NCBI GenBank assembly: GCA_008632985.1
Contig: QPGO01000007.1
Location: forward strand, 496,001-560,000
DNA from: Psammoneis japonica
Lineage: Eukaryota
Reading direction: 5' to 3'
Length of the DNA: 64,000 nt
Notes under the pieces: generated by a model
Seen by the model: only the letters and a program-made list of their open reading frames with translations
Told to the model about the DNA's origin: nothing
The model's database searches: none
In this document: positions 1 to 64,000 of the stretch, in pieces
Position numbering within the stretch: the stretch's first letter is position 1
How the letters are laid out: each line of letters starts with the position of its first letter
Made by a program: the position numbers and the translations under genes

Positions 1-637
1 CCTTCCTCGACGCTTCATGTGAGAGTCCCGGCATCATCACCCATACCAACAAGACATTTATGGACCAGGAGTCGGTGAAGTCGCCCTTCGTCAAAGCTCC
101 CTTCGAGATCGTTGGCGGTACAGTCACACCGATCATGTTAGCTCGGCATGCACGAGTTCAGTAGAAGTAGCCACTAATGTCCAGAGTAGTAGTGCCATGA
201 AGATGTCCAGCTTCCGTGTAAAGCACTTGAAATGAAAGCCGCCTTGGCCAAAACGCTAACTTCGAAGTGGCAAGTACTCACTATTCGACTTTATCAGCCA
301 TTTTGTAAATACCCATTCATCTACCAAGATATCCGTAGGCCTAAATCCGGTTGGTAACTCTGTAAAGTACAGAAGGCCCTACAGTAGCAGGGTTCATGCT
401 TGAAGCTTGTGGATCTACAATGGCATTCAATTAGTTTCCCATTATCCCAGCTTCACTTGGCATCTCTCGCGAAGGCTTCAATGACGCAACTGCGTCTTTG
501 CTTTCAGTTTGGATCAGATTGATACCATGTCCTCCGCGAAGTCTGCCAAAACAACATCCTGCACCTAGAGTGATGCAGCACGCCAGATTTGGTCTGGAGA
601 CATTACTCAAATTTGTTTTTCTTGGAATAACGAAGCA

Positions 638-937
638 TCATCCTGGATTGCAACCTTCTCCCGTGGGGTTGTACTTGGCCATGTACACAATCGGCGTTCC
701 CATAAACAACACAACCCAAACCACAAGAAAAAATAATACTCCGCCATTGATGAGTTCATGTGGTAGATCAGATACCAATAGCAGCACGGGAGCGATCAGC
801 ACACAGAATGTTGCAACCAAAAGTGGACAAAATAGCAATACCGCACCGTCTGATGGAGGCTCCGGTTGACGAGCATCCGAGTGTTCGTAGGAAACGTACG
901 GATGATGATTCGAAACACCTGGCAGGTTATCGTCCAT
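638..937 (-). CDS. Small hypothetical membrane protein (99 aa, two hydrophobic segments)
   Basis: ATG-started ORF with two TM-like stretches (AVLLFCPLLVATFCVLIAPVLLLV; GGVLFFLVVWVVLFMG); no family recognised. Confidence 0.35.
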   Translation of the reverse strand: MDDNLPGVSNHHPYVSYEHSDARQPEPPSDGAVLLFCPLLVATFCVLIAPVLLLVSDLPHELINGGVLFFLVVWVVLFMGTPIVYMAKYNPTGEGCNPG

Positions 938-1273
938 GTTCTATTCTTAGCCCAACGTGTGCTTCAGGCAGAAAACAGGATTGACGACGTTAGTTAGAAT
1001 TGCTATTGTATTAGATACCATACAAATCAGGCGGACTTTGGCGGGAGAAAGAGAAAGAGGCCGAAATGTGAAATTGAAAATTCCGAAAATATTTATATAA
1101 AAATTATTCGTCCACGAGGACTTTAAAATACTGTACAACAGTGGTGGTGGTTTTCAGTTTTGGGTTTGCTCCGAGAGTCCAGTGCTACTCATCAATCTAA
1201 TCCATCTTTTGCTAGACGATCGCATTGAAAAACAATGTATAACATCGTGTCATCAACAGCTATATGGTGAAGT

Positions 1274-4200
1274 TTATTCGGGATAGCCATTGGACTCAAG
1301 TGATATCTCATCGGAATCTGGCCTAGATTCACCTTTTGCATTGTCTACTTCCGATGGTCGCTCGTCTTCGCCTTCCGGCGACTCCTGCACATCCTTCGCC
1401 ACATCTCCGTTTTGTTCTGGTCCATTGTGCGCATCAAGGCTCTCAGGTTCTCCATCTTTTTCTGCGCTCGTGTCTTTGCTGATCGTGTTTTCGACACCAG
1501 ATACTTTCTCGTCTCGAGTCTCCTGGTCCGTCACCTCTTCTCGCGAGGGTGTTGTGTCGTCCTCCCCACCTCTTCCAGCGTCGTCCTGAGAGCTGTCGTC
1601 GTTCTCTTTCGGTACGACCTCATCTTCTACTTCCTCTCCACTGCTTTGTTCCGTATCCATATGTTGATGTGAAACTTCCTTTCCTAGAGCATCATCCTCT
1701 TCGTCGTCGACGCATTCAGCGTCGCCATCCTCCGCGTCTTCAACGTCACTCACTGGTTCATCTATGGCATCGTCAATAGCCTTCATTAAATCCTCCTTCT
1801 TGACTTCATCGCTCAACTCTTCTTCCGTTTCCTTGGTGTCGTCGACGATATTATCTCCTTCGCCTTTTGTCTCAACTTCTGCGAAGGCTTCCTCCATTTC
1901 TGCATCGGTCAATCTAAGTTGCTCAATGCCTGACTTAATTCTATTCATCAAGTCATCAAGCTCAGCCGCTTCATCATACTCCTCTTTTTCGACAGCAGCG
2001 TCAAGAGAACTTTGCGCATCGTTTAGCATCTCGGTAAGCTCTTTGAATTTTAAGATCTTGGCTTTGTGATCCTCTTTCTGACCTTCAGCAGCTTTGGAAG
2101 TTGTTTCCTTGCCACTTGCTTCCTGCTCTTTTTTAGATCTCGACTCGTCAATTCCCAATTCTTTGTGGATTTCATCCATACGCGTGTCCCAACCACCAAA
2201 CTTTGAACCATACATTTCACCTTCCTTCTGTAAAGCTTTAATTTGGCCACTCAAGACAAGAGCACCGATCGCTTGCACACTCTTCTTCCCCGACGAATCG
2301 CCACAGACTTCCTTTTTAGTTGTAATGAGACGCCTTATCTTGTCTGCCAGCTCGTCCATTGCAGCAACTACTTTCTCCTTTTCCTTTTCGTTCAAAATCG
2401 ATTTCTTCGACTCTAAAGCTGCCTTGAGCTCTTCCACTTCTGCCTTTGCCGTTGCAACACGAGTCGTCGCGTCTCCTTGCAGCTCTTCCTCGCAGTCTTT
2501 CAAACGCGCAGAGGCATCCTTGATTTCCTTGTTTGCTCTACCCGCTGCCTTGAAGTCTCTACGGGCCGCAGCTGCTTTCTTTTGGGATTCTAGCAATGGA
2601 ATGCGGGCAACTAGCGACTTGTGCTCGGCATCCAAACCTTCCAATACCGCTTCTGCTGCTTTGAGACGTTGAATCGCTTCATCTACGGCAGCTTCACCTT
2701 CAACCACCTTATTTTGCAATTCTGAAAACCCGCTTGCATCAGCTTCTGCGTCATCTTTGCTATTATCTGCGTCGCCACCTTCAAAAGCAACCTCTTTCTC
2801 GATGACTTGTTCGAGAGTTTCAGCGATAGCGATTTCATTCTGCAACCGTTTCATTAGTTCGTCATGTGATAACAGAGCTTCAGAGTGGGCCTTGACTTCC
2901 GCGTCATGGGATTCCTTTTCACTCTCGTATTTGGCTCGTTCTACCTTCCACTCGGTATGATTTTCCTTGACGGAAGCTTCCTTTCTCTGCACTCGGGCAA
3001 TCTGACGAGAGAAGCTCATCTTTACGCGTTCAATAGCGGCATCGTGGTCTGCGACCTCAGATTTGAGCTGCCTCTCCACCGCTTGTCTTGCAGCGAGTCG
3101 CTCGCGGAGTTCCTCGATTTCATCCTGCACCGTTTGTAGTTTTTGGCTAGTGCGGCATTGAAAGCAATGTGTAAGATCACATGGAAATAAGCTCGATCTA
3201 TCGTAAGCGGCCAAATTCATTGAAACTCACCTGGCATCTGCTCGCTGGCTTTCTATAGATTGCGTGCGTTCACCAATGGCACTATCCAGTTCAGCTCGTT
3301 CCTCTGCCGCTAGTGCTTCATCACGTTCAATATGCTTCAACTCTTTCGCAAGCCGTTCATTCTCGGCTGACAATTGCTTGGTAATGTTGGAAACCTTTTG
3401 CATAAACTCGGTATCATCCTTGCGTTCCGTGCTTTCCTCCTGGTGTTGAAACTCCACCAGTTTGGTTTGAGCCTTGCGGAAGCACTCCGCCACGGCGCCC
3501 ACCACACTCTTGCGTTGATCATTGAGCTGCGTCAATGCTCGAGTAATGTTTTCTAGAATACGCCCCAACTCTGTTTTTTCACGCTCCCACTTGTCCAACA
3601 CAGCCGCCAGTCGATCGGCCAAATCAAAGTCTTCCTCTTCGACAGCCACTCCCTGCTGTGTTTCGGCTTGGGTAATTTGCTGCGCCGCCAAGAGAAGTTT
3701 GTTTTCGGCAGCGTTGCGTTCTTCCAAGAGCGTGTGACGTTGCTGGCGAAGCTGCGCAACGCGGTCCATGGCCTGCATCGAGTCATTGGCAAACTCGGCA
3801 ATCAAGTCGTCGAGCTTTTCCGTCGGTGTCTTTTTTTTCGGTGGAGGTGGTGGTGTCTTGGGTCGCACCGGCGCTGGTGGCTCCACCACAAGCGGGGCTG
3901 GTTTTGGCTGAGCTAGCTCTCTTTCCCTATTCATGGCCAAGGTCCGTTCTGCCATGGCCTTTTGCATCTCTTCTTGTTCCCGTTGAATACGCTCGACAGC
4001 GGTTTCTTCCTTTGTAGATGAAGCCATTTGCGGCATGACCGCGGCTGGTTCTGGAATTGTTTTTCCATGACTGCTCCAACTGCTGTTTCGTTCCATACTG
4101 TTGTTACTTCCCCACTTGCCCTTTTTCTTGAACAATCCACCCATTCGAAAGTGTGGCGGCGACTTGGCCATTTGCGCCTTGGCCTCGAGTGCTGCAGCCT

Positions 4201-5176
4201 TGGCTTCAACGTAATCGTCGTCCTTGGGTGACGTCGGGTCCTTTCTGGTGTATGTGGGAGGCGTTGGTGGAGCAGAGAATTTCTGAGGAGCAGACGTTTT
4301 CATTTTTTCCTGCATGAATTCTTCGGCACGCCTTGCTGCCTCGAGCGAGGCATCGGCGGTATTGTTGTCTCCATTAGAGTCTTGTGACGACTTGATGGGG
4401 TCTTGTGTTTCAAGAGAGGGGGGCACAAACGCGCCAGTTTTGGGAGCTGACGGCTGCGTGATGCTACTCGATGACGAAGAAGCACTCATCGCGTCAGCCG
4501 CAGGCCGCATTGTCATTGTTGGTACATGTTCTTTAGCACCCGCTCCAATGTTTGTGGTTCGTCGTCGTCGCGTCATGGGCTTCTTTGTAGCTTTAGATAT
4601 AGCTCCTCCGAAGACAATACCACTTCCAACCGGCTGGCTGGGAGCCGGAGTGGCGGATAGCAAATCGCTTGCGCTTGCTGGAGGAGACTTTTTGGGCTCC
4701 GGTTCACTAGCTTTTGGTGCCTCTACTGGCTGTGTCAAAAAGGAAAATCCGCTATCACCAGCAGTATCACTCGACTCAGACTTTGCAACAGAAGGAGTTT
4801 CCTGAGTAGGGGCTGGAGTCGATAAAAAACTAAAGCCGGAAGAAGTCGCAGTCTCCTCTTTCTGGGGCGATGGTTCCTTCGTTGGCTCTTCTATCGGTTT
4901 AGTCAAGAAGGAGAAGCCGCTCGACGCAGGCTCATCTTTAGCTTCCTTAGCGGGAGATTCTGTTGCTTGCTCTGGCGGTTTCTCAGTGGTACCACCACCG
5001 CCCATAAAGCTAAAGGCAGAAGCAGCAGCAGGCGCCGGTGCTTCTGGCGCACCTCCACCAGACAAGAAGGAAAACGCGCTGCTCGGCGCTGGCGTTTCTT
5101 CCTTCGTCTTCTTATCATCATCCTTTTTACCATTAGCGGGCTTTGACGCACCCTTGATTTCTAATCCTCCAAACAT
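1274..5176 (-). CDS. Long coiled-coil protein with UvrB/UvrC (UVR)-like motifs, N-terminal S-x-F-S-F-L repeats and acidic C-terminal tail; 2 exons (5176-3231, 3146-1274)
   Basis: ORFs 3227-5206 and 1274-3220 join in frame across an 84-bp GT..AG intron (3230-3147; gtgagt...ctag). UVR-like motifs AVEEEDFDLADRL, AAARRDFKAAGR and AVEKEEYDEAAEL. Likely start MFGGLEIK at 5176. Normal TpA content. Confidence 0.8.
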
Positions 5177-5329
5177 GACAATAAAAGCAATGCCGCAGCG
5201 CACCACTGAATCTCATGACCGTTGGCAAAGTGACGAGAGCGGAGAGCGGTGCGTGCAACAGGCAACAGCCCAACAAGCCAAGGGGCAGTGTACGCGCGGA
5301 AATCGCGCGACCGATCGCCGACGTTTTGT

Positions 5330-5530
5330 GATGTACGTACTGTACATAGGCCCTCTCTACTCTATGTAGAAGTAGAGGAACCTACTGTAGTGTACTCTTC
5401 ATAGCCCTCTCTAATAACTCTACCGGTACCTACTAGCTAGTAGAGAGTAGGGAGAGAGTGGGTAAAGACCTTACCAATTCTCTGTCTCTAGCTAGCTAAG
5501 AGGTTCCTGATGTCGATACCTGGCTACTTT
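5330..5530. promoter_or_regulatory. Very TpA-rich intergenic tract upstream of the coiled-coil gene
   Basis: Dense TAC/GTA/CTAG words (tacgtactgtacatagg...tacctactagctagtagagagtag); regulatory role inferred from position only. Confidence 0.35.
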
Positions 5531-5957
5531 TCTCTTCGCTGGTTGTTGCTGACGTTCGAGAGACTTGAGCAGCAAAAGCTGTTGTGCCTAGCTAGATCTC
5601 TAGTAGAGAGTTTGGACAAAGCCCAGAATTACAGCTGCTTTTATTACCGGCATGTGTCACTAGTTTGAGAAAGAACAATTTTATGCTTCACAGCTGAGAG
5701 CTCTCTTTGTCCAACCGCGACTCGCAGGTCTACTTGCATGCAGTGATAGTGGGTCCACGAGACGGGTAACTTGGTTGTTGGGGATTTATGCTGTTTGCGT
5801 AACCAAGAGCAGTCTCGCCCCTCCTGTGGGGCCATCATGAAATTTGAAAGTGTGTAGCGTCAGGAGGGTCTGGTAGGTGCAAAGGCACAGTGGAACCTTT
5901 CTACGGGAGGCGGGAAGACACAGCCGCTGCCAGCCCTTGTTATAAGACATAACACAC

Positions 5958-7600
5958 TCAGAGCTCGTCCGGCTCCCTCCCTTGCTTGGGCCAAACATCT
6001 TCTCCAGACTCTTCCCACAATGGAAGAGTGCAAAATAGCACAATGAGGAAGATCACGTACGTTAAGGTGCAGACTCGGAGGCTCCAGGTGTCAATCTTTC
6101 GGATGAGCTTGCGATTCGTGTTGACGTCGCGCTTGCTGTGTATCATGGCCTGTTTGAGCGTAACTGAAGATCGCATGGATTGTCCATACGAGAAACCGGA
6201 TCGACGCTCTGGTTGGACATCGAGCACGTCTCCATTCTCCTCCTTCTCTCTCAACTCGTCGTCAACAGTGTGAAGCTCCCCATTGCTAACTGTGTGCGGT
6301 CTTTTGTTCCGCAGCATGCTCAGCTTTTCACGACGCTCTTCTGCTTCCTGGCGAGCAGCATCGTGTCCCACAAAAAAGAGATACCCCACAAGGACCGACT
6401 CGAGCAAGCCAAACATGACCCAGTAGAACGATGAATTGATCAAGACAGTGGCGAACAGTCGTTCGTTCGTCACGGGCAGATACTGAGCAGTCACAATCTG
6501 GTGAGCCGCCAAGACCAACAAGAACATGCCAAAACTCAAAAAGGTGAAGAGTATGGCAGGAACGATGATCCCGACGACGTAAAAGCGGGTTGCCCGTTCA
6601 AAGTAGAAATCGTAGTACACCGCTGCCGGTGGATAGGTAGCATTCTCATTTGTCATGTAGCCTACCTTCACCATCGCTTGCTTTAGTCTATATTCAGCGT
6701 ATTTGGGTTGCATATCACTACCTACCGTAAACCCGCTGCCGTCTAGTAGGAGCATCTGTATTCGTGACGTCCAGGGTCCAATCATATATCGGCACCCTAA
6801 CGTGTCAAATGGCATACGCCTAAGCCCAGCAAATGCACAGAGAGCCTTGAGGCCTCCGTTCCGTCTCCAATACACAGTTCCGTCACTGTACACCCAAGCA
6901 AGTGCTTCGGGCATGTTCTGAGCGCCTACTGCTTGATTGTAAAGGTCAACGTCTGGAACCCATATTTCGGTGCGTTCGTTCGCATTAGATGCACGAAATG
7001 TCGTACTATACGCACAATGCTCATTCACATCCCACGCCAGCCGCTCATCTTTCCAAATCATGTGTAACCCAACGAAAATCTCCGTCGTCTGTTCCTGCAT
7101 GGAAAGTTCCGTGATGTGAAGGAAATCCAGTTGGAACTCCACTAAAACGGGTGCCGAGGGACTCGTCGTGTTTTCCGGTTGTACAGCGGGGTTATAGTTT
7201 GACAGCAGCTCTGATTGCAGCCTAGTTTCACATTCATGACGAGGGGGGGGCATCACAGCAAGCATGAAGAAATTCGCTCTTGAGTCCAAGACATTCCAAG
7301 TCATCCGGAGCGAGTCCCTCTGCGCGTAGATTCAAGTCTTGACAGGAAATTGCCTCTTCGGTCGCGTCTTGTGAATAGATATAAGGAGTCACCTCTGGGA
7401 AGAGGTGTAGTTTCCGCAAATCGAACACGTCTGCTGCAGCTCTCTTGGAAGAGTCGGATTGCGAGTGCGGAGAATTTGCTCGCGAATCCGTTCCATCGAC
7501 AAGGCGTTTCGCGCTATTCGGGCCGGCAATGAAAGCGACTGGCCATAACGTTGTCTTGGTCTATCCATAGCACGGGAAGGAGCTAAGCCGTCTGACGCTA
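5958..7600 (-). CDS. Cys-loop (pentameric) ligand-gated ion channel subunit; 5' part broken by apparent frameshifts, possible internal M1-M2 deletion
   Basis: ORF 5958-7304 has WKDERLAW, IWVPDVDLYN, Cys-loop CAFAGLRRMPFDTLGC, post-ligand-domain FYVVGIIVP and a C-terminal M4 helix. Upstream ORFs 7234-7428 and 7389-7730 appear to continue the N-terminus in other frames. 5' coordinate approximate. Confidence 0.8.
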
Positions 7601-8107
7601 GCAGGAGCGAAACAATAGCAGAGGCACCAGCATGAGCTTTCGCGTGGGTGCCCGCATTTGCTTTTCTCTCTCGATTTCTGGCTGATTTCTTTTGTTCCAT
7701 GCGGCCTCCTGGATTTCTGAAAGCGTTCAAATCAGATCACTTTGAATTGCTGTTAGAGGAGGTTGGGTGGCATGGTTCGTTATTCGACACCCGGAAATCA
7801 ATCTTTCCCATTATCCCTTGCCAGGATTAGACAGCAGTGGCGCCACATTATTACAATATTTTAAAGAACAGACTTGTAAATACAATTTCTCTAGTACGGT
7901 GCAAATACATACATTTATTGCTTTTATTGGTGAATCAGCTGATCAGCTATTCATGGATAGACATGAAATTTTTAAAACATTGCTTAGACATCATTTCCAG
8001 CGACTCGTAGATCAAGGTTGGCACGACGGACCATCATCAATCGATCATCAATCATCAGAGTCATCGATGACAAAGATGGATTGAAGGTTCTTTGAGAGAG
8101 GGAGCCG

Positions 8108-9774
8108 TTGTCGAATTCATCTCGCTTGTCGAATCGGATCCCTGCAAATGCGAAGCATCATCACAAGATGACGATGAAGCTGGATTTTGCCAGGCTCGTG
8201 TTTTGTGGACGAAAGCAAGAGTTGGGCTCCCTCATGGATGCTTTCGATTCGACTTGTCAGCATCCACCATGTGCATTTGTTGAAGGAGAGTCGGGATCAG
8301 GGAAAAGCGCAGTGACAGAAGAGTTTCGAAGGCGTCTGCCACCCAACACCTTCTGCTGCGGCAAGTTTCTTGACGAGGGAAGGGATGCTTCTGAACCATT
8401 TTCTGCTGTTGTGGATGTCGCGCACATGTTGGCGAAGAGTCTTGTCAAAAGTGATGAGGCCGATTTGTTGAAAGAAAGGATCCAAAATGCTCTGCAATCT
8501 GATGTTCTCATTGTTGAAAGTGCAGTTCCCTGTTTGTCTGAATTGCTGAACGATGGCAACAAACCAGCCGAGATCCGAGAAGAAGCAGTGGCATCACAGA
8601 AGGGGCGGGCCTTTGACAGGTTAAGATTTGTGCTCAGAACGTTCTTGGCTGCTGTTTGCCTTGAAAGAAATGTTGTTTGTGCACTCAACAACATCCAGTG
8701 GGCTGGAATGGGTTCCGCCACTGTCATTGAAGCACTCCTGGAGAATTCTCAAGCAACAGCGCCTCGCAAGTTGATGTTCTTTGGCGCACACCGACCACTG
8801 ACTGTGCACGCTCATGTTGAGCAAATTGTTGAGAGACAAGGAGCCACAACTGTCAAGCCAAGCAGTCTGCCACACAGGAGATCTTGAGGTGACTGGTTTC
8901 CGTGCTCCTTTGAAGAGGCGACGATGAGGTGGGAGACCTCGCTGATGTCGTTCACCAGAAGACTGGAGGCAACGCTCTCTTCGCGGTGCAGTTCTTGCAA
9001 CTGTTGGAGCAGAGGGAACTCATGTGCTGTTTGACAACAAACTGTCATTGGGAATGGCACACAGATTGTGTCATTTCAGAGACGGGTGTCTCCAGCAATG
9101 TTCTTGATTTTGTTTCGGACAAGATCCAGATGCTTCCACATGACCAGCAAGTTGCGCTGGTCAATGCTGCCTGCCTGGGACTCACTCAGTTTGACTCATT
9201 GACAGTCTTTTCAGCATTGTCACCCCTGGAAAGCAATTTGGGCATCTCGCGAGATGTTGAAACAGGAAACCTTGAAGACTTGAATGAGATTCTCGGTGCC
9301 GCCGTCGAAAGAGGTTTTCTCGAATAGATTCGTCCTGGAGCATTCAAGTTTTGCCATGATGAAATTCGAGAAGCATCTCATGTGATTCTTGCTGATGATC
9401 AGAGCAGGCACACGATGCATCTGTCAATCAGAAAGAAGCTGCAATTGCGTTTGACTGAAGTTTCAAAGGGGGCAAGTGTGGACATCAGGCCAGATGATCT
9501 CCTTTTTCAGACGGCAGGCCAGTTGAGTTCAGTTTCGTCTCTCATTGAACACCTCGAGGAGAGGGTTGATCTTGCAGAGATTGACTTTGAGGCTGCAGCC
9601 CGGGCAATGGAGAGAGCCTCCTTTTTCCCAGCTTTTGATTTCCTTGATGCGGCAGGGAATCTCCTGGGACAAGATCCATGGCTGGACAATCATGATCTAA
9701 TGCTCAAGATTGCAATCGCTAAAATGAGGTGCTGTTGTTGCTGTGGCCGTCTTGAGGCCAGGCAGTGCTGCTGA
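8108..9774 (+). pseudogene. Decayed AAA/STAND-type P-loop ATPase (AAA_16-like, as in Ser/Thr-kinase-ATPase-sensor proteins)
   Basis: FCGRKQEL, Walker A GESGSGKS, EPFSA, LNNIQW, KTGGNALFAVQFL; frameshifts and in-frame stop at 9325; no Tyr in the three ORF fragments; TpA-depleted. Confidence 0.75.
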
Positions 9775-9924
9775 GTGGCCACTGCCAGCAACCAGCTGGC
9801 AGCCAGTGGAGCAAGCAGCCAGAGCTGCCATTGCCCTCTGCCAGCCAGCTAGAGAGGGCTGCCGGCATCAGTTTGTTGACATGTCAAGCAGTGGCCACTG
9901 CAGCATGGGCTGCTCTCTTTGTCT

Positions 9925-10880
9925 GGTTGCTGATGCCAACACCTGGCCACTTTTCTCTTTGCTGGTTGTTGCTGATGTTCAAAGAACTCAAACAGGAAAA
10001 GCCATTGTGCCTGGCCAGATCTCTGGCTTGGGCAAAGCCCAGAATTGTGGCTGCTTCCATTGTCATCACGTGTCAACACTTTGAGAAGAAAGAACAATTG
10101 TGTTTCTCTGCTGAGAGCTCTCTTTGTCCAACTGTGCTGACTCGCAGGGCTTTTTGCGTGCAGTGAGAGTGGGTCCACAAGACTGGCAACTTGGTTGTTG
10201 GGGACTTTGGCTGAGTGGTGAAAGCAGTCTTGCCTCCCCCCATGGGCCATTGTGGAATTTGAATGTGTGCAGTGTGGCCTGGCAGGTGCAAAGGCATGGT
10301 GGAACCTTTTCACTGGGATCTGGAAAGACACAGCTGCTGTTAGCCAGCCCTGTTCTGGCATCAACACACTTGGAGCTTGTCCAGTTCTCTCCTTTGCTTG
10401 GGCCAAACATCTTTTTCAGACTCTTCCCACAATGGAAGGGTGCAAAAAATGGCACAATGAGAAATGTCATCATTTGTGTTGACACGCAGACTTGGAGGCT
10501 CCAGGTGTCAATCTTTTGGATGAGCTTGCAACTCATGTTGATGTCACACTTGTGGTGTGTGGTGTGTCATGGCCTGTTTGAGCAAGTGCAACTGCAGATT
10601 GCATGGATTGTCCACACAAGAAACTGGGTTGAAGATCTGGTTTGCCATTGAGCACTTCTCTGTTCTCCTTCTTCTTGCTCAACTCATCGATGACATTGTC
10701 AAACTCTCCATTGCTGGCTGTGTGGGCAGTCTTTCATTCTGCAGCCTGCTCAGCTTTTCACAATGCTCTGCTGCTTCATGGTGAGCAGCATCATGTCCCA
10801 CAAAGAAGAGATGCCTCATGAAGACCAACTCGAGCAAACCAAACATGACCCAGCAGAATGATGAGTTGATTGTGACAGTG
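9925..10880 (-). pseudogene. Hypermutated duplicate of the 3' half and 3' flank of the Cys-loop channel gene (matches ~5507-6450)
   Basis: Direct alignment: tggctacttt>tggccacttt, gcctagctagatctctag>gcctggccagatctctgg, cagtagaacg>cagcagaatg; peptide INSSFYWVMFGLLE>INSSFCWVMFGLLE. Confidence 0.9.
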
Positions 10881-10889
10881 CTCTTGATG

Positions 10890-13550
10890 CAAATTTTTTT
10901 TTCAGTCATCTCCCATCCATTGGTGTGACATCATGTGCAGAGTGTTCGATGTGCACAGCGCAGCCTGTTCTGCTGGGCAAAACCCCTCAAGTCCAAAACA
11001 AAGTGTCAAGTTGAGTCACAAGGAAGAAATCATGCACTTCATTTCTGCCACATTGTTGGTGCTGCATTTGTGACCCTGACTGTTGGCTCTTAACTTGTTC
11101 AGGAATGCATGCTGTGTCATCTTTGGCACCACCACCAAATGCACCACAAGAGCATTTCCTGCAGTTTTGGAGCTGTGAGTGGCAGTGCAACTGTGACTCC
11201 TCTTCTTTGCACTGTGCTTGCACTCTGCTTGTTCTTGTGTGGGTTCTGCAGCACAGCAGCTCTGTGACAACTGTTGCTGTCTCCATCTGGTCTGCTCAAA
11301 CCATCCACCTGTTGGGGGACACAACACAATTCAGGGCCCTGCCAGACACTGGACAAGAAGAATCTGAGTGAGCTGTGACTCTTTTCCAGGCAATGGCTGG
11401 TGTCTGATCATTTCAGGCTCAATGCAAATCATGACTTTGCTTCCTGAAGTGCATGAAAGAAAATAAAGTTGTGGTGAGACCACTTGACATTTGAGCATGA
11501 ATGATGCTTTTCAGTGAGATGCACATTGTCTCCAAAGTCAGCCATGGTTGCTGCTTTCTCCTTCTTTGGTTTCCACATGATGCACAAATCTGTCACAGGG
11601 CTTTCACCCACCATGGGGCCACAGCTTCCAAGCAAACCTTCTTTCCTCTGCCAATGCCTGCAAAGACCTTGATGGTGGGATGGTCTCCTTCTGGATTCAA
11701 AAAGACCGTGTCAGAGGCTTCATCTGGCATGAGAAAAATGGGGTCATTGTGAAGCTTTCCAAAAAGTTGAGGATGAACCTTGTTGACAATTGTGCAATTT
11801 TTTATGTGTGCAGCAATTGTGGATGTCATTGGCAAAAAACAACAACAGCATCAACAGCACCTGCAGAAGCAACAGCAGGAGTGACAGCATCAGGCATGTG
11901 CCAGGACCAAAATGCAGGTGTGTGGCATTTGAATTCATGACAGCATCTGTGGGAAGCAGCAGAGCATGGAAACAACAGTGTGAGTTTGCAGTGTCTTGTT
12001 TTGCATGAATGACACCCGCAAGAAATGGAGTGATGATGTTGCCTGTTGTGCCAGCATCAGTGTCAACAGTGTCAGCAGGGTTGGTGTTCTGCAAAGGCAC
12101 AGGTGGCGAAAAATCACAGTGCATCATCATGGCAGTTGAGTCACATTGATGTGTGCTTTTTTTGTGGTTGAGAGAAAGGGGAAAATTGTTCTCTGCCACC
12201 CTTGGTTTCAAGCAACTTGGGATTTTGGGGGTGCTGTGTGTGAGATGGGAGCTCTCACTTGATCACATGCACACAACATTTGCAACATTGTGGACATGTC
12301 CCACTCAATGCATGTGGTGATGTCATCACATGTGCCATGCACAGCCACATCCCATTGTGCCACTTGCAAAGGGGTGGACTCAACAGGCATGGGCAGTGTC
12401 CACACCCACATGTGCATCAAAATGACACCCAAATGAGTTCAACTGTCTGATTTGAATTTGCACTTTGAAGTTGTTCATCTGTGATGATCTTCAGTGCCAA
12501 CGCAGCAGACCCCCACTGAAAAAAAAGAAAGATGGAACTGCAGTCATTCTGTCAACAGCTGCAGTGTTTGGCTGGAGCACGCGGTTGCACCTCAAGCAAT
12601 GAACTGTCCTCTGTTCCCCAAATCTTGCAGACAAGTGCACAGCTTCCTCAGATCTGAGACATTGCAGGCACAGCTTTTCTCTTCACATCAGCCTGGCCAC
12701 AGCAATGACAGAAGCTTTGCAAAAAAAATCAAAAGAAAATGGAGCAGGTGTGCTGCAGGCCTGGGTGTCAAACCTGGCATGTGAGAATGAGAAGTTGTGT
12801 GGAGATGTCTGAGGTGGCATGGGGGGCGGGGGGGCATGTGTGGAGGAGCAGCAGACTGCACAGCATGGTTGTTGGTGTCAGATCCAGGGTTAGAGCAGGT
12901 GCAAGCCTGAGTGATGGATGCAGCACAGCAGGTGTGTGGTGCTGCAACAATGGCTTTGCTTGGCTTTGCAACAAATGATGGCGCACAAGAGCACACGGGG
13001 TGGCTCTCATTTTGAGTTGATTGAAATGATGAGTTGATGGCTGTGTGTCAAAATCTGACATTGCATTGTGGCCCTTCTTGCAGCATCACAAATCTGATGT
13101 TGCCCCATGATTGGTGCAGTGCCATGGCAAAACAGCAGCAAAAATCTGACACTGCATTGATGGCAAGCTTGTGCAGCTCAATGTGCTTGCTGTTGTGTCT
13201 CTGTTGACAAGAGATGACTCATTCACTGAGAGCAATGAGTGTGACTGTGTCTTGGTTTTGGGACAAGATCAGTGTTCTCTGAACTCAAATGTTCACTTGG
13301 CAAAAAAATGCACACGCCGTTCTTGTTGAAAGGCCAGGTGCGCAGACAGATCACAAGAAAGAGGAGCTCTTCTCAAGGCGCACGGAGCACTGAAGAATGA
13401 CGGGGTGCACGTCTTTTCCATCATTGGAGTCTTGGGCCTCATGCTTGTCCATCATGACAAGACACTCTAGACAAGTCCTTTGGATTTGAATGAAGATGGA
13501 AACCAAGCCTCAGTTTTGATGTCAGGCCCTGCAGCAGACGCCGGGTGCGA
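10890..13550. repeat. Heavily decayed repeat/TE-derived block, family not identifiable
   Basis: Nearly devoid of both TpA and CpG, strongly TG/CA-rich; only fragmentary ORFs; boundaries approximate. Confidence 0.55.
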
Positions 13551-13940
13551 GGACAGCACTTCCCATTTACCGGCACTAGAGACGGGAGACAGGCAAGTTC
13601 AAATTTTCATTCATTCAAAAAATAACCATCCATAAATAAAAGAAAGAATGAACATATGAATAGATTATTCTCATTTGAAACGATACAAGTTTCAACCTTA
13701 TTGTAAGAGGATAACATTCTACATGGCTTCAAAATATACATTGGAAGTTTTTCTTCACTTCTACTATGGTACAGCACGGTACAGTATGTACGTACTGTCC
13801 AGCTACAGTAGAGTATCGTACGAGTAATAAATTTCAAAATTTGAAAAATTTGTTCGAAATTGTTTCCATCAACCTCCACATTTCTCTTAAAGAGACTCGC
13901 AAGGGTTCTCGATATTACTTTTTTTAAAATCTTTATCATC

Positions 13941-15640
13941 ATGAAGTGGCTCCCTGTTGGATCTTGCGTCTTTGGTTTCATTGCAGTCGCTGCCGTTCTA
14001 TTCCTCGCATTTTATGACAAAAATGAAACGGGAGAGCAGGTACGCAAGGGTCGCAAACGCAGGATATGCCAAAAAAATTCAAGCGTCTAACGTCTAACTC
14101 CTTTCCCTCTACTGTACCGTATTCATCACCTAACTTTCCCTTCAACATAGAGCGAACAAGTAACCAAGGTTCAAGTAGCTCGCGGAAAGCACAATTTGTT
14201 TCGTGTGCGCGAGAAAAATACGAAAGACAAGGAGCTAGGAGAGAAAGCGCAAGAGGAAGCAGATGACATGCCATTGCCCGATGGTACAGCAGCAAAAATT
14301 GGTCCTGGAGTTCGTGAGTCGGTGCTTGATTCTACCAACCGGAACAGTATTACTTCCCGACAGGTCGTCGTTGCACTCCAAGCCCCCTCAAGTGGAAGCC
14401 TCGCTGAAAAGAAAGCGGAGATCAAACGCATGCAAAACAAGGTGCTTAAATCGCTGGGGGAAGGATTCACATTATTGTATGCATATTCGTGTGTCCCAGC
14501 AATTGCTGGCATCATACATTCCGAAGCAGCCGTTGATACGCTTGCCAGAAGTCATATTGTTAGAAGAGTTGACGTGGACATGGAAACATCCGGGAGCCTT
14601 ATTGACAGCGTGCCAGTCATTAATGCCGACAAACGACATGAGACTGGTAATCGTGGAAGCGGAACCACCATTGCGGTAATTGACTCTGGCATCGATACGG
14701 ATCATCCCAACTTTGCTGGTCGCCTTGTGCATGAAGCATGTTTTGACATTTTGGAAGAGGATCCCCGTTGTCCAAATGGTTTGATAGAGCAAGTCGGACC
14801 TGGTGCTGCAGAAGATGAAAACGGGCATGGCTCTCATGTAACAGTAAGTGATCACTACTTCTTATCAATCCTTATATGTCTGATTTCTCATGCTTTGTCT
14901 CTGTCGACTCTGTTCATCGAATCCAGGGCATTGCAGCTTCCAATGGGTCAGACGGAGGTGTTGGTGTTGCACCAGATGCTCAGATTGTTGCTCTTAAAGC
15001 CACCTTTGGCTCTACTGGCACCGGTACTGGTTCCGTTGCATCATTTATTGCTGCGTTGAACTATATCATGGACAATCCTCAACTGAACGTGAAGGTTATC
15101 AACATGAGCGTTAGTAGCGGTTTGTTTTCTGGTGTCTGTGATGACGCAGATGCCTTAAGAATGCTCGAAGCTGAAGCAATCAATGCTTTGTACGATGAAG
15201 GAATCATAACCGTTGCTTCAGCAGGAAATCAAAGAAGTTCTACGGAAATGTCAGCACCTGCGTGCCATGGTAACGTTATATCTGTCGCGGCGTCGGACAA
15301 CGATGATAATGCCGCAGACTTCACAAACAGCAACCAGTTCACCGACGTGTTTGCTCCGGGTGTCGGTATCGAATCTTCTGCACCAGGAAACTCACTAGCA
15401 AGGTTTAGCGGAACCAGCATGAGCTCTCCAATGGTAGCTGGCTGCGCTGTTCTATTAGCTGAGGCTGAGGAAGCCACTTCCCCACAAGAAATCAAGGAAA
15501 GGTTGACAAGTTCTTTTTCCACCGTGACGGTTCCAGCCAGTGGTCTAACTTTTCCCCGGCTCGACTGTGATATAATGATAGATCCTCCCCCAGAAACCCC
15601 CATGTCCTTCTCGTACCGGTATGACTGGCTTGAAATTTAA
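13941..15640 (+). CDS. Subtilisin-like serine protease (S8) with N-terminal hydrophobic anchor/signal; intron 14844-14926; apparent frameshifts in the 5' region
   Basis: Catalytic triad motifs VIDSGID, HGSHVT|GIAA (across the gtaagt..ccag intron) and GTSMSSP; oxyanion ASAGN; N-terminus MKWLPVGSCVFGFIAVAAVLFLAF in another frame. Confidence 0.85.
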
Positions 15641-16049
15641 GAAATTGTCTGTGGAAGAAGCGACCGAAATGATTCGAGATTTTGTGCCATCAAGCTTCAT
15701 AGCAATTTATGGAGCATCAGTGACAAGGATTCAGAGATGGCGCAACACCTTGATGCGCTGTTTTGTTGCGAGAGCAATGAAAGAACGCATGTTAGTTGTA
15801 ACATAGCTTTTGGCATTTTCAGTTTTTGCTAGAAACATCTGTGTTGCGCTACACAGAATTGGTTCTCTTAAAACCATTTGTTGTTTTCTTACTCGTCACT
15901 GAAATTTGCCATTCTCCCAAGGAGGAGATTTTGCAATGTGCGAAGTATAAAGAGGGTGCCCGCCGAAGGCGGCCCAGAAGAATAAAAGGAGAGGAAGAAA
16001 AGGGGAAGAGAGAGAGAAAAGAAACAGAAGGAGAAATGGAGAAAGGCTT

Positions 16050-19000
16050 CTGCTGGATTGTCAATTTGTGATTTTCAGGCTTCCAAGCAAAGTGGTCAAG
16101 CAAGATTTGTGTTGCAGCAGCTTGGTGTGTTCATGATTGGAGCACCTGTTGCTTGAAGGCATGGCAATGTGTCAGCAAATGACAAGCTGGGCATCATGCA
16201 TTTTGTGAGAGCTGCCCTGGGCAGTCATCCCCGGTTTGCAACTGTGTCATTTCCTGCCTCTGGCTGCAATCAGCATGTTTTTCTGCCATGCTCCTTGAGA
16301 AGCTTCTTGACATGTGATCATGGTCAAATCTTTCTGCCCAGGCCAAGCACACCTCCCACATTTCCATTGGACTTGCATGTTGACAGTCTCGTGCACTTGT
16401 GACATGTGGTCACAAAACTCACCATCTCTCAAGTTCTTTCCAAACACTTTTTGAACCTCAACTGCCAATCCAACAGCACTTTTGACTCCACAAGGTGTGT
16501 GTTTTGGAGTGCAGGAGCCATGTCCATCTTGCTCAACTTTTGATTCCATGCTTGTTGTCCATGACAAAAGTCAGAGGCAGGGGCGACATTTGTGTTGCTT
16601 CCCAAAGTGGCAACAGCAGCAGCAGGAGTCATGACAGCCATCGCAATGTTGGTGCTGGGTGTCAAAGCCATGCATCTCAAAGTAGCAATGGCAGCAGTGT
16701 GGGAGTCATGACAAGGCTGGGGCAGTGTTGGCACTCTGGGCATGAAAGCCATGACAGCAGCAATGAGAGCAGGGAAAACAGAAGCAGCAGGAGCATTGGT
16801 GGTGCCACAGCCATGGCAACATTGTTGCTCATCAGCTCCAAAAATGTGCATTCATTTGATGAGCCAACCACACCCACATCATGAGTGACAGCTCTTCTTC
16901 CACTTTTGCTTGTTCCTCATGAGTGCCACAACAGACCAGAGTGAACAGACATGAGTGCTTCACGCAAATGCCACTCAGTTGTGCAAGGGTTTGAAACTTT
17001 TAAGAGCTTCACAAGCTTCTTGTCTTTGTGACATTGAATTGTGTCACTTGGAGCCACAGCTTTTTGTTTGCAAAACCTTGTGACAACTGATTCATGTCTC
17101 ACACCAGATGCTTTGCATGTTTGTTGAAAGACTTGCCTTGCAATGTTGACCAAATTCTCACATTGTCTGAGTGCTCATCATCTGGATCAATCCCAAAGCA
17201 CAGCAACAGCAGCCTTTGCGAGTGTGTTTGTCATGTTGTCAGCCTCAGCCTCAGCTCCCCAGTGCTCTCCTTTCACCGGCTTTAGAGCACACAACCAGTG
17301 TTCATTCTCTTTGAAGGTTTCTTCAGCTCTGAGCTTTTCATCTGCTTTTTTCCATGTTGGCGCAGCATTTTTCAATTTCCTCTGCCATGGCACCTGCTTC
17401 TGGAACATGATTTGGAGTTTTGTCTTTGCATTTCTGGTGTTTCAGCTCAAGGGGGACCCCCCATTCCCTTGAACATTAAATGCCCTTGGTTGGACTCTTT
17501 CTGGAATGGCTCAAAGGCATGGATGCTGCTGGCTTCATCAAACTGAAGGCACTCCAACTTAAACAAGTTGGTGAGTGTGCAGTGCAGCTCATGGTCATGT
17601 CCATGAGCAGACTTGCAAACTTTCTTTTGTCTGTGCACATTGTCTTTTTGAAAGGCACCTCCTCCACACATGCCAGCACTGTGCAAACCAACAGGCTTTG
17701 CAGTCATTGCCCCCCCCCCCCCCACACACACACAGACAGCATGCACTGGAGTGTGCAAAATGAGGAACTCCTTCAATGTCAGTCTGCCCAAGTCATTCAC
17801 AACATTTGTGGAGAAAACAGCTGAGCTTTTGGGACAAGTCATCACTTTGCATCTGCACAAAAGCGCAGTTCAATGACATCACCACATCCACCAAAAACAA
17901 TCACTGAGGCATTGACTTTTTCTTCTGCATCTGGGTTGATCCCACCATTCTCTCAGCCAGATCAAATGTGGCATCCCACTTGATGCAAATCCCTGGTGAC
18001 TGGCTGAACAGACCCTGCTTGAGGCAAGGAAACATTGTGTTGAAGCAATGGTCAAAATGTTGTTTTTTGTTTCTTTTCATCTGGTTGTGAAAAGGTTTTG
18101 TTGCATCAAGCTACGATGAAATCAGAGCACTGTGCCCTGTCCGCATCTTCTTCACAAGAAAATTCATGCATGCCTTGATGGCTTTTGTTCTGTTCCATTC
18201 AAGAAATGCGGCATCTTTGAAGTCATGTCAACTTTCAAGATTTTGTTGCAAAGCTCCTTCATGACAAGCACTTCTCCATCCTTGCCATCTGCTGTGTCTG
18301 TTTCAACAAATTCAGAATGTCTTTCCTGCAGCTTCCATGGACTCCATGCCCAAGTTTCAGCCTCATGCACAGTGAAGGTGTGGGGAGTGGCAAGATCCAT
18401 GCCATCACCCACCACTGTCTTGGGATTTCCAGTGCAGGCAGGTGTTGTTGCTGCAATTTCCAATTGCAGACAAGACAGGCATGTTCTGCACTTGCATCCA
18501 GCCATGGTGCATGCAGAGTCCTTCTTGTGGCCAGTCTTGTCATCATGCAACCATCATTTGTTGACAATGCAATTGAGTTGTTGACAGTGTGTTGATGGCC
18601 TTAGAGAAGCACTCAACATCTTGTGTTTCAGGATGAGAGTCAGGCCAGCTCACAAAATTCCCTGAGCCCACCCTCTGTGTCAATTGCGCATGGCCATTTC
18701 TGCTTGCTGTCTTCCACAGAATTGATTTGTGCTCCCTGTTTTTTGCAAAGCTGAAGGCTTTTTATTTTGTCAATTTGAGTGACAAAAATTGGCCCAGGCA
18801 GCAGCACATTCTCCAATGTTTGCAGAATGCACCCCAGGGCAAACAAGAGCCAGTGTGATTTGAGCACATGAACAAGTTCACACAACCACAAAACATGGCC
18901 TCTTTGGCCTTTCTGTTGACAGTCATTGGCACACTCACAACCTGACTTTTTGCTGCAGAACTTGCACCTGGAATTCTGTGGGCCCATTGTCACACAGATT

Positions 19001-20560
19001 CCCACCTGCATCTGAAAAAGTTGCCAGGAAAGAAGATGGGTTCAGCAAGGGTGCTGATGACACCCAGAATGAAAAAGGGCACAAGTTGTCTGTGGTGGTG
19101 CCAATGGAAGGCACCAAAGACTGTGGCATGTCTTGAAGAACCAACATTGGCAGTTCCCATTGGGCTGAGCAAGAAGAAGCAGATTGGATGATGAAGTCAA
19201 AATGCAATGAGGTTGGGCATGATGTGAGAAAAGATTGCCCTGACAATGACCACTCATTGACAGAGTCAGATGGTGTGGGCCATCAGAACCATCAGAGCAG
19301 TCAACATGGTGTTGGGTGGCATGGACTTCAAGTGTCATCCTCCTGTGCTTGATGTGCATGAGGCCAATCAATTGACAGCTTGTGTGAAGGAGTGGCTGTG
19401 TTTGAACATTGAGGTTGGAGGCATTTTTCCAGGACAGACAGAGACAAAGTTGCAGGATTGTGGACAACATGGCAAGTTTGCACTCACAACTCAGGTTGAG
19501 TTGCAGGTCCTCTTGTGCTCTCTTTTGAGCTTCTGACCTGGTTGACATGGTGACAGTGGCTGACAGGAACAGCAATGTGTTTGCAAGCCACACCGCGGTG
19601 AGCTCAGAGATGCTGGCAAGACCAGACATGTGCTCATCAGCAAGAAGCTTTGAAGCTTCAACAGCTCAGGTCTCCTTTCCCTGGTGAGTGTGAATGCAGC
19701 ATGACATCACAGTGGCATGTTCCTGGCAACTCTGGCAAAATTGACTTGGGTTGAGTTGCGGGTCTTGTGCTCACTTTTTGGCTTCTGCACCCGGTTGACA
19801 TGATGGCAACAGCAGTGGACAGCAACAGCAATGGTGTGTTTGAAAGCCATGTGGTGAGTTCAGAGATGGCAAGACCAAATGTGTGCCAGTCAACAAGCCG
19901 CAAAGCTCCAACAGCTTGGGTCGCCTTTGCCTGGTGCGTGTGAGTGCATCATGATCTCACGGCGGCATGTTCCTGGCTGGCAAGATTTTTTGTCAGTGTG
20001 TCAGCATGGTGACACTGGCCATTGCACTGTCTTGGTCTGTTCATGGCGCAGGAAGGAGCCAACCTGTCTGACATTGGCAGGAGTGCAACAAGCAGAAGAG
20101 CCAACCATGTGTTCTCAAGTGGTGGTTGCCCACCGCGTTCTGTCAATTTCTGGCTGATTTCCACTGCACTGTTCCCCAGCCTCCTGGAGATCTCCCAAAA
20201 ACTGCTCAGCTCAACTTGAGTTTTTGTTGGAACTGGGAACACCCACAGGGCATTCTTGATGGACACCATCAGAGAAGGTTGCGTGGCGTGGTTCGTGCAG
20301 TGGTCTGCCGGCACACATGCATTGAATCCCACATGACCCACTCAACTCAACAGTTTTGGCAGAATTGGCCAGACTTTGACCCCCCAGCCAGAGCCACAAA
20401 ATGCGCAAGATGTGAGCATTGTCTGTCTTCCACCCTTTAAAACAACATCTGGCAAGAATGGAGTGGGGCAGTGTGCATTGTTCATGGTGTCGGGCATTTG
20501 AAAATGGAGCTGATGTTTCGCGGAGCACCTTCATCACACGTGAAAGCATGAGGGACGATT
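16050..20560. repeat. Heavily decayed repeat/TE block, including a ~260-bp degenerate tandem duplication around 19480-19980
   Basis: TpA and CpG nearly absent; repeated segment gctcagagatg..gcaagacca..aacagct..ggtc.cctt..cctggtg.gtgtga.tgca.catga at ~19600 and ~19860. Confidence 0.55.
20010..20195 (-). pseudogene. Hypermutated paralogue of the 5' end of the Cys-loop channel locus (matches ~7530-7715)
   Basis: ggtctatccatagcacgggaaggagctaag (7558) vs ggtctgttcatggcgcaggaaggagccaac (~20034); shared tttctggctgatttc and gcctcctgga. Confidence 0.7.
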
Positions 20561-20851
20561 TTTAGTCACAGCTCTGTGCCTAACGCAACCCTCTGCTTCC
20601 GACCCATTTTGGTAAAAAGTAAAAAATGGGGGTTTGTGATTACACGTGGAAGCATGGCGTTGGGACCCATAGCAGATCGCAGAACGGCAAAATGAACTAA
20701 ACGGAACCATCAACAGACCTCCACTACCGGTATGAGCATACGCATCCGGTGATAGCTGGCGTGTGGCGTGCATGCTACTGTAGTCTACAACTTAACTTGT
20801 ATGCTCGTTTCAAATCAGAGTCGAGTTTCCCTGTCAGTGGTTTCACGTTAA

Positions 20852-21661
20852 ATGCCAGGAAACAACAACGTGTTTGTACCAAAACGTCGTCGTCGTTATT
20901 GTCTTCTTTTTGATTGGTTGATTCGTCATGTTTCTCGCTCGCTTTTGGGACTCGCTACTCGCTCCACTCGTCCACGACGAATTATTTTGTTACGACACGG
21001 TGAAAGCGAAGGCAACGTGAATGAAAATACATATGCAACAATGCCGGATTGGAAGATTCCTCTAACAGACAAGGGCAGGCAACAATCCAAGGCGGCCGGC
21101 AAGGCGCTGGCGGAATTGACGGCAGGACAATCCGTTGTAACATATGTCAGTCCGTATACAAGAACGATGCAAACGTGGGAAATTATGCGGAGTGAATTGG
21201 AAGCATCCGACAAGAATGTTATTCTAGTGGGCACGAGACAAGAGCCTCGAATTGCAGAGCAGCAGTTTGGGAATTTTCAGGTGTGTGCTCTTTGAGAATG
21301 GTGGTGCTTGTGCGCGGACCTTGCAATCGAAGCGGCTGTTATACCAAAGGCATTGTCATTTACGTTGTGCTTGGAAGTCTTTTCTTTTACACTTCTGTCT
21401 AATAATACACCTTGACTTTCGTGCGCAGAACCCGAATGCTGTTCGTGATGCCAAGGAGGAGCGTGTCGCATTCGGGCGTTTCTTCTTTCGCTTTCCAGAC
21501 GGAGAAGCAGGTACTGCATATTGAATATGTCTTGGTACCCTTGGACAAATACTTTTATGACATCGACCGCTGAAACTCACAGCTTTTCACTTTTTTCGTG
21601 CAGGCTTTGACGTTTATAACCGAGCAACTTCCTTCTTGGCAACATTGTCTCGAGACCTACG
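20852..21661 (+). CDS. Histidine phosphatase / phosphoglycerate mutase-like protein, apparently 3'-truncated; introns ~21281-21428 and ~21511-21603
   Basis: RIILLRHGESEGN, YVSPYTRTMQT, EPRIAEQQFGNFQ, FGRFFFRFPDGEA, DVYNRATSFL. The expected second-half 'VTHG' motif is not found after the A22 tract. Confidence 0.8.
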
Positions 21662-22460
21662 AAAAAAAAAAAAAAAAAAAAAACCAGTTATCGATACGAG
21701 ACCTACGCGCAGTTGGTCTGGGATCGAACCTAACGTGGTAATGGGCATCCTAATGGCATCAGACAGATGAGTGCCGCTGTCACTTCAACGGCGTTGTATA
21801 GCCAACTCGGTACTTCGTATTTGCTTTTCAGGCCCGCAAAAAAAAAAGCGGGCTATCCCTCAATGCCAGACTTGTTTTCACCCAGCAAGACAAATTCAGG
21901 TGTCGGCCTATGCTATGGCAGCACTTTCGAAAATTTTTTGGCTCCTGTTTCTCGGATATGATTGGTGAGGCAGAGGTCCAGCTTCCTCAACGTACAGTTG
22001 ATTTCAAGATTTCGCCAATGTACTTTGATCCCTTGTCGCCAATTGGTTTCGAAATAGGTAAAGGTCCGAAATGGACGTGTTGCCTTTCAACGTTTCACAA
22101 GGTCTTTCACTCTAGCTAGACTGATCAAATTGAGAGTCAAATTCGATTTCCCAGGTGAGTCACTTTAGGTTAACAGTACTCTTACTCCCAACTTGCATTA
22201 TGTGCCATTGTAGCCCTGTTCCTGCTCTTGTGACAAAAAAAGTATGGAGTAAAACGAACGTGAACCTCACGCGTTTTTGCAGTTCGGATTTCGCTTATAC
22301 TTCGGACAGTCTCGAAAGCTATCTCAAAATATTGTCGTGCCCTTTTGTTCTCCCGTACTGTACCAAGAAGTAGCTACTCCGCAAACCAAAAACATACCAT
22401 TGTTATTATTAAAGTCGTACAAAGGGCTACGCTCCTCTATGAAACAGCAGAGACAGCACG

Positions 22461-22990
22461 TTACGAAGTGGAAAGGGCCAATAGAAGGTTGGAAAGCGCT
22501 TCTACGTCTTGTTTCCTCTTGCGTTCTTGCATGATTCGCCGAATGCGGGAAGTGTTTCTGTTAATGGGCTTGTAATAGTATTTCCTGAGCCACTCTCTGG
22601 TGCAAACCATGATCTTGGCTACTTCTGTTTGCTTCCCGGCAATGAGAGCCGATGAGTCTACCGCTATTAAAGTAGAGACTTGTTCAATATCATAGAACTT
22701 GTTCATGCTTCCTTTCAAGAGATGGTGACCATCTTCTACTGGAAAATGGTTTTTCCAATGAGGGCATCATCGTCAAAGTCAGCAAAAGCGAGTTCAAAGA
22801 TTGCGTCTTGACGCTTGTGTGAAAGGCGGTGCGCTCCAGAATAATTCACCAAATCATCTTGAATAATGTCGATTCCGCACCCCTTTACGCCACAATTGAG
22901 AAAGTACGACAACTTACAGACGTCGTTCTCGGGAACTGTAGTGGCTGATCCAGTTGCTTTGAGCTTGTGATTTTGACTGAGAGCAAGCAT
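22461..22990 (-). CDS. Uncharacterised protein (~175 aa) with a 1-bp frameshift near 22740
   Basis: ORFs 22736-23083 and 22461-22718 join if one C is restored (IF|PVEDGHHL). The in-window paralogue at 24.1-24.8 kb reads TIFPVEGGAHL at this spot. Confidence 0.6.
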
Positions 22991-24129
22991 GGTAAAGTAG
23001 GAAGGAATTGCTGTTACGGTTAAGGTGGTTTTTAGGATTTTGTTTTGAAAATGTTGTGAGAAAAGCAGGAAGAAATTTTTCATTCGCGGGTTCCCATTCG
23101 TGCATCGAGTCGTCCAGTCGTGACCTCAAAATGAAATTCGAGAGCAAAACGGGAATCACATCAAGACTGGCAGGAGTCGTCCAAACGAGCAAGCCTGCTT
23201 TCTCGACTGCCGAGACGATTCTTCAGTTTGACACGAAACGTGAATTCACGAACAAACCCAAAAGCAAAACTCCTGCGGTAAACCTTGGAATCGCCCTCTC
23301 CAACCATGCCTCTGTGCACATGTCCAAAATCCAACGAAACCCCGGCCTTTCCTCCACACCGCCTCGACCGTCTCTGTCCACACCCCAGGTGCTCCCTTTT
23401 TCACCGCCTTCCTCCCGTCTCGCTTCCCACCCTTCTAACCACCTCACACACAACTCTGCAATTCCTTGAATTCCTGGCTCCTGCTTAAGGTGTCATGCAA
23501 AGACTTGTGTGCTGTTGCTCGTGGGCCGCAGAAGCAGCACCAATTCTGCGACAAGTGGAGTGAGTGGGGAGCAAAAATTTCAAGCGGCGTCATTTCATCA
23601 ACATGTGGAGCATCACAAAGAAAGAGTGTCAAAGTGTCTCAAGCACACATGGGCAAGAAGGTTGGGGGGAGGGGTCAAACTGCGCCTCACACCAATGTGT
23701 TGAAGATGTCATCAGATTTCCTCCAAATCACAAAACAGAAGGTGTCAGATTTTAAATTGTGACATCTGTCTGCAGACACAATGGTGTGAGATGCAGCTTG
23801 ACTGTGACACTCAATGTCTGCTCTTGATGATCTTTCCATGCATGCATGGTTTGTTGGTCTTGCAAAGAACATCATCATAACTCAGCTCCTTCTCAAAGTT
23901 GTGCATCTTGTCGAGTCCTGGGAAAATCTTTTCAGAATTTCTGCAGGATTCACTGTGCCATGAACAGAAATTTCACCGCCGGTTTTGGTCACGGATGAGT
24001 GCAATGATTTTGCACTTTTTTCTGCACAACATCTGGCAAAAAATTTGCACAGCACTGCATGAATCCTCTGCAGAAAGATCCGCTGTTTTTGGCTGCCACC
24101 TTAAAAACTTGCAGCAGGGCAGCCACAAT

Positions 24130-24766
24130 GGGGTGTTGACCACGAATCACAAAGGAGCTGCCACAAAACTCTCTTTCACACTTTCAAAACCAAGAAGCTG
24201 TGTTTGCTGCGGCCAGCAAAACAAGAAGACCCGCACACCTGACAAAGACATTTGCAAGCTTTTGCACTTTGTCAGTGCATGTGCCTCACAACTTTGCAAA
24301 GACGCATCAAATGCAAAACAACAGCTCCCCACCATGCTTTCTTGCAAAAAAGTGCTGCACAGCATTGACATTGTTGTCAATGACAGTTGGCTGCCTCAAT
24401 GCCCATGAAGTTCCTTGGGCCCAACAGGGTGCCATCTTCAAGCTGGCACACAAAAACTTTGGTGGTGAGACACTTCTTGGCAAAACGATCTTTCCTGTGG
24501 AAGGAGGGGCACATCTCTCCCCTTTGAAAAGGTTTCAAAAAATGTGCTCTGCAAAGCAGTGCAGGTTTCCTCCATGTGCTGCTGGCTCTGCTGCAATTGT
24601 TGCCAGACAACAAACACAGGTTGCAGAGATTGTGCTGTGCAACAAGCAGTGGTTGGCAGACAACTGCTGCAACCCAGACAGTCAAAACACGAGGGTTGTT
24701 GCACCCAATGAACTCCACAAGCAGAGGCAGTGTCACACCAAGTAGATGCAGCTGCAAAACTCTTGG
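24130..24766 (+). pseudogene. Inverted, hypermutated paralogue of the 22461-22990 gene, interrupted by the Copia element
   Basis: DVCKLSYF vs DICKLLHF; LIGKTIF vs LLGKTIF; QTEVAKIMVCTREWLRKYYYKP vs QTQVAEIVLCNKQWLADNCCNP. Confidence 0.75.
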
Positions 24767-25011
24767 TGACAGGATTTGAACAAGATTTTAGTTTGTCACA
24801 CATGATCATGTGTGCTCTCAGCTCTGTGTGCATCGCACGATGCAGTTTGCTTTCGAGCCACACGGCTCACAAGAACAACAACAGCAGCGCCGACATCACA
24901 ACACCAGTCTTTCAGCTCCTGTGATGGTCTCTGCACGGAGACTCATCTGCCATTTAGACAGCAGCAAGGAGTTGTTGTTTTCTTCCACCCAGTCATCTTC
25001 ATTTTCTGTCA
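24767..25011 (+). repeat. Copia 5' LTR
   Basis: Colinear, indel-free match to 31425-31669. Confidence 0.95.
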
Positions 25012-25814
25012 GATTAACAGTCTTGCTCTTTGTTGTCCATTGAGCGTTCATCATCGTCATCGAGAAATTTTTGATGACGCGCACCGTTGGTGGTGGAAGC
25101 ACATGTCTGCCTTCTTCACTGCTGGACACTGGATTAAATCTACACGTTTGGATTTATCCAATGCCTCCCATCGTTGGATGTGTTCATTCAACGGACATTT
25201 GTTTGACCAGGAATTCCCGAATTCTCAGACATCTGAGATTCCGGATTCCTTGCAGCGGATCCTGCCAATCCATCTGCTCGCGTCCACGCGCACACGACAC
25301 AAACCCTTGACTCTGGCCCTGCTCTACACACGCCAAGTCCATCGCCTTGCATCTGCACCAGATTGCTGGTCTTCTGCAGTCCTGCAAGGTCCATGAGGAC
25401 AACTGTGAGAGGAAGGAGCAGTTCGTGATCACAGCCTGCGTTGAGGCGAGGGTGCATTTCCCACATTTGTTCATCCCTCCACAGCGCCAAATTTGGCCGG
25501 CCTGATCGGGTCATCCAACTGATGTAAAATGAGAATGGTTCAGAGGTCTTGTCCACCTCTGGTTGGCTTGTCAGCAGGGGTTTTTAACCCGTTGCTCTGC
25601 TCTCAGGCAACCCAAAGCGTCGCCAGCTGCGGGTTTGGACGTGCCGGCACAACTCTGCAGACCGGACAGGAAGCTCAGCACTCAACTACGAATGGGACAT
25701 CACAGCCCAGCAGCTTCTGACTCTTGAGATGGTTCAAGACATCAAGTCAAGATTCAAGTCATTTCAAGCTCACCCTCTGACTCTAGCTGGTTCCGACATC
25801 CACCCAGTTGCAAC

Positions 25815-28800
25815 ATGGTTCTCACCAGGCAACAACAAATCGATGGCCTCAAGCACATTCTAGGCACTGTTCTGAATCAAGCCGCAGACAGTCCATTGCG
25901 CTCCGCTCTCAACATTGATGGAGCTGATTTGCATCAGGACCTTTTTGCTTTTACTCTGACACAACTGGATGCCCTTGTGTGCAACGATGGCACCAATCAG
26001 ATGCCCTTGCCACGTGGTTACAAAGCACAGACAGCTGCGCTGATTAGCCTGTGCACGGTGAAAGCGCACGGCGGCGCGGATGTCAGCAACAACCCTCAAT
26101 TGTTCACTCACGAGGAGTTCACTGACTGTCGTCTTAGTCCTGAGCATGCAGCATCCCTCTCCATGGGTGCAGCGCCATCTGCTCCCACCCCTGGCTCTTT
26201 GCCACCCAAACCACGTGACCCTGTACGTGACTTTAAACGAGGCATCAAACGCGACCCACTCACCTTCGCGACTCTCAAGTCAGACAAACAGTGGCACATG
26301 TGGCACACCTCCATCATCGCACAGGCCCGCTCCCAGGACATCGAACTTGTTCTTGATCCAAAGCACAAGCCCTCTGCAGCTGAGGTCAAGGCCCTGTTTG
26401 ATGAACAACAGAAGTGCATGTTCGCCGCATTTGAACGGATCTTGCAAAATGACAAAGGCAAGGCGCTTGTTCGTCAACATGTTGGCTCCTCTGATGCTCA
26501 AGCGGTGCATCGTGACCTTTCCAAGTGCGCCCTCACTTCTGCTCGCGCATCCCTGGAGTCCTTGACCCTTCTCACGTACCTCACCACTGCTCGCCTTGGT
26601 GATGGCACATGGAAGGGATCCACCCATGCCTTCACACTTCACTGGCAGGACCAGCTCCGCAAGTGTGAAGCTCTTGTCCTGGGTGCGGACCATTTCTCTG
26701 CTGGCCAGAAACATGTCATGCTTGAGAACGCCGTCCATCCCATCGAAGAACTCCGTTTGGCAAAGAATCAAGCTGATCAGTTCTGCACGCAGAATGGAAA
26801 GGGTCTCTCTTACGAAGAGTGCTGTGGACTTCTGCTTTCTGCTGCAGCACAGTGCGACAGCACGTTCACCCCCAAGACCACTCCTTGCACTCCACGCTGT
26901 GCCATCTACGAACATGACCTGGTTCCCAATGACCCTGACGATGATGCATTCTTTGACATCGACAGTGATGTTGACATCATCCAAGCTTGTGCTGCACAGA
27001 CAAGCAGCAACTCCCTCACCAGGGAACAATGGCGTCGCATTCTGCCGGACCATCAGCGCATTTGGGACACCTTGCCCCAGTCCACCAAGGCCATCGTTCT
27101 TGGCTCGCGCAGTGCCCACACCGGCAACTGCCATGACTCGACGATGGTCAACCTGCACGACCTCCGTCTTGGCAGCAACGGCGATGTCAACTTGTCTGCC
27201 AACACCCATGATCTTGCATCGGAACTCGCACCATCTGACGCTGCCACCGACATGGCCGATGCTAACCCCATCCTCGCCCATCTCACGCGGCGCAAGCCTT
27301 TGCCACCCGGCAATTTGCAATGCCTCCTGGCACCTGAATGGCCCCCCTCCGCCTGCTCTGGTGAGAACCCCCCAGATCTACACCTTCTGTCCACTCCGAC
27401 AAGAAATCCAATGGATCTGTGTCCTTCCACACCGCCAACACTGACACTGAGCTTGACGGTCATAAACACCATTGCATCAACAACCACAATGTCATCCACT
27501 CTGCCTCGACCCACAAGTCAACTCGCAAAGGTGCTCTCGTGGATCGTGGTGCAAACGGCGGCATCGCCGGTGATGATGTTTGTGTCATTGCCCGCACTGG
27601 TTGGCAGGTTGATGTCCAAGGTGTCGATGATCATCAACCAGTCGACATTCCCATTGTCACTGCCGGTGGTGTCATCCACACGCAATGCGGCCCTGCCATT
27701 GCCACCCTTCACCAGTGTGCCTGCACTGGAAAGGGGAAGACGACACACTCTTGCGGCCAGCTCGAGTGGTGCAAACACGACGTCAACAATCGGTCCATCA
27801 AGGTTCCCAATGGTCTGCAGCGCATCACCACCATTGATGGATGTGTCACCCCCATTGACACCAAAGCCGGCCTCCCGCACATTGCCACATGCCCGCACAC
27901 CCACGCCAAATGGGACACTCTGCCGCATGTCATTCTCACTGGTGATGACACATGGGACCCATCTGTCCTTGACCACCAGTTCACCGATGATGAAAAGTGG
28001 TGTGATGCCATGTCTGACCTCCAAGACGACCCGACCACCAACCTCTTTGATGAGTTTGGCAACTGTCGTCACCGCCACATCGTCAACAACGCCATGCTTG
28101 CCGACTCCGTCCTTGGTGATCACCTGCTCCTGACATCTGATCTCTTCTGTGAATGCCATGAGCACGAACTCCATCCCAAGGATCCCGACTTTGAGTCCCT
28201 CCACCCTCACTTTGGCTTTCTCCCGAAGGACACTGTTCGCTGCACTTTCGATTGTACGATGCAGTGCACCTGCATGCCAGCCAGCACGCACCTGAAAAAG
28301 GTGCACAAATCGCCCAACCCGGCTCTCAACGTCCACCAACGTAATGAACCCGTTGCTGCCGACATGGTCTGCTCCGACACCCCTGCCATTGACTCTGGTT
28401 GCACCAGCACCCAGCTCTTTGTCGGCACGGAATCTCTCGTCACTGACGTGCATGACACCAAAACTGACAAAGAATTTGTCAACACCCTCGAAGACAACAT
28501 TCGCAATCACGGTGCCCTGTCCAAGCTCATCAGCGACCGTGCTCAGGTTGAGATCAGCAACAAGGTTCTTGGCATCCTTCATGCCCTCTTCATCTCCAGT
28601 TGGCAAAGCGAGACTCACCACCAGCATCAGAATTTTGCTGAACGCCACTGCCAAACTGTGAAGACCATGGCCAACACTGTCATGGATCGCTTTGGGTCCC
28701 CGGCTTGCACCTGGCTGCTCGCCATGATGTGCGTGTGTTTTGTGCTCAACCACACGGCGTCCGCCAAGCTCCACTGGCACACCCCCACCGAGGTGCTGTC

Positions 28801-31420
28801 CGGCTCTACTCCCGACATCAGCCCGCTCCTCTGCTTTCAATGGTGGGAACCCGTGTGCTGCCACCTGGATGATTTGGACTGGCCACCCGAATCCCATGAA
28901 TTACGTGGTCGCTTCGTTGGCATTGCCGAACACGTTGGTCACCAAATGACGTTCAAGATTCTTGCTGACGACACTCAGAAGATTCTCTGCCATTCCAACG
29001 TGCGCTCCGCCCGTGATCCGTCTGCTCCAAACCTGCGTCTTGATCCTCCTGACAAGAAATCTGCTGACCCTGTCATTAAATCCCGCCACGACTCCAAGAA
29101 TTTGCCAGATTCACCAGATGGGGAGGTGATCAGGATGCCCAAAATGCCAGTCTTTGACCCCGAGGATGTCACAGGATGCACCTTCCTCATGAAGCCACAA
29201 GAGGATGGACAACACCACAGAGCCCGCATCGTCAAAGCCGTTGAGGACCATGACTGGAAAATCGGAGACAATCCTGAACCAGTCAAGCTCATTTGCTCTG
29301 TCAACAATGATGAATGCGAGGAAGTCCTAGCCTGCAACGACATCATGCACCACATTGAGCAAGAAGACGAGGACACCACCCTCTGGAAGTTCCGATGCAT
29401 CGCATCGCACAAAGGACCATTGCAACCCCATGATCCCTCTTGGAAAGGCTCAAGCTACAACGTCATGCTTGAATGGGAGAATGGGGAGATCATGTCCGAA
29501 CCTCTTGCCATCATTGCCAAGGATGACCCCGTCACCTGTGCCATCCATGCACATGAGCATGGCCTTCTAGAAACCGAAGGATGGAGACGTTTTCGCAAGA
29601 TGGCCCTTCATCAGAAGAAGCCATTCCGCATGGCCAACCAAGCCAAGTTACGTTCCTTTTGTGCTGCTGCGCCACGGCACAAGTGTGGGTGTGAAGTGCC
29701 ACGGGACTGCAAGCATGCCATGGCCCTTGATGAACGTAACAGCAACCACAAGTGGGGAGACGCAACGGACCTCCAGATGACTCAGCTTGATGAGCACGAG
29801 GTCTTCCACGACTGCGGACACTACAAGGATTCCAGTGCTCCATCAGGGCACAAGAAGATCCGGGTGCATCTCGTCTGTGACATCAAACATGATGGATGGC
29901 ACAAAGCAAGGCTTGTTGCCAATGGACACCTCACAGACGTGCCCGTCGACAGTGTCCATTCCGGAGCAGTGTCTCTCTGTGGCCTGCAAATGATGATCTT
30001 CCTGGCCGAACTCAACGAACTAGAGACCTGGGCCACTGACATTGGGAATGCCTGTCTTGAAGCTGCGACCAAGGAGAAGCTGTACATTGCAGCAGGCCCC
30101 AAGTTTGGTGACCTGGAAGGACACATCCTTGTCATCCACAAGGCCTTGTGCGGACTCTGCAGCTCTGGCCTCAGATGGCATGAATGCTTTGCCAATTGCT
30201 TGCGTGCTGAAGGTTTCTTTCCGTGCAAAGCCTGACCCGACATCTGGCTGTGCAGGAATGGTGACCACTGCGAATGCGTGGCAGTGCATGTGGATGACCT
30301 GGCCTTTGCCATGAAGGACCCCCAGGCTTTTGCAGACACCCTCATGGAGAAATGCAAGTTCAAGCTCAAGGGCACTGGACCATTGGAGTTCCATCTTGGT
30401 TGCGACTTCACCCGTGACCCAGACGGCACCCTGTGCCTTGCTCCCCGCAAGCACATTGAGCACATGGTTGACAACTGCACACACCTCTTTGGGGAGAAGC
30501 CCCGCACTGATGTGCTTTCACCCCTTGACAAGGGTGACCACCCTGAGCTCAACACCTCCGAATTGCTCAAACCGGATGGCATCCACCAACTCCAATCCTT
30601 GATTGGATCCCTGCAATGGGCCGCATCTCTGGGTCGCATTGACGTTGCTGCGGCTGTCATGTCCCTGTCCAGCTTGAGTGCAGTGCCCCGTCAAGGCCAC
30701 CCAGACCGTGCCAAACGCATCTGCGGATTCCTCTCCAAGATGCATCATGGTGCCCTCCGAGTGTGCACCGAGGAGCCCGACTGTTCAGACCTCCCTGAGC
30801 CCATGCATGACTGGGCTCAATCTGTGCATGGGGAGGTAGAAGAGCTGCTCCCGCAAGATGCACCCAAGCTGCTTGGCAAGTTCATCACCACCACACACTG
30901 CATTGATGCGAACTTGTTCCATTGCATGCTCACTGGATGCTCTGTCACCGGCATCCTCCATTTCCTCAACAAGTTTCCGGCTGATTGGTTCTCTAAGAAA
31001 CAAGCAACAGTTGAGACTGCTGTGCATGGATCCGATTTTGTTGCCGCAAGGACATGCGTTGAGCAGATCATTGATCTGCGCATCACTTTGCATCACCTTG
31101 GCGTTCCCACTCGTGAAACATGTCACATGTTTGGGGACAACAAGTCAGTTGTGGACAGTGCTGCCATCCCGCACTCCAAGTTGCACAAGTGACACACTGC
31201 CCTCTCATTCCATCGTGTGTGTGAGGCAATTGCCTGTGGTTTCCTCAAGTTTCATTTTGTCGAAGGCTCCCGCAACCCAGCTGACATCCTCAGCAAGCAT
31301 TGGGGTTGCTCCCAAATCTGGAACCTCCTTCATCCTCTGATGTTTTGGAACTTCGATCCCGAGGCTTTCAACCAATCCGACTTTTTGAATCTGTCGCTGT
31401 TGACCCCTCAAGCAAACTGG
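25815..31420 (+). pseudogene. Copia gag-pol (gag 25815-~27400; protease, integrase, RT, RNase H 27419-~31400)
   Basis: Protease LVDRGANGG; integrase DMVCSD / ISDRAQ / QNFAER; RT KARLVA, DIGNACL, KALCGL, HVDDL; RNase H IDANL, GDNKSV, NPADILSK. Frameshift near 27350; in-frame TGA at 30233 and 31190. Confidence 0.92.
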
Positions 31421-31424
31421 GGAG

Positions 31425-31669
31425 TGACAGGATTTGAACAAGATTTTGGTTTGTCACACACAATTGTGTGTGCTCTCAGTTCCGTGCGTGTCGCGCGATG
31501 CAGTTTGCTTTCGAGCCACACGGCTCACAAGAATGATGACAGCAGCACCAACATCACGACACCAGTCTTTCAGCTCCTGCAATGGTCTCTGCACGGAGAC
31601 TCATCTGCCATTTAGACAGCAGCAAGGAGTTGTTGTTTTCTTCCACCCAGTCATCTTCATTTTCTGTCA
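31425..31669 (+). repeat. Copia 3' LTR
   Basis: Match to 24767-25011; followed by TSD CTTGG. Confidence 0.95.
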
Positions 31670-33536
31670 CTTGGAGCAAGCAGTGCTGCTTGAAGTCCAT
31701 TGCCAACACTGTGAATGCTGCAAAGTTCTCAACAGGTGTTTCACAGGTGCCAAAGGTCATCCTGCAATGAGCACACCTCTCTGAGTGCAAAGCCGTTTTT
31801 GTTGCTGATGGCTGTGTGGTGACAGGGGGGAAACATTGAAGGACCCCAACACAAGCATTCAGCCTGTTGCAACTGTGACTTGTGCACTCATTCCTGCAGC
31901 TGCAATGTTCATGACAAGGGGCACCCTTCCAGCAAAATGCTCTGAGTTGGATCCACCCCCGAGTGTCTTTTGCTTCTTCAGGACGAAGAGCAAGGCACTG
32001 GCTCTGGCAAGACCACCCGCTGCAGGAGCCCAAGAAAAGCAGTCAAGGACATTCCTTTTGCATTGGCCACTCTCGTCAGTGGCACCAAAAAGGTTCGTGA
32101 GGACCAGCCTGTCTGCTTCAAGGGAGTGGGTGACCCAGGTTGGAGTTGGAGCCACCGGGCAAGTTGCAAAGGTCATGCGGGGGCAATCGGTTGTTGTGTG
32201 GTGGCGACGGACGCGCACTTGGAAGCACCCAAGGATTTGCAAGTCTGTCAGGATGTGCAAGCTCCGGTGCAAATCTACGCATGAGCCTGTTGCCATGCGT
32301 GGTGCGAACACCGTAAAAATTTGTGCTGCGTTTTGCAGCAGTCTGCGCAGGGCTTCTGACGGGACGAACTCATCATTTGCAAACAACCATGTGCAAATGT
32401 CACAGATGCCTCGAAGACAAAACGTGATGGAGGGGAGAAAACAGACGGCACACGAAACGTGATGGATGGAGGGGGGACAACAGATGGCACGAAATGTGAT
32501 GGTGGCCACCGTGGATGAAGACAGAGATGAAATGGCTTCAAATGTGGCAGCTCTAAAATCTGCCACCAATTGCCAATCAACCCAATGACTGATTGATTGT
32601 TGCAACGATGAGTGACGATGCATGCTGCTGCAGTTTGCCAAATTGTCATGTGTTTCGACAAGCGCTGATTCACGCTGATGATCCACTTTGGGGTTGCCCG
32701 CTGGCAAGGACACGCGTGACGCAAAACACACGATGCAAGCGTCTCGTCCAAAGCATTGTCCATTGCTTGAAGCCCAAGAGAAGCACCAAAATTTTGTGCA
32801 TTGCCCCTCATCACTGGCCAAGAACAAAAAACAAGACACCACCTAGATGGGAAAGACAGAGATGGAGAATGATGTTGTTAGTTTGTTTGTCATGCCGGCA
32901 CTGCAAATGCATGATGCATCAATGCTGCTTTAAATGTGAACATGCCTTTCTTTGGCACACAGCCTCAAGAGTCATCTGCACAACATTCCAGCCTCCTCGC
33001 TCACATTCCAATCGCATGCTTTCCACGTCACCAAGATTTGCCCCAGTTTTCGGTCCCCGAACAAGGGAGCACTGCTGACCGGCACTCGGTGAGGTCATGG
33101 ACGTCAATGTCCAACCCATTGCACATTGCAGCTGTCATCATTCGTGAAAGCATCAACTGCAGCTTGCTTGGTTCAGTCCAAAAGAGAGCGCAGGACACAC
33201 CACAGCCCCGCTCCGACACAAGGAAGAACATGAGTTGAAAAGAAATGGTGTCGACACCGACACGAAACTGTGAGATGTTGTTCGTCCGCAGGGGTGATGC
33301 ATTGCTCAACAGCTTCTCTGTGTGAGTTACAAAGACGAGCATGTCAAAGAAAATGAGTGAGATGCCGAAACAACAGCACAATTTAGTTCGATTGCGACAG
33401 AGAGCGACAATGAGTCTCGAACCGTGGTGTCAATGCAAAATCCTTTTTTCACCTTGCAATTGGCCGCTTGCCTTCGAAAAAGCAACACAAGCTGTTTGAA
33501 TGTGAAGGCAAAGACTGGTGGACAGCATTGGTGCTG

Positions 33537-36149
33537 TTGCTGTTGTGGTTGGATTTCCCGCCTTCTGTTGTTGACATCAATCAGGAGAAGGGACGCGCTG
33601 GTTGTAGCTTGGGCATGGCAGGGTGTGCTTCTGTCAACTGTGCCTTTCCCTGGAAACGTTCGTGCATTTGTTTCTTCGCATTGTGGATCCTTCGGAGGCT
33701 GAGGTCTCGGCGACGTCCACCACTTTGGAGCTGCAGGATTTGATGCAAGTGCTTTGGATTGTCGTGTTGCCCATGTGTTGCCATCAGGCTTCCTTTGAAG
33801 TGTTGCTGTCGCATCCTGCCTTCGCCGTGCATGTCGACCCATCCTCATTGCCTCCTTGCAATGCATGCAGCTGTTGCTGTGGCACCCATGTGACACTGCA
33901 TCCCGCTTTGAATCGACGCGGGGTGGTTTCCATGCTTTTTAATGTTTTTGTGCATGGCCCTCATGTCATCACGACAATGCGATTGGTTTCCACTGTGGTC
34001 CAATCAATGCGATCCTTTCCCGATGCTCCGGCTTTGCTCTTTGGAAGTGGCTCAGCGAAGGTGCAACACCCAAGGCTGTAAAGCAAACCATTTTAGCCCT
34101 CATTGCCACTGGGATTGTAGTGTGCAAAACGGCAAAGGATGAATCCGACAAGTGTGTTGTGACCTTGTCCCTTGGTCTGTCAGCGCCTGGTGCCAATGAC
34201 TTTGCCATGAATCATGACGCACGTTGGGTGCGCATTCGGACAAAGGCGGTTTAACAATGCATCATTTGCGTTGATCATTTGTGTCACTTTATGTCCAATG
34301 TGCTGTTGCAGCATCATTGCGTCCAATCCATTAAATGCCTCTGACAGCATTTCGTCCTCCTCTTCTCCTTCCATGGCACAAAACAATGGCGCCATTGGTG
34401 ACTCCCGTTCCCGATCCGCTCTTTCCCCGGCTCTCGTTGGCAGATTTTTGCTTTTCATTTTCTCCTTGCCAACCAAGAACACGTTCTTGAAGCCGAGCGC
34501 ATTCACTGCTGCCTTTCTAATTTTGCCAATGGTGCGCTTGCCTGCTTTGGTGTCGATCTCCGCTGCTTCAGCACCTTCCATGGTTTCTTCAGCATCTTCC
34601 TCTGCCGCTTCTTCCGCTTCATCCGAGTGCAATGCACCAATGATCTCAGGGTCCATGGTTGACAACCTCCGGGACGCTCCATCGATGCACGCATCCTCAG
34701 CTGCACGTGCTTCTTCCATTTCTTCTGCCAACTCCATTGCCTCAAACGCTGTGCTTTCGTCGCCTTTGTTGGCCTCTGCATCATGCATTGCATCGGCCAT
34801 GCATGACAACAGAGACTCCTCCTCTGAGCGGCACTCTTCTTGCCATCTCGATGTCTGCTCGGCCTCCGACTCTGCATTCAACACTGTCGTCATGTTGGGT
34901 CGAAAGTTTGGGAGGCACAGGTCGAAAATGGGTTGTGGCCCGCCGTGGCGCAAGCAGCGGCATGCACTGTGGAGCATGAGCAAAAATGGCGTGAGATGGT
35001 GCAACAGTGCCATTGGTGTTTTTGGCACACAACAGCAACACATGATGCGTGTGTTGTCACCTGATGGACCGGGCGCAGCAGGAAAGGCACCGGGGGTGCC
35101 ATCCGCCGCAACATTGGTCACAGCGTTGGCACTGGTGACAAAATCAGTGGTGGGCGCTGCGCAGCCACAGAAAAAAGGTGTCAGTTGGCACCAAATGATT
35201 TCATCAGTTTGGGGCCAATGAGAGACAAAGCAACACAATCACCTGTTGCACCAGTCGGGCAAGGAAAGGTTCCGGGCATGGCAGCTGCGGGAAAGGCAGA
35301 AGCGGCATTGTCATTCATGCCAGAAGCTTCGGCAGGCGGTGGAGCTGAAAAAACAGAGTGTCAGCAAATGAGGTGTCGCTTCGGAAGCAATGGGGCTGCG
35401 ACGGCAATTTCAACAATGTCACCTGTTGCAGTGGGGTGAATGTCATCAGTGCCATCGGTCGCTTCTTCGTCCGAAGTGGGAGGGGACGAATGTTCTGAAA
35501 GACGCGTTCCAGGTCTAGGTGGGACCTCGTACTGCTGAACTGTGACATCGACAGTTTTTTGAATCTCGTCGTATGTCGCGCACGTAGAATTCTACGTGAT
35601 TTTTTTATATTTTGTGTCATTTTACGGTACACTTATTGAGCGATCCGTCCAAAAACTTTTGACATTTTTTGTTACAGCGCGATTCTATAATGTCTTAAGA
35701 ATCGCGTAGGGCAGGTGCATTTGCAAAAACGTCGAGTGGTAAGAGGCATAATTGTACCACAAACTTGGCCGTTTATTTAATGTTGAAGATAAATATATCC
35801 ATTAATTAAATTCTCGTACTACGGACCTCGCACGTAGAATTCTACGGGCCCAATGTCACACGGAGTCCCACCTAGGGCTGGAACGCGTCGAAAGCATCAT
35901 GGCGAGGTTGTTGTGCCGCGTGCTTTTTTTCGCGGTAAAGAGATGGCTGAAAACTGGTCAATTGGTGGGGTCCCTTCGAGGCGGCTCGAGATTTAGGGGA
36001 GAGTGCTGCATGGTTCAGGATTTTTCCTGCAACTGCAAGCCTTTGTGTGCGAATGAAATTGTCTTTGCATTCACACAAATGTGAAAATGCCATGACGTGA
36101 GCATGCATCACCATGACATCACCAACCATGCTCTCCACTGACGCAGGGG
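33537..36149 (-). mobile_element. Partial/rearranged copy A of a TIR element family (terminus CTGACGCAGGGG at 36138-36149)
   Basis: 36149-35040 is the reverse complement of 42478-42858 plus 48004-48340; 33537-34000 matches 48340-48800 in direct orientation; second terminus not found. Confidence 0.7.
35501..35889. mobile_element. 389-bp MITE with 25-bp TIRs and 4-bp TSD GAAA, TpA intact
   Basis: TIRs gacgcgttccaggtctaggtgggac / gtcccacctagggctggaacgcgtc (2 mismatches); GAAA at 35497-500 and 35890-93; empty site visible in the sister copy at ~42725 (minus strand, ...ttctGAAAgcatcat). Confidence 0.9.
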
Positions 36150-36932
36150 TGAACCGCGCCGGATCGGATCGCCGGATCGGATCGCGTCAGAATTCCGTCA
36201 GGGGGGCCCTGGTCGACAGGTGGAACCGGATCGGATCGCGGATCGGATTCGACATTTTGATGAGTCGCAAAACGACGTAAGTTTCAAGATTCCAAATTCT
36301 CAAGAACAACAAAGCACTGAAACACATGGCGAACAACAGAGAGAGTGTGGCCATGATGCTTCACATCTTGTCACAACGAGACGACATGACGACAGAACTG
36401 TGCCATCATTGCTTCTTTGCACACTCACTTGACCGCATCATTGAGCATCATTGTCACTCAGTGTTTGCAGCACGCCAAGGAAGAAAAAGCTGTCGCTTTT
36501 GCAATTCAGAAACTGACGCTGTGTTTTCGCACTGAAATTTCGAATTACATGATGAGTGCTTGTTGTTTTGCTTGTTCAATGTTTCTCCAACAAATCTTTA
36601 CGGCATTGTCGGTTTGACAAGCCATTCCATTGCCATGCGACCTTTTTCATCTCCATTTCAAGCATGGGAAGAGCAAGGCTGTAATGCCAAGGAAGTTCTG
36701 TGCCCTTGTGGCTGAATGTTGTGCCGCCCTGTGTCACAATCGTGTGATGTTGCGCCATTGTCGTGATGACGGCACGCTGGCACGGAATCTTCCAAATTCG
36801 ATCCGACATCCGATCCGAGATGGCGGATCAGTCCCACGAAGGCCACGGATCAACTTTTTGACTCGATGGACTAATGTTTTAATGGGTTGTGAAGGAGTCG
36901 ATCCGGCGATCCGATCCGGCTCGGTTCACCTG
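36148..36932. mobile_element. Putative non-autonomous element bounded by ~32-bp inverted repeats with (GGATC)n subrepeats
   Basis: ggtgaaccgcgccggatcggatcgccggatcg (36148-79) vs cgatccggcgatccgatccggctcggttcacc (36899-930), 1 mismatch; TSD not resolved. Confidence 0.6.
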
Positions 36933-37346
36933 TGGACCGAGCCTCATAAATCATAAATCCTTGGAAGCACCGGGGCGGCCGGCCGCCCGGTGGGCACGGA
37001 GCACGGAGCACTTTCATCGTGGAACCCCACAAATGCGCGGGGACCCGCAACCCGGAAATGTGCAGAGTTGTGCGTGCATGCATGGGAACTCTTCACGTGG
37101 GTTTTGCACCAGAGCTGTCTTGCGAACTGGGCGTTTTTTCGAAATTTTGTCGTAGAAACTGTGCCAGTTTTGCGCACGCAGGCTACATGTTTCAGTGCCA
37201 CATGCAAAAATGAGCGCAGACCTCTGCAGGAGGGTCCCCGCACATTTGCGGGGTTCCACGATGAACTTCACCATTCACCATGCCAAAACTTGAAGAGGCC
37301 TAAAAGCGTCGCATGGATGTTGTCTGTGTTTCAACGTCGTGGCAAG

Positions 37347-38165
37347 ATGTCAAGCACTTTGGGAATGAAGTTCAGCAATGGTGTTTTGAACAAAAAGGCT
37401 GCCGAAAAAGTCCCAGAGAAAAGATTGTCGCTCACAGCAAAGAGAAAGATGCAAAATTTCACGACATCAATTTTGGTCTTTTTGTCATTGGCCCAACACG
37501 AGGTGTTGGCTCTCACCGCAATGACTGAGCAAGATCAAGTGATCCGCCCCATTCCTGATGAAGCTGCGTGGAAGCCAGTCAGGGACAGTTGCCGAAAAGC
37601 GAAAGAGCAAGATGACAGTTTGGACGATTGGGATGCGAAGCTGCTGAAGGATTTGAGTTTTAGCAACAGTTTTCACGTGCCATTTGAGGTCCGTCAGACG
37701 CCTGGAAAAGGACATGGTTTGTTTGCTGCTGAAGTCACACCTGAAGGCTCCTGTGTCTGTGAAGATCGATCGGGACATTTCCTTGCAGAGAAGCAATGGC
37801 GTGAGTTTTTGGGATTGCTGCCACGAGACCTTGCTTGTGATTGTGTGGGGTGGTCACATGTTTCTGAGTGCCGGCACAAGGATCAAGAGACTGCACTCTT
37901 GGATCTCAGTGAAGGGTCGCTGATGAACCATGGAGAAACAGCTGCTCAATTCTCGAGAACACTCAAGTGCGCGACTCGGGACAAAGCAAACGTGAACGAA
38001 GCCCTTCACAGTGACGCGCAGCATGTGCATGCATCTCGTGACATCCATCTGGGTGAAGAGTTGCTGTGCGATTGCACAGAGTTCCACCTCTGTGATCACT
38101 CTTTGAATTGGTGTGCTGTTGCAAGGGAAGAATGCAATGGCCATGGGAACGTCCATCCTGTGTGA
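37347..38165 (+). pseudogene. SET-domain protein, hypermutated
   Basis: EVRQTPGKGHGLFAA, SLMNHG, ASRDIHLGEELLCDC (canonical SET GEEL.xDY; Tyr replaced by Cys); no Tyr in the ORF. Confidence 0.7.
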
Positions 38166-39430
38166 AGATCAGGGAAGAATCATCCACAGCCAGATCAGAA
38201 TGCTCAACATGAAATGCAAACATTTTGCCACTCTAGGCCCAAGACGGGTTTGCTTTTTGATTGTGGCCTGCATGACAGCAGCAAGAAGCTCTCAAGCTCA
38301 ACTCGCTCAGCCCTTCCATTGTCAACCGGATCTGCTGGCAAGCTCAAGCATCTCCGCAAATCTTCTTTGGCAGGTGAATGCTTGTTTTCAGTTGTGGGCG
38401 GCTGGACTGTCTTTGGCGCGATGATTTCCATCTGTCTCTAGAGAGCAGAGTGTTTTTTTTTTTTGCAACAGCACATTCTTTCACAAATTTTCCAGAGAAC
38501 GAAGATTTTTGCAAGTTCTGCGCATGCTTGCGAAGCCGACACGTTGGATCACCATCATTTCACTCGTTCAGCGAAGTGAAATGGCAAGGATCAGCGGACA
38601 ACTGGGGCAAAGAAAACTCTGGAAAACCACCCTGGCTTCTGCATCAAATGTGCCGGCAGTCAACCATGCTGATTTTTCCCAAAATGTCAGGCAACCAGCT
38701 GCCTTGAGGCATGTCACTGTCTGGGGTCACAGCACTTCACTCAGGCCACAATGCTGTTTCAAAGGTGGTGGCAAAATGGTGTGAAACAATGGCACATTCT
38801 GGCACAAATTCCAAAGTGGGCTTGGGTTCAAGCCACACTTGCCACGTGTCTCAGCAGCCACCCAGGTGACTGAACATCTGGGCATGCCATCACAGGCATG
38901 CGGTGAGACCAGGCACCTCCACCTGGCCAAACAAAAAACTGTTCCTGACCCCTGATCCTGGAACACATCATGCTCCCATTGTTCACAGGGGCGCCTGTGA
39001 CGTCTCTGCATGGAGACTTTTCTGCTGTGCGGACAGCAGCAAGGTGCTGCACTGGGTCTGGGCTGGAGCTCTGCTTGCCGTGTCCACCTGAAGCCATCAA
39101 TGCTTGATTGACGGAGACAGAGCAAGAGCGCCAATTCTTGTTCAAATTCTGTCAAAAGATCACACCTGGCACAGCATTTGCATTGTCACAAATGCTGAAA
39201 ACAGTTTCTTTGGCTGTGCAAAGGCAGCAGGAAGCATGGGGCAATTTCAAAGAAGATCGTCACATGCAAAAATGTGCACACACGACACATGGCATGATCC
39301 AAAAAAGTCTTGATGTTGCGGCAAAGCAGCGTGAGGCCCCACCCAAAGCTGGCACACATCCTCTGTCCCCTGATGTCTGGCTTCTTCTCTTGAGCATTCT
39401 TTGGCCAATTGTTCCTTGCACACAATGTCT

Positions 39431-39721
39431 GGATTTCCCATTTCCCAGATTTCTCTTTTTTGTGATTTCCTGTTTTCCCAGCTTTCCCAGATTTCCAGAT
39501 TCCTGGTTTTCCCAGATTTCTGGATTTCCAATTTTTCTAAATTTCCCAGATTCTTGGATTTCCCCCCCAGATTTCCAGTTTTCCCATTTTCCTGGGTTTC
39601 CAGTTTTCCCGCAGCAGCAATCTTGTGCAGTTTTTGCACACTTTTGGACAAGATTGGCTTGACAACCAAAGCAACAGTTTTTGCACACTTTTGGACAAGA
39701 TTGGCTTGACAACCAAAGCAA
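39431..39721. repeat. Degenerate ~9-bp TTTCCCAGA array followed by a perfect 47-bp tandem duplication (39628-39674, 39675-39721)
   Basis: Read directly from the sequence. Confidence 0.8.
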
Positions 39722-41364
39722 CTTTTTGACAAAGCAAGGGGTGCTGCTGCCACCCTGGCTCACCAGGTCTTCACTTCATTGCCCCTGGCTTCTTGGCTGA
39801 GAAGGAAACTTGCAGCTGCTGGAGTGTGCAAACCTCACAGCTGCTGCCTTGCAGCCACAACACCAACAAGACAAGCACACAGCTGCTGCAATCGACACCA
39901 CCTCTTGCCACCCAACAGGCCCTGAGATCTGAGGTGGGCACAGCCTGTCTCTTGAAAGGCTTCGCTGCCAGTGCAATCCAACACCAAAGTGGCCAGAACT
40001 TAAAAAATCTTTCCGTGACTGCCCTTGAATGTTGCACTTCAATTGTGCATGACAGTCTGACCCTGCATCAAGAGATTTGCAATTTTCTTTCACCTCTCAC
40101 ACTTTTCATTGCACTGCGGTGCTGTGGTGACAGAAAGGGTCCCTGCTCACGTTGTGCATGGCATGCCATGCACAGACATTTTTGCAAATTGTCACCAAAA
40201 TTGCACATGTGCACAGCATGCTGTGCACAATTTTTTGGCGCCTTTTGGTCGCCCCATCAATCAACCAGTTTGAAGCATCTGGAAAGACCTCATTGTGTCA
40301 AACATGTCAGATGCCTTTGATGTTCTCATTGACCCACTTGAAGCAGTTGATGTGGCCCACATTTGATGAGATTCAGAGCAATTTGTGCAGAAACCATGCA
40401 GAAAAAGGCTTGTGCAACTTCTCGCACAAAAGTTGCCCACCAGCCTCGCCAACAAGTGATCGCACTTCCAAGGTCACTGGAACAAGAAAGCTGCCACATC
40501 AAAGGCTGTCCATCAAACATGCCAACAAGCATTGAGTCAACATCAACAAATGCCATGTGTGTCATGCTGAGTCGAGGTGCACAGAACTTGAGTGACTCAA
40601 ACCTTGTGCACAGCATGCTGGGCACAACACCGAATTCTGCATTAAAGTCCTGCCAAAATTGACCAACTTCTGTGGCATTAAACAGCCATGTGGCAAGTCC
40701 CATGGTGGAAGCCATCCTTTGCAGCCTGTTGCGACTGTCAAGTGTGCTGAAAGGTTCAGCATGTCCAGAGAAATGCAATGTCTTGGGGAAGTTTTGCGAC
40801 ATGTGCAATGTGCACCCAGCGCACGGAGTGGGGACAGCCCATGTGACTGTGTGCAGCAGGGGGGCGGCCACGCAAATCATTTGGTGATGCTCACCAAACA
40901 ATCAGTGGCACCCCACATGGTTCGAATTTTTGCGTGCAGCACTCGAGGTTGTTTTCAACGTGAGAGCTTGCACTCAACAATGACGCGTGGTGAAGCACAT
41001 CCCGACATTGGCAGTGGCAAAAGAGAAAGTTGATGCAAGCAACGAGATGCCAAATGAAGTCATGCTGTTGATGCATTTGTTCAATGCAGTGCATTCATGA
41101 GTTTCAGTGGCTGCAGTCTCCAGACAAGTCGACTGCCAGCCAGATGAATTCATCATTTTGGTTGCATCTGCCTCGTACTTCGCATCGGACGCAGTGAATC
41201 ACGATGTGCTAAATTTTTCCTCATTTGGTTTCCATTTCTTTCCTCATTGTCTTTCCTCAATTGCGGGAATTGTGGGCGTGTCAAATGAGGAATTCGTCTG
41301 TCATGCGTTTTCGCTGAACAATTTCTGTCACTGAACGATGATTTGCGTGGCTGCTTTGGTGGGG

Positions 41365-41380
41365 NNNNNNNNNNNNNNNN
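41365..41380. other. Assembly gap (16 N) within a G run
   Basis: N characters in the sequence. Confidence 1.
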
Positions 41381-43273
41381 GGGGGGGCTTCACTGCAACA
41401 CAGCATGGGGACATCCCGAACAAATTCAGCCAGTGGCTAAAAACCTCCTGTGGAATTCCACCAATTTCTCCTGGTGTGCGATGTGTTTGATGACAACGCC
41501 TTTTAACGCCACCCCAATGTTTTCTTTTACACGCATGTCAACATTTGAAGGTTTTTGTTTTTGCACTTGTTTTCAAAGGCTTAAAAGCCAAAGGTTTTAC
41601 GTTGACGAACGTCACAGTTGGCAGCAAACCGTTGCAGATGTGACATTCACAGGTTGAGCAAAATGGACAGCAAATGTTTTCTGTGTAGAAAATGTGCCAG
41701 CGTGCAAACCTGCACCGTCCGCAAATTTTCATTGCTTGGCACATTTGTGAGAATCCAACAGACAAACACACATTTGTGTTGTGATGGTTCATGTTGCTTT
41801 GGGGCCCCAAGCCACAAGACACATTCTGTGCTCACCAAACTTGCCAATGTTTTTAATTGTGAAATGTCAATGGAGAGTTGGTGGCGGAAAGACGTCAACT
41901 GATTGTCAGTCATCACAAGTCATCACAAGTCATCATGAGCAATCAAGACAAACAGTGTCCACAGACAAACTGACACACATGCCAGCCCTTCAAACAATGT
42001 GGCCGTTGCCTCCACTCTGCAACGGGAAAGCCATCATTGACACATGGCTTTCCCGTTGAAAGCATTTCGAGATCACATTTGTCAGGAGAAGAGGAGCCGT
42101 TTGTCGCGCTCTTGCTGGCTCGTCAAGTCCAAGAAAAACAAGAGCTGATTCACAACTTGCATTGACGATGCCTCAGACTGCCCAATTGCACGCGCTTCTG
42201 GCTGCACGCTCACATTTGCAGCACCCAAAGCAGTTGAATTCTTTGTTGTGGCAATCATGGTTTTAATTTTGTGGCTTTGCTGATTGTTGTTTGAACGCCA
42301 CAGTTGATGCCAGTCAACATCAACGCATCCTTTCCGTCTTCTCGTGTTGATGACATTTTTGCACAGACAGACAGCTGGCTGTCCTTGCACGGGAACCGCA
42401 CACTCGACTTCCTAAAGTGAAGTCATCATGTGAGTCATCAAAAGCAATCACAAGTTGTCACAAGTCATCACAAGTCACCCCTGCATCAGTGGAGAGCATG
42501 GTTGGTGATGTCATGGTGATGCATGCTCACATCATGGCATTTTTGTGTTTGTGTGAATGCAAAGACAATTGCATTTGCGCACAAATGCTGACAGTTGCAG
42601 GAAAAATCCTGAACCATGCTCTCCCCTAAATCTCGAGCCGCCTCGAAGGGACCCCACCAATTGACCAGTTTTCAGCCATCTCTTTGCCGCGAAAAAAGCA
42701 CGCATCCCAGCAACCTCAGCATGATGCTTTCAGAATGTTCGTCCCCTCCCACTTCCGACGAAGAAGCGACCGATGGCACTGATGTGATTGGCCCCACTGC
42801 AACAGGCAATGTTGTTGAAATTGCCGTCGCAAGCCCATTGCTTCCGAAATTACACCTTTGCAACATGCGTTGTCATGTGCGCATTGCACATGTACATCTG
42901 CACATTAAATAAAAGCACATTTCAATCGCACGTCAATCGTGGGTTCGCACGAAGTGCAGATCGGTCACACAGAAGTGATCGGATGTCGAGAATCGCAAAT
43001 GCGATCGCACGATGATGTTGACATCTTGTGTGTCAATGTCAATCGCATCCGGACAATCTGTTGTCACGATCATGTTCTCCGAAAGGCCTTTTGTCTGCAG
43101 GAGCAGCACAAAAGGTTTAGGCTGTTGAGAACCCGTTTGGAGAAACCCAAAATGATTGCGCAGAAACAATTCTCACAATTTTCACTTTTTGAACTTCGTT
43201 CCACTTTCGTTTGCACTCGTTCTTCGAGCACAGTGCATTGTGCACACACACCACAGAAGGCAATGAGTTCAAG

Positions 43274-44428
43274 ATGAAGCTTTCACCTCATGCAACCAAC
43301 GCTAAAACTTCGTCAAGGCAGGAGAAAATCGTTCCTCAACCGCTGGAATCGAACTCCGAGCCGAAGAGCCTCAAACCGAGCCAGTGCCTCAAGATGGAGC
43401 AACGTTTTCATCCCGAGAAGAAGGACAGCCGCACCTGCACCATCAATGTCGAGCACTACAAGAAACAAGGTGTCCCCAAGTTCATCGAATTTCTCAAGAG
43501 CTACGATCAACTTCCAGTGGGCCAGAACATCAGGAAGCAATCTGATGAGTTTCGTCTCATGCGTGTGTTGCTCCAAGGAGACGCTCTACGTGCTTTCGAG
43601 AATGCGGCAGCGAACCTTGAAGACGAATCTGCAGAAGGAAGCTTCGAGAAATGCCTGCAACATCTCACGAGGCATGTGTTTCCCAAGAACACACTTTCGG
43701 TGCAGAAATGTTATTTGCGTCGTGATCTCAAGAAGCCGGAGTCCATGAAAGTGCGCGAAATTGCTGCTTGGGTCCAGGAAGTCAACGAAGACCTCAAGTT
43801 CCATCCTCCCTTTGGGAAGGAACAGAAGATTGAGGACGACGAGCTCAAGGACATCCTCTTCAATCTTGCACCTCGAAAGTGGCAGCGTCAGTCGACCGTC
43901 CAGGGTTTCGAAATTTTGAAACATGCCCATGACGAGTTGGTTGAGTTCTTGGAGCGCCTGGAGGTCGCAGAAGACACATTCGATGGCATTCATGCCAAGG
44001 CTGATGGCAGTGGCGGCACTGCATCAAAAGCCAAGAGTGGTTCCCAACGTGGTTCCAAAAATGGTCACCAACATGGCACCGAAAAATCTCAGTCCGAGAA
44101 GTGGTGCATTTCATGCGAGAAATCCACTCATAACACGGACAAGTGCTGGTCGATCAAAAGACTTGCGAAAGAACGCTGTGGGAACTGTGAACCCGACCTG
44201 AAACGGCGCCGTTCAAATGGCAATTGCACGTGGTCTCGTCGCGATAACGACAACGCCGCTCGCAAAGAAGAGTTGAATGCTGTGGCGATCCAAGCAGTTC
44301 AAAAAATGCTCAAAGCGAGTTCCTCGAACAATGACAAAAAGCACAAGAGCAAAGATTGTGATTCTGATGCCCTTGACGAGGAGAATTGTCAGTTTGAAAA
44401 AATGATGCGCAGTGATTCTGAGGAATGA
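43274..44428 (+). pseudogene. Gypsy gag with Zn-knuckle-like CISCEKSTHNTDKC
   Basis: Open frame directly after the 5' LTR and upstream of pol. Confidence 0.8.
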
Positions 44429-44524
44429 CTTGCACCGCAAGAGGAGTCTTGCACTCTGCTGGACATTAGGAAGCCCAGAAAAAGGGCCAAAGCAATTCAC
44501 ACTAGTCCAGCAGTCGTCGCCTGC

Positions 44525-47500
44525 ATGAATGCTTCATTGGGCAAAGCGAAAAATGAGCCTCTGCGCGTTCTCCTCGATGGTGGAACATCGTCAACCATAA
44601 TTTTGTGCAAATTCACGCGGAAACTCAGAACCAAAGCATCCGCCACCAAACTCTGGGAAACCAAAGGAGGGCTCTTTACGACTGATGGTCGATGTAAGAT
44701 CCAATTCTCCTTGCCCGAATTTGACAAACATAAGATGATCGAAACAACGGCACATGTTGACAACTCCCCTTCTTCTTCGAGTCGTTGTGACATGATCATG
44801 GGACGTGACTTAATGTCAAGTCTTGGGATGGTGTTGGACTTCTCGAATGAAGAGATCAAATGGGAAGATGCAGCCACTCCCATGAAGAATGTTGGTGCAC
44901 TCTTCGATGCCAATGTTTTTAAGTTGATTGCTGATCACATTGAGGAATCTCATGCAGTGATTGGTCTCAATGACAGGGTCAATCGGATCCTTGACTCAGA
45001 CTGTCACGCTGCAAACCTCAACAATGTGACTGCAGCAGCTGCTCATCTAACTCCTGAAGAGCAGAAGCAGCTGAACTTCCTCTTAAAAAGATTTGAGAAC
45101 CTTTTCGATGGTTCTCTGGGCAAATGGACCGGGAAACCGGTGGATTTGAAGTTGAAATCGGGCGTGAGTCCGCACCATGCCAAACCATTTCCCGCACCAC
45201 AAGCCTTGGAGGCGACTGCTCGTAAGGAGGTTGAAAGACTGTGCAAGTTGAAAGTCTCAAGAAAAACAAACTGTTCTGAATGGGCGGCTCCAACCTTTGT
45301 TCAACCCAAGAAAAATGGCAGAGTTCGGTTCTCACCCGATTTTCGTGAGCCAAGTGAGAGGTTGATTCGCACTCCGTTTCCTCCACCCAATGTTCAGGAC
45401 ATGCCACAGAAGCTCAAAGGCTCCATGCATGCAACGTCCCTAGATTTAAACATGGGACACTGTCATGTCGAATTGACGCCGCGCGCACGTCACTTGTGCA
45501 CGATCGTCATGCCTTGGGGCAAATGTGAGCACTGTAGACTCCCGATGGGAATCTGTGGAGCTCCAGATGTTTTCCAAGAGCACATGAGTGAGCTCATGGC
45601 AGGTCTGGAGTTCGTCAGAACTTGCATTGACGATGTGTTGTGTCTTGCAAAAGGCGATTTTCAAGACCACCTCAAGAAGCTTGAAACGGTGTTCTTGCGC
45701 CTGGAACAAGCCGGATTGAAGGTCAATGCCGAGAAGTCCTTTTTCGCTAAACCCGAAGCAGACTGTCTAGGCTTTCATGTCACCCGCAAGGGCATCAGCC
45801 CGATTCCAAAAAAAGTGGGAGCGATTCACGCGATCGCAACTCCCAAAACTCGCAAGGAATTGCGACGCTTTATCGGCATGATCAACTGCTGTCGAGACAT
45901 GTGGCCTCGACGATCTCATGTTTTAGCTCCTTTAGCCAAACTCACTTCTACCCAAGTAAAGTGGCAATGGACCGAAACAGAACAAAAAGCCTTCGAAAAT
46001 GTGAAGCGCATCATCTCCAAAGACACACCATCATCACACCCGAATTTTAATGTGCCCTTTGAGACACACGCCAATGCCAGCAATTCTCAATTGGGGGCGG
46101 TTGTTACTCAGAAAAACCGACCAATTGCCTTCTGCAGCCGCAAGCTGAATGGAGCGCAGACGCGTTGTGCTGCAACGGAAAAAGAACCATTGTCCACAGT
46201 GGAGACGTTAAAAGAGTTCTGCAATGTGCTGTTTGGCCAACAGACAAACACACACACGGATCACAAAAATCTCACACATGAAAATTTCACAACGGACAGA
46301 GTCATGCGTTGGCGTCTGACAATGGAAGAATGCAGTCCCAAAACAACACACCTTGAGGGCAAGGCAAATGTTGTCGCAGATGCGATTGGCCGACTTACCA
46401 TGAAGAAAATGGAACCTGTGGAAACCCTCAGCACAGAAGAGCTGGCTGAAAAGGTCCCACCAAAATCCTGCGACAATGTCTTTCCGTTAAATTACAAAGT
46501 TCTTGATTGTGAACAAAAACGGGACAAAGACATTCTCTCCCAATTGTCAAATGAGACGTTTCACACGAAGACTTTTCGTGGAGGCGAGTGAGACCGGTTG
46601 CTCACATGTCATGAGGATAAAATTGTCGTCCCGAGGACGTCACAAAAGGCAGTGATAGATTGGTGTCATGCGCACCTTCTTCACCCTGGCATGAATCGAA
46701 CAGAAGAAACAATCTCACAACACCTGTGGTGGTCCACCTCACGTGAAGACATACGAAAATACGTGTCGAGATGTGAGACATGCCAAAAATTCAAAAAGAA
46801 ACACAAGAAACATGGACATTTGCCTCCCAAGTGCGCAGAATCCGCACCATGGGAACGACCATGTGTGGACCTCATTGGGCCATACAAAATGCATCGTAAG
46901 GGAAAGAAAGAACCCCCAGTCCTGAAATGTTTGACAATGATCGATCCAGCAACCGGATGGTTTGAAGTTGTGGAAATCCCAAGTGAGGAGTCCACAACTG
47001 CAGCTGGACCACTGGAACGAACATGGTTGAGCAGACATCCTTGGCCATCGTCAATTGCATGTGACCGTGGAAGTGAGTTCATCGGACACCAATTTAAAGA
47101 AATGGTGCAAGATGATCACGGCATTGAAGTCAAGCCTGTGACTGCACGAAATCCACAAGCAAACGCAATTGTTGAACGCGCACATCAAGTGCTGGGGAAC
47201 ATGCTCCGTGCATTTGATTTGCAACATACACCTCCAGACACTGAGGATCCTTTCGCTGGAACACTGTCAGCGGTGGCATTTGCAGTGTGTTCCACGCATC
47301 ATGCCACTGCGCAAGCTGCACCAGGACAACCAGTCTTCAATGGAGACATGACATTTGGCGTCCAACATGTCGCAGACTGGAAACCAATCCAGCAGCGAAA
47401 ACAAGAAATCACAAATAAAAACAACGCTCGAGAGAATGCTCGACGTGCTCCTTGCACGCACAGAGTGGGAGAAAAGATGCCACTCGAGAAAGACTCGCAA

Positions 47501-47600
47501 AAATTAGAACAGCCCTGTGTTGGACCGCACGCAACAACAACGGCACACGCCAATGGCACAGCACAGATCAAACGCGGACAATGCCATTTAACGACTGACT
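44525..47600 (+). pseudogene. Gypsy pol (protease, RT, RNase H, integrase)
   Basis: LLDGGTS; LDLNMGHCH, RLPMG, CIDDVL; RNase H HANASNSQLGAV, TDHKNL; integrase HPGMNRT..CETC, VDLIGP, DRGSEF, NPQANAIVER; in-frame TGA at 46589. Confidence 0.93.
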
Positions 47601-50600
47601 CCAATGTGCAATTGGGGAGGCGAGTGCAACATGCGTTGTCACGCACGTGTTGTGTGTGTGTGTCCATGTGTCAAACAAAAGTGTGTTTCAATCGCACGTC
47701 AATCGTGGGTTCGTACGAAATGCAGATCGGTCACACAGAAGTGATCGGATGTCGAGAATCGCAAATGCGATTGCACGATGATGTTGACATCTCATGTGTC
47801 AACATCAATCGTGCCCGGACAATCTGTCATCACGATCACATTCTCCAAAAGGCCTTTTGTCTGTGGGAGCAGTGCAAAAGGTTTGGGCTGTTGAGAACCC
47901 ATTCGGAGAAACCCAAAATGATTGCGTGGAAACAATTCTTGCAATTTTCACTTTTTGAACTTCGTTCTACTTTCGTTTGCACTCGTTCTTCGAGCACAGT
48001 GCACCTTGTTGACTGACACTCTGTTTTTTCAGCTCCGCCGCCTGCCGAAGCTTCTGGCATGAATGACAACGCCGCTTCTGCCTTTCCCGTGTCTGCCACA
48101 CCCGAAACGTTTCCCAACCCGACTGGCACAAGAGGCAATGATGTCGCTTTGTCCCTCATCAGCCCCAAACTGACGAAATCATTTGGTGCCAACTGACACC
48201 ATTTTTGTGTTGCTGTGCAGCGCCTGCCACTCATTCTGTCACCAATGCCAACGCTGTGACCAGCGTTGTGGCAGATGGCACCCCCGGTGCCTTTCCTGCC
48301 ACACACGGTCCATCAGGCAATGACACATGCATCGTGCATTGCTGTTGTGGTTGGATTTCCCGCCTTCTGTTGTTGACATCAATCAGGAGAAGGGGCGCGC
48401 TGGTCGCAGCTTGGGCATGGCAGGGTGCTTCTGTCAACTGCACCTTTCCCTGGAAACGTTCATGCATTTGTTTCTTCGCATTGTGGATCCTTCGGAGGCC
48501 AAGGTCTCGGCGACGTCTGCTGCTTTGGAGCTGCAGGATTTAATGCAAGTGCTTTGGATTGTCGTGTTGCCCATGTGTTGCTGTCAGGCTTCCTTTGAAG
48601 TGTTGCCATCGCATCCTGCCTTCGCCGCGCATGTCGACCCGTCCTCATTGCCTCCTTGCAATGCATGCAGCTGTTGCCATGGCACCCATGTGGCACTGCA
48701 TCCCGCTTTGAATCGACGCGGGGTGGTTTCCATGCTTTTCAATGTTTTTGTGCATGGCCCTCATGTTGTCAAGACAATGCGATTGGTTTCCACTGTGGTC
48801 GCTGACGCAGGGGTGATCACAAGTCATCACAAGTGATCACAAGTCATCAACAGCCCTCACGACTCAAAACATAGAAAGGCACATGAACAAACAATTCATC
48901 TCGCGCACTTGTGCGCGGTTATTCGACTGTGTAGGTGTGTACACGTGTGTGAGGTGTAAGTAGAATATATGTAGAATTACTGCTGAGTGAGTTGACATGC
49001 GGTGGATTTTCCGCCGGTACACAAGCTACGTGGTCTACATGAAAGATACATTATGTTAGTCTCTGAAGCTTTTAGATATTATAAAATTTTGTTATGCTTT
49101 TAATATATACATATAGCAATTCAAAAATCTTACAGAACACCCCGAAAGAACTCTGGAATCTGGATAAAAAAAATTTCGATTTAACGTCCCGAACTGGGTC
49201 GCCCCGAAGCGCTTCTCAAAATGTTTACAGATTGGATACAGTAAAACATCTACTATTACCAAAACAGATTCACTATCGAATAAATAGATAAAATGTTCTT
49301 CGCGCGCAAACAACACGATAACGCCCAACAACACCATGGCGAGCAACGCGAGCGGCGTTCACTGATCTACAAGCAGGGAATACGAGATACTATTGAAGTC
49401 GTTGGACAATATTTATGTGCTGTATTCATGGGTCAAGTTGGGTTTCTTCTCACTGGTTGTTGTCGCGTCATTTTACAACGCCGTGCTCTTCTGCTTTGTT
49501 GCATCTACCGGTACGACACTGTGCTGCATCTGCTCGCGCGCCACCGAACAGCTTTTCCTGCAGGGTATGGCTAGTTGCACGGCTGAATCGAACCCAAACG
49601 TGCGCGACCAACTAGCCCTACCCCAGCTAACTCATAAACAGTATTATGTATGTTCTTCACCAAAGAAGACTAAATTTAACGGATAACCGTTACAAACTAC
49701 ATAACACCATTGACAAAAATTTCCGTTGCATTTATATAAATATTCCTACACAAGATTTTAGCCACTGGCTAAGACCCTGTCCAAACTGGACCATACCTGT
49801 ACATACCTGACGTCACGAAGCCTTTTTGCGGACGTCACAGGGTCATACCCATGCAGTGCTTTCCAAACTGCATCATACTTTTATGCATACCCCCACTTCA
49901 TCCATACACGAATATGTTGCATCTCTGATTTTATATATTTTCTGACTGATGAAGGTTGATCATTTCACCAGGGTGTTAAACGAACTACATCGATGAAGTT
50001 GGAATGAAACAGAACAAAAACACACGACGAGAGCGACGACACCATGACGACGAGAACGCAGCCATAAGGCGGCAATAAGCCAAGTAAAGGATACAAATCG
50101 ATCATAATATTAAACTTATGTATGACTTGTGTATAATCAACTTCACTGTATGAGTGTCTGCAGCGGATTGATTGAGAGAATGTTCAGGAAAAATGCTGCG
50201 TCGTGATGAGACAAGAACGGCACGCAAAGCGACCCAAACACAGCAAGTGCCTCATGTATGATGAGGTTGTGGGTTGTTCTTGGAAAAGGTACAGCAATGT
50301 GCACTTTCGTTGCATCAAAAACGCTGCTTCTGGGTCGTCTCGTGTGTCGACTCGGGGGTGTGGTGTTTGGGGCATGCCATTTTCGAGGAACACTGTTCAC
50401 CCCAGAACAAATCAAGATTTTGGGGGGGTTAGTGACTCCACGAGAGGGGGGGAGGGGAGAGGAGAAAGAAGGAGGAAGAGGAGAGAAAGGAAGGAGAGAG
50501 GAAGGGGTTGCGAGGGCAGCGAGCTTGATCTAAATTGCGGAAGTGGTTTGAAGAGCGATCCTCACTTCTTTCTCCCTTTTCACCACCCGATGTGTCAGAT

Positions 50601-52356
50601 CTCCGGGTGCTCGCATGTTGAAGTAATTTGGCGTGGTGACACCGATGAGACATTGCAGTGTTGAAGCATCTCTGGCATGAATTTTGCACAGAAATCTACG
50701 CAATTCAGGAGTTTCCCTCTGACACCAAACAAAAAATCGACCATGACAGCTGCAAGAGCCGGCAGTTGAAATTGTCGCCGTCACTTGTGATGCTGCCGTG
50801 ACAACAAAGCACGCATTAAAACTCTCTCTGACAAACGAACACACGAAAAGAGAGGTGTGAAAAATGTGAAAAATGGACAAGAAATGCGTTGGCACTTTTG
50901 CCATTTTTAGAACTCGTCTCTCACTCTTGCGTTGCAATTTCTGTTCGTTCTTGACAGATTGAAGAGCCCTCCTTTAAGCATTGAGCATCAATGGCGTCTC
51001 GTGCGCTGATGTTTCGTGCTGCAATCGTTGTGGTTCCAGCCGACTCTTCTCCAGTCGTCAATGAGGGTTTGCCAGTCATCGGGGTGGCGTTTCAGGATTT
51101 TTGCAGTGTCGCTGCTTGCGGCGCTGCCTCAGGTGCCATTGACACGCTACTTGAAGAGACTGATGGCCATGCATTGATTGTGGGTGCGGTTTGTGTCGTT
51201 TTTTTATCTACAATCTACCACTTTGGCTGGAAAAGTCCGCGCATGAGCGGCAGACGAGGTTGCCCTCGTCTTTAAATGGCACGGGCCACTGCCGAGGTTG
51301 CTGACTGCAGCAGCGCCTCGGCAATTTTTTTCTGCAATGATGTTCATGTGGCCCCACCTCTGAATGTTGAGACGGCTGATGAGAGCCAAGGGGTTGCTCC
51401 CCGGTGAGGCATTGACTGGTGCTTCCAAGGACGGGAGTGCCTTCAATCGCCGCAGACCCGAATCTCCGTTGCGACAGGGTTCACCTGCCCTCAAAGGTGG
51501 TTTGGATTGTCAAAGTTTTGCAGCTGGGTGGCACAGGGAGCAGGTGGCACTGGATCAGTTGTGCAGGAGCATGGGAGTCTACGGTGTTGGAGCAGCTGGT
51601 CGTGGTTCTGTTGCACTGCAAACATCACTTTTGTCCTAGAGCTCATCTCTGTGGCATTGTTTCTGACTTCAGTCATTGACAGCGTGTTCCACAGGGCACG
51701 CAAGAACAACGGCTGCTTCAGCTCTTACGACCACTGCTGCAACTCTTGTGACTGCTGCTGTTGTTGCGACTGCTGCAACTCTTGCGAACCCGGCTAAAAA
51801 CAAAGGTTGTTGATGCTGTTGGAGTGCAGGAATCGGCAGCGTTGAAATAAAACAGTGAATCAAAAACTCATGCATGGAATGTGCCCAGCAATGACAACAT
51901 CCACCTTCTTGACTGCTGTCTCTTTGGGCAATCCTTAGAATGCGCTGGTCGACCTCTTGGTCGGCACCCCGTCACGCTGTAGCTTTGCTGCAGCTTGCAT
52001 TGCAGGAAAGCAGGACAACAGTGCGGATCAATGTCTCGCTTCCTTTGATCTCGTGTTGGATCATCAAGAGTTGAAAGAGCCGGTTGCACTTGACATGGAA
52101 CAGATGGGAGGGCTGCACTCATGCTCGATGCAAAAGCAAGCTGTTGCGAGAGGGTGCTTCTCATGGCTTGCAACATGTTGAACTGCTCCTCGACTTGAAC
52201 GTGAGCTGCATCAAGCAATGGAGTGGCATCCATGCACACAGGTTCAACCGTCACCTCGGGAGCCATCGCAATTTCGACAATGCCGCTTGCAGGTTCAACG
52301 GTTGGCGCCGCTGCAGTTTCCCCATCGTCACGGTTTCCAACTTCTGATCTTGTTGT

Positions 52357-55206
52357 TCACTTGCATGGATTTTGCACCGGTTTCGTCCCACAGAGATTGC
52401 ACATGCATCGATCTGTCTCGGGGTGTGGAGCAATCGTTTCATTTCTTGCATTCTGCTCCAGCAGGTGCTGGGACAAGAAACGCTCGCCGGTGTCCTCCTC
52501 GAGTTCCCTTGCATTCGGATGTGGCGCTTTCTTCCCCTTTTTTATTGCAAGGTTGTTGATTTCAATTAGATCAAGTGCATTCCGATGAGCAACCACGCCC
52601 CGAAAGTCGCATGGAATCTTGGCTCGCGCCGTTGCATCCATTTTCTCGATTCGCTCCTTCTCTTCAATTGTTTCATTGTGCAAAACTAATCCTTCCAACG
52701 CAAGCAAGTCCATCAATGAATGTCTCATTCCGCAATTTCCACAATGTGCCAGTGAATCGTGTGCCTTCTCCAATTTGGATTCTGGTCCTAGCAGCGTTCG
52801 CCACTTTGCCAGTTTTGCTTTCGACCACAGGGACGGCGCTGCTGGCCAGCACTGCTCCGACTTTGGCACTGGAGTGTCCAATCCCTTGGAGGTTTCTTTC
52901 GCATTCAAAATTGCATCCTTTGTGTCGGTTGCAAACAGTGTTAGTCCACTGTCTGGATCCAGCCGTCCTCCGGCAGCGGGGGCTCCGTCGGAGGCAGTGC
53001 ACTTGCATCGAGCAAACCAATCCTCAAGCAAAGTGAGCCTTTTCTCCAGCGGGTGCCTCCAGAGATGAATGCATTCCTGGCAGTGCTTCCACCTTGAAGA
53101 GTGGATGACATCTTGTGTCTCCTCGTCAGAATGCTTTTTGTTGTTTAGAGTGCCATCCTTCAGGGCTTGCATCACAGCTTGGCAGTCGGACCACTCGGCA
53201 CACGATGCGGTCGCCTTAAGATCACTTGCAGCTTGCCAACAATCAGCATGCTCTTTTCGGAGCGTTCTTACAATTCGATGCATCCAATGAAAGAGCCCGA
53301 GCAGACAGATTGGGTTCATTCCGAAAATTGTCTTCCACAGCTGCGACTCATGCGGCCAGGTGTCGCTGCAGTGGATTTTCGGTCGCACGTTTTTTCGCCT
53401 GGCAAACTGTTCTGCCGTGTGAGCAAAATCTTTTGCTTCCAATGTTGGGGTTGGGCAAGCGGTTCCTACCTGCCCCTTTTCATTGCACATGGTGAACAGG
53501 CCAGCTGCTCCACCTGCTTTCTTTGAGCAGTTTTTGAGAATCTGAAAAGTGTGATCGGATGCGACACTCACGGTGGCTCCAACCATCTGTGTTGATCTCG
53601 TGCACCTGTCATGCGAGGACGTGGCCAGAGCTGTCAATTTTGATTTGCCGCTTTCGTCATAAAGATCGAGAAGTGCAGAGCCTGATGGACTGCACCCGCC
53701 CATCCAATCCTCAAAAGACACCCAGTCTTCGGTTTTGTCTGTGGCTCGGTCACAGTGTTCTTTCTGGAGGTCCTTGAAACAGTCGACTCGCATTTGGTGC
53801 AGCATGTGCGAGAACTTGTCCCCGCCTGAGCACGTGACAACAATGGACTCAAGGAGTCTTGTAGTTTCCTTGGTGAGATGCCACTTGTTGGTTGCACTGG
53901 CATGCTCAGGCAACGTTGGATGTGCTGACTGCAGGCTTTTTGGCAGCTTGTGCAGCAGTCGACCGTCGTTGCCCTTGCATCGAATTTTGCATTGATTGCA
54001 TTCGCACCACATTGACACCGCCATGTGCGTCTTCCCGCTGATGCAACACATTGGTGTCGCCCCACCGCATCGAGTGAAGTCCATGCGGTCATGAATCATT
54101 TCACCGTCGCACTCTCCGTCAATGCAGGGGATGCAGATGTTGGGACAATTCAGCTCCCAACAAACAATGTGCATCATCACACCTTGCAGCTGATGGCAGC
54201 AATGATCAGGTGGCAATGTGCAGTCATCCTTGGGAACTTCAAATGACATTGCACCAGGAGGAAAAGTTTCATCCTCAAGCTCCAGCATCTCGTTGAGCTC
54301 AACACTTTTTGCTGTAGCCACAGGACACTTGTTGCTGCCTTGCTCGAATCTGGGCTTGACAGAGTCCAACAGACAGCTGATGAGAGCACTTGCTGCAGCC
54401 GGGCACTTCGTCCTCTCCTCGGAGTTCTCGCATTTTTTTGCTCTTGCTCGAATCTCTTGTTTCAAAGTCTCAACCGAAAATTTTGCAATGGCGGCTGCCT
54501 TGCAAGCATTGTCCGTGTGCTCCACGGGGCCTGCAGCACCAGCCACCCCCGAATTCACCGGCTTGCAAACATTGGAAACACCTGGAGGAGGCAATGTGAT
54601 GCGAGCTTCAGGTCTCTGCGCTCCAAAATGGCCTTGCATGGTCGAAACTCCCTCAACTGGGGCAGCCGGAATCGTGTTGTTCGTTTCGTGCAGCTCTTTG
54701 TCACGTCGCTCTGCATCCATGGCAGCTTTGGTGACATTCACTTGCGAGCACCTTTTTGAAAATTTACATGTGGGATCATGGCCATGATGACATGTGGGAC
54801 CTCTCTCACATCTCTTGCATTTCTTCATTCCGTCGTCTGCTCTTGCCACCTTGCGCCCACTAAAATCGCTCTGATGCATCCGCTTCTGGCGTGTGTGCGC
54901 TTGGCTTTTGCTCGTTTTGATGGAGCCTTTGCGTTTCTGGGATTGAATGCCCATGTTTCTAAAGAAAGGATGCAGCTGCCGCTCTTCGGCCTCTTTTGTT
55001 GGAGCAGATTCTTCCGCTGCGTCCGTCATCATCGAAGCACCAGCAGAGATTGTACTTTTCTCTCTCGCAGGTTTTTTTTGTGAGAGAATTTTTCTCATCG
55101 CGTGAGAAGTCTGTGTTGTTGTGATTTTCCGTGGTGCGAAAGGAAGATGACAGTCGGTCTCCGCATCATTCTGATTCTTGTGTCTGCTTTTGGAGAGTTG
55201 TCTCAA
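52357..55206 (-). mobile_element. DDE DNA-transposase-like ORF (949 aa; Mutator/hAT/P-supergroup-like), hypermutated; the element probably spans ~50.5-55.3 kb
   Basis: VASDHTFQ, TMCNEKGQV, IHCSDTWP, GLFHWMHRI, ESKLEKAH motifs plus Cys-rich zinc-binding segments; only 1 Tyr in 949 aa; superfamily is my inference, TIRs not identified. Confidence 0.65.
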
Positions 55207-55656
55207 CCTCCTCGTCCCTGAGTGATTGCGTCAGATTTTCCAAAAAAGTGTTGATTAATTAGTCGGAAAGTCCTCGACTTTCCGAGGGTCTCCCCCAAGC
55301 AGAAATCCCAAATGCTGAATTCTGATTGGCTCTCGTAGCGCCATTCCTAATCCTCCCTCGATTCAAACAAAAGTTGGTATGGCCTAAAATTACGTCATGC
55401 ATAGGGCTAATAACCATTAATTTTTTCGAAGAGGCTTATTTTCGGCTCTATGACGTCAGCTATGTACATAGGTATGCATGGTCCAGTTTGGACAGGGTCT
55501 AAAATCATTCGGTATGTCCCCATACAGTGCCGATGGCATCGTCGCCATCGCCTCTCGGCATCTCCTCTATCTTCGTCCCCTTCTTTCCCACCAGGCATTA
55601 TCTCTTTTCTTCTTCTCTCCGTTAATTGTTTCGACAAGAAAACCAAAGAAATACTG

Positions 55657-57456
55657 ATGGGATCAGCGGATAGCACTCTCCGACTGGCAGACGGAACGAA
55701 CCAGCAAGTCGGAAAACTACAACTCCCTGGACTACCGCATCCAGAAAAGCTATGGGGTGTCAGCGATGAGACCTTTGTTTTCATTTCCCACACCGGGCGA
55801 GATGGTATCAAGGAGCTCATTGCTGAACCGACCTATTGGTTTCTAAAGAATGTACTATGCGTGAAAGCATTTGTTGACAGCTGTTCCATGGAAGCGGGAA
55901 GTATCATCCTCCAAGAAATCACCGAGGCTGCGTACAAGTGCACACACGCTGTTGTAATTTTATCACCAACATTTCGCGAACGGGAATTTTGTGTCAGAGA
56001 ATTGAACACCTTCATGCATAGAATGTTTTGTCTCAAGGATGGGATTCGTGTCGTCCCAGCCCTATGGAAAGTTGTCAACGCTGAGGGCTACCACGATCAC
56101 GTGAACGGATTGTGCTGGATTCCACACGAACCTCTCGACGAAGTCAGCTACCTGATTCATACCCTGTGGCCCAAACTCTGTAGTATTTTGCAAGGCTCCA
56201 ATCATATTCCCTCTACGAGGCAAATGGAAGAATATCTTCTTACCTACGTGGAGGAGAACAGGCGATCGTTACCTTCTCCGCTTTTTGATTTCGCCGTAGA
56301 GAAAGTGGGCCAACATCCACCATATCTTTTTGGTACGGATGATGGCTCAGCTAATGAGCCGCTGGTGAGTGGAGTCATGTTCTCTGGATGCTACATGGAC
56401 CACAATCCGGATTGGAATGACTTTGTTCTTGAGCGAAAGAATCACATTGAACAAAACCTAAGGTATCTCTTAAGGTATGGCACTCTTACGTACGGAGTCG
56501 CGGAAGTGACCCAAGAGCGGCAAATGATAAGTGGTGGTGTGAGCAGGGCTGTTGCACGACTGGAGTGCGAAATTGAGGTGCGGCATGACTTGGCCAGAAA
56601 CCAGCTTCGCGAAGTCCGGCGCGTCACTCGTAACATTGTCAGCCTGTTACGAGAAGCCGGGACAACGGAAGAGCAACTCAGGTGCATGATGATTGGTGCT
56701 GTTTGGGAGGGTTCCCTGTGTATGCTCCTAGAAGCGCCTCACGGCACTTTAGAAATGCTCTTTAACCTTCTGACGAAGTCACACAATAAGTTGCCCATTG
56801 ACAAGAACTCAGAAGAATTCCCTGATAAAGCAGAACTAGTAGGTCTGATGCCAGCGTTTGTGGTTCGAGGTGCCTGGGGAGACTTTGTTCCTTATTTCCG
56901 TAATGAAGGCCTGGCGTTGGTGAGTACAGATGGTATCAACTTGTTGTGTCCAGCCACTCCCAGACTGAGAGGCGATCTCCTTTGCGGCGGGTTGTCGTAT
57001 GATCAGTGGGACAGCTCCCAGTGGACTCTACCGTTGATCTCAACCCTGCGTTCTATTCCCACGGTGCTTCCGTCGGTGTTAGCTGAAGCTCTACCCCACC
57101 GAGACGTGCGAGCTCTGGTTCATTCTGCATGTTTCGACGGCGACGTAAGAAAATTCTTCTTCATCAAAGTAGTCAATCTTACTCAAAGCCACGAAATTGA
57201 AGTAACTCATATATGGTTTGAGGCTATGACGGGAGAGAAGCTCCATGTGATGAATGACGAACGCTGTTTGCCGACCCGGCTCCGACTGGAAGAAACTTAC
57301 GAAACGTGGATAGCATGCGACGACTTGCCGGACGGTCCGGAGCCTGAGACAAAGTTTCGGGTGATGCTGTCGAACGGTGAAGTCGTCGAATCAGAGTTGA
57401 ACAAGAATGTGCCTTCGGAAGGTTACGTTGCCGGTAAAGGTAATCAGCCCTCATGA
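55657..57456 (+). CDS. TIR-domain protein with an unrelated middle region and a compact C-terminal beta-type domain
   Basis: FVFISHTGRD, AFVDSCSMEAG, AVVILSPTF, FCVRELNTF (TIR_2-like, Glu retained); likely start MGSADS at 55657 within ORF 55450-57456; normal TpA. Confidence 0.8.
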   Translation: MGSADSTLRLADGTNQQVGKLQLPGLPHPEKLWGVSDETFVFISHTGRDGIKELIAEPTYWFLKNVLCVKAFVDSCSMEAGSIILQEITEAAYKCTHAVVILSPTFREREFCVRELNTFMHRMFCLKDGIRVVPALWKVVNAEGYHDHVNGLCWIPHEPLDEVSYLIHTLWPKLCSILQGSNHIPSTRQMEEYLLTYVEENRRSLPSPLFDFAVEKVGQHPPYLFGTDDGSANEPLVSGVMFSGCYMDHNPDWNDFVLERKNHIEQNLRYLLRYGTLTYGVAEVTQERQMISGGVSRAVARLECEIEVRHDLARNQLREVRRVTRNIVSLLREAGTTEEQLRCMMIGAVWEGSLCMLLEAPHGTLEMLFNLLTKSHNKLPIDKNSEEFPDKAELVGLMPAFVVRGAWGDFVPYFRNEGLALVSTDGINLLCPATPRLRGDLLCGGLSYDQWDSSQWTLPLISTLRSIPTVLPSVLAEALPHRDVRALVHSACFDGDVRKFFFIKVVNLTQSHEIEVTHIWFEAMTGEKLHVMNDERCLPTRLRLEETYETWIACDDLPDGPEPETKFRVMLSNGEVVESELNKNVPSEGYVAGKGNQPS

Positions 57457-57633
57457 AGTAATCTGCAGACAATAGAATCGGCGTCAAGATAATGACCGCC
57501 TTCTCACCAAGGTAGTTCTGTTTGCACATGGCGTGTTGATTGCTGCTTTTTATTTGTGCTGCCACTGTTGATAATGTTGCATGAGCTTCGCGGTGGGTCG
57601 TGGATCATGGAGACGGCGATGCTAGCATAGTAA

Positions 57634-59070
57634 ATGAACAAGATGACGGATCCTGATATGAGATTCCGCAACCTAAACGACTATGAGTCCATGTTGGCAT
57701 CATCGACCTGTATCATAGCTTTGAAACTCTCTGTTACTTGCAGCGAAGGTGCTGCCGCTGTTTCCGAGTTGCTCAGACAGGCGTGGGCACGCAGCGTGCA
57801 AGAACGATGCATGCTGCAGGTGCGACTTGTGGAACGACAAGACGACACTGGACCACTGGGATGTAGATATGCAGTTGCGCCGATAGAAAAGCATAAAGAA
57901 GAAGATTTGTTTGTTGTTCGTCATGTCTCCAGTGACGCTTGCGCCGCTGACGTTGTTCGAGACTTGCAGCGACTGGGAACGTCAGCTCTGGACATTTCAA
58001 AAGGATCTTACCACGTCGATTGTGAGGTCAGTAGCAGTGACAATGAACCAGAGTTACAGATCCGAGTAATCATGTCTTTGTGTCACGCGCTCAGTGATGG
58101 ACCGGGGGCGCTGCAAGTGGCACGATCGTTTCTGCAACACCTCGGAAATGTTCTCGACAACGAGCGAGGTTCTGGTAACAACACGTCGAAAGCGAGGAGC
58201 GATTTACAGTTTCAGCCTCTTTTGGATCTTCAATCTATGCTTCTGGGACAGGACTATGGCGCTGGTCAAGAGCAACAATCTGTATTTCGTGGTCAAGAGG
58301 AATACTGCAATGCGTCTCAAGCAAACGATATTTCCAATACACTTGCACCAGAAGCACTTCAGGCAATTCCCTCCGATGCTGCCACTAGTACCACTACTGG
58401 GGTTATTGATTGCCTACATTTTACTCTCTCCTCAGAAGAAACGTCTAGATTGCGAACGGTCTGTCGAAAACACGGGACAACCGTCCAGGGGATCTTGACG
58501 GCTGCAGCACTGTTCACTCGAGCAACATTGCTTGACTTGTGGAGCAAGAGTAATGGCCCTGTCTTTGCGGCAGCCCAGACACCTGTCAATACGCAGTCTC
58601 TTGTAAAGTCAAAATCACCAGTGGACGATAGTCATTGCCTATGTGGATCCGCAGGTGTCTGGCATTCAGTACAAATTGAACCTGACGAGAAGGCTCTCTG
58701 GACTTGTGCAAAGGACTCCTCAGATGCAGTTCGTACCGCGATCCAACAAGACCAGCCGCGGGAGTGGCTACGACGACTGTTTCACGCTCCATCAACACTT
58801 TCTCCCTACTCCTTGATGGTCTCCTCCATTGGTGTTGCTCCGGTTGACGAGACGTACGGTCGTTCCCTCTCTGTCGACAAACTCTTCTTTTTCGGTGGAT
58901 CGCTACACAGCTCTGTCCATGCCAAGGCTACCATGGTGCATGCTGTAACGTTCCGTAACGAGATGACGTGCATGATCAACTTTACGTCGCCCGGGGTTGC
59001 AAGGAGTTTCGCTGCAGATACCGCTAAACACATGAAAGCGACTCTTCTTTCCATCATGGAAGACTGCTAA
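57634..59070 (+). CDS. CoA-dependent acyltransferase / condensation-domain-like protein (alcohol acetyltransferase / PapA5-like fold)
   Basis: HxxxDG motif CHALSDG, CRKHGTTVQGILTAA, TPVN; intact 478-aa ORF. Confidence 0.75.
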   Translation: MNKMTDPDMRFRNLNDYESMLASSTCIIALKLSVTCSEGAAAVSELLRQAWARSVQERCMLQVRLVERQDDTGPLGCRYAVAPIEKHKEEDLFVVRHVSSDACAADVVRDLQRLGTSALDISKGSYHVDCEVSSSDNEPELQIRVIMSLCHALSDGPGALQVARSFLQHLGNVLDNERGSGNNTSKARSDLQFQPLLDLQSMLLGQDYGAGQEQQSVFRGQEEYCNASQANDISNTLAPEALQAIPSDAATSTTTGVIDCLHFTLSSEETSRLRTVCRKHGTTVQGILTAAALFTRATLLDLWSKSNGPVFAAAQTPVNTQSLVKSKSPVDDSHCLCGSAGVWHSVQIEPDEKALWTCAKDSSDAVRTAIQQDQPREWLRRLFHAPSTLSPYSLMVSSIGVAPVDETYGRSLSVDKLFFFGGSLHSSVHAKATMVHAVTFRNEMTCMINFTSPGVARSFAADTAKHMKATLLSIMEDC

Positions 59071-59428
59071 CTTTAGCTTTTCAAGAAAAAGGAAGAAGGC
59101 TGATCTACGAAAAGCTACCGTAGTGCATGCATATCTGGACAACTCTGGTTGAATCCGAACCATATCGAGTGCTTTCGGACGGTGCGGTGCATTTTCGTGC
59201 GACGGGGCAAGAATCCAACGGACCTTCGACACTAATTAGAAATCGATAACCTTCCTTTTCTTCCTTGACCTACGGCAACCCTTTCTACATAGAATAGAGG
59301 CATTTGAATCAAACACAGTCTACTTGTTTTTCTTTTGAACCTCATTCAATCACTTGATTTTCCTTGACCTGAATCCAATCACCAGCAACATTATTCAACG
59401 CGATTCTAGTTATCGCATAAACACGAAA

Positions 59429-60130
59429 TTACCCTTTCTTTCTAGCCAAAAGAACAACCGTTGTCCATGCGTTTGCATCCTCGGCACCAGGCACGGCCAA
59501 GAGCGCCGCCTCTCGCGTAATGAAACGATGTTCCAAAATGTCAAATCCAGCGCTTTCGACACTGTCAAAAATAAATTGCCTCGTCTTTTGTTCATGTCCA
59601 TGGGCATGCTGGTGGTGGTGTTGATGACCGTGATGATGATTAGGATGCTGTGCATGCTGATGGCTGTGGTCATGTGAGTGGCACCCAAATTTCTGCTCAC
59701 AGCTCGCTGCTTTTGCCATGTGTTTTTGTTCATGTGGCTTTTTCTTCCAGAGACCTTGGAAGCAAGATGGACTTGGATTCCCACAACAAAATGATCAGCC
59801 TCGGTGCAGGTTGGGAGTGTGTCATCTGTCCTGATGCAGAAAGTTGGGCATGCTGGATGTCAGTTGGGCAAGGACAATGACATTGGGCATGGCCAGATTG
59901 CATCTCAAGTGACAAGGACCAAAATGGCAGAGAATAATGGAATCCCTCTCTTCTTTTCAATTTGTGGTGATGTAAACAGTTAGTTATGTTTGCAGGTTCG
60001 TCGAAAGGTTCTTCAAAGCAGGACCCATGGTGGTGACTTTCTCAACAAAGCTCTGACGTTGCAAGGAGCTCCAGAAAGGCCAATCCTTCAACATGCCGAA
60101 CACAGGCTCAAAGTTCTGTTGGCTCATGTG
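59429..60130 (-). pseudogene. Fragmented coding remnant with a His-rich segment
   Basis: ORF 59429-59719 (HSHDHSHQHAQHPNHHHGHQHHHQHAHGH...VVLLARKKG); upstream frames broken; locally low TpA and CpG. Confidence 0.35.
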
Positions 60131-60379
60131 CAGAAGCAATTTCTGCAGCAGTATTCTGAAAACTAGAGAAGAGAGAGGAATTATCCTGAACGCTGAATGC
60201 CGAGAAGAAAGATTCTTTTGATATGAACTCTACAAGTAGAGAGCAGAAACGTTGAAAGGTGTCAGATGCTTTCGTTAGGCTCTTCTCTCTTCGCCCTATT
60301 AGAGTGTTGTGTAAAGCCAGAAGCTAGCTCTAAAGAGAGAGGAGCAGGCAACGATAGCTAGATCAATTCTTCTAGCGCG

Positions 60380-63300
60380 CTACGCATCCGCCCTGCAACG
60401 CCGAAAACAGGTTAGCCACAACTTAGCACTGCATGCTCTCCACCTTTTGTGAACTCGAACAAAGCGCTCCAGACTCGAGGGAATATCAGGAATGTCTTGC
60501 TTCCCCCGGTGCACTTCGACACACTGGATCAGCTTGTCTTTCAATGAAAGTGCCTCCCAATCTGATCGGTCTTGTCGTCCACCTTTGAGGCGCTCAATGA
60601 GGTCTGGCCACAGTATCTCCACCAAATAACATGCCGGGTCCTCCGTCCGAGACTTGCACCAAATGATCTCCTTTACAGCTGGTGCGAACTCATTATCGAC
60701 TTTTTCCATTTTCCAAAGATATGGCAGCACAACTAAGTTTCCCTTGCTCCAACGCATCATGAAGGTATTAAGCTCCATGACACAGTAATCACTCTCTCGA
60801 AACCCAGGTGACAGCAAAACCAAAGCATGCGAAGAACAGTGCGCAGGTTCCATTAGAGAACGCATCTTGTCATCACCAGTTTCCATGCTATCATCATCAA
60901 AGAAAGCGGTTAGACCCAATATTTCTGATAGGAACCAATGCGTAGGACGAGCAACAGTCTCTTTGGTGTCGACACCTCTATGCGACAAAAACACATACGG
61001 ATCGCCACCAAGGTTGTACTGCCAAACACTGCTTGGATTCGTCACCCCAGCCATTGACAACTCTCCAACATCTGTCTCGATACCATCCAACAGTGCTTGT
61101 GTGTACAAACTAGAGATGTTTCGTTCACCAGCAGTCATCGGCGAGACGTGATTGCCGTCGTGGCCGACTTCTTGAGCTCGATAAAAATGGGAAAGACGAC
61201 CTGTCATCTGATTCAGCAGCGCCTTGTGCATCGATGCCTTGCCGATCTTGTTGTAAATGGCTTCTCCCTTCGTACACACAACCCGAAAATCAACGTTTTT
61301 TCTGCACTTACGACAAAAATGCAAACTCATTCTACTGTTTGGATCTGTCACTTTCGACCATCCAAATACCTGAGAATCTTGTCCTCTACAAACACTAACA
61401 CAGCTATGACATGCGAGCACCGCGTCATACTGCAAACCTGCAAAGTGATCCGTCACTTCATCACTAACAAAGCTAACGGCACCATTCAATAGGCCCCAAG
61501 TTTCCTCCCCCAGCATGTCGTCATTCGGAGATCGTACCGAAAGCGCCAAGTACGGCTCGCCGCCGTCTATCTCAACGAGCTCGGACCGGATGCATCGATT
61601 CTTTTCGTCAAGCACAATCGCGCCATTCAGCCATGCACATACACAATTCCCATATGCATGGGTTGCAGCAGCAAAGTGTGCGGTGAGATTCGGAGGGCAG
61701 CCCCTGTACATTTTCATGCGCAACTCTCGCTGCTCTTGTCCATCTGGTACTCGCTCTGGCCACACATCCTCCCAACCTGACGGTTTATTTTTCTTTAAAC
61801 GGAAGAGGACCACGGGAAGAATATCAGTAGTGCCTCGGGAACTGGTGGTCTTCTTTGTAGAAGAGCTCGGATGAGGTGAAGAAGCGAATATGACGTCCGA
61901 TTCAAGAAGCATCTGCAAAATCATTTTGTAGTCTTCTCTGTCAATTTTTAAGTCACGCCACAAAAAGGGAAGAATCAGTGCGTCCAGCTCCCCGCTATGT
62001 GCCAGATCTGTCAGTCCCTCCATTATCTCTTGTCGTAGTCCAATTCTTTTACTCTCGCAATTATCGACGAAAGTCTCAATTTCCTTGCCAAACTCCGATG
62101 ATTCTATTCTTTCGAGCGTCAAAGTATGGTCTATGAGAGGTTTGATCCAGTCGGTTACAAAAGACGGTTCCAAATACGCCAGTCCAGCGTCAACAAAAAT
62201 GTCGCCCCGGGCTTCAAGAAGTCCTATTGCATCGCCACACGTAGCGTCATCAGACAGGGGGCGAAACCGATTCCATCTTGACACAAGCTCTGCAACTGAA
62301 CAGTAAGGTCTTTTTACAGATATATCCGTTTCGCCTTCTGTAGTCGTCTTCATATTCCCAATCTCACCTAATTGGATAGCATCATCCGAACTTGCTACGG
62401 AGAAAAGCACTTCCTCATCGGCATCTGCACTGCACTGAAGAACAGCGCCAAAGAGTTTCCACAGCTCTTGCCATGTCTTTGGGATAAGAGTACCGACACT
62501 TGACAACCTCGGCTCGACATGATCCTGTGTGTGCCAAAAGATGGTATTGCTCACCTCTTCCCTCGCGCGTGCAATGGCACTTTCACTGGTTACGGATGTT
62601 CCCAGAACATTGGGTAGGATCCGGAGCAGCGGCGGTTTCTTTTTCTTCATCGAGTCCTCTGGAATGACACGACCGTAACGAGTAACTTCCTCTCTTTCTC
62701 GATCAGCGGCGGCATCATGCCATGCTCGAAGCTGCCGTTGCACTCTCGTCTCGAGCCATTGCTTTCGCCCCCACTCGTCCGGCACAAGATCAACCTTAGA
62801 CAGGACAAGTTGCACCATGGCACCCGGTGCCCTTGCCTGCAGTAGCACAAGAAAGCGTTGCACCACTTCTTCATAGTAGTCTTCGTGTGCCTTATCTGCC
62901 GCCACGACAAGTAAAAAGAGTGACGACGCTGTCATGAATGGTGCCTGCCCGACAGCATAGTCCTGCTGACCGCCGCAGTCATAGACCATTAGCGTAATTG
63001 GACCATCGCTGTATCCTTCGGAATCATATATGGGCACATGTTCCACGTCGAGATAGATTGTCCGTTCCTCCTCACCCTGTGTGACTGCTGGGAAACGGCC
63101 GGCAATGGCATTCCGCAGGCTCGTCTTCCCTGCTTCCCCGCCCCCCACGAGAACTGTCTTGAGCTTCCTGGATGTGGTTGCTCCTTTATCCACGGCTTCA
63201 AGTAACGAGCAATCTCCTGGAGGCCTTGTTCGGCAATCTCGGACGGGGGTTCCAACAGTGGATTGCCACCCACATCTAATTTACACGTTCCTCTAGCTTG

Positions 63301-63899
63301 ACAAAGGAGCGTGGAAGTCTTGTAATGCCATTGTAGCTCACATCTAGGTAACGGAGATGATTCGCCATTGCATTTTTTTCTCTTGCTTTTCCAATGGCCG
63401 CGACACCCTCGTCTCCAATGGAATTGTCGTGGAGAATGAGAACCGTCAATGTTGTGTTTGTTTCCATCGATTTTCCAACAGCCTTGACACCCTCATCTCC
63501 AATGGAATTGCAACCGAGATGAAGCCCTTTCAGTGTTGTGTTCATTTCTAGTGCTCTTCCAATGGATTTGGCAGCCTCGCATCCAATGGAATTGTGGTAG
63601 AGAGAAAGCTCCGCCAACGCTTTGTTCATTTCTAGCGCTTTTCCAATGGCCACAGCACCCTCCTCTCCAATGGAGTTGAAGTCGAGAACAAGCTTCGTCA
63701 ATGTTGTATTTGTTTCTAGTACTTTTCCAATGGCCACGGCAGCCCCGTCTCCAATGTGCTTGCCGCCGAGATCAAGCTTCGTCAATGTTGGATCATTCTC
63801 TTGGAAGCGACGAATTTTCTCTTGCTCATCTTGTCGCAAAGTGCCGAAGCAAGCCGCTGACAGGTCGATGCTGCTGGAACAACTTGACGACTGCTCCAT
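60380..63899 (-). CDS. ROCO protein: RNI-type LRRs + Roc GTPase + COR + C-terminal TIR; two apparent 1-bp frameshifts (~63283 and ~63200)
   Basis: 28-aa LRRs (LTKLDLGGKHIGDGAAVAIGKVLETNTT); linker NPLLEPPSEIAEQGLQEIARY in a third frame; P-loop GGGEAGKTSL, YDCGGQQDY, VLSKVD; TIR VFLSHRGVD...LSPGF...YCVMELNTF. Confidence 0.85.
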
Positions 63900-64000
63900 T
63901 TTTTTTTTTGAAAATGAGACTTGTTTTCATGCAATCTCATCTTAGGCAAGCAGCGCCAGTATCTTTTTTGTTTCACTCGATTTTGCGCAAGGATGAGAGT

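Follow-up and report, generated by a model that had tools for sequence, protein, structure and literature searches.

A dead, split duplicate of a Cys-loop channel gene lies in sharply bounded TpA-free domains of the diatom Psammoneis japonica

The window, as the whole 64-kb stretch of Psammoneis japonica DNA analyzed here is termed, carries a Cys-loop channel gene (gene A) on its minus strand. The main open reading frame (5958..7331) encodes 457 residues and contains the extracellular-type ligand-binding domain looked for as the sign of a Cys-loop, or pentameric ligand-gated, ion channel (Pfam Neur_chan_LBD, E = 1.8e-26, profile positions 1-214 of 216). The two homologues that bear names are diatom proteins, and identity to the closest outgroup protein, P0001, is 66-70%. 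An earlier note had called this gene intact, which is overstated: the ligand-binding domain is present, but 16 residues reaching from the M1-M2 loop into the first part of M2, found in six of six homologues, are missing, and two in-frame stops lie in the region corresponding to the homologues' N-terminal Cys-rich part. Pfam gives no Neur_chan_memb match in gene A, and with the 16-residue gap the protein does not show four membrane helices with an intact pore-lining M2. Two stretches of the gene, both on the minus strand, recur elsewhere in the window. The first (5502..6450) comprises the 3′ flank or UTR (5502-5957) together with the last ~164 codons, and has a normal TpA content of 31 TA in 949 bp; the second (7538..7700) is the 5′ end of the gene, including an upstream ATG.

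The counterpart of the first stretch is a pseudogene fragment at single-copy read depth (9925..10880, minus strand), the left fragment of copy B. BLAST and MAFFT pair it with 5502-6450 (5507-6450 in the note), and the four examples of changed sites quoted there are present in the sequence. Of 930 aligned columns 748 are identical (80.4%), the remainder being 138 transitions and 44 transversions. All 28 aligned TA dinucleotides of copy A are altered in copy B (13 to CA, 11 to TG, 2 to TT, 1 to GA, and 1 to TC), so that 24 have become TG or CA, compared with alterations at 246 of 845 dinucleotides that are neither TA nor CG (Fisher p = 3e-15 for the TA excess). Among the 43 aligned CG of copy A, 21 now read TG and 15 CA, a total of 36, and 3 are retained; the aligned part of copy B contains one TA and six CG. 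The claims that both dinucleotides had gone to TG or CA, and that only one copy was hit, are thus borne out. The single duplicate described at 9925-10880 is real as well, and a second, colinear fragment adds to it: 20014..20172 (minus strand) matches the 5′ end of gene A at 7538-7700, which means that the duplicate is split by 9.1 kb. This right fragment is 68-72% identical to its parent, and 88% identical once bases are collapsed to purine or pyrimidine; it has no TA where the parent has six. Copy B is a dead, split duplicate of the channel gene.

Both fragments lie in DNA of an unusual composition. Five sharp-edged TpA-free domains make up 39.5 kb, or 62%, of the window, with a TA observed/expected ratio (O/E) of 0.08 versus 0.58 in the remainder. 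TG and CA are raised in the domains (O/E 1.64 and 1.65, versus 1.15 and 1.20 in the rest), GC is slightly up (50.1% versus 47.6%), and AT, AA, TT, and the remaining dinucleotides show no change. Domain 1 (8009..13467; 10 TA in 5459 bp, O/E 0.03; CG O/E 0.28) holds, besides the left fragment of copy B, an AAA_16 (STAND-type NTPase) pseudogene on the plus strand (8096..9774), which survives as three ORF pieces, has one frameshift and one in-frame stop, and contains no tyrosine among 548 residues. An island of normal composition with a subtilase gene (13468..15983, plus strand; Peptidase_S8; TA O/E 0.60) separates it from domain 2 (15984..20437; 8 TA in 4454 bp, O/E 0.03; CG O/E 0.12), where a high-copy repeat is found (18582-20483, depth 1300-1600x). 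Domain 3 (23034..35515; TA O/E 0.09, CG 0.60) contains a copia element (24765-31669, LTRs 24765-25011 and 31423-31669), and domain 4 (35995..48871; TA O/E 0.10, CG 0.70) a gypsy element (42859-48005, LTRs 42859-43239 and 47625-48005). Domain 5 (50976..55255; TA O/E 0.12, CG 0.72) has an open frame of 957 aa, 0.1% of them Tyr, for which Pfam gives no match. The domains therefore contain retroelements, high-copy repeats, and pseudogenes, and reach past the ends of the retroelements, while TpA is at normal levels in the intervening host genes. The domain borders fall in the DNA flanking these genes, and the TA density shifts within 100 bp at 8008, 13468, 15983, and 20438.

Such a pairing of an intact-looking parent with a mutated duplicate had been framed in terms of fungal RIP, in which a duplicated partner is required and both partners are mutated. 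RIP in ascomycetes does resemble the present case: repeated or mobile DNA is irreversibly inactivated by a single type of transition at a single kind of dinucleotide, and the affected regions end up skewed in composition. RIP belongs, however, to fungi with a RID-type methyltransferase and acts before meiosis, and the named homologues of the channel come from diatoms. Its chemistry runs the other way: C>T changes (CpA>TpA in Neurospora) raise TA and AT content and make stop codons, whereas here A>G removes TA and makes no stops, the parent is untouched, and unique DNA is included. Fungal RIP itself was rejected on the TA ratios inside and outside the domains, the loss of every aligned TA from copy B, and the 31 TA kept by the parent. 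A RIP-like process in which pairing of duplicates triggered mutation but struck one partner only would suit a mutated piece that duplicates a gene 3.5 kb off, and would suit the other targets, which are repeats and retroelements. It is nonetheless very unlikely, as it leaves the extent of the change unexplained: domain 1 exceeds the 956-bp duplicated piece by 1.9 kb on the left and by 2.6 kb on the right, and takes in unique, single-copy DNA (depth 66x), the AAA_16 pseudogene included, for which no partner was found within the 64-kb window. The normal TA content of the parent, the removal rather than creation of TA, and the diatom relatives of the channel speak against it too.

Because the same TpA-free state covers retroelements and repeats across 62% of the window, the duplication appears incidental, and the hypermutation is not triggered by it. 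The observation made in the earlier note is hence confirmed and its interpretation partly supported: the RIP framing falls, and the proposal that targeting follows a domain rather than pairing stands, given a TpA-free tract that far exceeds the duplicated piece and stops within 100 bp. The sparing of the parent's noncoding 3′ flank had been offered as further evidence on targeting. Its TpA is indeed normal, but it weighs less than claimed, because the process works at kilobase scale and selection on the domain of the parent gene would keep the linked flank clean as well.

The direction of change can be read from outgroups. The shared coding parts of copies A and B differ at 59 amino acids, and P0001 sides with A at 29 of these, with B at 2, and with neither at 28. 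Tyr303, Tyr317, and Tyr425, each a tyrosine in five or six of six outgroups, are encoded by TAC or TAT in copy A, and the corresponding triplets of copy B are TGC, CAT, and CAA. The gypsy polyprotein tells the same story. At the 26 columns with tyrosine in at least 70% of 60 homologues, the window has cysteine 11 times, histidine 11 times, phenylalanine twice, and tyrosine twice; thus 22 of 26 conserved tyrosines are now Cys or His, versus retention of 394 of 502 other conserved residues (p = 1e-13). Its reverse transcriptase motif reads CIDD, against Y[IL]DD in 120 of 120 homologues among the matches listed, and that of the copia element reads HVDD. By these comparisons TA is the ancestral state and TG/CA the derived one, and the outgroup upholds, rather than reverses, the polarity originally proposed. 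The two strands are evidently used equally, as shown by the balance of TG and CA in copy B (11 versus 13) and of Cys and His in the polyprotein. Runs tests found no strand-coherent tracts (p = 0.86, 0.40, 0.34, and 0.38), and hence nothing that would point to an enzyme moving processively along one strand.

The LTR pairs record when, and on what molecule, the change took place. The copia LTRs are 92% identical and the gypsy LTRs 86.5%, and both reach 100% after collapse to purine and pyrimidine, over 247 and 381 bp, respectively. Their differences comprise 20-21 transitions in copia and 51-53 in gypsy, the ranges reflecting two alignments that differ by one or two bases, and no transversions or indels; the 628 positions of the two pairs together hold 74 transitions and not one transversion or indel. 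Nearly all mismatches lie in pyrimidine-purine steps (19 of 21 in copia, 49 of 53 in gypsy), TG stands opposite CA at 6 and 19 sites, and CG is retained. These pairs show that the hypermutation acted on DNA, in place, after integration. A-to-I editing of retroelement transcripts by an ADAR- or ADAT-like enzyme before reverse transcription, such that the elements arrived already mutated, could draw on the two LTR retroelements among the targets and on the preference of these enzymes for U before A (Mettrop et al., bioRxiv 2026, 10.64898/2026.01.13.699255). Yet the LTRs of one element share one template and should not place TG opposite CA; changes of the sense and antisense kind are equally frequent (11 to Cys, 11 to His); the AAA_16 pseudogene and the gene fragment plus 3′ flank, which are not retroelements, are equally TpA-free; and the domains are larger than the elements. 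Editing at the RNA level is accordingly highly improbable.

The reading best suited to this evidence, held with a probability of roughly 0.8, is that copy B sits in kilobase-scale domains undergoing TpA-specific hypermutation on DNA, with a deaminase as the proposed agent and repeats as the proposed nuclei of targeting. The A of 5′-TA-3′ would be converted to G on either strand, yielding TG or CA, almost to completion and at a rate presumably orders of magnitude above ordinary mutation. The agent would be enzymatic, the simplest candidate being an adenine deaminase that acts on DNA and is of the TadA/ADAT type, for which the natural substrate is an A after U. Silent chromatin or small RNAs nucleated by repeats may recruit it, and the silent state may then spread into neighboring unique DNA up to an active gene. 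On this account, copy A owes its sparing to a position outside any such domain, and lineages in which it was hit would have been lost. Mutated elements retain long open frames because A>G and T>C cannot create stop codons, despite which their catalytic residues are destroyed.

Since A>G on one strand is T>C on the other, the chemistry might instead begin at thymine, with the T of TpA modified, for instance to 5-hydroxymethyluracil by a TET/JBP-type oxygenase, and the modified base or its repair giving T>C, under the same targeting. TpA is self-complementary, and the products of the two routes are identical; no sequence evidence against thymine-side chemistry was found in the window. In dinoflagellate DNA, 5-hydroxymethyluracil occurs preferentially at TpA and TpC. 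Such a mutagenic route is not documented in the literature searched, and the U-A context of TadA/ADAT substrates is a ready precedent for the adenine route (Mettrop et al., 2026), which makes the thymine alternative unlikely.

A closely similar signature comes from the chlorarachniophyte Bigelowiella natans, according to a recent preprint (Mettrop et al., 2026). There, two viral inserts followed in mutation-accumulation lines gained 231 mutations, of which 230 were A>G or T>C and always at TpA; the rate was ~1000 times that of the background, and an ADAT2-like deaminase was proposed, not proven. The main viral region has a Rho of 0.45, no more than 124 clusters of 3 kb or longer were found in the whole genome, and reverse transcriptase and DDE domains are overrepresented among predicted genes poor in TpA. 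Both systems convert TpA to TpG or CpA, depleting the one and enriching the others, and A>G/T>C at TpA on either strand is what copy B, the LTRs, and the gypsy tyrosine columns display. Both also strike foreign or mobile DNA in kilobase-scale regions, here including pseudogenes of host genes. They differ in host, a rhizarian there and a stramenopile here; in target, giant-virus inserts as opposed to LTR retroelements, repeats, and pseudogenized host-gene copies; and in degree, the present domains being near saturation (O/E 0.03-0.12) over most of the window. The B. natans rate was obtained from mutation-accumulation lines, while the process described here is known from sequence comparison. In the sections of the preprint consulted, no CpG-decay gradient, 3′-neighbor preference, LTR-pair proof, or parent/duplicate pair appears. 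Going by that source, TpA hypermutation is a newly described kind of genome defense, found here near saturation and covering most nearby mobile elements.

The APOBEC and ADAR enzymes of animals offer a further parallel, being deaminase-type hypermutators that act against mobile elements, with ADAR preferring U before the edited A. They act in a strand-biased manner on single-stranded cDNA or double-stranded RNA during replication, with the outcome fixed at integration, whereas the change here follows integration, is strand-symmetric, and includes DNA that is not retroelement.

More tentatively, and somewhat short of even odds, diatoms or at least P. japonica may run a saturating, TpA-specific DNA-editing defense that is nucleated by repeats and creeps into unique DNA as far as the next active gene; the signature shared with a chlorarachniophyte would make such a system ancient and common across the SAR supergroup. 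If so, it would erase every tyrosine codon and every TAA or TAG stop in its path and would constitute a second great class of mutational genome defense beside fungal RIP, with the chemistry reversed. It would, in addition, be a concealed cause of the difficulty in annotating algal transposons and of the long open frames in their dead copies.

Loss of CG within the domains follows a different pattern. Whereas TA loss is flat and complete, CG loss is graded and incomplete, with O/E down to 0.0 in places yet 0.93 at the domain edge, and in domain 1 it forms a V-shaped gradient with its minimum at 11-12 kb. A slower CpG>TpG/CpA decay overlies the TpA loss, graded outwards from a repeat-containing center as cytosine methylation would predict. 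Deamination of 5-methylcytosine in methylated repeats would match the CG>TG/CA changes in the same domains, such as those in copy B, but accounts for this part alone. Contigs from a separate run, X1, have five full-depth differences from the window in domain 1, and all five are CpG transitions. As for TpA context, residual TTAA sites number 38 in TA-free and 36 in normal DNA, versus 28 and 429 for ATAN/NTAT (p = 4e-20), which suggests that a 3′ pyrimidine is favored (TAT > TAC > TAG > TAA), a ranking only approximate because residual TA are a mix of never-hit and newly arisen sites.

The X1 contigs also bear on whether the domains are real. Systematic consensus errors are possible at modified bases, and some viruses have odd dinucleotide use, so base-calling artefact or a foreign insert that had always avoided TA might be entertained. 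X1 reproduces domains 1 and 2 at gene-like depth, with 0-4 differing letters per 1.3-3.7-kb piece; the parent copy and the 120 homologues among the matches listed show that TA was present and then lost; and the LTR divergence postdates insertion. Artefact or foreign origin is thereby reduced to a negligible prospect. At the left edge of domain 1 (7948..8009), X1 carries four linked half-depth variants, 7949 A>G, 7958 T>C, 7986 A>G, and 8008 T>C, all of them TA>TG/CA, and no variant is listed in X1 for the TTAA at 7973. This cluster suggests recent activity of the TpA-specific process. The half-depth variants may alternatively be an old allelic difference; the contigs come from one run, probably of the source sample. 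TA>TG is also the change at two or three of the positions where X1 departs from the window in normal DNA.

The duplicated segment of the parent Cys-loop channel gene (copy A, 5502–6450) takes in the 3′ end and 3′ flank of this minus-strand gene, and its mutated duplicate (copy B, 9925–10880) lies 3.5 kb away. Across 930 aligned columns, 748 are identical (80.4%); transitions account for 138 of the differences and transversions for 44. None of the 28 aligned TpA steps of copy A is left unaltered in copy B (to CA in 13 cases, TG in 11, TT in two, and GA and TC in one each), compared with 246 of 845 dinucleotides that are neither TA nor CG (Fisher p = 3e-15 for the TA excess). The TA loss described in the earlier note is thus confirmed, the four TA changes it quoted are all present, and its “many” CG now reading TG or CA amount to 36 of the 43 CpG of copy A (21 TG and 15 CA; three are kept). 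The polarity it proposed, TA>TG/CA, also holds when set against outgroups. The closest relative of gene A among these (P0001, 66–70% identical) agrees with copy A at 29 of the 59 residue differences in the shared coding part, with copy B at two, and with neither at 28. Three tyrosines conserved in five to six of six outgroups are encoded by TAC or TAT in copy A and replaced by TGC, CAT, and CAA in copy B. Together, the outgroup agreement and the conserved tyrosine codons show that TA is the ancestral state and copy B the mutated partner; the outgroups do not return TG/CA as ancestral.

Only one copy was mutated, as the earlier note held, but its description of the other as “intact” was too strong. 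The open frame of gene A encodes 457 amino acids (5958–7331, minus strand) with a neurotransmitter-gated channel ligand-binding domain (E = 1.8e-26), and its relatives include proteins named by their sources as coming from the diatoms Fragilaria crotonensis and Eucampia. The gene lacks 16 residues of the M1–M2 loop and the start of pore helix M2 (window 6480–6560) that are present in six of six homologues, and carries two in-frame stops at 7331–7389 (minus strand), in the part matching the N-terminal Cys-rich region of the homologues. It may be decaying or re-started, yet a single contig from a run labelled “DNA?” (X2) spans 5673–7840 in one piece. This run behaves like cDNA, as another of its contigs joins 20785–21277, 21426–21506, and 21600–21652 of the histidine phosphatase gene, skipping two GT..AG-ended stretches; gene A is therefore probably transcribed. 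X2 cover is absent from 8438–12875 and from 13510–20483, subtilase island included; such a gap does not indicate silence. A further run (X3) gives no cover. The interval 5330–5620, which separates the promoter of the upstream gene from the 3′ end of the channel gene, is TA-rich with many short palindromes (CTAG, GTAC), and 5356–5364 holds a half-depth cluster of six variants.

Copy B itself is a split remnant, since a second fragment (20014–20172), resembling the 5′ end of gene A (7538–7700), preserves the parental orientation and order. This fragment is 68–72% identical to the parent and 88% identical after A/G and C/T are collapsed; the same collapse brings the first fragment to 91%. Missing from copy B is the 1.1 kb coding for most of the protein; its place is taken by 9.1 kb, part of which is an island of normal composition carrying a subtilase gene (13468–15983). 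At 13612–14736, a contig of a separate run used for depth and variants (X1) swaps 1123 bp of this island for 31 other letters, which may represent an alternative allele or a paralogue.

The altered copy sits in one of several kilobase-scale stretches from which TpA has nearly vanished. TA is spaced at 10–20 bp up to 8008, only 10 TA then follow up to 13467, and the usual density resumes at 13468; similar step changes occur at 15983 and 20438. The five TpA-free domains so delimited (domain 1, 8009–13467; domain 2, 15984–20437; domain 3, 23034–35515; domain 4, 35995–48871; domain 5, 50976–55255) together occupy 39,552 bp of the 64,000 and contain 193 TA (observed/expected, O/E, 0.08), versus 947 TA (O/E 0.58) in the 23,969 bp of the rest of the window that was examined, 479 bp (35516–35994) being placed in neither set. 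TG and CA are correspondingly high, with O/E of 1.64 and 1.65 inside versus 1.15 and 1.20 outside. General GC pressure or biased gene conversion is rejected as an explanation, since AT, AA, and TT are equally frequent inside and outside; all remaining dinucleotides likewise show no difference.

These domains contain a copia element (RVT_2), a gypsy element (RT, RNase H, integrase), an AAA_16 pseudogene recognized by Pfam in domain 1 (8096–9774), and high-copy repeats, with depths of 698x at 11608–12241 and 1300–1600x at 18582–20483 against 55–70x elsewhere. The latter repeat, at the right end of domain 2 and adjoining the 20014–20172 fragment, has tandem units (19487–19977) and many alternative joints in X1. 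A Pfam search of 124 open frames, drawn from unannotated domain stretches and two normal stretches (20438–23033, and 48872–50975 within the 48016–52357 block), returned a single match, the histidine phosphatase, in normal DNA; the unannotated domain stretches in this set gave none and have no recognizable content. Stretches of normal TpA carry the host genes, namely those for a repeat-rich protein, the channel, the subtilase, the histidine phosphatase, and TIR, Roc, and LRR proteins. Directly at the end of domain 5 begins an immune-type cluster with normal TpA (55414–63926), comprising TIR, a condensation-domain protein (PapA_C), a Roc GTPase–TIR, and LRR repeats.

Sequencing depth over copy B and over the AAA_16 pseudogene is that of single-copy DNA, so unique DNA is also mutated when it lies within a domain, while the parent copy, 1.6 kb outside, is unmutated. 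The unit targeted is the domain, neither the sequence nor the duplicate, which bears out the domain-based targeting that the earlier note had proposed. For the AAA_16 pseudogene, comparison with longer proteins gave no match, and a full-library search gave 2102 matches (E up to 0.001), of which the best reaches 39% identity, with no close parent among them; only two columns of these relatives have frequent Tyr, where the window has Phe and His, too few for use.

The retroelements provide a second natural control. When a retroelement inserts, its two LTRs have the same sequence. Those of the copia element (24765–25011 and 31423–31669) now differ at 20–21 positions and those of the gypsy element (42859–43239 and 47625–48005) at 51–53, the two counts per pair reflecting alignments that differ by one or two bases. 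Every difference is a transition; there are no transversions or indels, and purine/pyrimidine collapse makes the pairs 100% identical over 247 bp (copia) and 381 bp (gypsy). Mismatches fall within pyrimidine–purine steps in 19 of 21 cases for copia and 49 of 53 for gypsy, and CG is largely retained. At six copia and 19 gypsy sites, TG in one LTR stands opposite CA in the other, as would be expected of an ancestral TA resolved independently in each. From the lack of transversions in 628 LTR positions and the conversion of ~90% of inferable TA sites, we infer a rate some three orders of magnitude above that of ordinary mutation.

The same mark is seen in the encoded proteins. All 120 gypsy polyprotein homologues listed have at least 2.9% Tyr and Y[IL]DD; the window copy has 0.1% Tyr and CIDD, and the copia copy HVDD. 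At 26 columns with Tyr in at least 70% of 60 gypsy homologues, the window has Cys 11 times, His 11 times, and Phe and Tyr twice each, versus retention of 394 of 502 other conserved residues (p = 1e-13). The parity of Cys and His, together with the 11 TG and 13 CA of copy B, shows that both strands are mutated equally. RNA editing before reverse transcription is ruled out by this strand symmetry, by the LTR pairs, and by the targets that are not retroelements; the process thus acts on integrated DNA. Strand-coherent tracts were not detected in runs tests on TG/CA order, either in the channel pair (15 runs of 24, p = 0.86) or in the copia, gypsy, and a third repeat pair (p = 0.40, 0.34, and 0.38), and with all of these non-significant, processive single-strand tracts are not claimed.

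Not every TpA is equally affected. TTAA is barely depleted (38 remaining in domains vs. 36 in normal DNA, a per-kb ratio of 0.64), versus a ratio of 0.04 for ATAN/NTAT (28 vs. 429; p = 4e-20). The residual sites suggest a preference for the nucleotide 3′ of the changing A in the order T > C > G > A, a ranking that is approximate because part of the residual TA is new. Loss of CpG is a separate, slower layer. Across domain 1, CG O/E is V-shaped, from 0.93 (8001–8500) through 0.0 (11001–11500) to 0.27 (13001–13500), with its minimum at the high-copy repeat, while TA is flat at 0.03; the retroelement domains have CG O/E of 0.60–0.72. Within domain 1, X1 differs from the window at full depth in five places, each of them a CpG transition. 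The left edge of this domain shows four TA>TG/CA variants (7949 A>G, 7958 T>C, 7986 A>G, and 8008 T>C) on one X1 contig whose depth is roughly half (35.7 of 62.1). These are the four TA nearest the border except for one TTAA, which has no variant among those listed. The contig suggests an allele with a domain ~60 bp longer, and hence recent spread; an old polymorphism could possibly account for the same half-depth variants.

The signature resembles one reported in mutation-accumulation lines of Bigelowiella natans, where 230 of the 231 mutations found in two integrated viral regions changed A to G or T to C, in each case at TpA and at ~1000x the background rate, where TpA-poor clusters, as well as reverse-transcriptase and DDE genes, occur elsewhere in the genome, and where an ADAT2 homologue was proposed as the agent (10.64898/2026.01.13.699255). 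B. natans is a chlorarachniophyte with a modest genomic footprint whose targets are integrated viral regions, whereas the host here is apparently a diatom, saturation extends over most of the window, and the targets are ordinary LTR retroelements, repeats, and pseudogenes. The coupled CpG gradient and the direct in-place proof from the LTR and parent/duplicate pairs likewise set the window apart from what is accessible of that account. This 2026 preprint was the only literature found on a TpA-directed process, with none found for diatoms. The framing of the earlier note, repeat-induced point mutation (RIP) of fungi, fails and is rejected, with chemistry (C>T in RIP) and trigger against it, and apparently the host as well.

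Overall, the sequence evidence shows a TpA-specific, strand-symmetric, post-integration mutation of DNA in sharp-edged, repeat-containing domains bordered by normal genes. Its agent would be an enzyme that deaminates adenine to hypoxanthine in DNA, with a TadA/ADAT-type enzyme as the simplest candidate, because the natural substrate of this family is an A preceded by U (10.64898/2026.01.13.699255). Thymine-side chemistry would write the same changes, and the two cannot be told apart by sequence. An adenine deaminase would be recruited by a silent state nucleated at repeats, probably also cytosine-methylated, judging from the CpG decay, and spreading outward until stopped by an active gene. The flat TA loss and the graded CpG loss would then reflect a fast and a slow process on DNA incorporated into the domain at different times. 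Copy B would be mutated because it lies inside the domain and copy A spared because it lies outside. Lineages with copy A mutated would have been lost, however, so the clean non-coding flank of copy A, although indeed clean, is weaker evidence of targeting than the earlier note had made it.

The internal controls of the window are unusually clean, for a kind of TpA-rewriting defence reported once before, in one chlorarachniophyte, as far as the literature searched shows. The parent and its duplicate show that the domain, not the sequence, is targeted; the LTR pairs show action on integrated DNA, apparently some three orders faster than normal mutation; and the heterozygous edge hints that domains are still moving. 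If true genome-wide, the process would point to a natural DNA A-to-G editor and provide a clock-like marker of entry into silent chromatin, from fast TA versus slow CG loss. Since some diatoms are transformable, with methylome and chromatin maps, it would also give diatom biology a practical way to track down the enzyme and its guide.

A genome-wide process would further account for annotated “orphan” open frames that lack tyrosine and are rich in Cys and His. Neither A>G nor T>C can create a stop codon, and such changes remove TAA and TAG; long open frames therefore persist, on both strands, in the dead elements of TpA-free DNA. An open frame within such DNA is no evidence of function. In 25728–35238, long frames oppose one another, for example 27365–30235 (plus strand) and 27518–28900 (minus strand), and gene callers would predict Tyr-free, Cys/His-rich “orphans” there. 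Another frame in a TpA-free domain, 36957–38165, has 0% Tyr and a weak SET-domain match (E = 3.9e-4; 21.2 bits, below the Pfam cut-off of 22.4), and may be a further mutated copy of a host gene.

Follow-up and report, generated by a model that had tools for sequence, protein, structure and literature searches.

Four TpA-poor blocks of transposons and repeats

The window analysed here, a 64-kb stretch of Psammoneis japonica DNA on contig QPGO01000007.1, carries four transposon-rich blocks in which depletion of TpA with an excess of TG and CA is real and extreme. A sliding-window dinucleotide check of the 64 kb (1-kb windows) gives an observed/expected (O/E) ratio for TpA of 0.00–0.2 inside the blocks versus 0.4–0.9 outside, which bears out the four TpA-poor, TG/CA-rich blocks proposed in a sequence-only reading of this DNA. 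Pooled over the blocks as first drawn (39,572 bp), 197 TpA are left (O/E 0.08; TG 1.65, CA 1.65, CG 0.55), where about 1559 would be expected at the frequency of the flanks (23,949 bp pooled, 944 TpA, O/E 0.58; TG 1.15, CA 1.20, CG 0.93). Block edges determined from TpA positions lie at 8009–13567, 15984–20562, 23034–48871 and 50150–55255, within roughly 300 bp of the earlier coordinates, and the transition at every edge takes at most 100 bp. Decay of CpG to TpG or CpA runs parallel to the TpA loss, a feature overlooked in the sequence-only reading. CpG depletion is strong in the older blocks (O/E 0.12–0.30 across blocks 1 and 2 and the sequence upstream of the Copia element) and milder in younger elements (0.87 in the Gypsy element).

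Block 1 (8009–13567) is an essentially TpA-free block of repeats and pseudogenes, with 10 TpA in the 5459 bp of 8009–13467 (O/E 0.03; CG 0.28, TG 1.72, CA 1.85). Its segment at 11.3–12.0 kb has a word depth of 664x in sequencing run X1, compared with about 60x in the flanks. The block includes an open reading frame (ORF) for an AAA_16 (STAND-type) NTPase (8096–8884, + strand; Pfam E 1.5e-18) with no Tyr among 263 residues, and a hypermutated copy (9925–10880, +) of the 3′ part of an ion-channel gene and its downstream flank. This copy is 77% identical to an unmutated duplication partner at 5502–6450 (+; TpA O/E 0.5–0.9), which overlaps an intact Cys-loop channel gene (5961–7331, − strand; Neur_chan_LBD E 1.8e-26) encoding 20 Tyr in 457 residues. 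Block 2 (15984–20562) consists of TpA- and CpG-free repeats with no recognizable domain: 15984–20437 retains 8 TpA in 4454 bp (O/E 0.03; CG O/E 0.12), and word depth in run X1 reaches 1400x at 18.7–20.0 kb. Within it, 20014–20161 is a decayed copy of a promoter-region fragment at 7538–7689.

Block 3 (23034–48871) is a nested transposon cluster with TpA O/E of 0.02–0.2 except at one island. A Copia-type LTR retrotransposon (24766–31669, +; RVT_2 E 3.5e-8) is bounded by LTRs at 24766–25011 and 31424–31669, has pol ORFs at 27365–30232 and 30236–31189, and shows O/E values of 0.11 for TpA and 0.61 for CG. An unclassified repeat, R, is present as copy 1 (33537–36152, segments A to D; 85–94% identity to 42475–42857 and 48002–48800) and as copy 2, into which a Gypsy-type LTR retrotransposon has inserted (42859–48003, +; LTRs 42859–43237 and 47625–48003). 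The Gypsy ORFs span 43193–44425, 44429–46588 (reverse transcriptase and RNase H) and 46592–48013 (integrase), with Pfam matches to RVT_1, RT_RNaseH, Integrase_H2C2 and rve; TpA O/E is 0.15. Between these elements lies a SET-like ORF (36957–38162, +; Pfam SET E 3.9e-4, below the gathering score) with no Tyr among 402 residues.

The island is a 389-bp MITE (35501–35889) with 30-nt terminal inverted repeats that are 87% complementary. It splits segments of R copy 1 that adjoin in the other R copy, and it is unmutated, with 30 TpA (O/E 0.96) and 28 CpG (O/E 1.56) between 1-kb flanks whose TpA O/E values are 0.02 and 0.12. The MITE may simply be very young.

Block 4 (50150–55255; TpA O/E 0.12 and CG 0.71 over 50200–54765) carries a 957-residue ORF (52360–55230, −) that belongs to a repeated eukaryotic family of DUF6729 type with 841 homologues at E ≤ 1e-3. 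Among its top eight homologues, seven lack a Pfam family and one has a weak DUF6729 match. Atlas comparison places it with DUF6729 clusters at 0.93–0.97, and Mutator and KDZ clusters score just 0.77–0.80 and so count as leads. The ORF probably encodes a transposase.

Loss of tyrosine from open frames

Tyr is nearly absent from the long ORFs of the blocks, as had been counted earlier: 3 of 956 residues in the Copia pol ORF, 1 of 720 in a Gypsy ORF and 1 of 957 in the transposase-like ORF; the ROCO gene, by comparison, has 23 in 966. Of the altered motifs claimed in the sequence-only reading, HVDD (30287, in Copia, where YVDD is expected), CIDD (45623, with a second at 42158), GHCH (45455), CSRKL (46133) and EKEPLST (46178) were located, and neither YVDD nor YIDD occurs in any frame of the 64-kb window. 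At 20 columns where Tyr is conserved, the Gypsy element has 1 Tyr, 10 Cys, 7 His and 2 Phe; at 11 such columns, the DUF6729-type ORF has no Tyr, 6 Cys, 3 His, 1 Phe and 1 Ser. Control homologues keep Tyr at 17–26 of 20–26 columns (Gypsy) and 8–11 of 11–13 (DUF6729 type). Because a change of TA to TG or CA creates no stop codon and removes TAA and TAG, dead elements retain long open frames.

TpA sites are mutated in place

The cause is mutation of DNA in place, after integration or duplication, which converts TpA to TpG or CpA; this follows from the mismatches between the Gypsy LTRs, the mutated gene copy beside its untouched partner and the loss of conserved Tyr. All 51 mismatches in the Gypsy LTR pair are transitions, and 44 lie at former TpA: at 19 dinucleotides one LTR has TG where its partner has CA (38 positions), and 6 mismatches are TA against TG or CA, with 5 further mismatches at CpG and 2 elsewhere. 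Per base, TpA changes at about 320 times and CpG at about 12 times a background that consists of two changes only, and TpA changes at about 27 times the CpG rate. The same pattern recurs in the Copia LTRs (20 mismatches, all transitions; 6 discordant TG/CA dinucleotides, 1 TA/TG, 6 CpG, 1 other) and between copies of repeat R, where 16 of the 26 mismatches in segment A come from 8 discordant TG/CA dinucleotides (3 TA against another dinucleotide, 4 CpG, 3 other). Each TpA site is altered once, on either strand, and CpG decays more slowly in the same blocks.

The channel-gene duplicate displays the same conversion against an unmutated reference. None of the 28 TpA of the normal copy is kept (13 are CA and 11 TG), and its 43 CpG have become 21 TG and 15 CA, with 3 kept. 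As the sequence-only reading anticipated, A>G is enriched at TpA (11/28, 0.39, compared with 0.08–0.15 in other contexts), as is T>C before A (12/27, 0.44, compared with 0.04–0.08 elsewhere). In the promoter-region fragment (aligned columns 17–128), 6 TpA yield 4 TG/CA and 8 CpG yield 6, with none of either kept. The proposal that A>G and T>C changes at TpA strike both strands of integrated DNA holds for LTR elements, the DUF6729 element and host-gene fragments alike. Its description as ‘RIP-like’, in the sense of triggered by duplication, is not supported, given that the in-block copy alone is mutated, the partner gene is untouched and the MITE has escaped mutation despite lying within a block. 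Hypermutation is restricted to transposon and repeat blocks with sharp edges, and capture by a transposon may be the only reason why the gene fragments were mutated.

The left edge of block 1 (7949–8008) is polymorphic in run X1. Four of four consecutive variant sites (7949, 7958, 7986 and 8008), each a TpA in the window, read TG or CA at 35.7 of 62.1 depth; inside the block, five of five full-depth differences are CpG>TG/CA. Both observations are signs of ongoing activity, although the edge variants could instead reflect an old allelic difference.

The preferred site is TAY

Survival of TpA depends on its neighbours, ranging from 0 (ATAT, CTAT) to 0.67 (TTAA), and an NTAN context model gains 82 lnL units over one uniform rate. 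Across 25 informative events of known outcome, letting the nucleotide just 3′ of the altered A decide yields lnL −12.5, whereas a model based on the −2 base yields −29.0. Four of four pairs of related metagenome loci agree. In three of these pairs pooled (L012/L047 was excluded because L047 already occurs in another pair), the nucleotide that follows the altered A is T in 19 of 41 events, C in 19, A in 3 and G in none. The preferred site is thus 5′-TAY-3′ (RTA on the other strand), YTAR is slow and TTAA is slowest.

These metagenome loci come from microbial mats, where TA-poor, TG/CA-rich patches occur in 10 of 80 DUF6729 loci. Loci L023 and L047 are 94% identical; 20 of the 24 TpA of L023 are TG or CA in L047, with none in reverse.

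A candidate editor and its alternatives

The explanation we favour, with somewhat better than even confidence, is post-integration editing of TpA by an element-targeted, TadA/ADAT2-type DNA adenine deaminase, with CpG lost through 5-methylcytosine. TadA and ADAT2 target A34, always after U33, and the natural TadA site is UAC, whose 3′ pyrimidine fits the TAY preference. A TadA/ADAT-like enzyme is the leading candidate editor. The established substrate of TadA and ADAT2/3 is the tRNA anticodon loop rather than chromosomal DNA, and we know of no natural enzyme that erases TpA from chromosomal DNA. No deaminase domain was found among the Pfam domains of the 64-kb window. Such an editor would produce inosine at TpA, which replication would fix as G, and would be directed to foreign or repeated elements by a sequence- or element-specific signal, rather than by simple position or pairing of duplicates. 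CpG decay would be ordinary 5-methylcytosine deamination on the same silenced elements. Transposons would be irreversibly inactivated through replacement of Tyr by Cys or His and through loss of TATA-type and AATAAA-type signals.

A considerably less probable alternative is that T is the base attacked, with a TET/JBP-type or other enzyme modifying T in RTA of marked elements to a product such as 5-hydroxymethyl- or 5-formyluracil that mispairs with G and yields T>C. Indeed, the symmetric spectrum allows TA>TG to be read equally as T>C on the opposite strand, A>I on one strand and a T change on the other look alike in sequence alone, and the context rule is stated equally well as RTA. 5-Formyluracil does mispair with G, and 5-hydroxymethyluracil is abundant in some protists. 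However, we know of no system with near-complete T>C at a dinucleotide, and a preference for TAY recalls the U33-A34-pyrimidine site of TadA.

The sequence-only reading also listed Pol eta-like WA>WG synthesis, here error-prone repair drawn to heterochromatic repeats, which we judge improbable. Pol eta does produce A>G at WA motifs and favours TA. Yet AA is spared in the gene duplicate, where A>G after A (5/53) equals that after G (5/65) and falls far below the TpA values. TpA is altered once with clean neighbours (2 of the 51 Gypsy LTR mismatches are at neither TpA nor CpG), and the LTR pairs contain zero transversions.

Editing of transposon RNA or cDNA by ADAR before integration, such that copies arrived already mutated, is very improbable and largely refuted. 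A preprint discussion notes that ADARs prefer a U immediately before the A they edit and target double-stranded RNA derived from repeats (10.64898/2026.01.13.699255). However, TG and CA outcomes are intermingled along a single strand and show no run structure (p 0.34–0.85), and 19 TG/CA differences separate two LTRs of one Gypsy element. Mutations are likewise present in a gene fragment, a promoter-region fragment and a transposase-like element, and the polymorphic edge sites lie in flank outside any element. Moreover, ADARs prefer G 3′ of the edited A, and the 3′ neighbour here is Y.

It is scarcely credible that a base modification at TpA was misread by the sequencer or assembler, even though no platform is on record for either the assembly or run X1. 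Strand-specific misreading predicts mixed TG/CA reads everywhere and shattered k-mer contigs; instead, single run X1 contigs of 2.5–3.7 kb pass unbroken through the blocks at 55–66x word depth (one, record 2, spans 3692 bp with 4 letters differing), weak independent support given that the run may share its sample with the assembly. The MITE within a block reads normally, and the same signature appears in metagenome assemblies of other projects and in the Illumina mutation-accumulation data of the preprint (10.64898/2026.01.13.699255). The block letters are real. An equally slight chance attaches to inherited composition or selection (families that were always TA-poor, or GC-biased gene conversion), which is refuted by the gene duplicate, by LTRs that were identical at insertion and now differ at TG/CA sites, and by Gypsy columns whose Tyr is kept in homologues; A and T outside TpA are unaffected, which excludes a general W>S bias.

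Relation to known systems

The process is not undescribed, as had been supposed, since the same TpA>TpG/CpA hypermutation is reported for integrated NCLDV and virophage DNA of Bigelowiella natans in a 2026 bioRxiv preprint (Mettrop et al., 10.64898/2026.01.13.699255). According to its main text, 230 of 231 mutations in two hypermutable regions of mutation-accumulation lines were A>G/T>C, all of these at TpA, at about 1000 times the background rate. An ADAT2 homologue is the candidate proposed there, with DNA activity cited for amphioxus BjADAT2 and Trypanosoma ADAT2. We infer that the P. japonica process is of the same kind: in both, nearly all changes are A>G/T>C, confined to TpA and to foreign or integrated DNA (about 10^3-fold over background in B. 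natans), leaving TpA-poor, CpA- and TpG-rich clusters that in B. natans are enriched for RT and DDE domains. In B. natans, however, the process was seen live in mutation-accumulation lines and viral inserts are mildly depleted (Rho TpA 0.45), whereas here it is read from near-saturated LTR retrotransposons, the DUF6729 element and gene fragments (O/E 0.03–0.15). As far as we know, TpA-erasing DNA editing as a genome defence has been reported only in that preprint, for this one alga. Flanking context and CpG are not mentioned in the main text (10.64898/2026.01.13.699255). Analysis of the P. japonica locus adds the TAY rule, the escape of TTAA, CpG co-decay, an unmutated partner copy and an unmutated MITE, together with the same signature in 10 of 80 related microbial-mat loci.

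Fungal RIP likewise hypermutates genomic transposons and repeats irreversibly through transitions, prefers a particular dinucleotide and leaves compositional blocks with sharp edges. RIP, which requires a C5-methyltransferase-like protein, changes C to T at CpA, creates TpA and stop codons and mutates both duplicates, whereas here TpA is destroyed, no stops arise and the partner gene is untouched. AID/APOBEC and ADAR enzymes also restrict mobile elements by deamination and leave clustered transitions. However, APOBEC works on cDNA, where it converts C to U (G>A) with a strand bias, in contrast to the A:T changes here, which follow integration and affect both strands. ADAR edits RNA and can mark the genome only by way of retrocopies, whereas non-retroelement sequences are mutated here too. 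Deamination of 5-methylcytosine at CpG sites of silenced transposons would account for the CpG>TpG/CpA loss seen alongside (about 12 times background) but leaves TpA alone; of the two processes converging on TG and CA here, it would be the slower.

Sharply bounded blocks nearly free of TpA

Four blocks of the 64-kb window (49% G+C, with a single 16-N gap at 41365–41380) are nearly devoid of TpA. In 1-kb windows, the observed/expected ratio (O/E) of this dinucleotide is 0.00–0.2 in the blocks and 0.4–0.9 outside them, flanking genes included. The pooled blocks (39,572 bp) carry 197 TpA (O/E 0.08), where roughly 1,559 would be expected at the flank frequency, and have TG and CA ratios of 1.65 each. 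The pooled flanks (23,949 bp) carry 944 TpA (O/E 0.58), with TG and CA at 1.15 and 1.20. Block edges derived from TpA positions lie at 8009–13567, 15984–20562, 23034–48871 and 50150–55255, essentially matching the coordinates proposed in an earlier sequence-only reading of this DNA, and are sharp to within 100 bp. At the left edge of block 1, a TpA occurs every 5–30 bp through position 8008 and the next is found at 8622; the remaining edges are alike. The earlier reading was right about the loss of TpA but did not stress a parallel depletion of CpG, whose O/E is 0.12–0.30 in older-looking parts, 0.6–0.7 in the Copia element and the DUF6729 block, and 0.87 in the Gypsy element.

The blocks consist of transposon and repeat sequence. 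Block 3 includes a Copia-type element (Pfam RVT_2), a Gypsy-type element (RVT_1, RNase H and integrase) and an ORF with a sub-threshold match to SET, and block 1 includes an AAA_16 ORF; Pfam searches of 76 further block ORFs returned no families. Self-comparison of the window recovers both LTR pairs, two copies of an unclassified repeat (repeat R), one of them interrupted by the Gypsy insertion, and two decayed copies that derive from the sequence of an adjacent intact Cys-loop channel gene. A 957-aa ORF at 52360–55230 (minus strand) has 841 homologues; the eukaryotic family in question is repeated and matches clusters of DUF6729. The protein may be transposase-like, with Mutator and KDZ transposases appearing only as low-scoring leads; a profile search of the PDB with this family's alignment gave a chance match only (E 0.034).

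Loss of TpA also distorts the reading frames of the blocks. The density of TAA plus TAG on both strands falls from 36 per kb to 7 per kb, and because only TGA remains to close frames there, stop-to-stop ORFs of at least 150 aa number 67 in the window, the majority in the blocks and without any Tyr. With so few TAA and TAG left, spurious long ORFs abound in the blocks, and true domains there score below Pfam thresholds; either effect can lead the annotation of genes and transposons astray.

At 1277–5212 (minus strand), two long ORFs (650 and 661 aa) share one frame with a single stop between them. They have no Pfam match, contain 0.8% and 0.3% Tyr, and lie in sequence with a TpA O/E of 0.3–0.5 and near-normal TG and CA; they could represent either a low-complexity protein or mild TpA depletion. 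Within blocks 1 and 2, the stretches at 11337–12003 and 18674–20674 are very high-copy, internally repetitive sequences: their word depths in the public sequencing run X1 are about 660x and 600–1400x, against about 60x in the flanks, and many X1 contigs meet at 19.0–19.9 kb.

TpA is mutated in place to TG or CA

The two LTRs of a retroelement are identical at insertion. Those of the Gypsy element (379 bp) now differ by 51 mismatches, every one a transition (51/51). Thirty-eight of these lie in 19 TG/CA discordances, where one copy has TG and the other CA, the state that independent resolution of an ancestral TA in the two LTRs would leave. A further 6 oppose TA to TG or CA, bringing the mismatches at TpA-derived sites to 44/51; 5 oppose CpG to TG or CA and 2 are elsewhere. 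The Copia LTRs differ at 20 positions, again exclusively by transitions (20/20), comprising 6 discordant dinucleotides, 1 TA/TG, 6 CpG and 1 other difference. No transversion is present among the 71 LTR mismatches of the two elements, and the copies of repeat R display the same mismatch pattern.

A gene duplicate at 9925–10880 gives the direction of change directly, through its normal copy at 5502–6450. None of 28 TpA is kept (13 became CA and 11 TG), and 3/43 CpG are kept (21 became TG and 15 CA). Substitutions tabulated by dinucleotide, as the earlier reading had suggested, reveal the enrichment of A>G at TpA that it anticipated: A>G affects 0.39 of sites after T and 0.08–0.15 after other bases, and T>C affects 0.44 of sites before A and 0.04–0.08 elsewhere. 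In a second duplicate (150 bp), none of 6 TpA is kept and 4 are TG or CA.

Encoded proteins carry the same imprint. At 20 columns of conserved Tyr in an alignment of 60 Gypsy homologues, the window element has 1 Tyr, 10 Cys, 7 His and 2 Phe, whereas 12 control homologues keep Tyr at 17–26 of 20–26 such columns. The DUF6729 ORF has no Tyr at 11 conserved columns (6 Cys, 3 His, 1 Phe and 1 Ser), where 10 control homologues keep Tyr at 8–11 of 11–13. Recounting in the ORFs and frames of the window reproduced the Tyr counts and motif readings of the sequence-only reading, and its central proposal of TpA-specific hypermutation is real, borne out by LTR pairs, gene duplicate and Tyr columns alike.

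Rate and sequence context

About 44 ancestral TpA are estimated for the Gypsy LTRs, of which 6.8% survive per copy. This corresponds to roughly 2.7 hits per TpA, 0.10 per CpG and 0.004 per other site. The TpA rate thus stands, per base, at about 320x background and at about 27x the CpG rate, where the background amounts to 2 changes and indicates orders of magnitude only. On the same two-change background, the CpG rate is about 12x, a value typical for methylated CpG. The decay of CpG to TpG or CpA in the blocks fits the pattern expected of 5mC-driven decay in silenced repeats (about 10x background).

Survival of TpA depends on its neighbours. Block-to-flank densities are 0 for ATAT and CTAT, 0.01–0.04 for GTAT, ATAG and ATAC, 0.17–0.30 for CTAG, CTAA and TTAG, and 0.67 for TTAA, and a four-parameter context model improves on a single rate by 82 lnL units. 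Because survival alone cannot tell which neighbour matters, 32 events of known ancestor were used, 25 of them informative. With the rate governed by the nucleotide 3′ of the mutated A (T > C > G > A), the model reached a lnL of −12.5, compared with −29.0 for one based on the −2 base, which was rejected; the 3′-base model is also the better one in metagenome pairs. The preferred site is therefore 5′-TAY-3′ (RTA if read as T>C), and Tyr disappears because its codons, TAY, are optimal targets by definition. No runs of TG or CA outcomes, as processivity along one strand would leave, were detected along the sequence (p 0.34–0.85), so sites seem to be hit singly on either strand rather than in long single-strand tracts.

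Spared sequences

Two sequences are spared. The duplication partner at 5502–6450 has untouched TpA and carries an intact, apparently functional gene, so that duplication does not set off the process in both copies in the way it does in RIP. A MITE at 35501–35889 (389 bp; its terminal inverted repeats are 30 nt long and an internal one 19 nt) lies within hypermutated repeat R and is unmutated, with 30 TpA (O/E 0.96) and 28 CpG between flanks whose TpA O/E is 0.02 and 0.12. The window contains no other copy of it. Either the insertion of this MITE is very recent, or certain elements or episodes are singled out, with no spread of the process across a chromosomal domain.

Read support and variation

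The altered letters are present in reads. X1, whose kind was guessed as DNA and whose platform is not on record, has 95% of the words sampled from 5000–14999; it may come from the assembly's own sample and is to that extent weak as independent support. Its contigs, at 55–66x word depth, cross the blocks with the same TG and CA letters; one of 3692 bp spans 8174–11864 with 4 differing letters. At the left edge of block 1, positions 7949, 7958, 7986 and 8008 are TpA in the window and TG or CA in 35.7 of 62.1 X1 depth, so that, among the variant sites listed (40 of 61), 4/4 consecutive ones at the edge are TpA>TG/CA. Inside block 1, all 5 full-depth differences among the same listed sites are CpG in the window and TG or CA in X1. 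These differences fit a process still active at block edges and a CpG decay still under way, but they may alternatively be old allelic differences.

X1 also differs from the window in other ways. Over 13612–14736, one X1 contig omits 1123 bp and has 31 other letters instead, which points to an alternative allele or a structural variant directly upstream of a subtilase gene. Within 5417–7930, X1 differs from the window at full depth at 6763, 7070, 7350 and 7635 (among the sites listed), where a second run, X2, agrees with the window. The two runs share the same coded sample, and X1 and X2, or the assembly and X1, seem to be slightly different genotypes. X2 looks like spliced RNA and covers gene parts (9/30 bins) but not blocks 1 and 2, a distribution that is not evidence of silence.

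The same signature in microbial mats

When metagenome contigs were scanned with the DUF6729 alignment, 80 loci were recovered, mostly from microbial-mat metagenomes. Their G+C content is 46%, and their median TpA O/E, 0.58, is close to that of the window flanks. Ten of these contain patches of at least 800 bp with TpA O/E of at most 0.15 and TG/CA of at least 1.5, located at L056:201–2600, L046:1–2300, L069:2001–3900, L072:11001–12600, L041:1801–3100 and in five other loci. The 11 copies checked form a graded series that starts from unmutated sequence (TpA O/E 0.5–0.6, Tyr about 4%) and has locus L056 at its heavily mutated end (TpA O/E 0.13, with 0.3% Tyr, 6.1% Cys and 4.3% His).

Direct comparison of copies reveals the direction of change here too. 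Loci L023 and L047 are 94% identical and have 47 differences: 20 are TA in L023 and TG or CA in L047, with 0 in reverse, and the remainder are 10 TG/CA discordances, 1 CpG and 16 others. The 3′-base context model is preferred in 4/4 metagenome pairs. Among 41 events pooled from 3/4 pairs (L012/L047 was left out because L047 is shared), the position 3′ of the mutated A holds T in 19, C in 19, A in 3 and G in 0, and the surviving sites are chiefly TTAA, TTAG, ATAA and CTAG. Searches of the window against the 80 loci gave no blastn hits and tblastn matches to transposons only, which indicates that the metagenome contigs come from a different genome. A scan of metagenomes with Gypsy pol found no relative.

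Relation to known systems

The sequence-only reading considered this a candidate undescribed defence system, but one has since been described in Bigelowiella natans (Mettrop et al., bioRxiv 10.64898/2026.01.13.699255). According to the preprint text, 231/302 nuclear mutations in mutation-accumulation lines fell in one integrated NCLDV and one virophage; 230/231 were A>G/T>C, all 230 at TpA, at a rate of about 6e-7, roughly 1000x background, in some lines only. The B. natans genome is reported there to have 124 TpA-poor clusters rich in CpA and TpG, and 324 TpA-poor coding sequences in which RT and DDE domains are over-represented. A term search of the preprint text as available returned no mention of flanking context or CpG, and in the full-text literature we found no other report of a TpA>TG/CA spectrum.

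The process described here resembles that of B. natans in being almost exclusively A>G/T>C (all LTR mismatches are transitions), in its restriction to TpA (24/28 ancestral TpA became TG or CA), in striking mobile or foreign DNA while host genes retain normal TpA, here with sharp block edges, and in a rate orders of magnitude above background. Our rough excess agrees with the 1000-fold figure of the preprint to an order of magnitude. De novo events were recorded in the mutation-accumulation lines, whereas here the four listed edge sites offer only a hint of them. The window thus adds a second case, and a much more strongly saturated one, to a process first described in 2026 and known from that single preprint, and the mat metagenomes are probably a third case. 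Evidence beyond one alga suggests that TpA-directed genome defence is widely distributed.

Fungal RIP is a process of another kind. RIP converts C:G to T:A, mainly at CpA, and thereby makes TpA, whereas here TpA is destroyed and CA and TG accumulate, the opposite polarity to which the sequence-only reading had drawn attention. RIP also mutates both duplicates, whereas here only one of the channel-gene pair has been altered.

Mechanism and alternative explanations

These results demonstrate that an editor acts on integrated DNA, striking every TpA a single time, preferring TAY while sparing TTAA, leaving no strand runs and keeping to elements with sharp edges. Its action is about 27x faster than the CpG decay that accompanies it and creates no stop codons. 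Any candidate enzyme is constrained by these properties.

TadA and ADAT2 enzymes target an A that follows U, with UAC as the natural site of TadA. Adenine would be deaminated to inosine by a predicted TadA/ADAT2-like enzyme and so give A>G. This proposal draws on the A>G chemistry, on the site just described and on the activity of ADAT2 on DNA in two organisms, cited by the B. natans preprint (10.64898/2026.01.13.699255), which itself proposes an ADAT2 homologue as the editor. An editor of this type would be a nuclear deaminase that carries the HxE...PCxxC motif and acts at TAY in DNA; Pfam detected no deaminase domain among the ORFs of the window. Because the partner gene and the MITE are spared, targeting would proceed through an element-specific signal, for example a small RNA or a mark deposited when the element is recognised.

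The chief competing explanation is that T in RTA undergoes a mutagenic modification; the sequence alone is compatible with an event at either base of the pair. Error-prone synthesis by a Pol eta-type enzyme, also a candidate in the sequence-only reading, predicts WA>WG changes at AA as well as TA, along with transversions. This is contradicted by the frequency of A>G after A (5/53, versus 11/28 after T) and by a set of 71 LTR mismatches free of transversions. ADAR editing before integration would produce A>G on the transcript strand of retro-copied sequence only. Instead, TG and CA outcomes are interleaved, the LTRs diverged after insertion, and gene fragments and the DUF6729 ORF are affected as well, upholding the earlier view that the process is strand-symmetric and extends beyond retroelements. 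Inherited composition is contradicted by Gypsy LTRs that were once identical and have since acquired 19 discordances, and by homologues that keep Tyr. Biased gene conversion does not account for A>G and T>C concentrated at TpA (0.39 and 0.44) relative to other contexts (0.04–0.15). Misreading of a modified base would be strand-specific and yield mixed calls at every site, which is incompatible with the X1 contigs.

A broader reading, which we put forward tentatively and consider somewhat less probable than not, is that TpA-directed DNA editing is a widespread protist genome defence. It would be saturated in this genome, probably of a stramenopile and possibly of a diatom, and be found in at least one uncultured mat eukaryote, with a natural TAY-directed DNA adenine deaminase guided by a sequence-specific signal at individual elements, as the spared partner gene and embedded MITE suggest. 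TadA was the starting point from which laboratory adenine base editors were evolved, and to our knowledge no natural DNA adenine deaminase is known; such an enzyme would for that reason interest both biology and genome engineering.

Genes of the flanks

The flanks contain normal-looking genes for the channel, a subtilase, a histidine-phosphatase-like protein with short introns, and TIR, PapA_C-like and Roc-TIR proteins. Several long genes of the window are single ORFs of 457–966 aa, and short introns occur in one gene. Since genes of B. natans are intron-rich and its proteome is public, the window is probably not from that species and is perhaps from a stramenopile. Scans for Rfam families and tRNAs gave no hits. 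Two genes searched against 5.8 billion protein clusters had no near-identical match, the best being 66% and 35% identical. The closest named relatives of the searched genes are from the diatoms Fragilaria (38%) and Eucampia (32%) and from Ectocarpus (32% over 18% of the query), and the ROCO gene has 2 hits only. An Atlas search with the subtilase brought up no informative taxa, and clusters looked up for 8 selected proteins bore no names.

The subtilase gene (Peptidase_S8, 14151–15637) comprises two overlapping frames, 14151–15056 and 14852–15637, reflecting either an intron or a frameshift. An immune-type gene cluster at 55414–63926 adjoins a transposon block and encodes a TIR-domain protein (55414–57453), a PapA_C-like acyltransferase (57634–59067) and a Roc GTPase-TIR protein (60383–63280, minus strand). 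Immediately upstream of the last gene is an 84/168-bp tandem array (63368–63756) that, from its 28-residue period, we would guess encodes leucine-rich repeats.

What the first reader, a model, noticed from the sequence alone, without database searches (positions are those of the whole stretch)
42859..48003. Gypsy LTR pair records post-insertion, both-strand TpA erasure, including a TATA-rich tract
Seen: the two 379-bp LTRs align without indels and differ only by transitions. At six sites one LTR keeps TA and the other has TG or CA (e.g. atTAaaTAaaag vs gtCAaaCAaaag; cgCAcg vs cgTAcg; ttTAgg vs ttTGgg). About 19 sites are reciprocal TG-vs-CA doublets. gcattgcacatgtacatctgcacatt (~42881) vs gtgttgtgtgtgtgtgtccatgtgtc (~47647) reconstructs to a (TA)n run. 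Known: LTRs are identical at insertion. Inference: mutation occurred in chromosomal DNA, independently in each LTR. Runs of same-direction changes suggest processive, strand-coordinated action, and the probable promoter tract was destroyed. The termini TGCA...TGCA plausibly derive from TGTA...TACA.
Basis: partly seen in the sequence, partly recalled or inferred. Interest (0 to 1): 0.88.

Follow-up and report, generated by a model that had tools for sequence, protein, structure and literature searches.

The report
Dead Gypsy retrotransposon with erased TpA
A jumping gene lost about nine tenths of its TA letter pairs, each turned into TG or CA, after it landed in the chromosome, which matches a genome-defence-like mutation process first reported in 2026 in one marine alga.

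Summary
The two 379-bp LTRs (42859-43237, 47625-48003) align without gaps and are flanked by a CCTT target duplication. They differ at 51 sites, all transitions, 49 of them inside pyrimidine-purine doublets: 19 reciprocal TG/CA, 6 TA-vs-TG/CA and 5 CG-vs-TG/CA.

- At 27 Tyr-conserved columns of the pol protein, the element has His 12, Cys 11, Phe 2 and Tyr 2, while Arg is kept at 31 of 37 columns.
- The LTRs share 21 CG but 0 TA.
- A CG-ancestor model is rejected (chi2 41.8).

The erasure is regional. Five sharply bounded blocks (40.6 of 64 kb; TpA O/E 0.03-0.12) alternate with host genes that have normal TpA. A Copia LTR pair and an erased copy of a host-gene fragment show the same changes. 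A slower CpG-to-TG/CA decay runs in the same blocks.

The claimed processivity is not supported. The promoter and terminus claims are untestable here.

The core phenomenon is in print: a 2026 bioRxiv preprint on Bigelowiella natans. LTR-pair evidence, CpG co-decay, flanking-base preference (ATAT gone, TTAA largely spared) and the scale of erasure appear to be additions.

The parts
42855..42858 (+). Target-site duplication CCTT, left copy
   Evidence: An uninterrupted paralogue of the flanks at 35028-35501 (reverse strand) has a single CCTC there. Contigs of run X1 join 42852 to 48002.
42859..43237 (+). 5' LTR, 379 bp, termini TG...CA; 4 TA left
43274..44425 (+). gag-like reading frame with a CX2CX4HX4C zinc knuckle at 44105-44146, closed by an in-frame TGA at 44426-44428
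   Evidence: translation read directly; no Pfam family
44429..46588 (+). pol part 1. RVT_1 at about 45341-45781 and RNase H at about 45968-46330. The catalytic motif reads CIDD (45623-45640) where relatives have Tyr first. Closed by an in-frame TGA at 46589-46591.
46592..47624 (+). pol part 2. Integrase_H2C2 at about 46628-46798 and rve core at about 46859-47155. Purine-rich tract GGGGAGGCGAG at 47614-47624 directly before the 3' LTR.
47625..48003 (+). 3' LTR, 379 bp; 2 TA left
48004..48007 (+). Target-site duplication CCTT, right copy
35995..48871 (.). TpA-erased block that contains the Gypsy element and the older repeat it landed in (TA O/E 0.10, CG 0.70, TG 1.61, CA 1.56)
   Evidence: two-state HMM on TA positions; parameters chosen by me
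23034..35515 (.). TpA-erased block (TA O/E 0.09, CG 0.60). It holds a Ty1/Copia element at 24767-31669 with 245-bp LTRs and TSD CTTGG. Those LTRs differ at 20 sites, all transitions, 19 in pyrimidine-purine doublets.
8009..13567 (.). TpA-erased block (TA O/E 0.03, CG 0.28). It holds a truncated copy (9925-10880) of the 3' part of the intact Cys-loop receptor gene region at 5502-6450.
15984..20562 (.). TpA-erased block, the one most depleted in CpG (TA O/E 0.03, CG 0.13); no Pfam family in its ORFs
50150..55255 (.). TpA-erased block (TA O/E 0.12, CG 0.72) with a 957-aa open frame lacking Tyr (0.1%) and any Pfam family

Best explanation
The region is a full-length but dead Ty3/Gypsy LTR retrotransposon that landed in an older repeat.

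Shown:
- After integration, about 93% of the TpA doublets in each LTR, and in the coding part, were converted independently to TpG or CpA in roughly equal shares. This is T>C on one strand or the other.
- The process acts on whole chromosomal blocks with sharp borders. The blocks cover retrotransposons, repeats and a stray copy of a host-gene fragment, and they leave the interspersed host genes untouched.
- In the same blocks CpG decays to TpG/CpA about 25 times more slowly per site.
- The result is loss of Tyr codons, TAA/TAG stops and TA-rich signals.

Inferred:
- The chemical step is deamination of adenine in 5'-TA-3' of DNA on either strand, read as G at the next replication, by an ADAT2/TadA-like enzyme as proposed for Bigelowiella natans.
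- Targeting is by silent chromatin or small RNA.
- The CpG decay is deamination of 5-methylcytosine in that chromatin.
For: Integration and anatomy:
- TSD and empty-site paralogue and an empty-site joint in contigs.
- RT, RNase H and integrase domains in Gypsy order.

Direction of change:
- At the 27 columns where at least 70% of 60 relatives have Tyr, the element has His 12, Cys 11, Phe 2 and Tyr 2. Arg is kept at 31 of 37 columns. Tyr content is 0.4% against 3.9% in the relatives.
- Of 138 differences at conserved columns, 80 fit one transition: A>G 36 (32 after T), T>C 30 (28 before A), G>A 8, C>T 6.
- LTR states fit a TA-ancestor model with loss p=0.93 per LTR (expected 0.2/5.6/19.2, observed 0/6/19). 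A CG-ancestor model is rejected (chi2 41.8, P=1e-10). Only 0.13 reciprocal doublets are expected from CG.
- In a normal-versus-erased copy pair, 28 TA became CA 13, TG 11, other 4, kept 0. 43 CG became TG 21, CA 15, kept 3, other 4.

Regional pattern:
- Five blocks total 40,603 of 64,000 bases with TA O/E 0.03-0.12, against 0.52-0.90 in the gene-bearing segments.
- Of the 16 dinucleotides only TA and CG fall and only TG and CA rise.
- Host ORFs keep 2.4-4.4% Tyr, erased ORFs 0-0.1%.
- The Copia LTR pair replicates the pattern.

Not read noise:
- A contig of accurate reads at depth 32.6 equals window 48165-48368 (0 TA) with 0 differences.
- 4,865 contigs of the family differ from the window mostly by transitions (537 places against 64 with transversions).

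Precedent:
- bioRxiv 10.64898/2026.01.13.699255 (abstract, Results and Discussion read). In mutation-accumulation lines of B. natans, 231 of 302 new mutations fell in two integrated viral regions. Of these, 230 were A>G or T>C, and the paper places all of them on TpA. TpA-poor CDS were enriched in reverse transcriptase and DDE domains.
Against: - No other copy of the family could be read, so the ancestral state of each LTR doublet is inferred statistically, not observed.
- The organism is unknown to me, so the link to B. natans rests on the signature alone.
- Run X1 may be the data the window was assembled from and its library type is not on record. It does not independently exclude a systematic misreading of a modified base confined to these blocks.
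- Nothing in the window identifies the enzyme. TA is its own reverse complement, so deamination of A and chemical change of T cannot be told apart from sequence.
- In the normal/erased copy pair only one copy is hit. This argues against a purely homology-triggered process but leaves the trigger open.
- A TA-normal MITE-like insert sits inside an erased repeat, so the block is not being erased continuously, or the insert is very recent.
Confidence: 0.82

Rival explanations
1. Same pattern, other chemistry. Thymine in TpA of silent DNA is oxidised or hypermodified (5-hydroxymethyl- or 5-formyluracil by a TET/JBP-type dioxygenase) and mispairs with G, giving T>C on either strand.
For: The outcome in sequence is identical because TA is palindromic. 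A few T>C changes outside TpA lie before C or T (2 of 30 T>C at TpC). From my own knowledge, not from a call: dinoflagellate hydroxymethyluracil sits preferentially in TpA and TpC, and 5-formyluracil is mutagenic towards T>C.
Against: No such enzyme or base is shown for this organism. The only published proposal is an adenine deaminase. From my own knowledge, 5-formyluracil also gives transversions, which are absent in the LTR pairs (0 of 51; 0 of 20).
Confidence: 0.15
2. Ordinary CpG methylation decay. The reciprocal TG/CA doublets descend from CG, deaminated on one strand in one LTR and on the other strand in the other LTR.
For: CG>TG/CA does occur in the blocks: 36 of 43 CG in the erased copy, CG O/E down to 0.13, and 5 CG-vs-TG/CA sites in the LTR pair. 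Parsimony on the pair alone does not separate CG from TA ancestors.
Against: 21 CG are intact in both LTRs but no TA is. The CG model misfits (chi2 41.8, P=1e-10) and predicts 0.13 reciprocal doublets against 19 seen. Conserved Tyr is replaced by His or Cys at 23 of 27 columns while Arg is kept at 31 of 37. LTR CG O/E is 1.17-1.23.
Confidence: 0.03
3. Sequencing or base-calling artefact. A modified base in silent DNA is misread, so true TA is written as TG or CA in the assembly.
For: The library type of the only holder run is not on record and it may be the assembly's own data. The pattern is regional, as a chromatin-bound modification would be.
Against: Contigs up to 315 kb with word depth around 30-130 point to accurate reads, and one matches an erased stretch exactly. 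Family copies form thousands of distinct contigs, each with its own transitions, which random per-read errors would not assemble into. TA is almost absent rather than retained at a quarter of sites, and CG is not created in excess. Illumina mutation-accumulation data in B. natans show that the same changes are real mutations.
Confidence: 0.04
4. Editing before integration (ADAR-type A>I on retrotransposon RNA, or APOBEC-type editing of cDNA), or LTRs from two different elements joined by recombination.
For: From my own knowledge, ADAR prefers U before the edited A. Retroelements are known targets of both enzyme classes (listing of PMC4866542 seen only in the search results).
Against: Pre-integration changes would be copied into both LTRs, yet the LTRs differ at 51 sites. 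Both strand outcomes are equal: His 12 against Cys 11, A>G 32 against T>C 28. A non-retroelement host-gene copy and the flanking repeat are erased too. The direction is opposite to APOBEC. An intact CCTT duplication and the absence of any indel or transversion argue against a chimera.
Confidence: 0.02

Closest known systems
TpA-targeted hypermutation of integrated viral DNA in Bigelowiella natans (Mettrop et al., bioRxiv 10.64898/2026.01.13.699255, dated 2026-04-14)
   Same: Almost exclusively A>G/T>C changes, on TpA only, giving TpG or CpA depending on the strand. Confined to regions of foreign DNA beside normally mutating genome. A long-term footprint of low TpA with high CpA+TpG. TpA-poor CDS enriched in reverse transcriptase domains.
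   Different: The preprint rests on new mutations in two viral inserts whose TpA is only mildly lowered (Rho 0.45 for the giant-virus insert) and reports 124 small clusters genome-wide. Here TpA is nearly gone (O/E 0.03-0.12) over 63% of a 64-kb window.

Its main text has no occurrence of LTR, retrotransposon, CpG, flanking or context. Figures and supplements were not seen.

The additions here are LTR pairs as paired replicates, a CpG co-decay, a flanking-base preference and an erased host-gene copy. Whether the window comes from the same species is unknown.
Repeat-induced point mutation (RIP) of Neurospora and other fungi
   Same: Hypermutation by transitions only, aimed at transposons and duplicated DNA and leaving genes alone. 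It kills elements by missense changes and distorts dinucleotide content in blocks.
   Different: RIP is C>T, mainly at CpA, and so creates TpA and lowers GC (fungal literature seen only as listings and abstract openings, otherwise my own knowledge). Here the change is the reverse: TpA is destroyed and GC rises slightly (0.475 to 0.501). From my own knowledge, RIP hits both copies of a duplication. Here one copy of the 5502-6450 / 9925-10880 pair is untouched.
CpG decay of methylated transposons (5-methylcytosine deamination)
   Same: CG>TG/CA in the same blocks. CG O/E is 0.13-0.72 against 0.88-1.51 in the gene-bearing segments.
   Different: It is the minor and slower component, about 25-fold slower per site in the Gypsy LTRs, and it cannot explain the Tyr loss.
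APOBEC3 / ADAR editing of retroelements in animals
   Same: A deaminase-type, transition-only signature with a fixed neighbour base, recorded in LTR elements.
   Different: Those act on cDNA or RNA before integration and on one strand. Here the changes are post-integration, on both strands, and also affect non-retroelement DNA.

Membership tests
Ty3/Gypsy LTR retrotransposon | Two direct LTRs with TG...CA termini flanked by a 4-6 bp target-site duplication | tested here: met
   379-bp LTRs reading TGCA...TGCA, with CCTT on both sides. Empty-site paralogue.
Ty3/Gypsy LTR retrotransposon | pol domain order RT - RNase H - integrase | tested here: met
   Pfam RVT_1, then RT_RNaseH/RT_RNaseH_2, then Integrase_H2C2 and rve, along one frame.
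Ty3/Gypsy LTR retrotransposon | Primer-binding site after the 5' LTR and polypurine tract before the 3' LTR | tested here: inconclusive
   A purine tract GGGGAGGCGAG abuts the 3' LTR. No tRNA complement was tested for the sequence after the 5' LTR, and no tRNA genes are in the window.
TpA-targeted DNA hypermutation (B. natans type) | Changes are almost only A>G/T>C | tested here: met
   66 of 80 single-transition changes at conserved protein columns. Tyr is replaced by His or Cys at 23 of 27 columns.
TpA-targeted DNA hypermutation (B. natans type) | Changes fall on TpA and give both TpG and CpA | tested here: met
   60 of those 66 lie in TpA context, 32 giving TpG and 28 giving CpA. 24 of 28 TA in the copy pair became CA (13) or TG (11).
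TpA-targeted DNA hypermutation (B. natans type) | Confined to regions of foreign or silent DNA next to normally evolving genome | tested here: met
   Five blocks with sharp borders. Host genes between them have normal TpA and Tyr.
TpA-targeted DNA hypermutation (B. natans type) | Acts on chromosomal DNA after integration | tested here: met
   Two LTR pairs (Gypsy, Copia) differ by transitions only, 49 of 51 and 19 of 20 of them in pyrimidine-purine doublets.
TpA-targeted DNA hypermutation (B. natans type) | Ongoing, measurable as new mutations; same organism or lineage | not testable with these tools
   No genome or named organism for the window. Only contigs of one coded sample are available.
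Fungal RIP | C>T at CpA producing TpA excess and GC loss | tested here: not met
   TpA O/E is 0.08 in the blocks against 0.60 outside. GC is 0.501 against 0.475.
CpG methylation decay as the sole cause | Variable doublets descend from CG, and CG is depleted in the element | tested here: not met
   LTR CG O/E is 1.17-1.23. 21 CG are shared between the LTRs, and the CG model is rejected.

The most novel reading that the evidence does not exclude
This may be more than a defence against a few viral inserts. The process could be a chromatin-wide, RIP-like system that has rewritten essentially all non-genic DNA around the host genes, in a genome that may not be B. natans.

It would collapse both self-complementary pyrimidine-purine doublets (TpA fast, CpG about 25 times slower) into TG/CA. 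It has a readable enzyme footprint: ATAT fully lost, TTAA 61% retained. It also reaches stray copies of host genes.

If so, LTR dating, gene prediction (TAA/TAG-free phantom ORFs) and base composition in such genomes are all governed by it. The Gypsy family of this genome would also be a ready-made set of independent replicates for measuring it: the summed depth over the element is roughly a hundred or more times that of a single contig, a crude ratio.
Probability: 0.45. Interest if true: 0.8.

Novelty: new member of a known kind. Interest (0 to 1): 0.66.

Why it matters
TpA-directed hypermutation of DNA is so far documented in one 2026 preprint, for two viral inserts, and its enzyme is unknown. 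This window adds several things.

- It shows the end state of the process on retrotransposons. Erasure is 93% complete in a Gypsy element whose LTRs differ by only 0.5% outside pyrimidine-purine doublets.
- It shows that the changes happen after integration and independently in each copy.
- It links the process to CpG decay, and by inference to methylated silent chromatin.
- It gives a four-base preference that a candidate enzyme must reproduce.

There are practical consequences.
- LTR divergence (13.5% raw) overstates the age of the element about 25-fold.
- Loss of TAA/TAG creates long false ORFs: 101 ORFs of at least 130 aa in 64 kb.
- Homology searches miss erased genes because Tyr becomes His or Cys.

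Tried and rejected
- Whole genome for a family comparison: none is held.
- Other copies in the window: self-BLAST found only the two LTRs of this family.
- Copies in metagenomes: an exact 22-base LTR word gave 0 hits.
- Read laying: it can be run only once, and it printed 40 of 606 variant rows, none inside the LTRs. The family state at the reciprocal doublets could not be read.
- No RNA holder was listed.
- Runs X2 and X3 gave almost no cover.
- Earlier notes of this scan: four look-ups returned nothing on this genome or phenomenon. The phage notes on CA/TG avoidance concern other genomes and were not used.
- tRNA and Rfam scans of the window: 0 hits each.
- Pfam on 31 ORFs of the erased blocks (of the 36 ORFs sent): 0 families. 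Of the other 5, from normal segments or block borders, 2 matched.
- Literature: five answered full-text searches found no other report of TpA erasure. All other dinucleotide hits were fungal RIP. One search was rejected for a syntax error.
- Biased gene conversion was considered and dropped. Only TA and CG change among the 16 dinucleotides, and no transversions occur in the LTR pairs.
- Processivity was tested three ways and not supported.
- A slight excess of CA in the 5' LTR and TG in the 3' LTR is not significant (Fisher P=0.088, binomial P=0.17).

Full report
**1. The observation**

Each is 379 bp, and they align base for base without a gap (a repeat finder saw the inner 300 bp). They differ at 51 positions. 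All are transitions, with no transversion and no indel. CCTT stands immediately before the 5' LTR and immediately after the 3' LTR.

I sorted the doublets that are pyrimidine-purine in both LTRs:
- 19 reciprocal TG/CA
- 6 TA against TG or CA
- 5 CG against TG or CA
- 21 shared CG, 0 shared TA, 25 shared TG, 28 shared CA

49 of the 51 differences lie in such doublets. The exceptions are 42954 and 43048.

Chance is excluded. P is 1e-9 for 51 of 51 transitions at a 2:1 ratio. P is 5e-11 for 49 or more of 51 falling in the 208 of 379 positions that such doublets cover. 24 of the 51 differences lie in the first 62 bp.

**2. What the element is**

One reading frame runs from the 5' LTR to the 3' LTR and is interrupted only by two in-frame TGA codons, at 44426 and 46589.
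- It has a CX2CX4HX4C knuckle at 44105-44146.
- Pfam finds RVT_1, RNase H, Integrase_H2C2 and rve in that order, which is the Ty3/Gypsy order.
- A purine tract abuts the 3' LTR.
- A reverse-strand paralogue of the flanking DNA at 35028-35501 is uninterrupted at the insertion point.
- Contigs of the one public run that holds the stretch also join 42852 to 48002.

Insertion with a 4-bp duplication is therefore well founded, and the two LTRs belong to one element.

**3. Which doublet was ancestral**

From the LTR pair alone the question is open. Six sites favour TA and five favour CG by parsimony, and reciprocal doublets cost two changes either way. Three other lines decide it.

*(a) Proteins.* 778 relatives of the pol protein were found, the best at 56% identity. 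I aligned the first 60 of the 120 listed.
- At the 27 columns where at least 70% of them have Tyr, the element has His 12, Cys 11, Phe 2 and Tyr 2.
- At the 37 Arg columns it keeps Arg 31 times (Cys 3, Gln 1, Lys 1, Gly 1).
- Its Tyr content is 0.4% against 3.9% in the relatives.
- The catalytic motif reads CIDD.
- Tyr codons are TAY, so His (CAY) and Cys (TGY) are exactly TA>CA and TA>TG.
- Of 138 differences at conserved columns, 80 fit a single transition: A>G 36 (32 preceded by T), T>C 30 (28 followed by A), G>A 8, C>T 6. The other 58 need more than one change or a transversion and were not classified.

*(b) Shared states in the LTRs.*
- A TA-ancestor model with a loss probability of 0.93 per LTR predicts 0.2 / 5.6 / 19.2 sites (both kept / one kept / discordant). 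The observed values are 0 / 6 / 19. The model implies about 44 original TA.
- A CG-ancestor model predicts 10.3 / 26.3 / 8.4 against 21 / 5 / 19 (chi2 41.8, P=1e-10).
- Treated on their own, CG sites decay with q=0.10 per LTR and would yield only 0.13 reciprocal doublets.

*(c) A direct comparison.* Window 9925-10880 is a truncated copy of 5502-6450, the 3' part of an intact Cys-loop receptor gene plus the DNA that follows it.
- The aligned 28 TA of the intact copy are CA 13, TG 11 and other 4 in the other copy, and none is kept.
- Its 43 CG are TG 21, CA 15, other 4, and 3 are kept.

So TA>TG/CA is real and dominant, and CG>TG/CA is a second, slower process. In the Gypsy LTRs it is about 25-fold slower per site.

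**4. It is a property of blocks, not of this element**

TpA observed/expected is 0.28 for the whole window, but it is bimodal per kilobase. A two-state HMM on TA positions, with parameters I chose myself, gives five erased blocks: 8009-13567, 15984-20562, 23034-35515, 35995-48871 and 50150-55255. Together they cover 40,603 of 64,000 bases.

| | Erased blocks | Segments between them |
|---|---|---|
| TA O/E | 0.03-0.12 | 0.52-0.90 |
| CG O/E | 0.13-0.72 | 0.88-1.51 |

- Among all 16 dinucleotides only TA and CG fall and only TG and CA rise. GC is 0.501 in the blocks against 0.475 outside.
- The normal segments carry the recognisable host genes: Cys-loop receptor, subtilase, histidine phosphatase, TIR and Roc-TIR proteins. 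These have 2.4-4.4% Tyr.
- ORFs in the blocks have 0-0.1% Tyr. Outside the two retrotransposons and two further ORFs with AAA_16 and SET matches, they have no Pfam match (0 families for the 31 block ORFs).
- A Ty1/Copia element lies at 24767-31669 with TSD CTTGG. Its LTR pair differs at 20 sites, all transitions, 19 of them in pyrimidine-purine doublets.
- TAA and TAG drop from 9.3 and 9.7 per kb to 2.3 and 1.4 per kb. This is why the window shows 101 ORFs of at least 130 aa.

**5. Real mutation or misreading**

One coded run holds 47% of the sampled words of 42000-49000. Its library type is not on record, and it may be the assembly's own data.
- Its contigs reach 315 kb, with word depths of about 30-130.
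- One contig at depth 32.6 equals 48165-48368 without a difference. That stretch has 0 TA, 27 TG and 24 CA.
- 4,865 contigs of the family were laid. The places where they differ from the window are A>G 118, T>C 105, C>T 168 and G>A 146, against 64 places with transversions.
- Summed depth over the element (about 6,000-9,000) is roughly two orders above that of single contigs, so the family has many copies, each with its own transitions.

This is not what per-read errors produce. At three of 16 well-supported positions the rest of the family keeps TA where this copy has CA or TG (46188, 46613, 46641). At six positions this copy has a private CpG loss. I rate an artefact at about 4%.

**6. Processivity**

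- LTR outcomes: 8 runs against 9.2 expected (P=0.34).
- Order of all TG/CA in the five blocks: z from -0.80 to +2.13, so no clustering. Normal segments give z from -0.97 to +1.16.
- The 61 coding sites: 24 runs against 31.3 expected (P=0.04).
- The lean of the 5' LTR to CA and of the 3' LTR to TG is not significant (Fisher P=0.088).

I do not regard strand-coordinated runs as shown.

**7. Flanking bases**

I compared four-base words between the erased and the normal segments, both strands pooled.

| Word | Retention (erased / normal) |
|---|---|
| ATAT | 0 (0 counts) |
| ATAG/CTAT | 0.011 |
| ATAC/GTAT | 0.023 |
| GTAC | 0.07 |
| ATAA/TTAT | 0.095 |
| CTAC/GTAG | 0.13 |
| GTAA/TTAC | 0.15 |
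| CTAG | 0.17 |
| CTAA/TTAG | 0.28 |
| TTAA | 0.61 |

The baseline is the normal DNA, not the true ancestors, so this is indicative only. A range from 0 to 0.6 is nevertheless large. Ten of the 51 TA left in the Gypsy element are TTAA.

**8. Known or new**

A full-text search found bioRxiv 10.64898/2026.01.13.699255, dated 2026-04-14. I read its abstract, Results and Discussion.
- In mutation-accumulation lines of Bigelowiella natans, 231 of 302 new single-nucleotide mutations lay in two integrated viral regions, at about 6e-7 per site per generation.
- 230 of these were A>G or T>C, and the paper places all of them on TpA, giving TpG or CpA.
- 324 TpA-poor CDS were enriched in reverse transcriptase and DDE domains.
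- 124 clusters of TpA-poor 1-kb windows were found.
- An ADAT2-like adenine deaminase was proposed.

The core phenomenon is thus already described. The preprint's main text has no occurrence of CpG, LTR, retrotransposon, flanking or context. Its figures and supplements were not available to me. Four further answered searches found no other report.

Here 45 of 64 1-kb windows have TA O/E at or below 0.43, which is the preprint's 5% cut-off. So this locus is either far more heavily processed than is typical of that genome, or it comes from another organism. I cannot tell which.

**9. Mechanism**

Shown:
- Integration of the element.
- Then independent, near-saturating TA>TG/CA change on both strands within bounded blocks.
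- Slower CG>TG/CA change in the same blocks.
- Genes between the blocks spared.
- Only one copy of a duplicated segment hit.

Inferred:
- Adenine in 5'-TA-3' is deaminated to hypoxanthine in DNA of silent chromatin and fixed as G. From my own knowledge, TadA/ADAT enzymes act on A34 after the invariant U33 of tRNA, which would give the T-before-A rule.
- The CpG arm is 5-methylcytosine deamination.

A thymine-oxidation route gives the same letters and stays open at about 0.15.

A 388-bp MITE-like insert (35502-35889) has inverted ends of roughly 28 bp and a GAAA duplication. It has normal TpA and high CpG and sits inside an erased repeat. Either erasure there has stopped or is episodic, as the preprint reports for its lines, or the insert is very recent.

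**10. Consequences for this element**

Raw LTR divergence is 13.5%, but only 0.5% outside pyrimidine-purine doublets. LTR dating is therefore invalid here. The element is dead through dozens of missense changes, including one in the RT catalytic motif, yet it has no frameshift.

Noticed in passing
24767-31669: Ty1/Copia element (RVT_2 hits at 27365-31192) with 245-bp LTRs and TSD CTTGG. Its LTRs differ at 20 sites, all transitions, and its ORFs have 0-0.5% Tyr. It is an independent replicate of the Gypsy pattern.
   Followed up: partly
9925-10880 versus 5502-6450: A truncated copy of the 3' part of an intact Cys-loop receptor gene lies in an erased block and has lost all 28 aligned TA and 40 of 43 CG. 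The gene copy itself is normal. The process therefore also reaches host-derived DNA and does not hit both copies of a duplication.
   Followed up: partly
35502-35889: MITE-like insert with inverted ends of roughly 28 bp and a GAAA duplication, absent from the paralogue at about 42727. It is TA-normal and CpG-rich although it sits inside an erased repeat.
   Followed up: partly
48872-50149: A 1.3-kb island of normal TpA (O/E 0.90, GC 0.416) between two erased blocks. It has no long ORF, tRNA or Rfam match, and its nature is unknown. Run X2 covers its left edge.
   Followed up: no
42423-42487 and 48802-48876: Short arrays of a 10-bp unit (AGTCATCACA-like) stand on both sides of the Gypsy-bearing repeat. 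One contig joins 42470 to 48813, so forms lacking everything between the arrays may exist.
   Followed up: no
48165-48337: Two contigs of equal depth (32.6 and 32.9) cover this flank, one identical to the window and one with 24 differences in 173 bases. This is a second allele or a paralogue that diverged by the same kind of change.
   Followed up: no
52357-55230 (-), 8096-8887 (+), 36957-38165 (+): Long open frames inside erased blocks with 0-0.1% Tyr: a 957-aa frame without any family, an AAA_16 NTPase fragment and a weak SET match. They are likely dead genes or phantom ORFs created by the loss of TAA/TAG.
   Followed up: no
55414-57456 (+) and 60380-63280 (-): Two TIR-domain ORFs, the second one also carrying a Roc GTPase domain, share 35% identity over about 216 aa. 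They are intact host genes with normal TpA.
   Followed up: no
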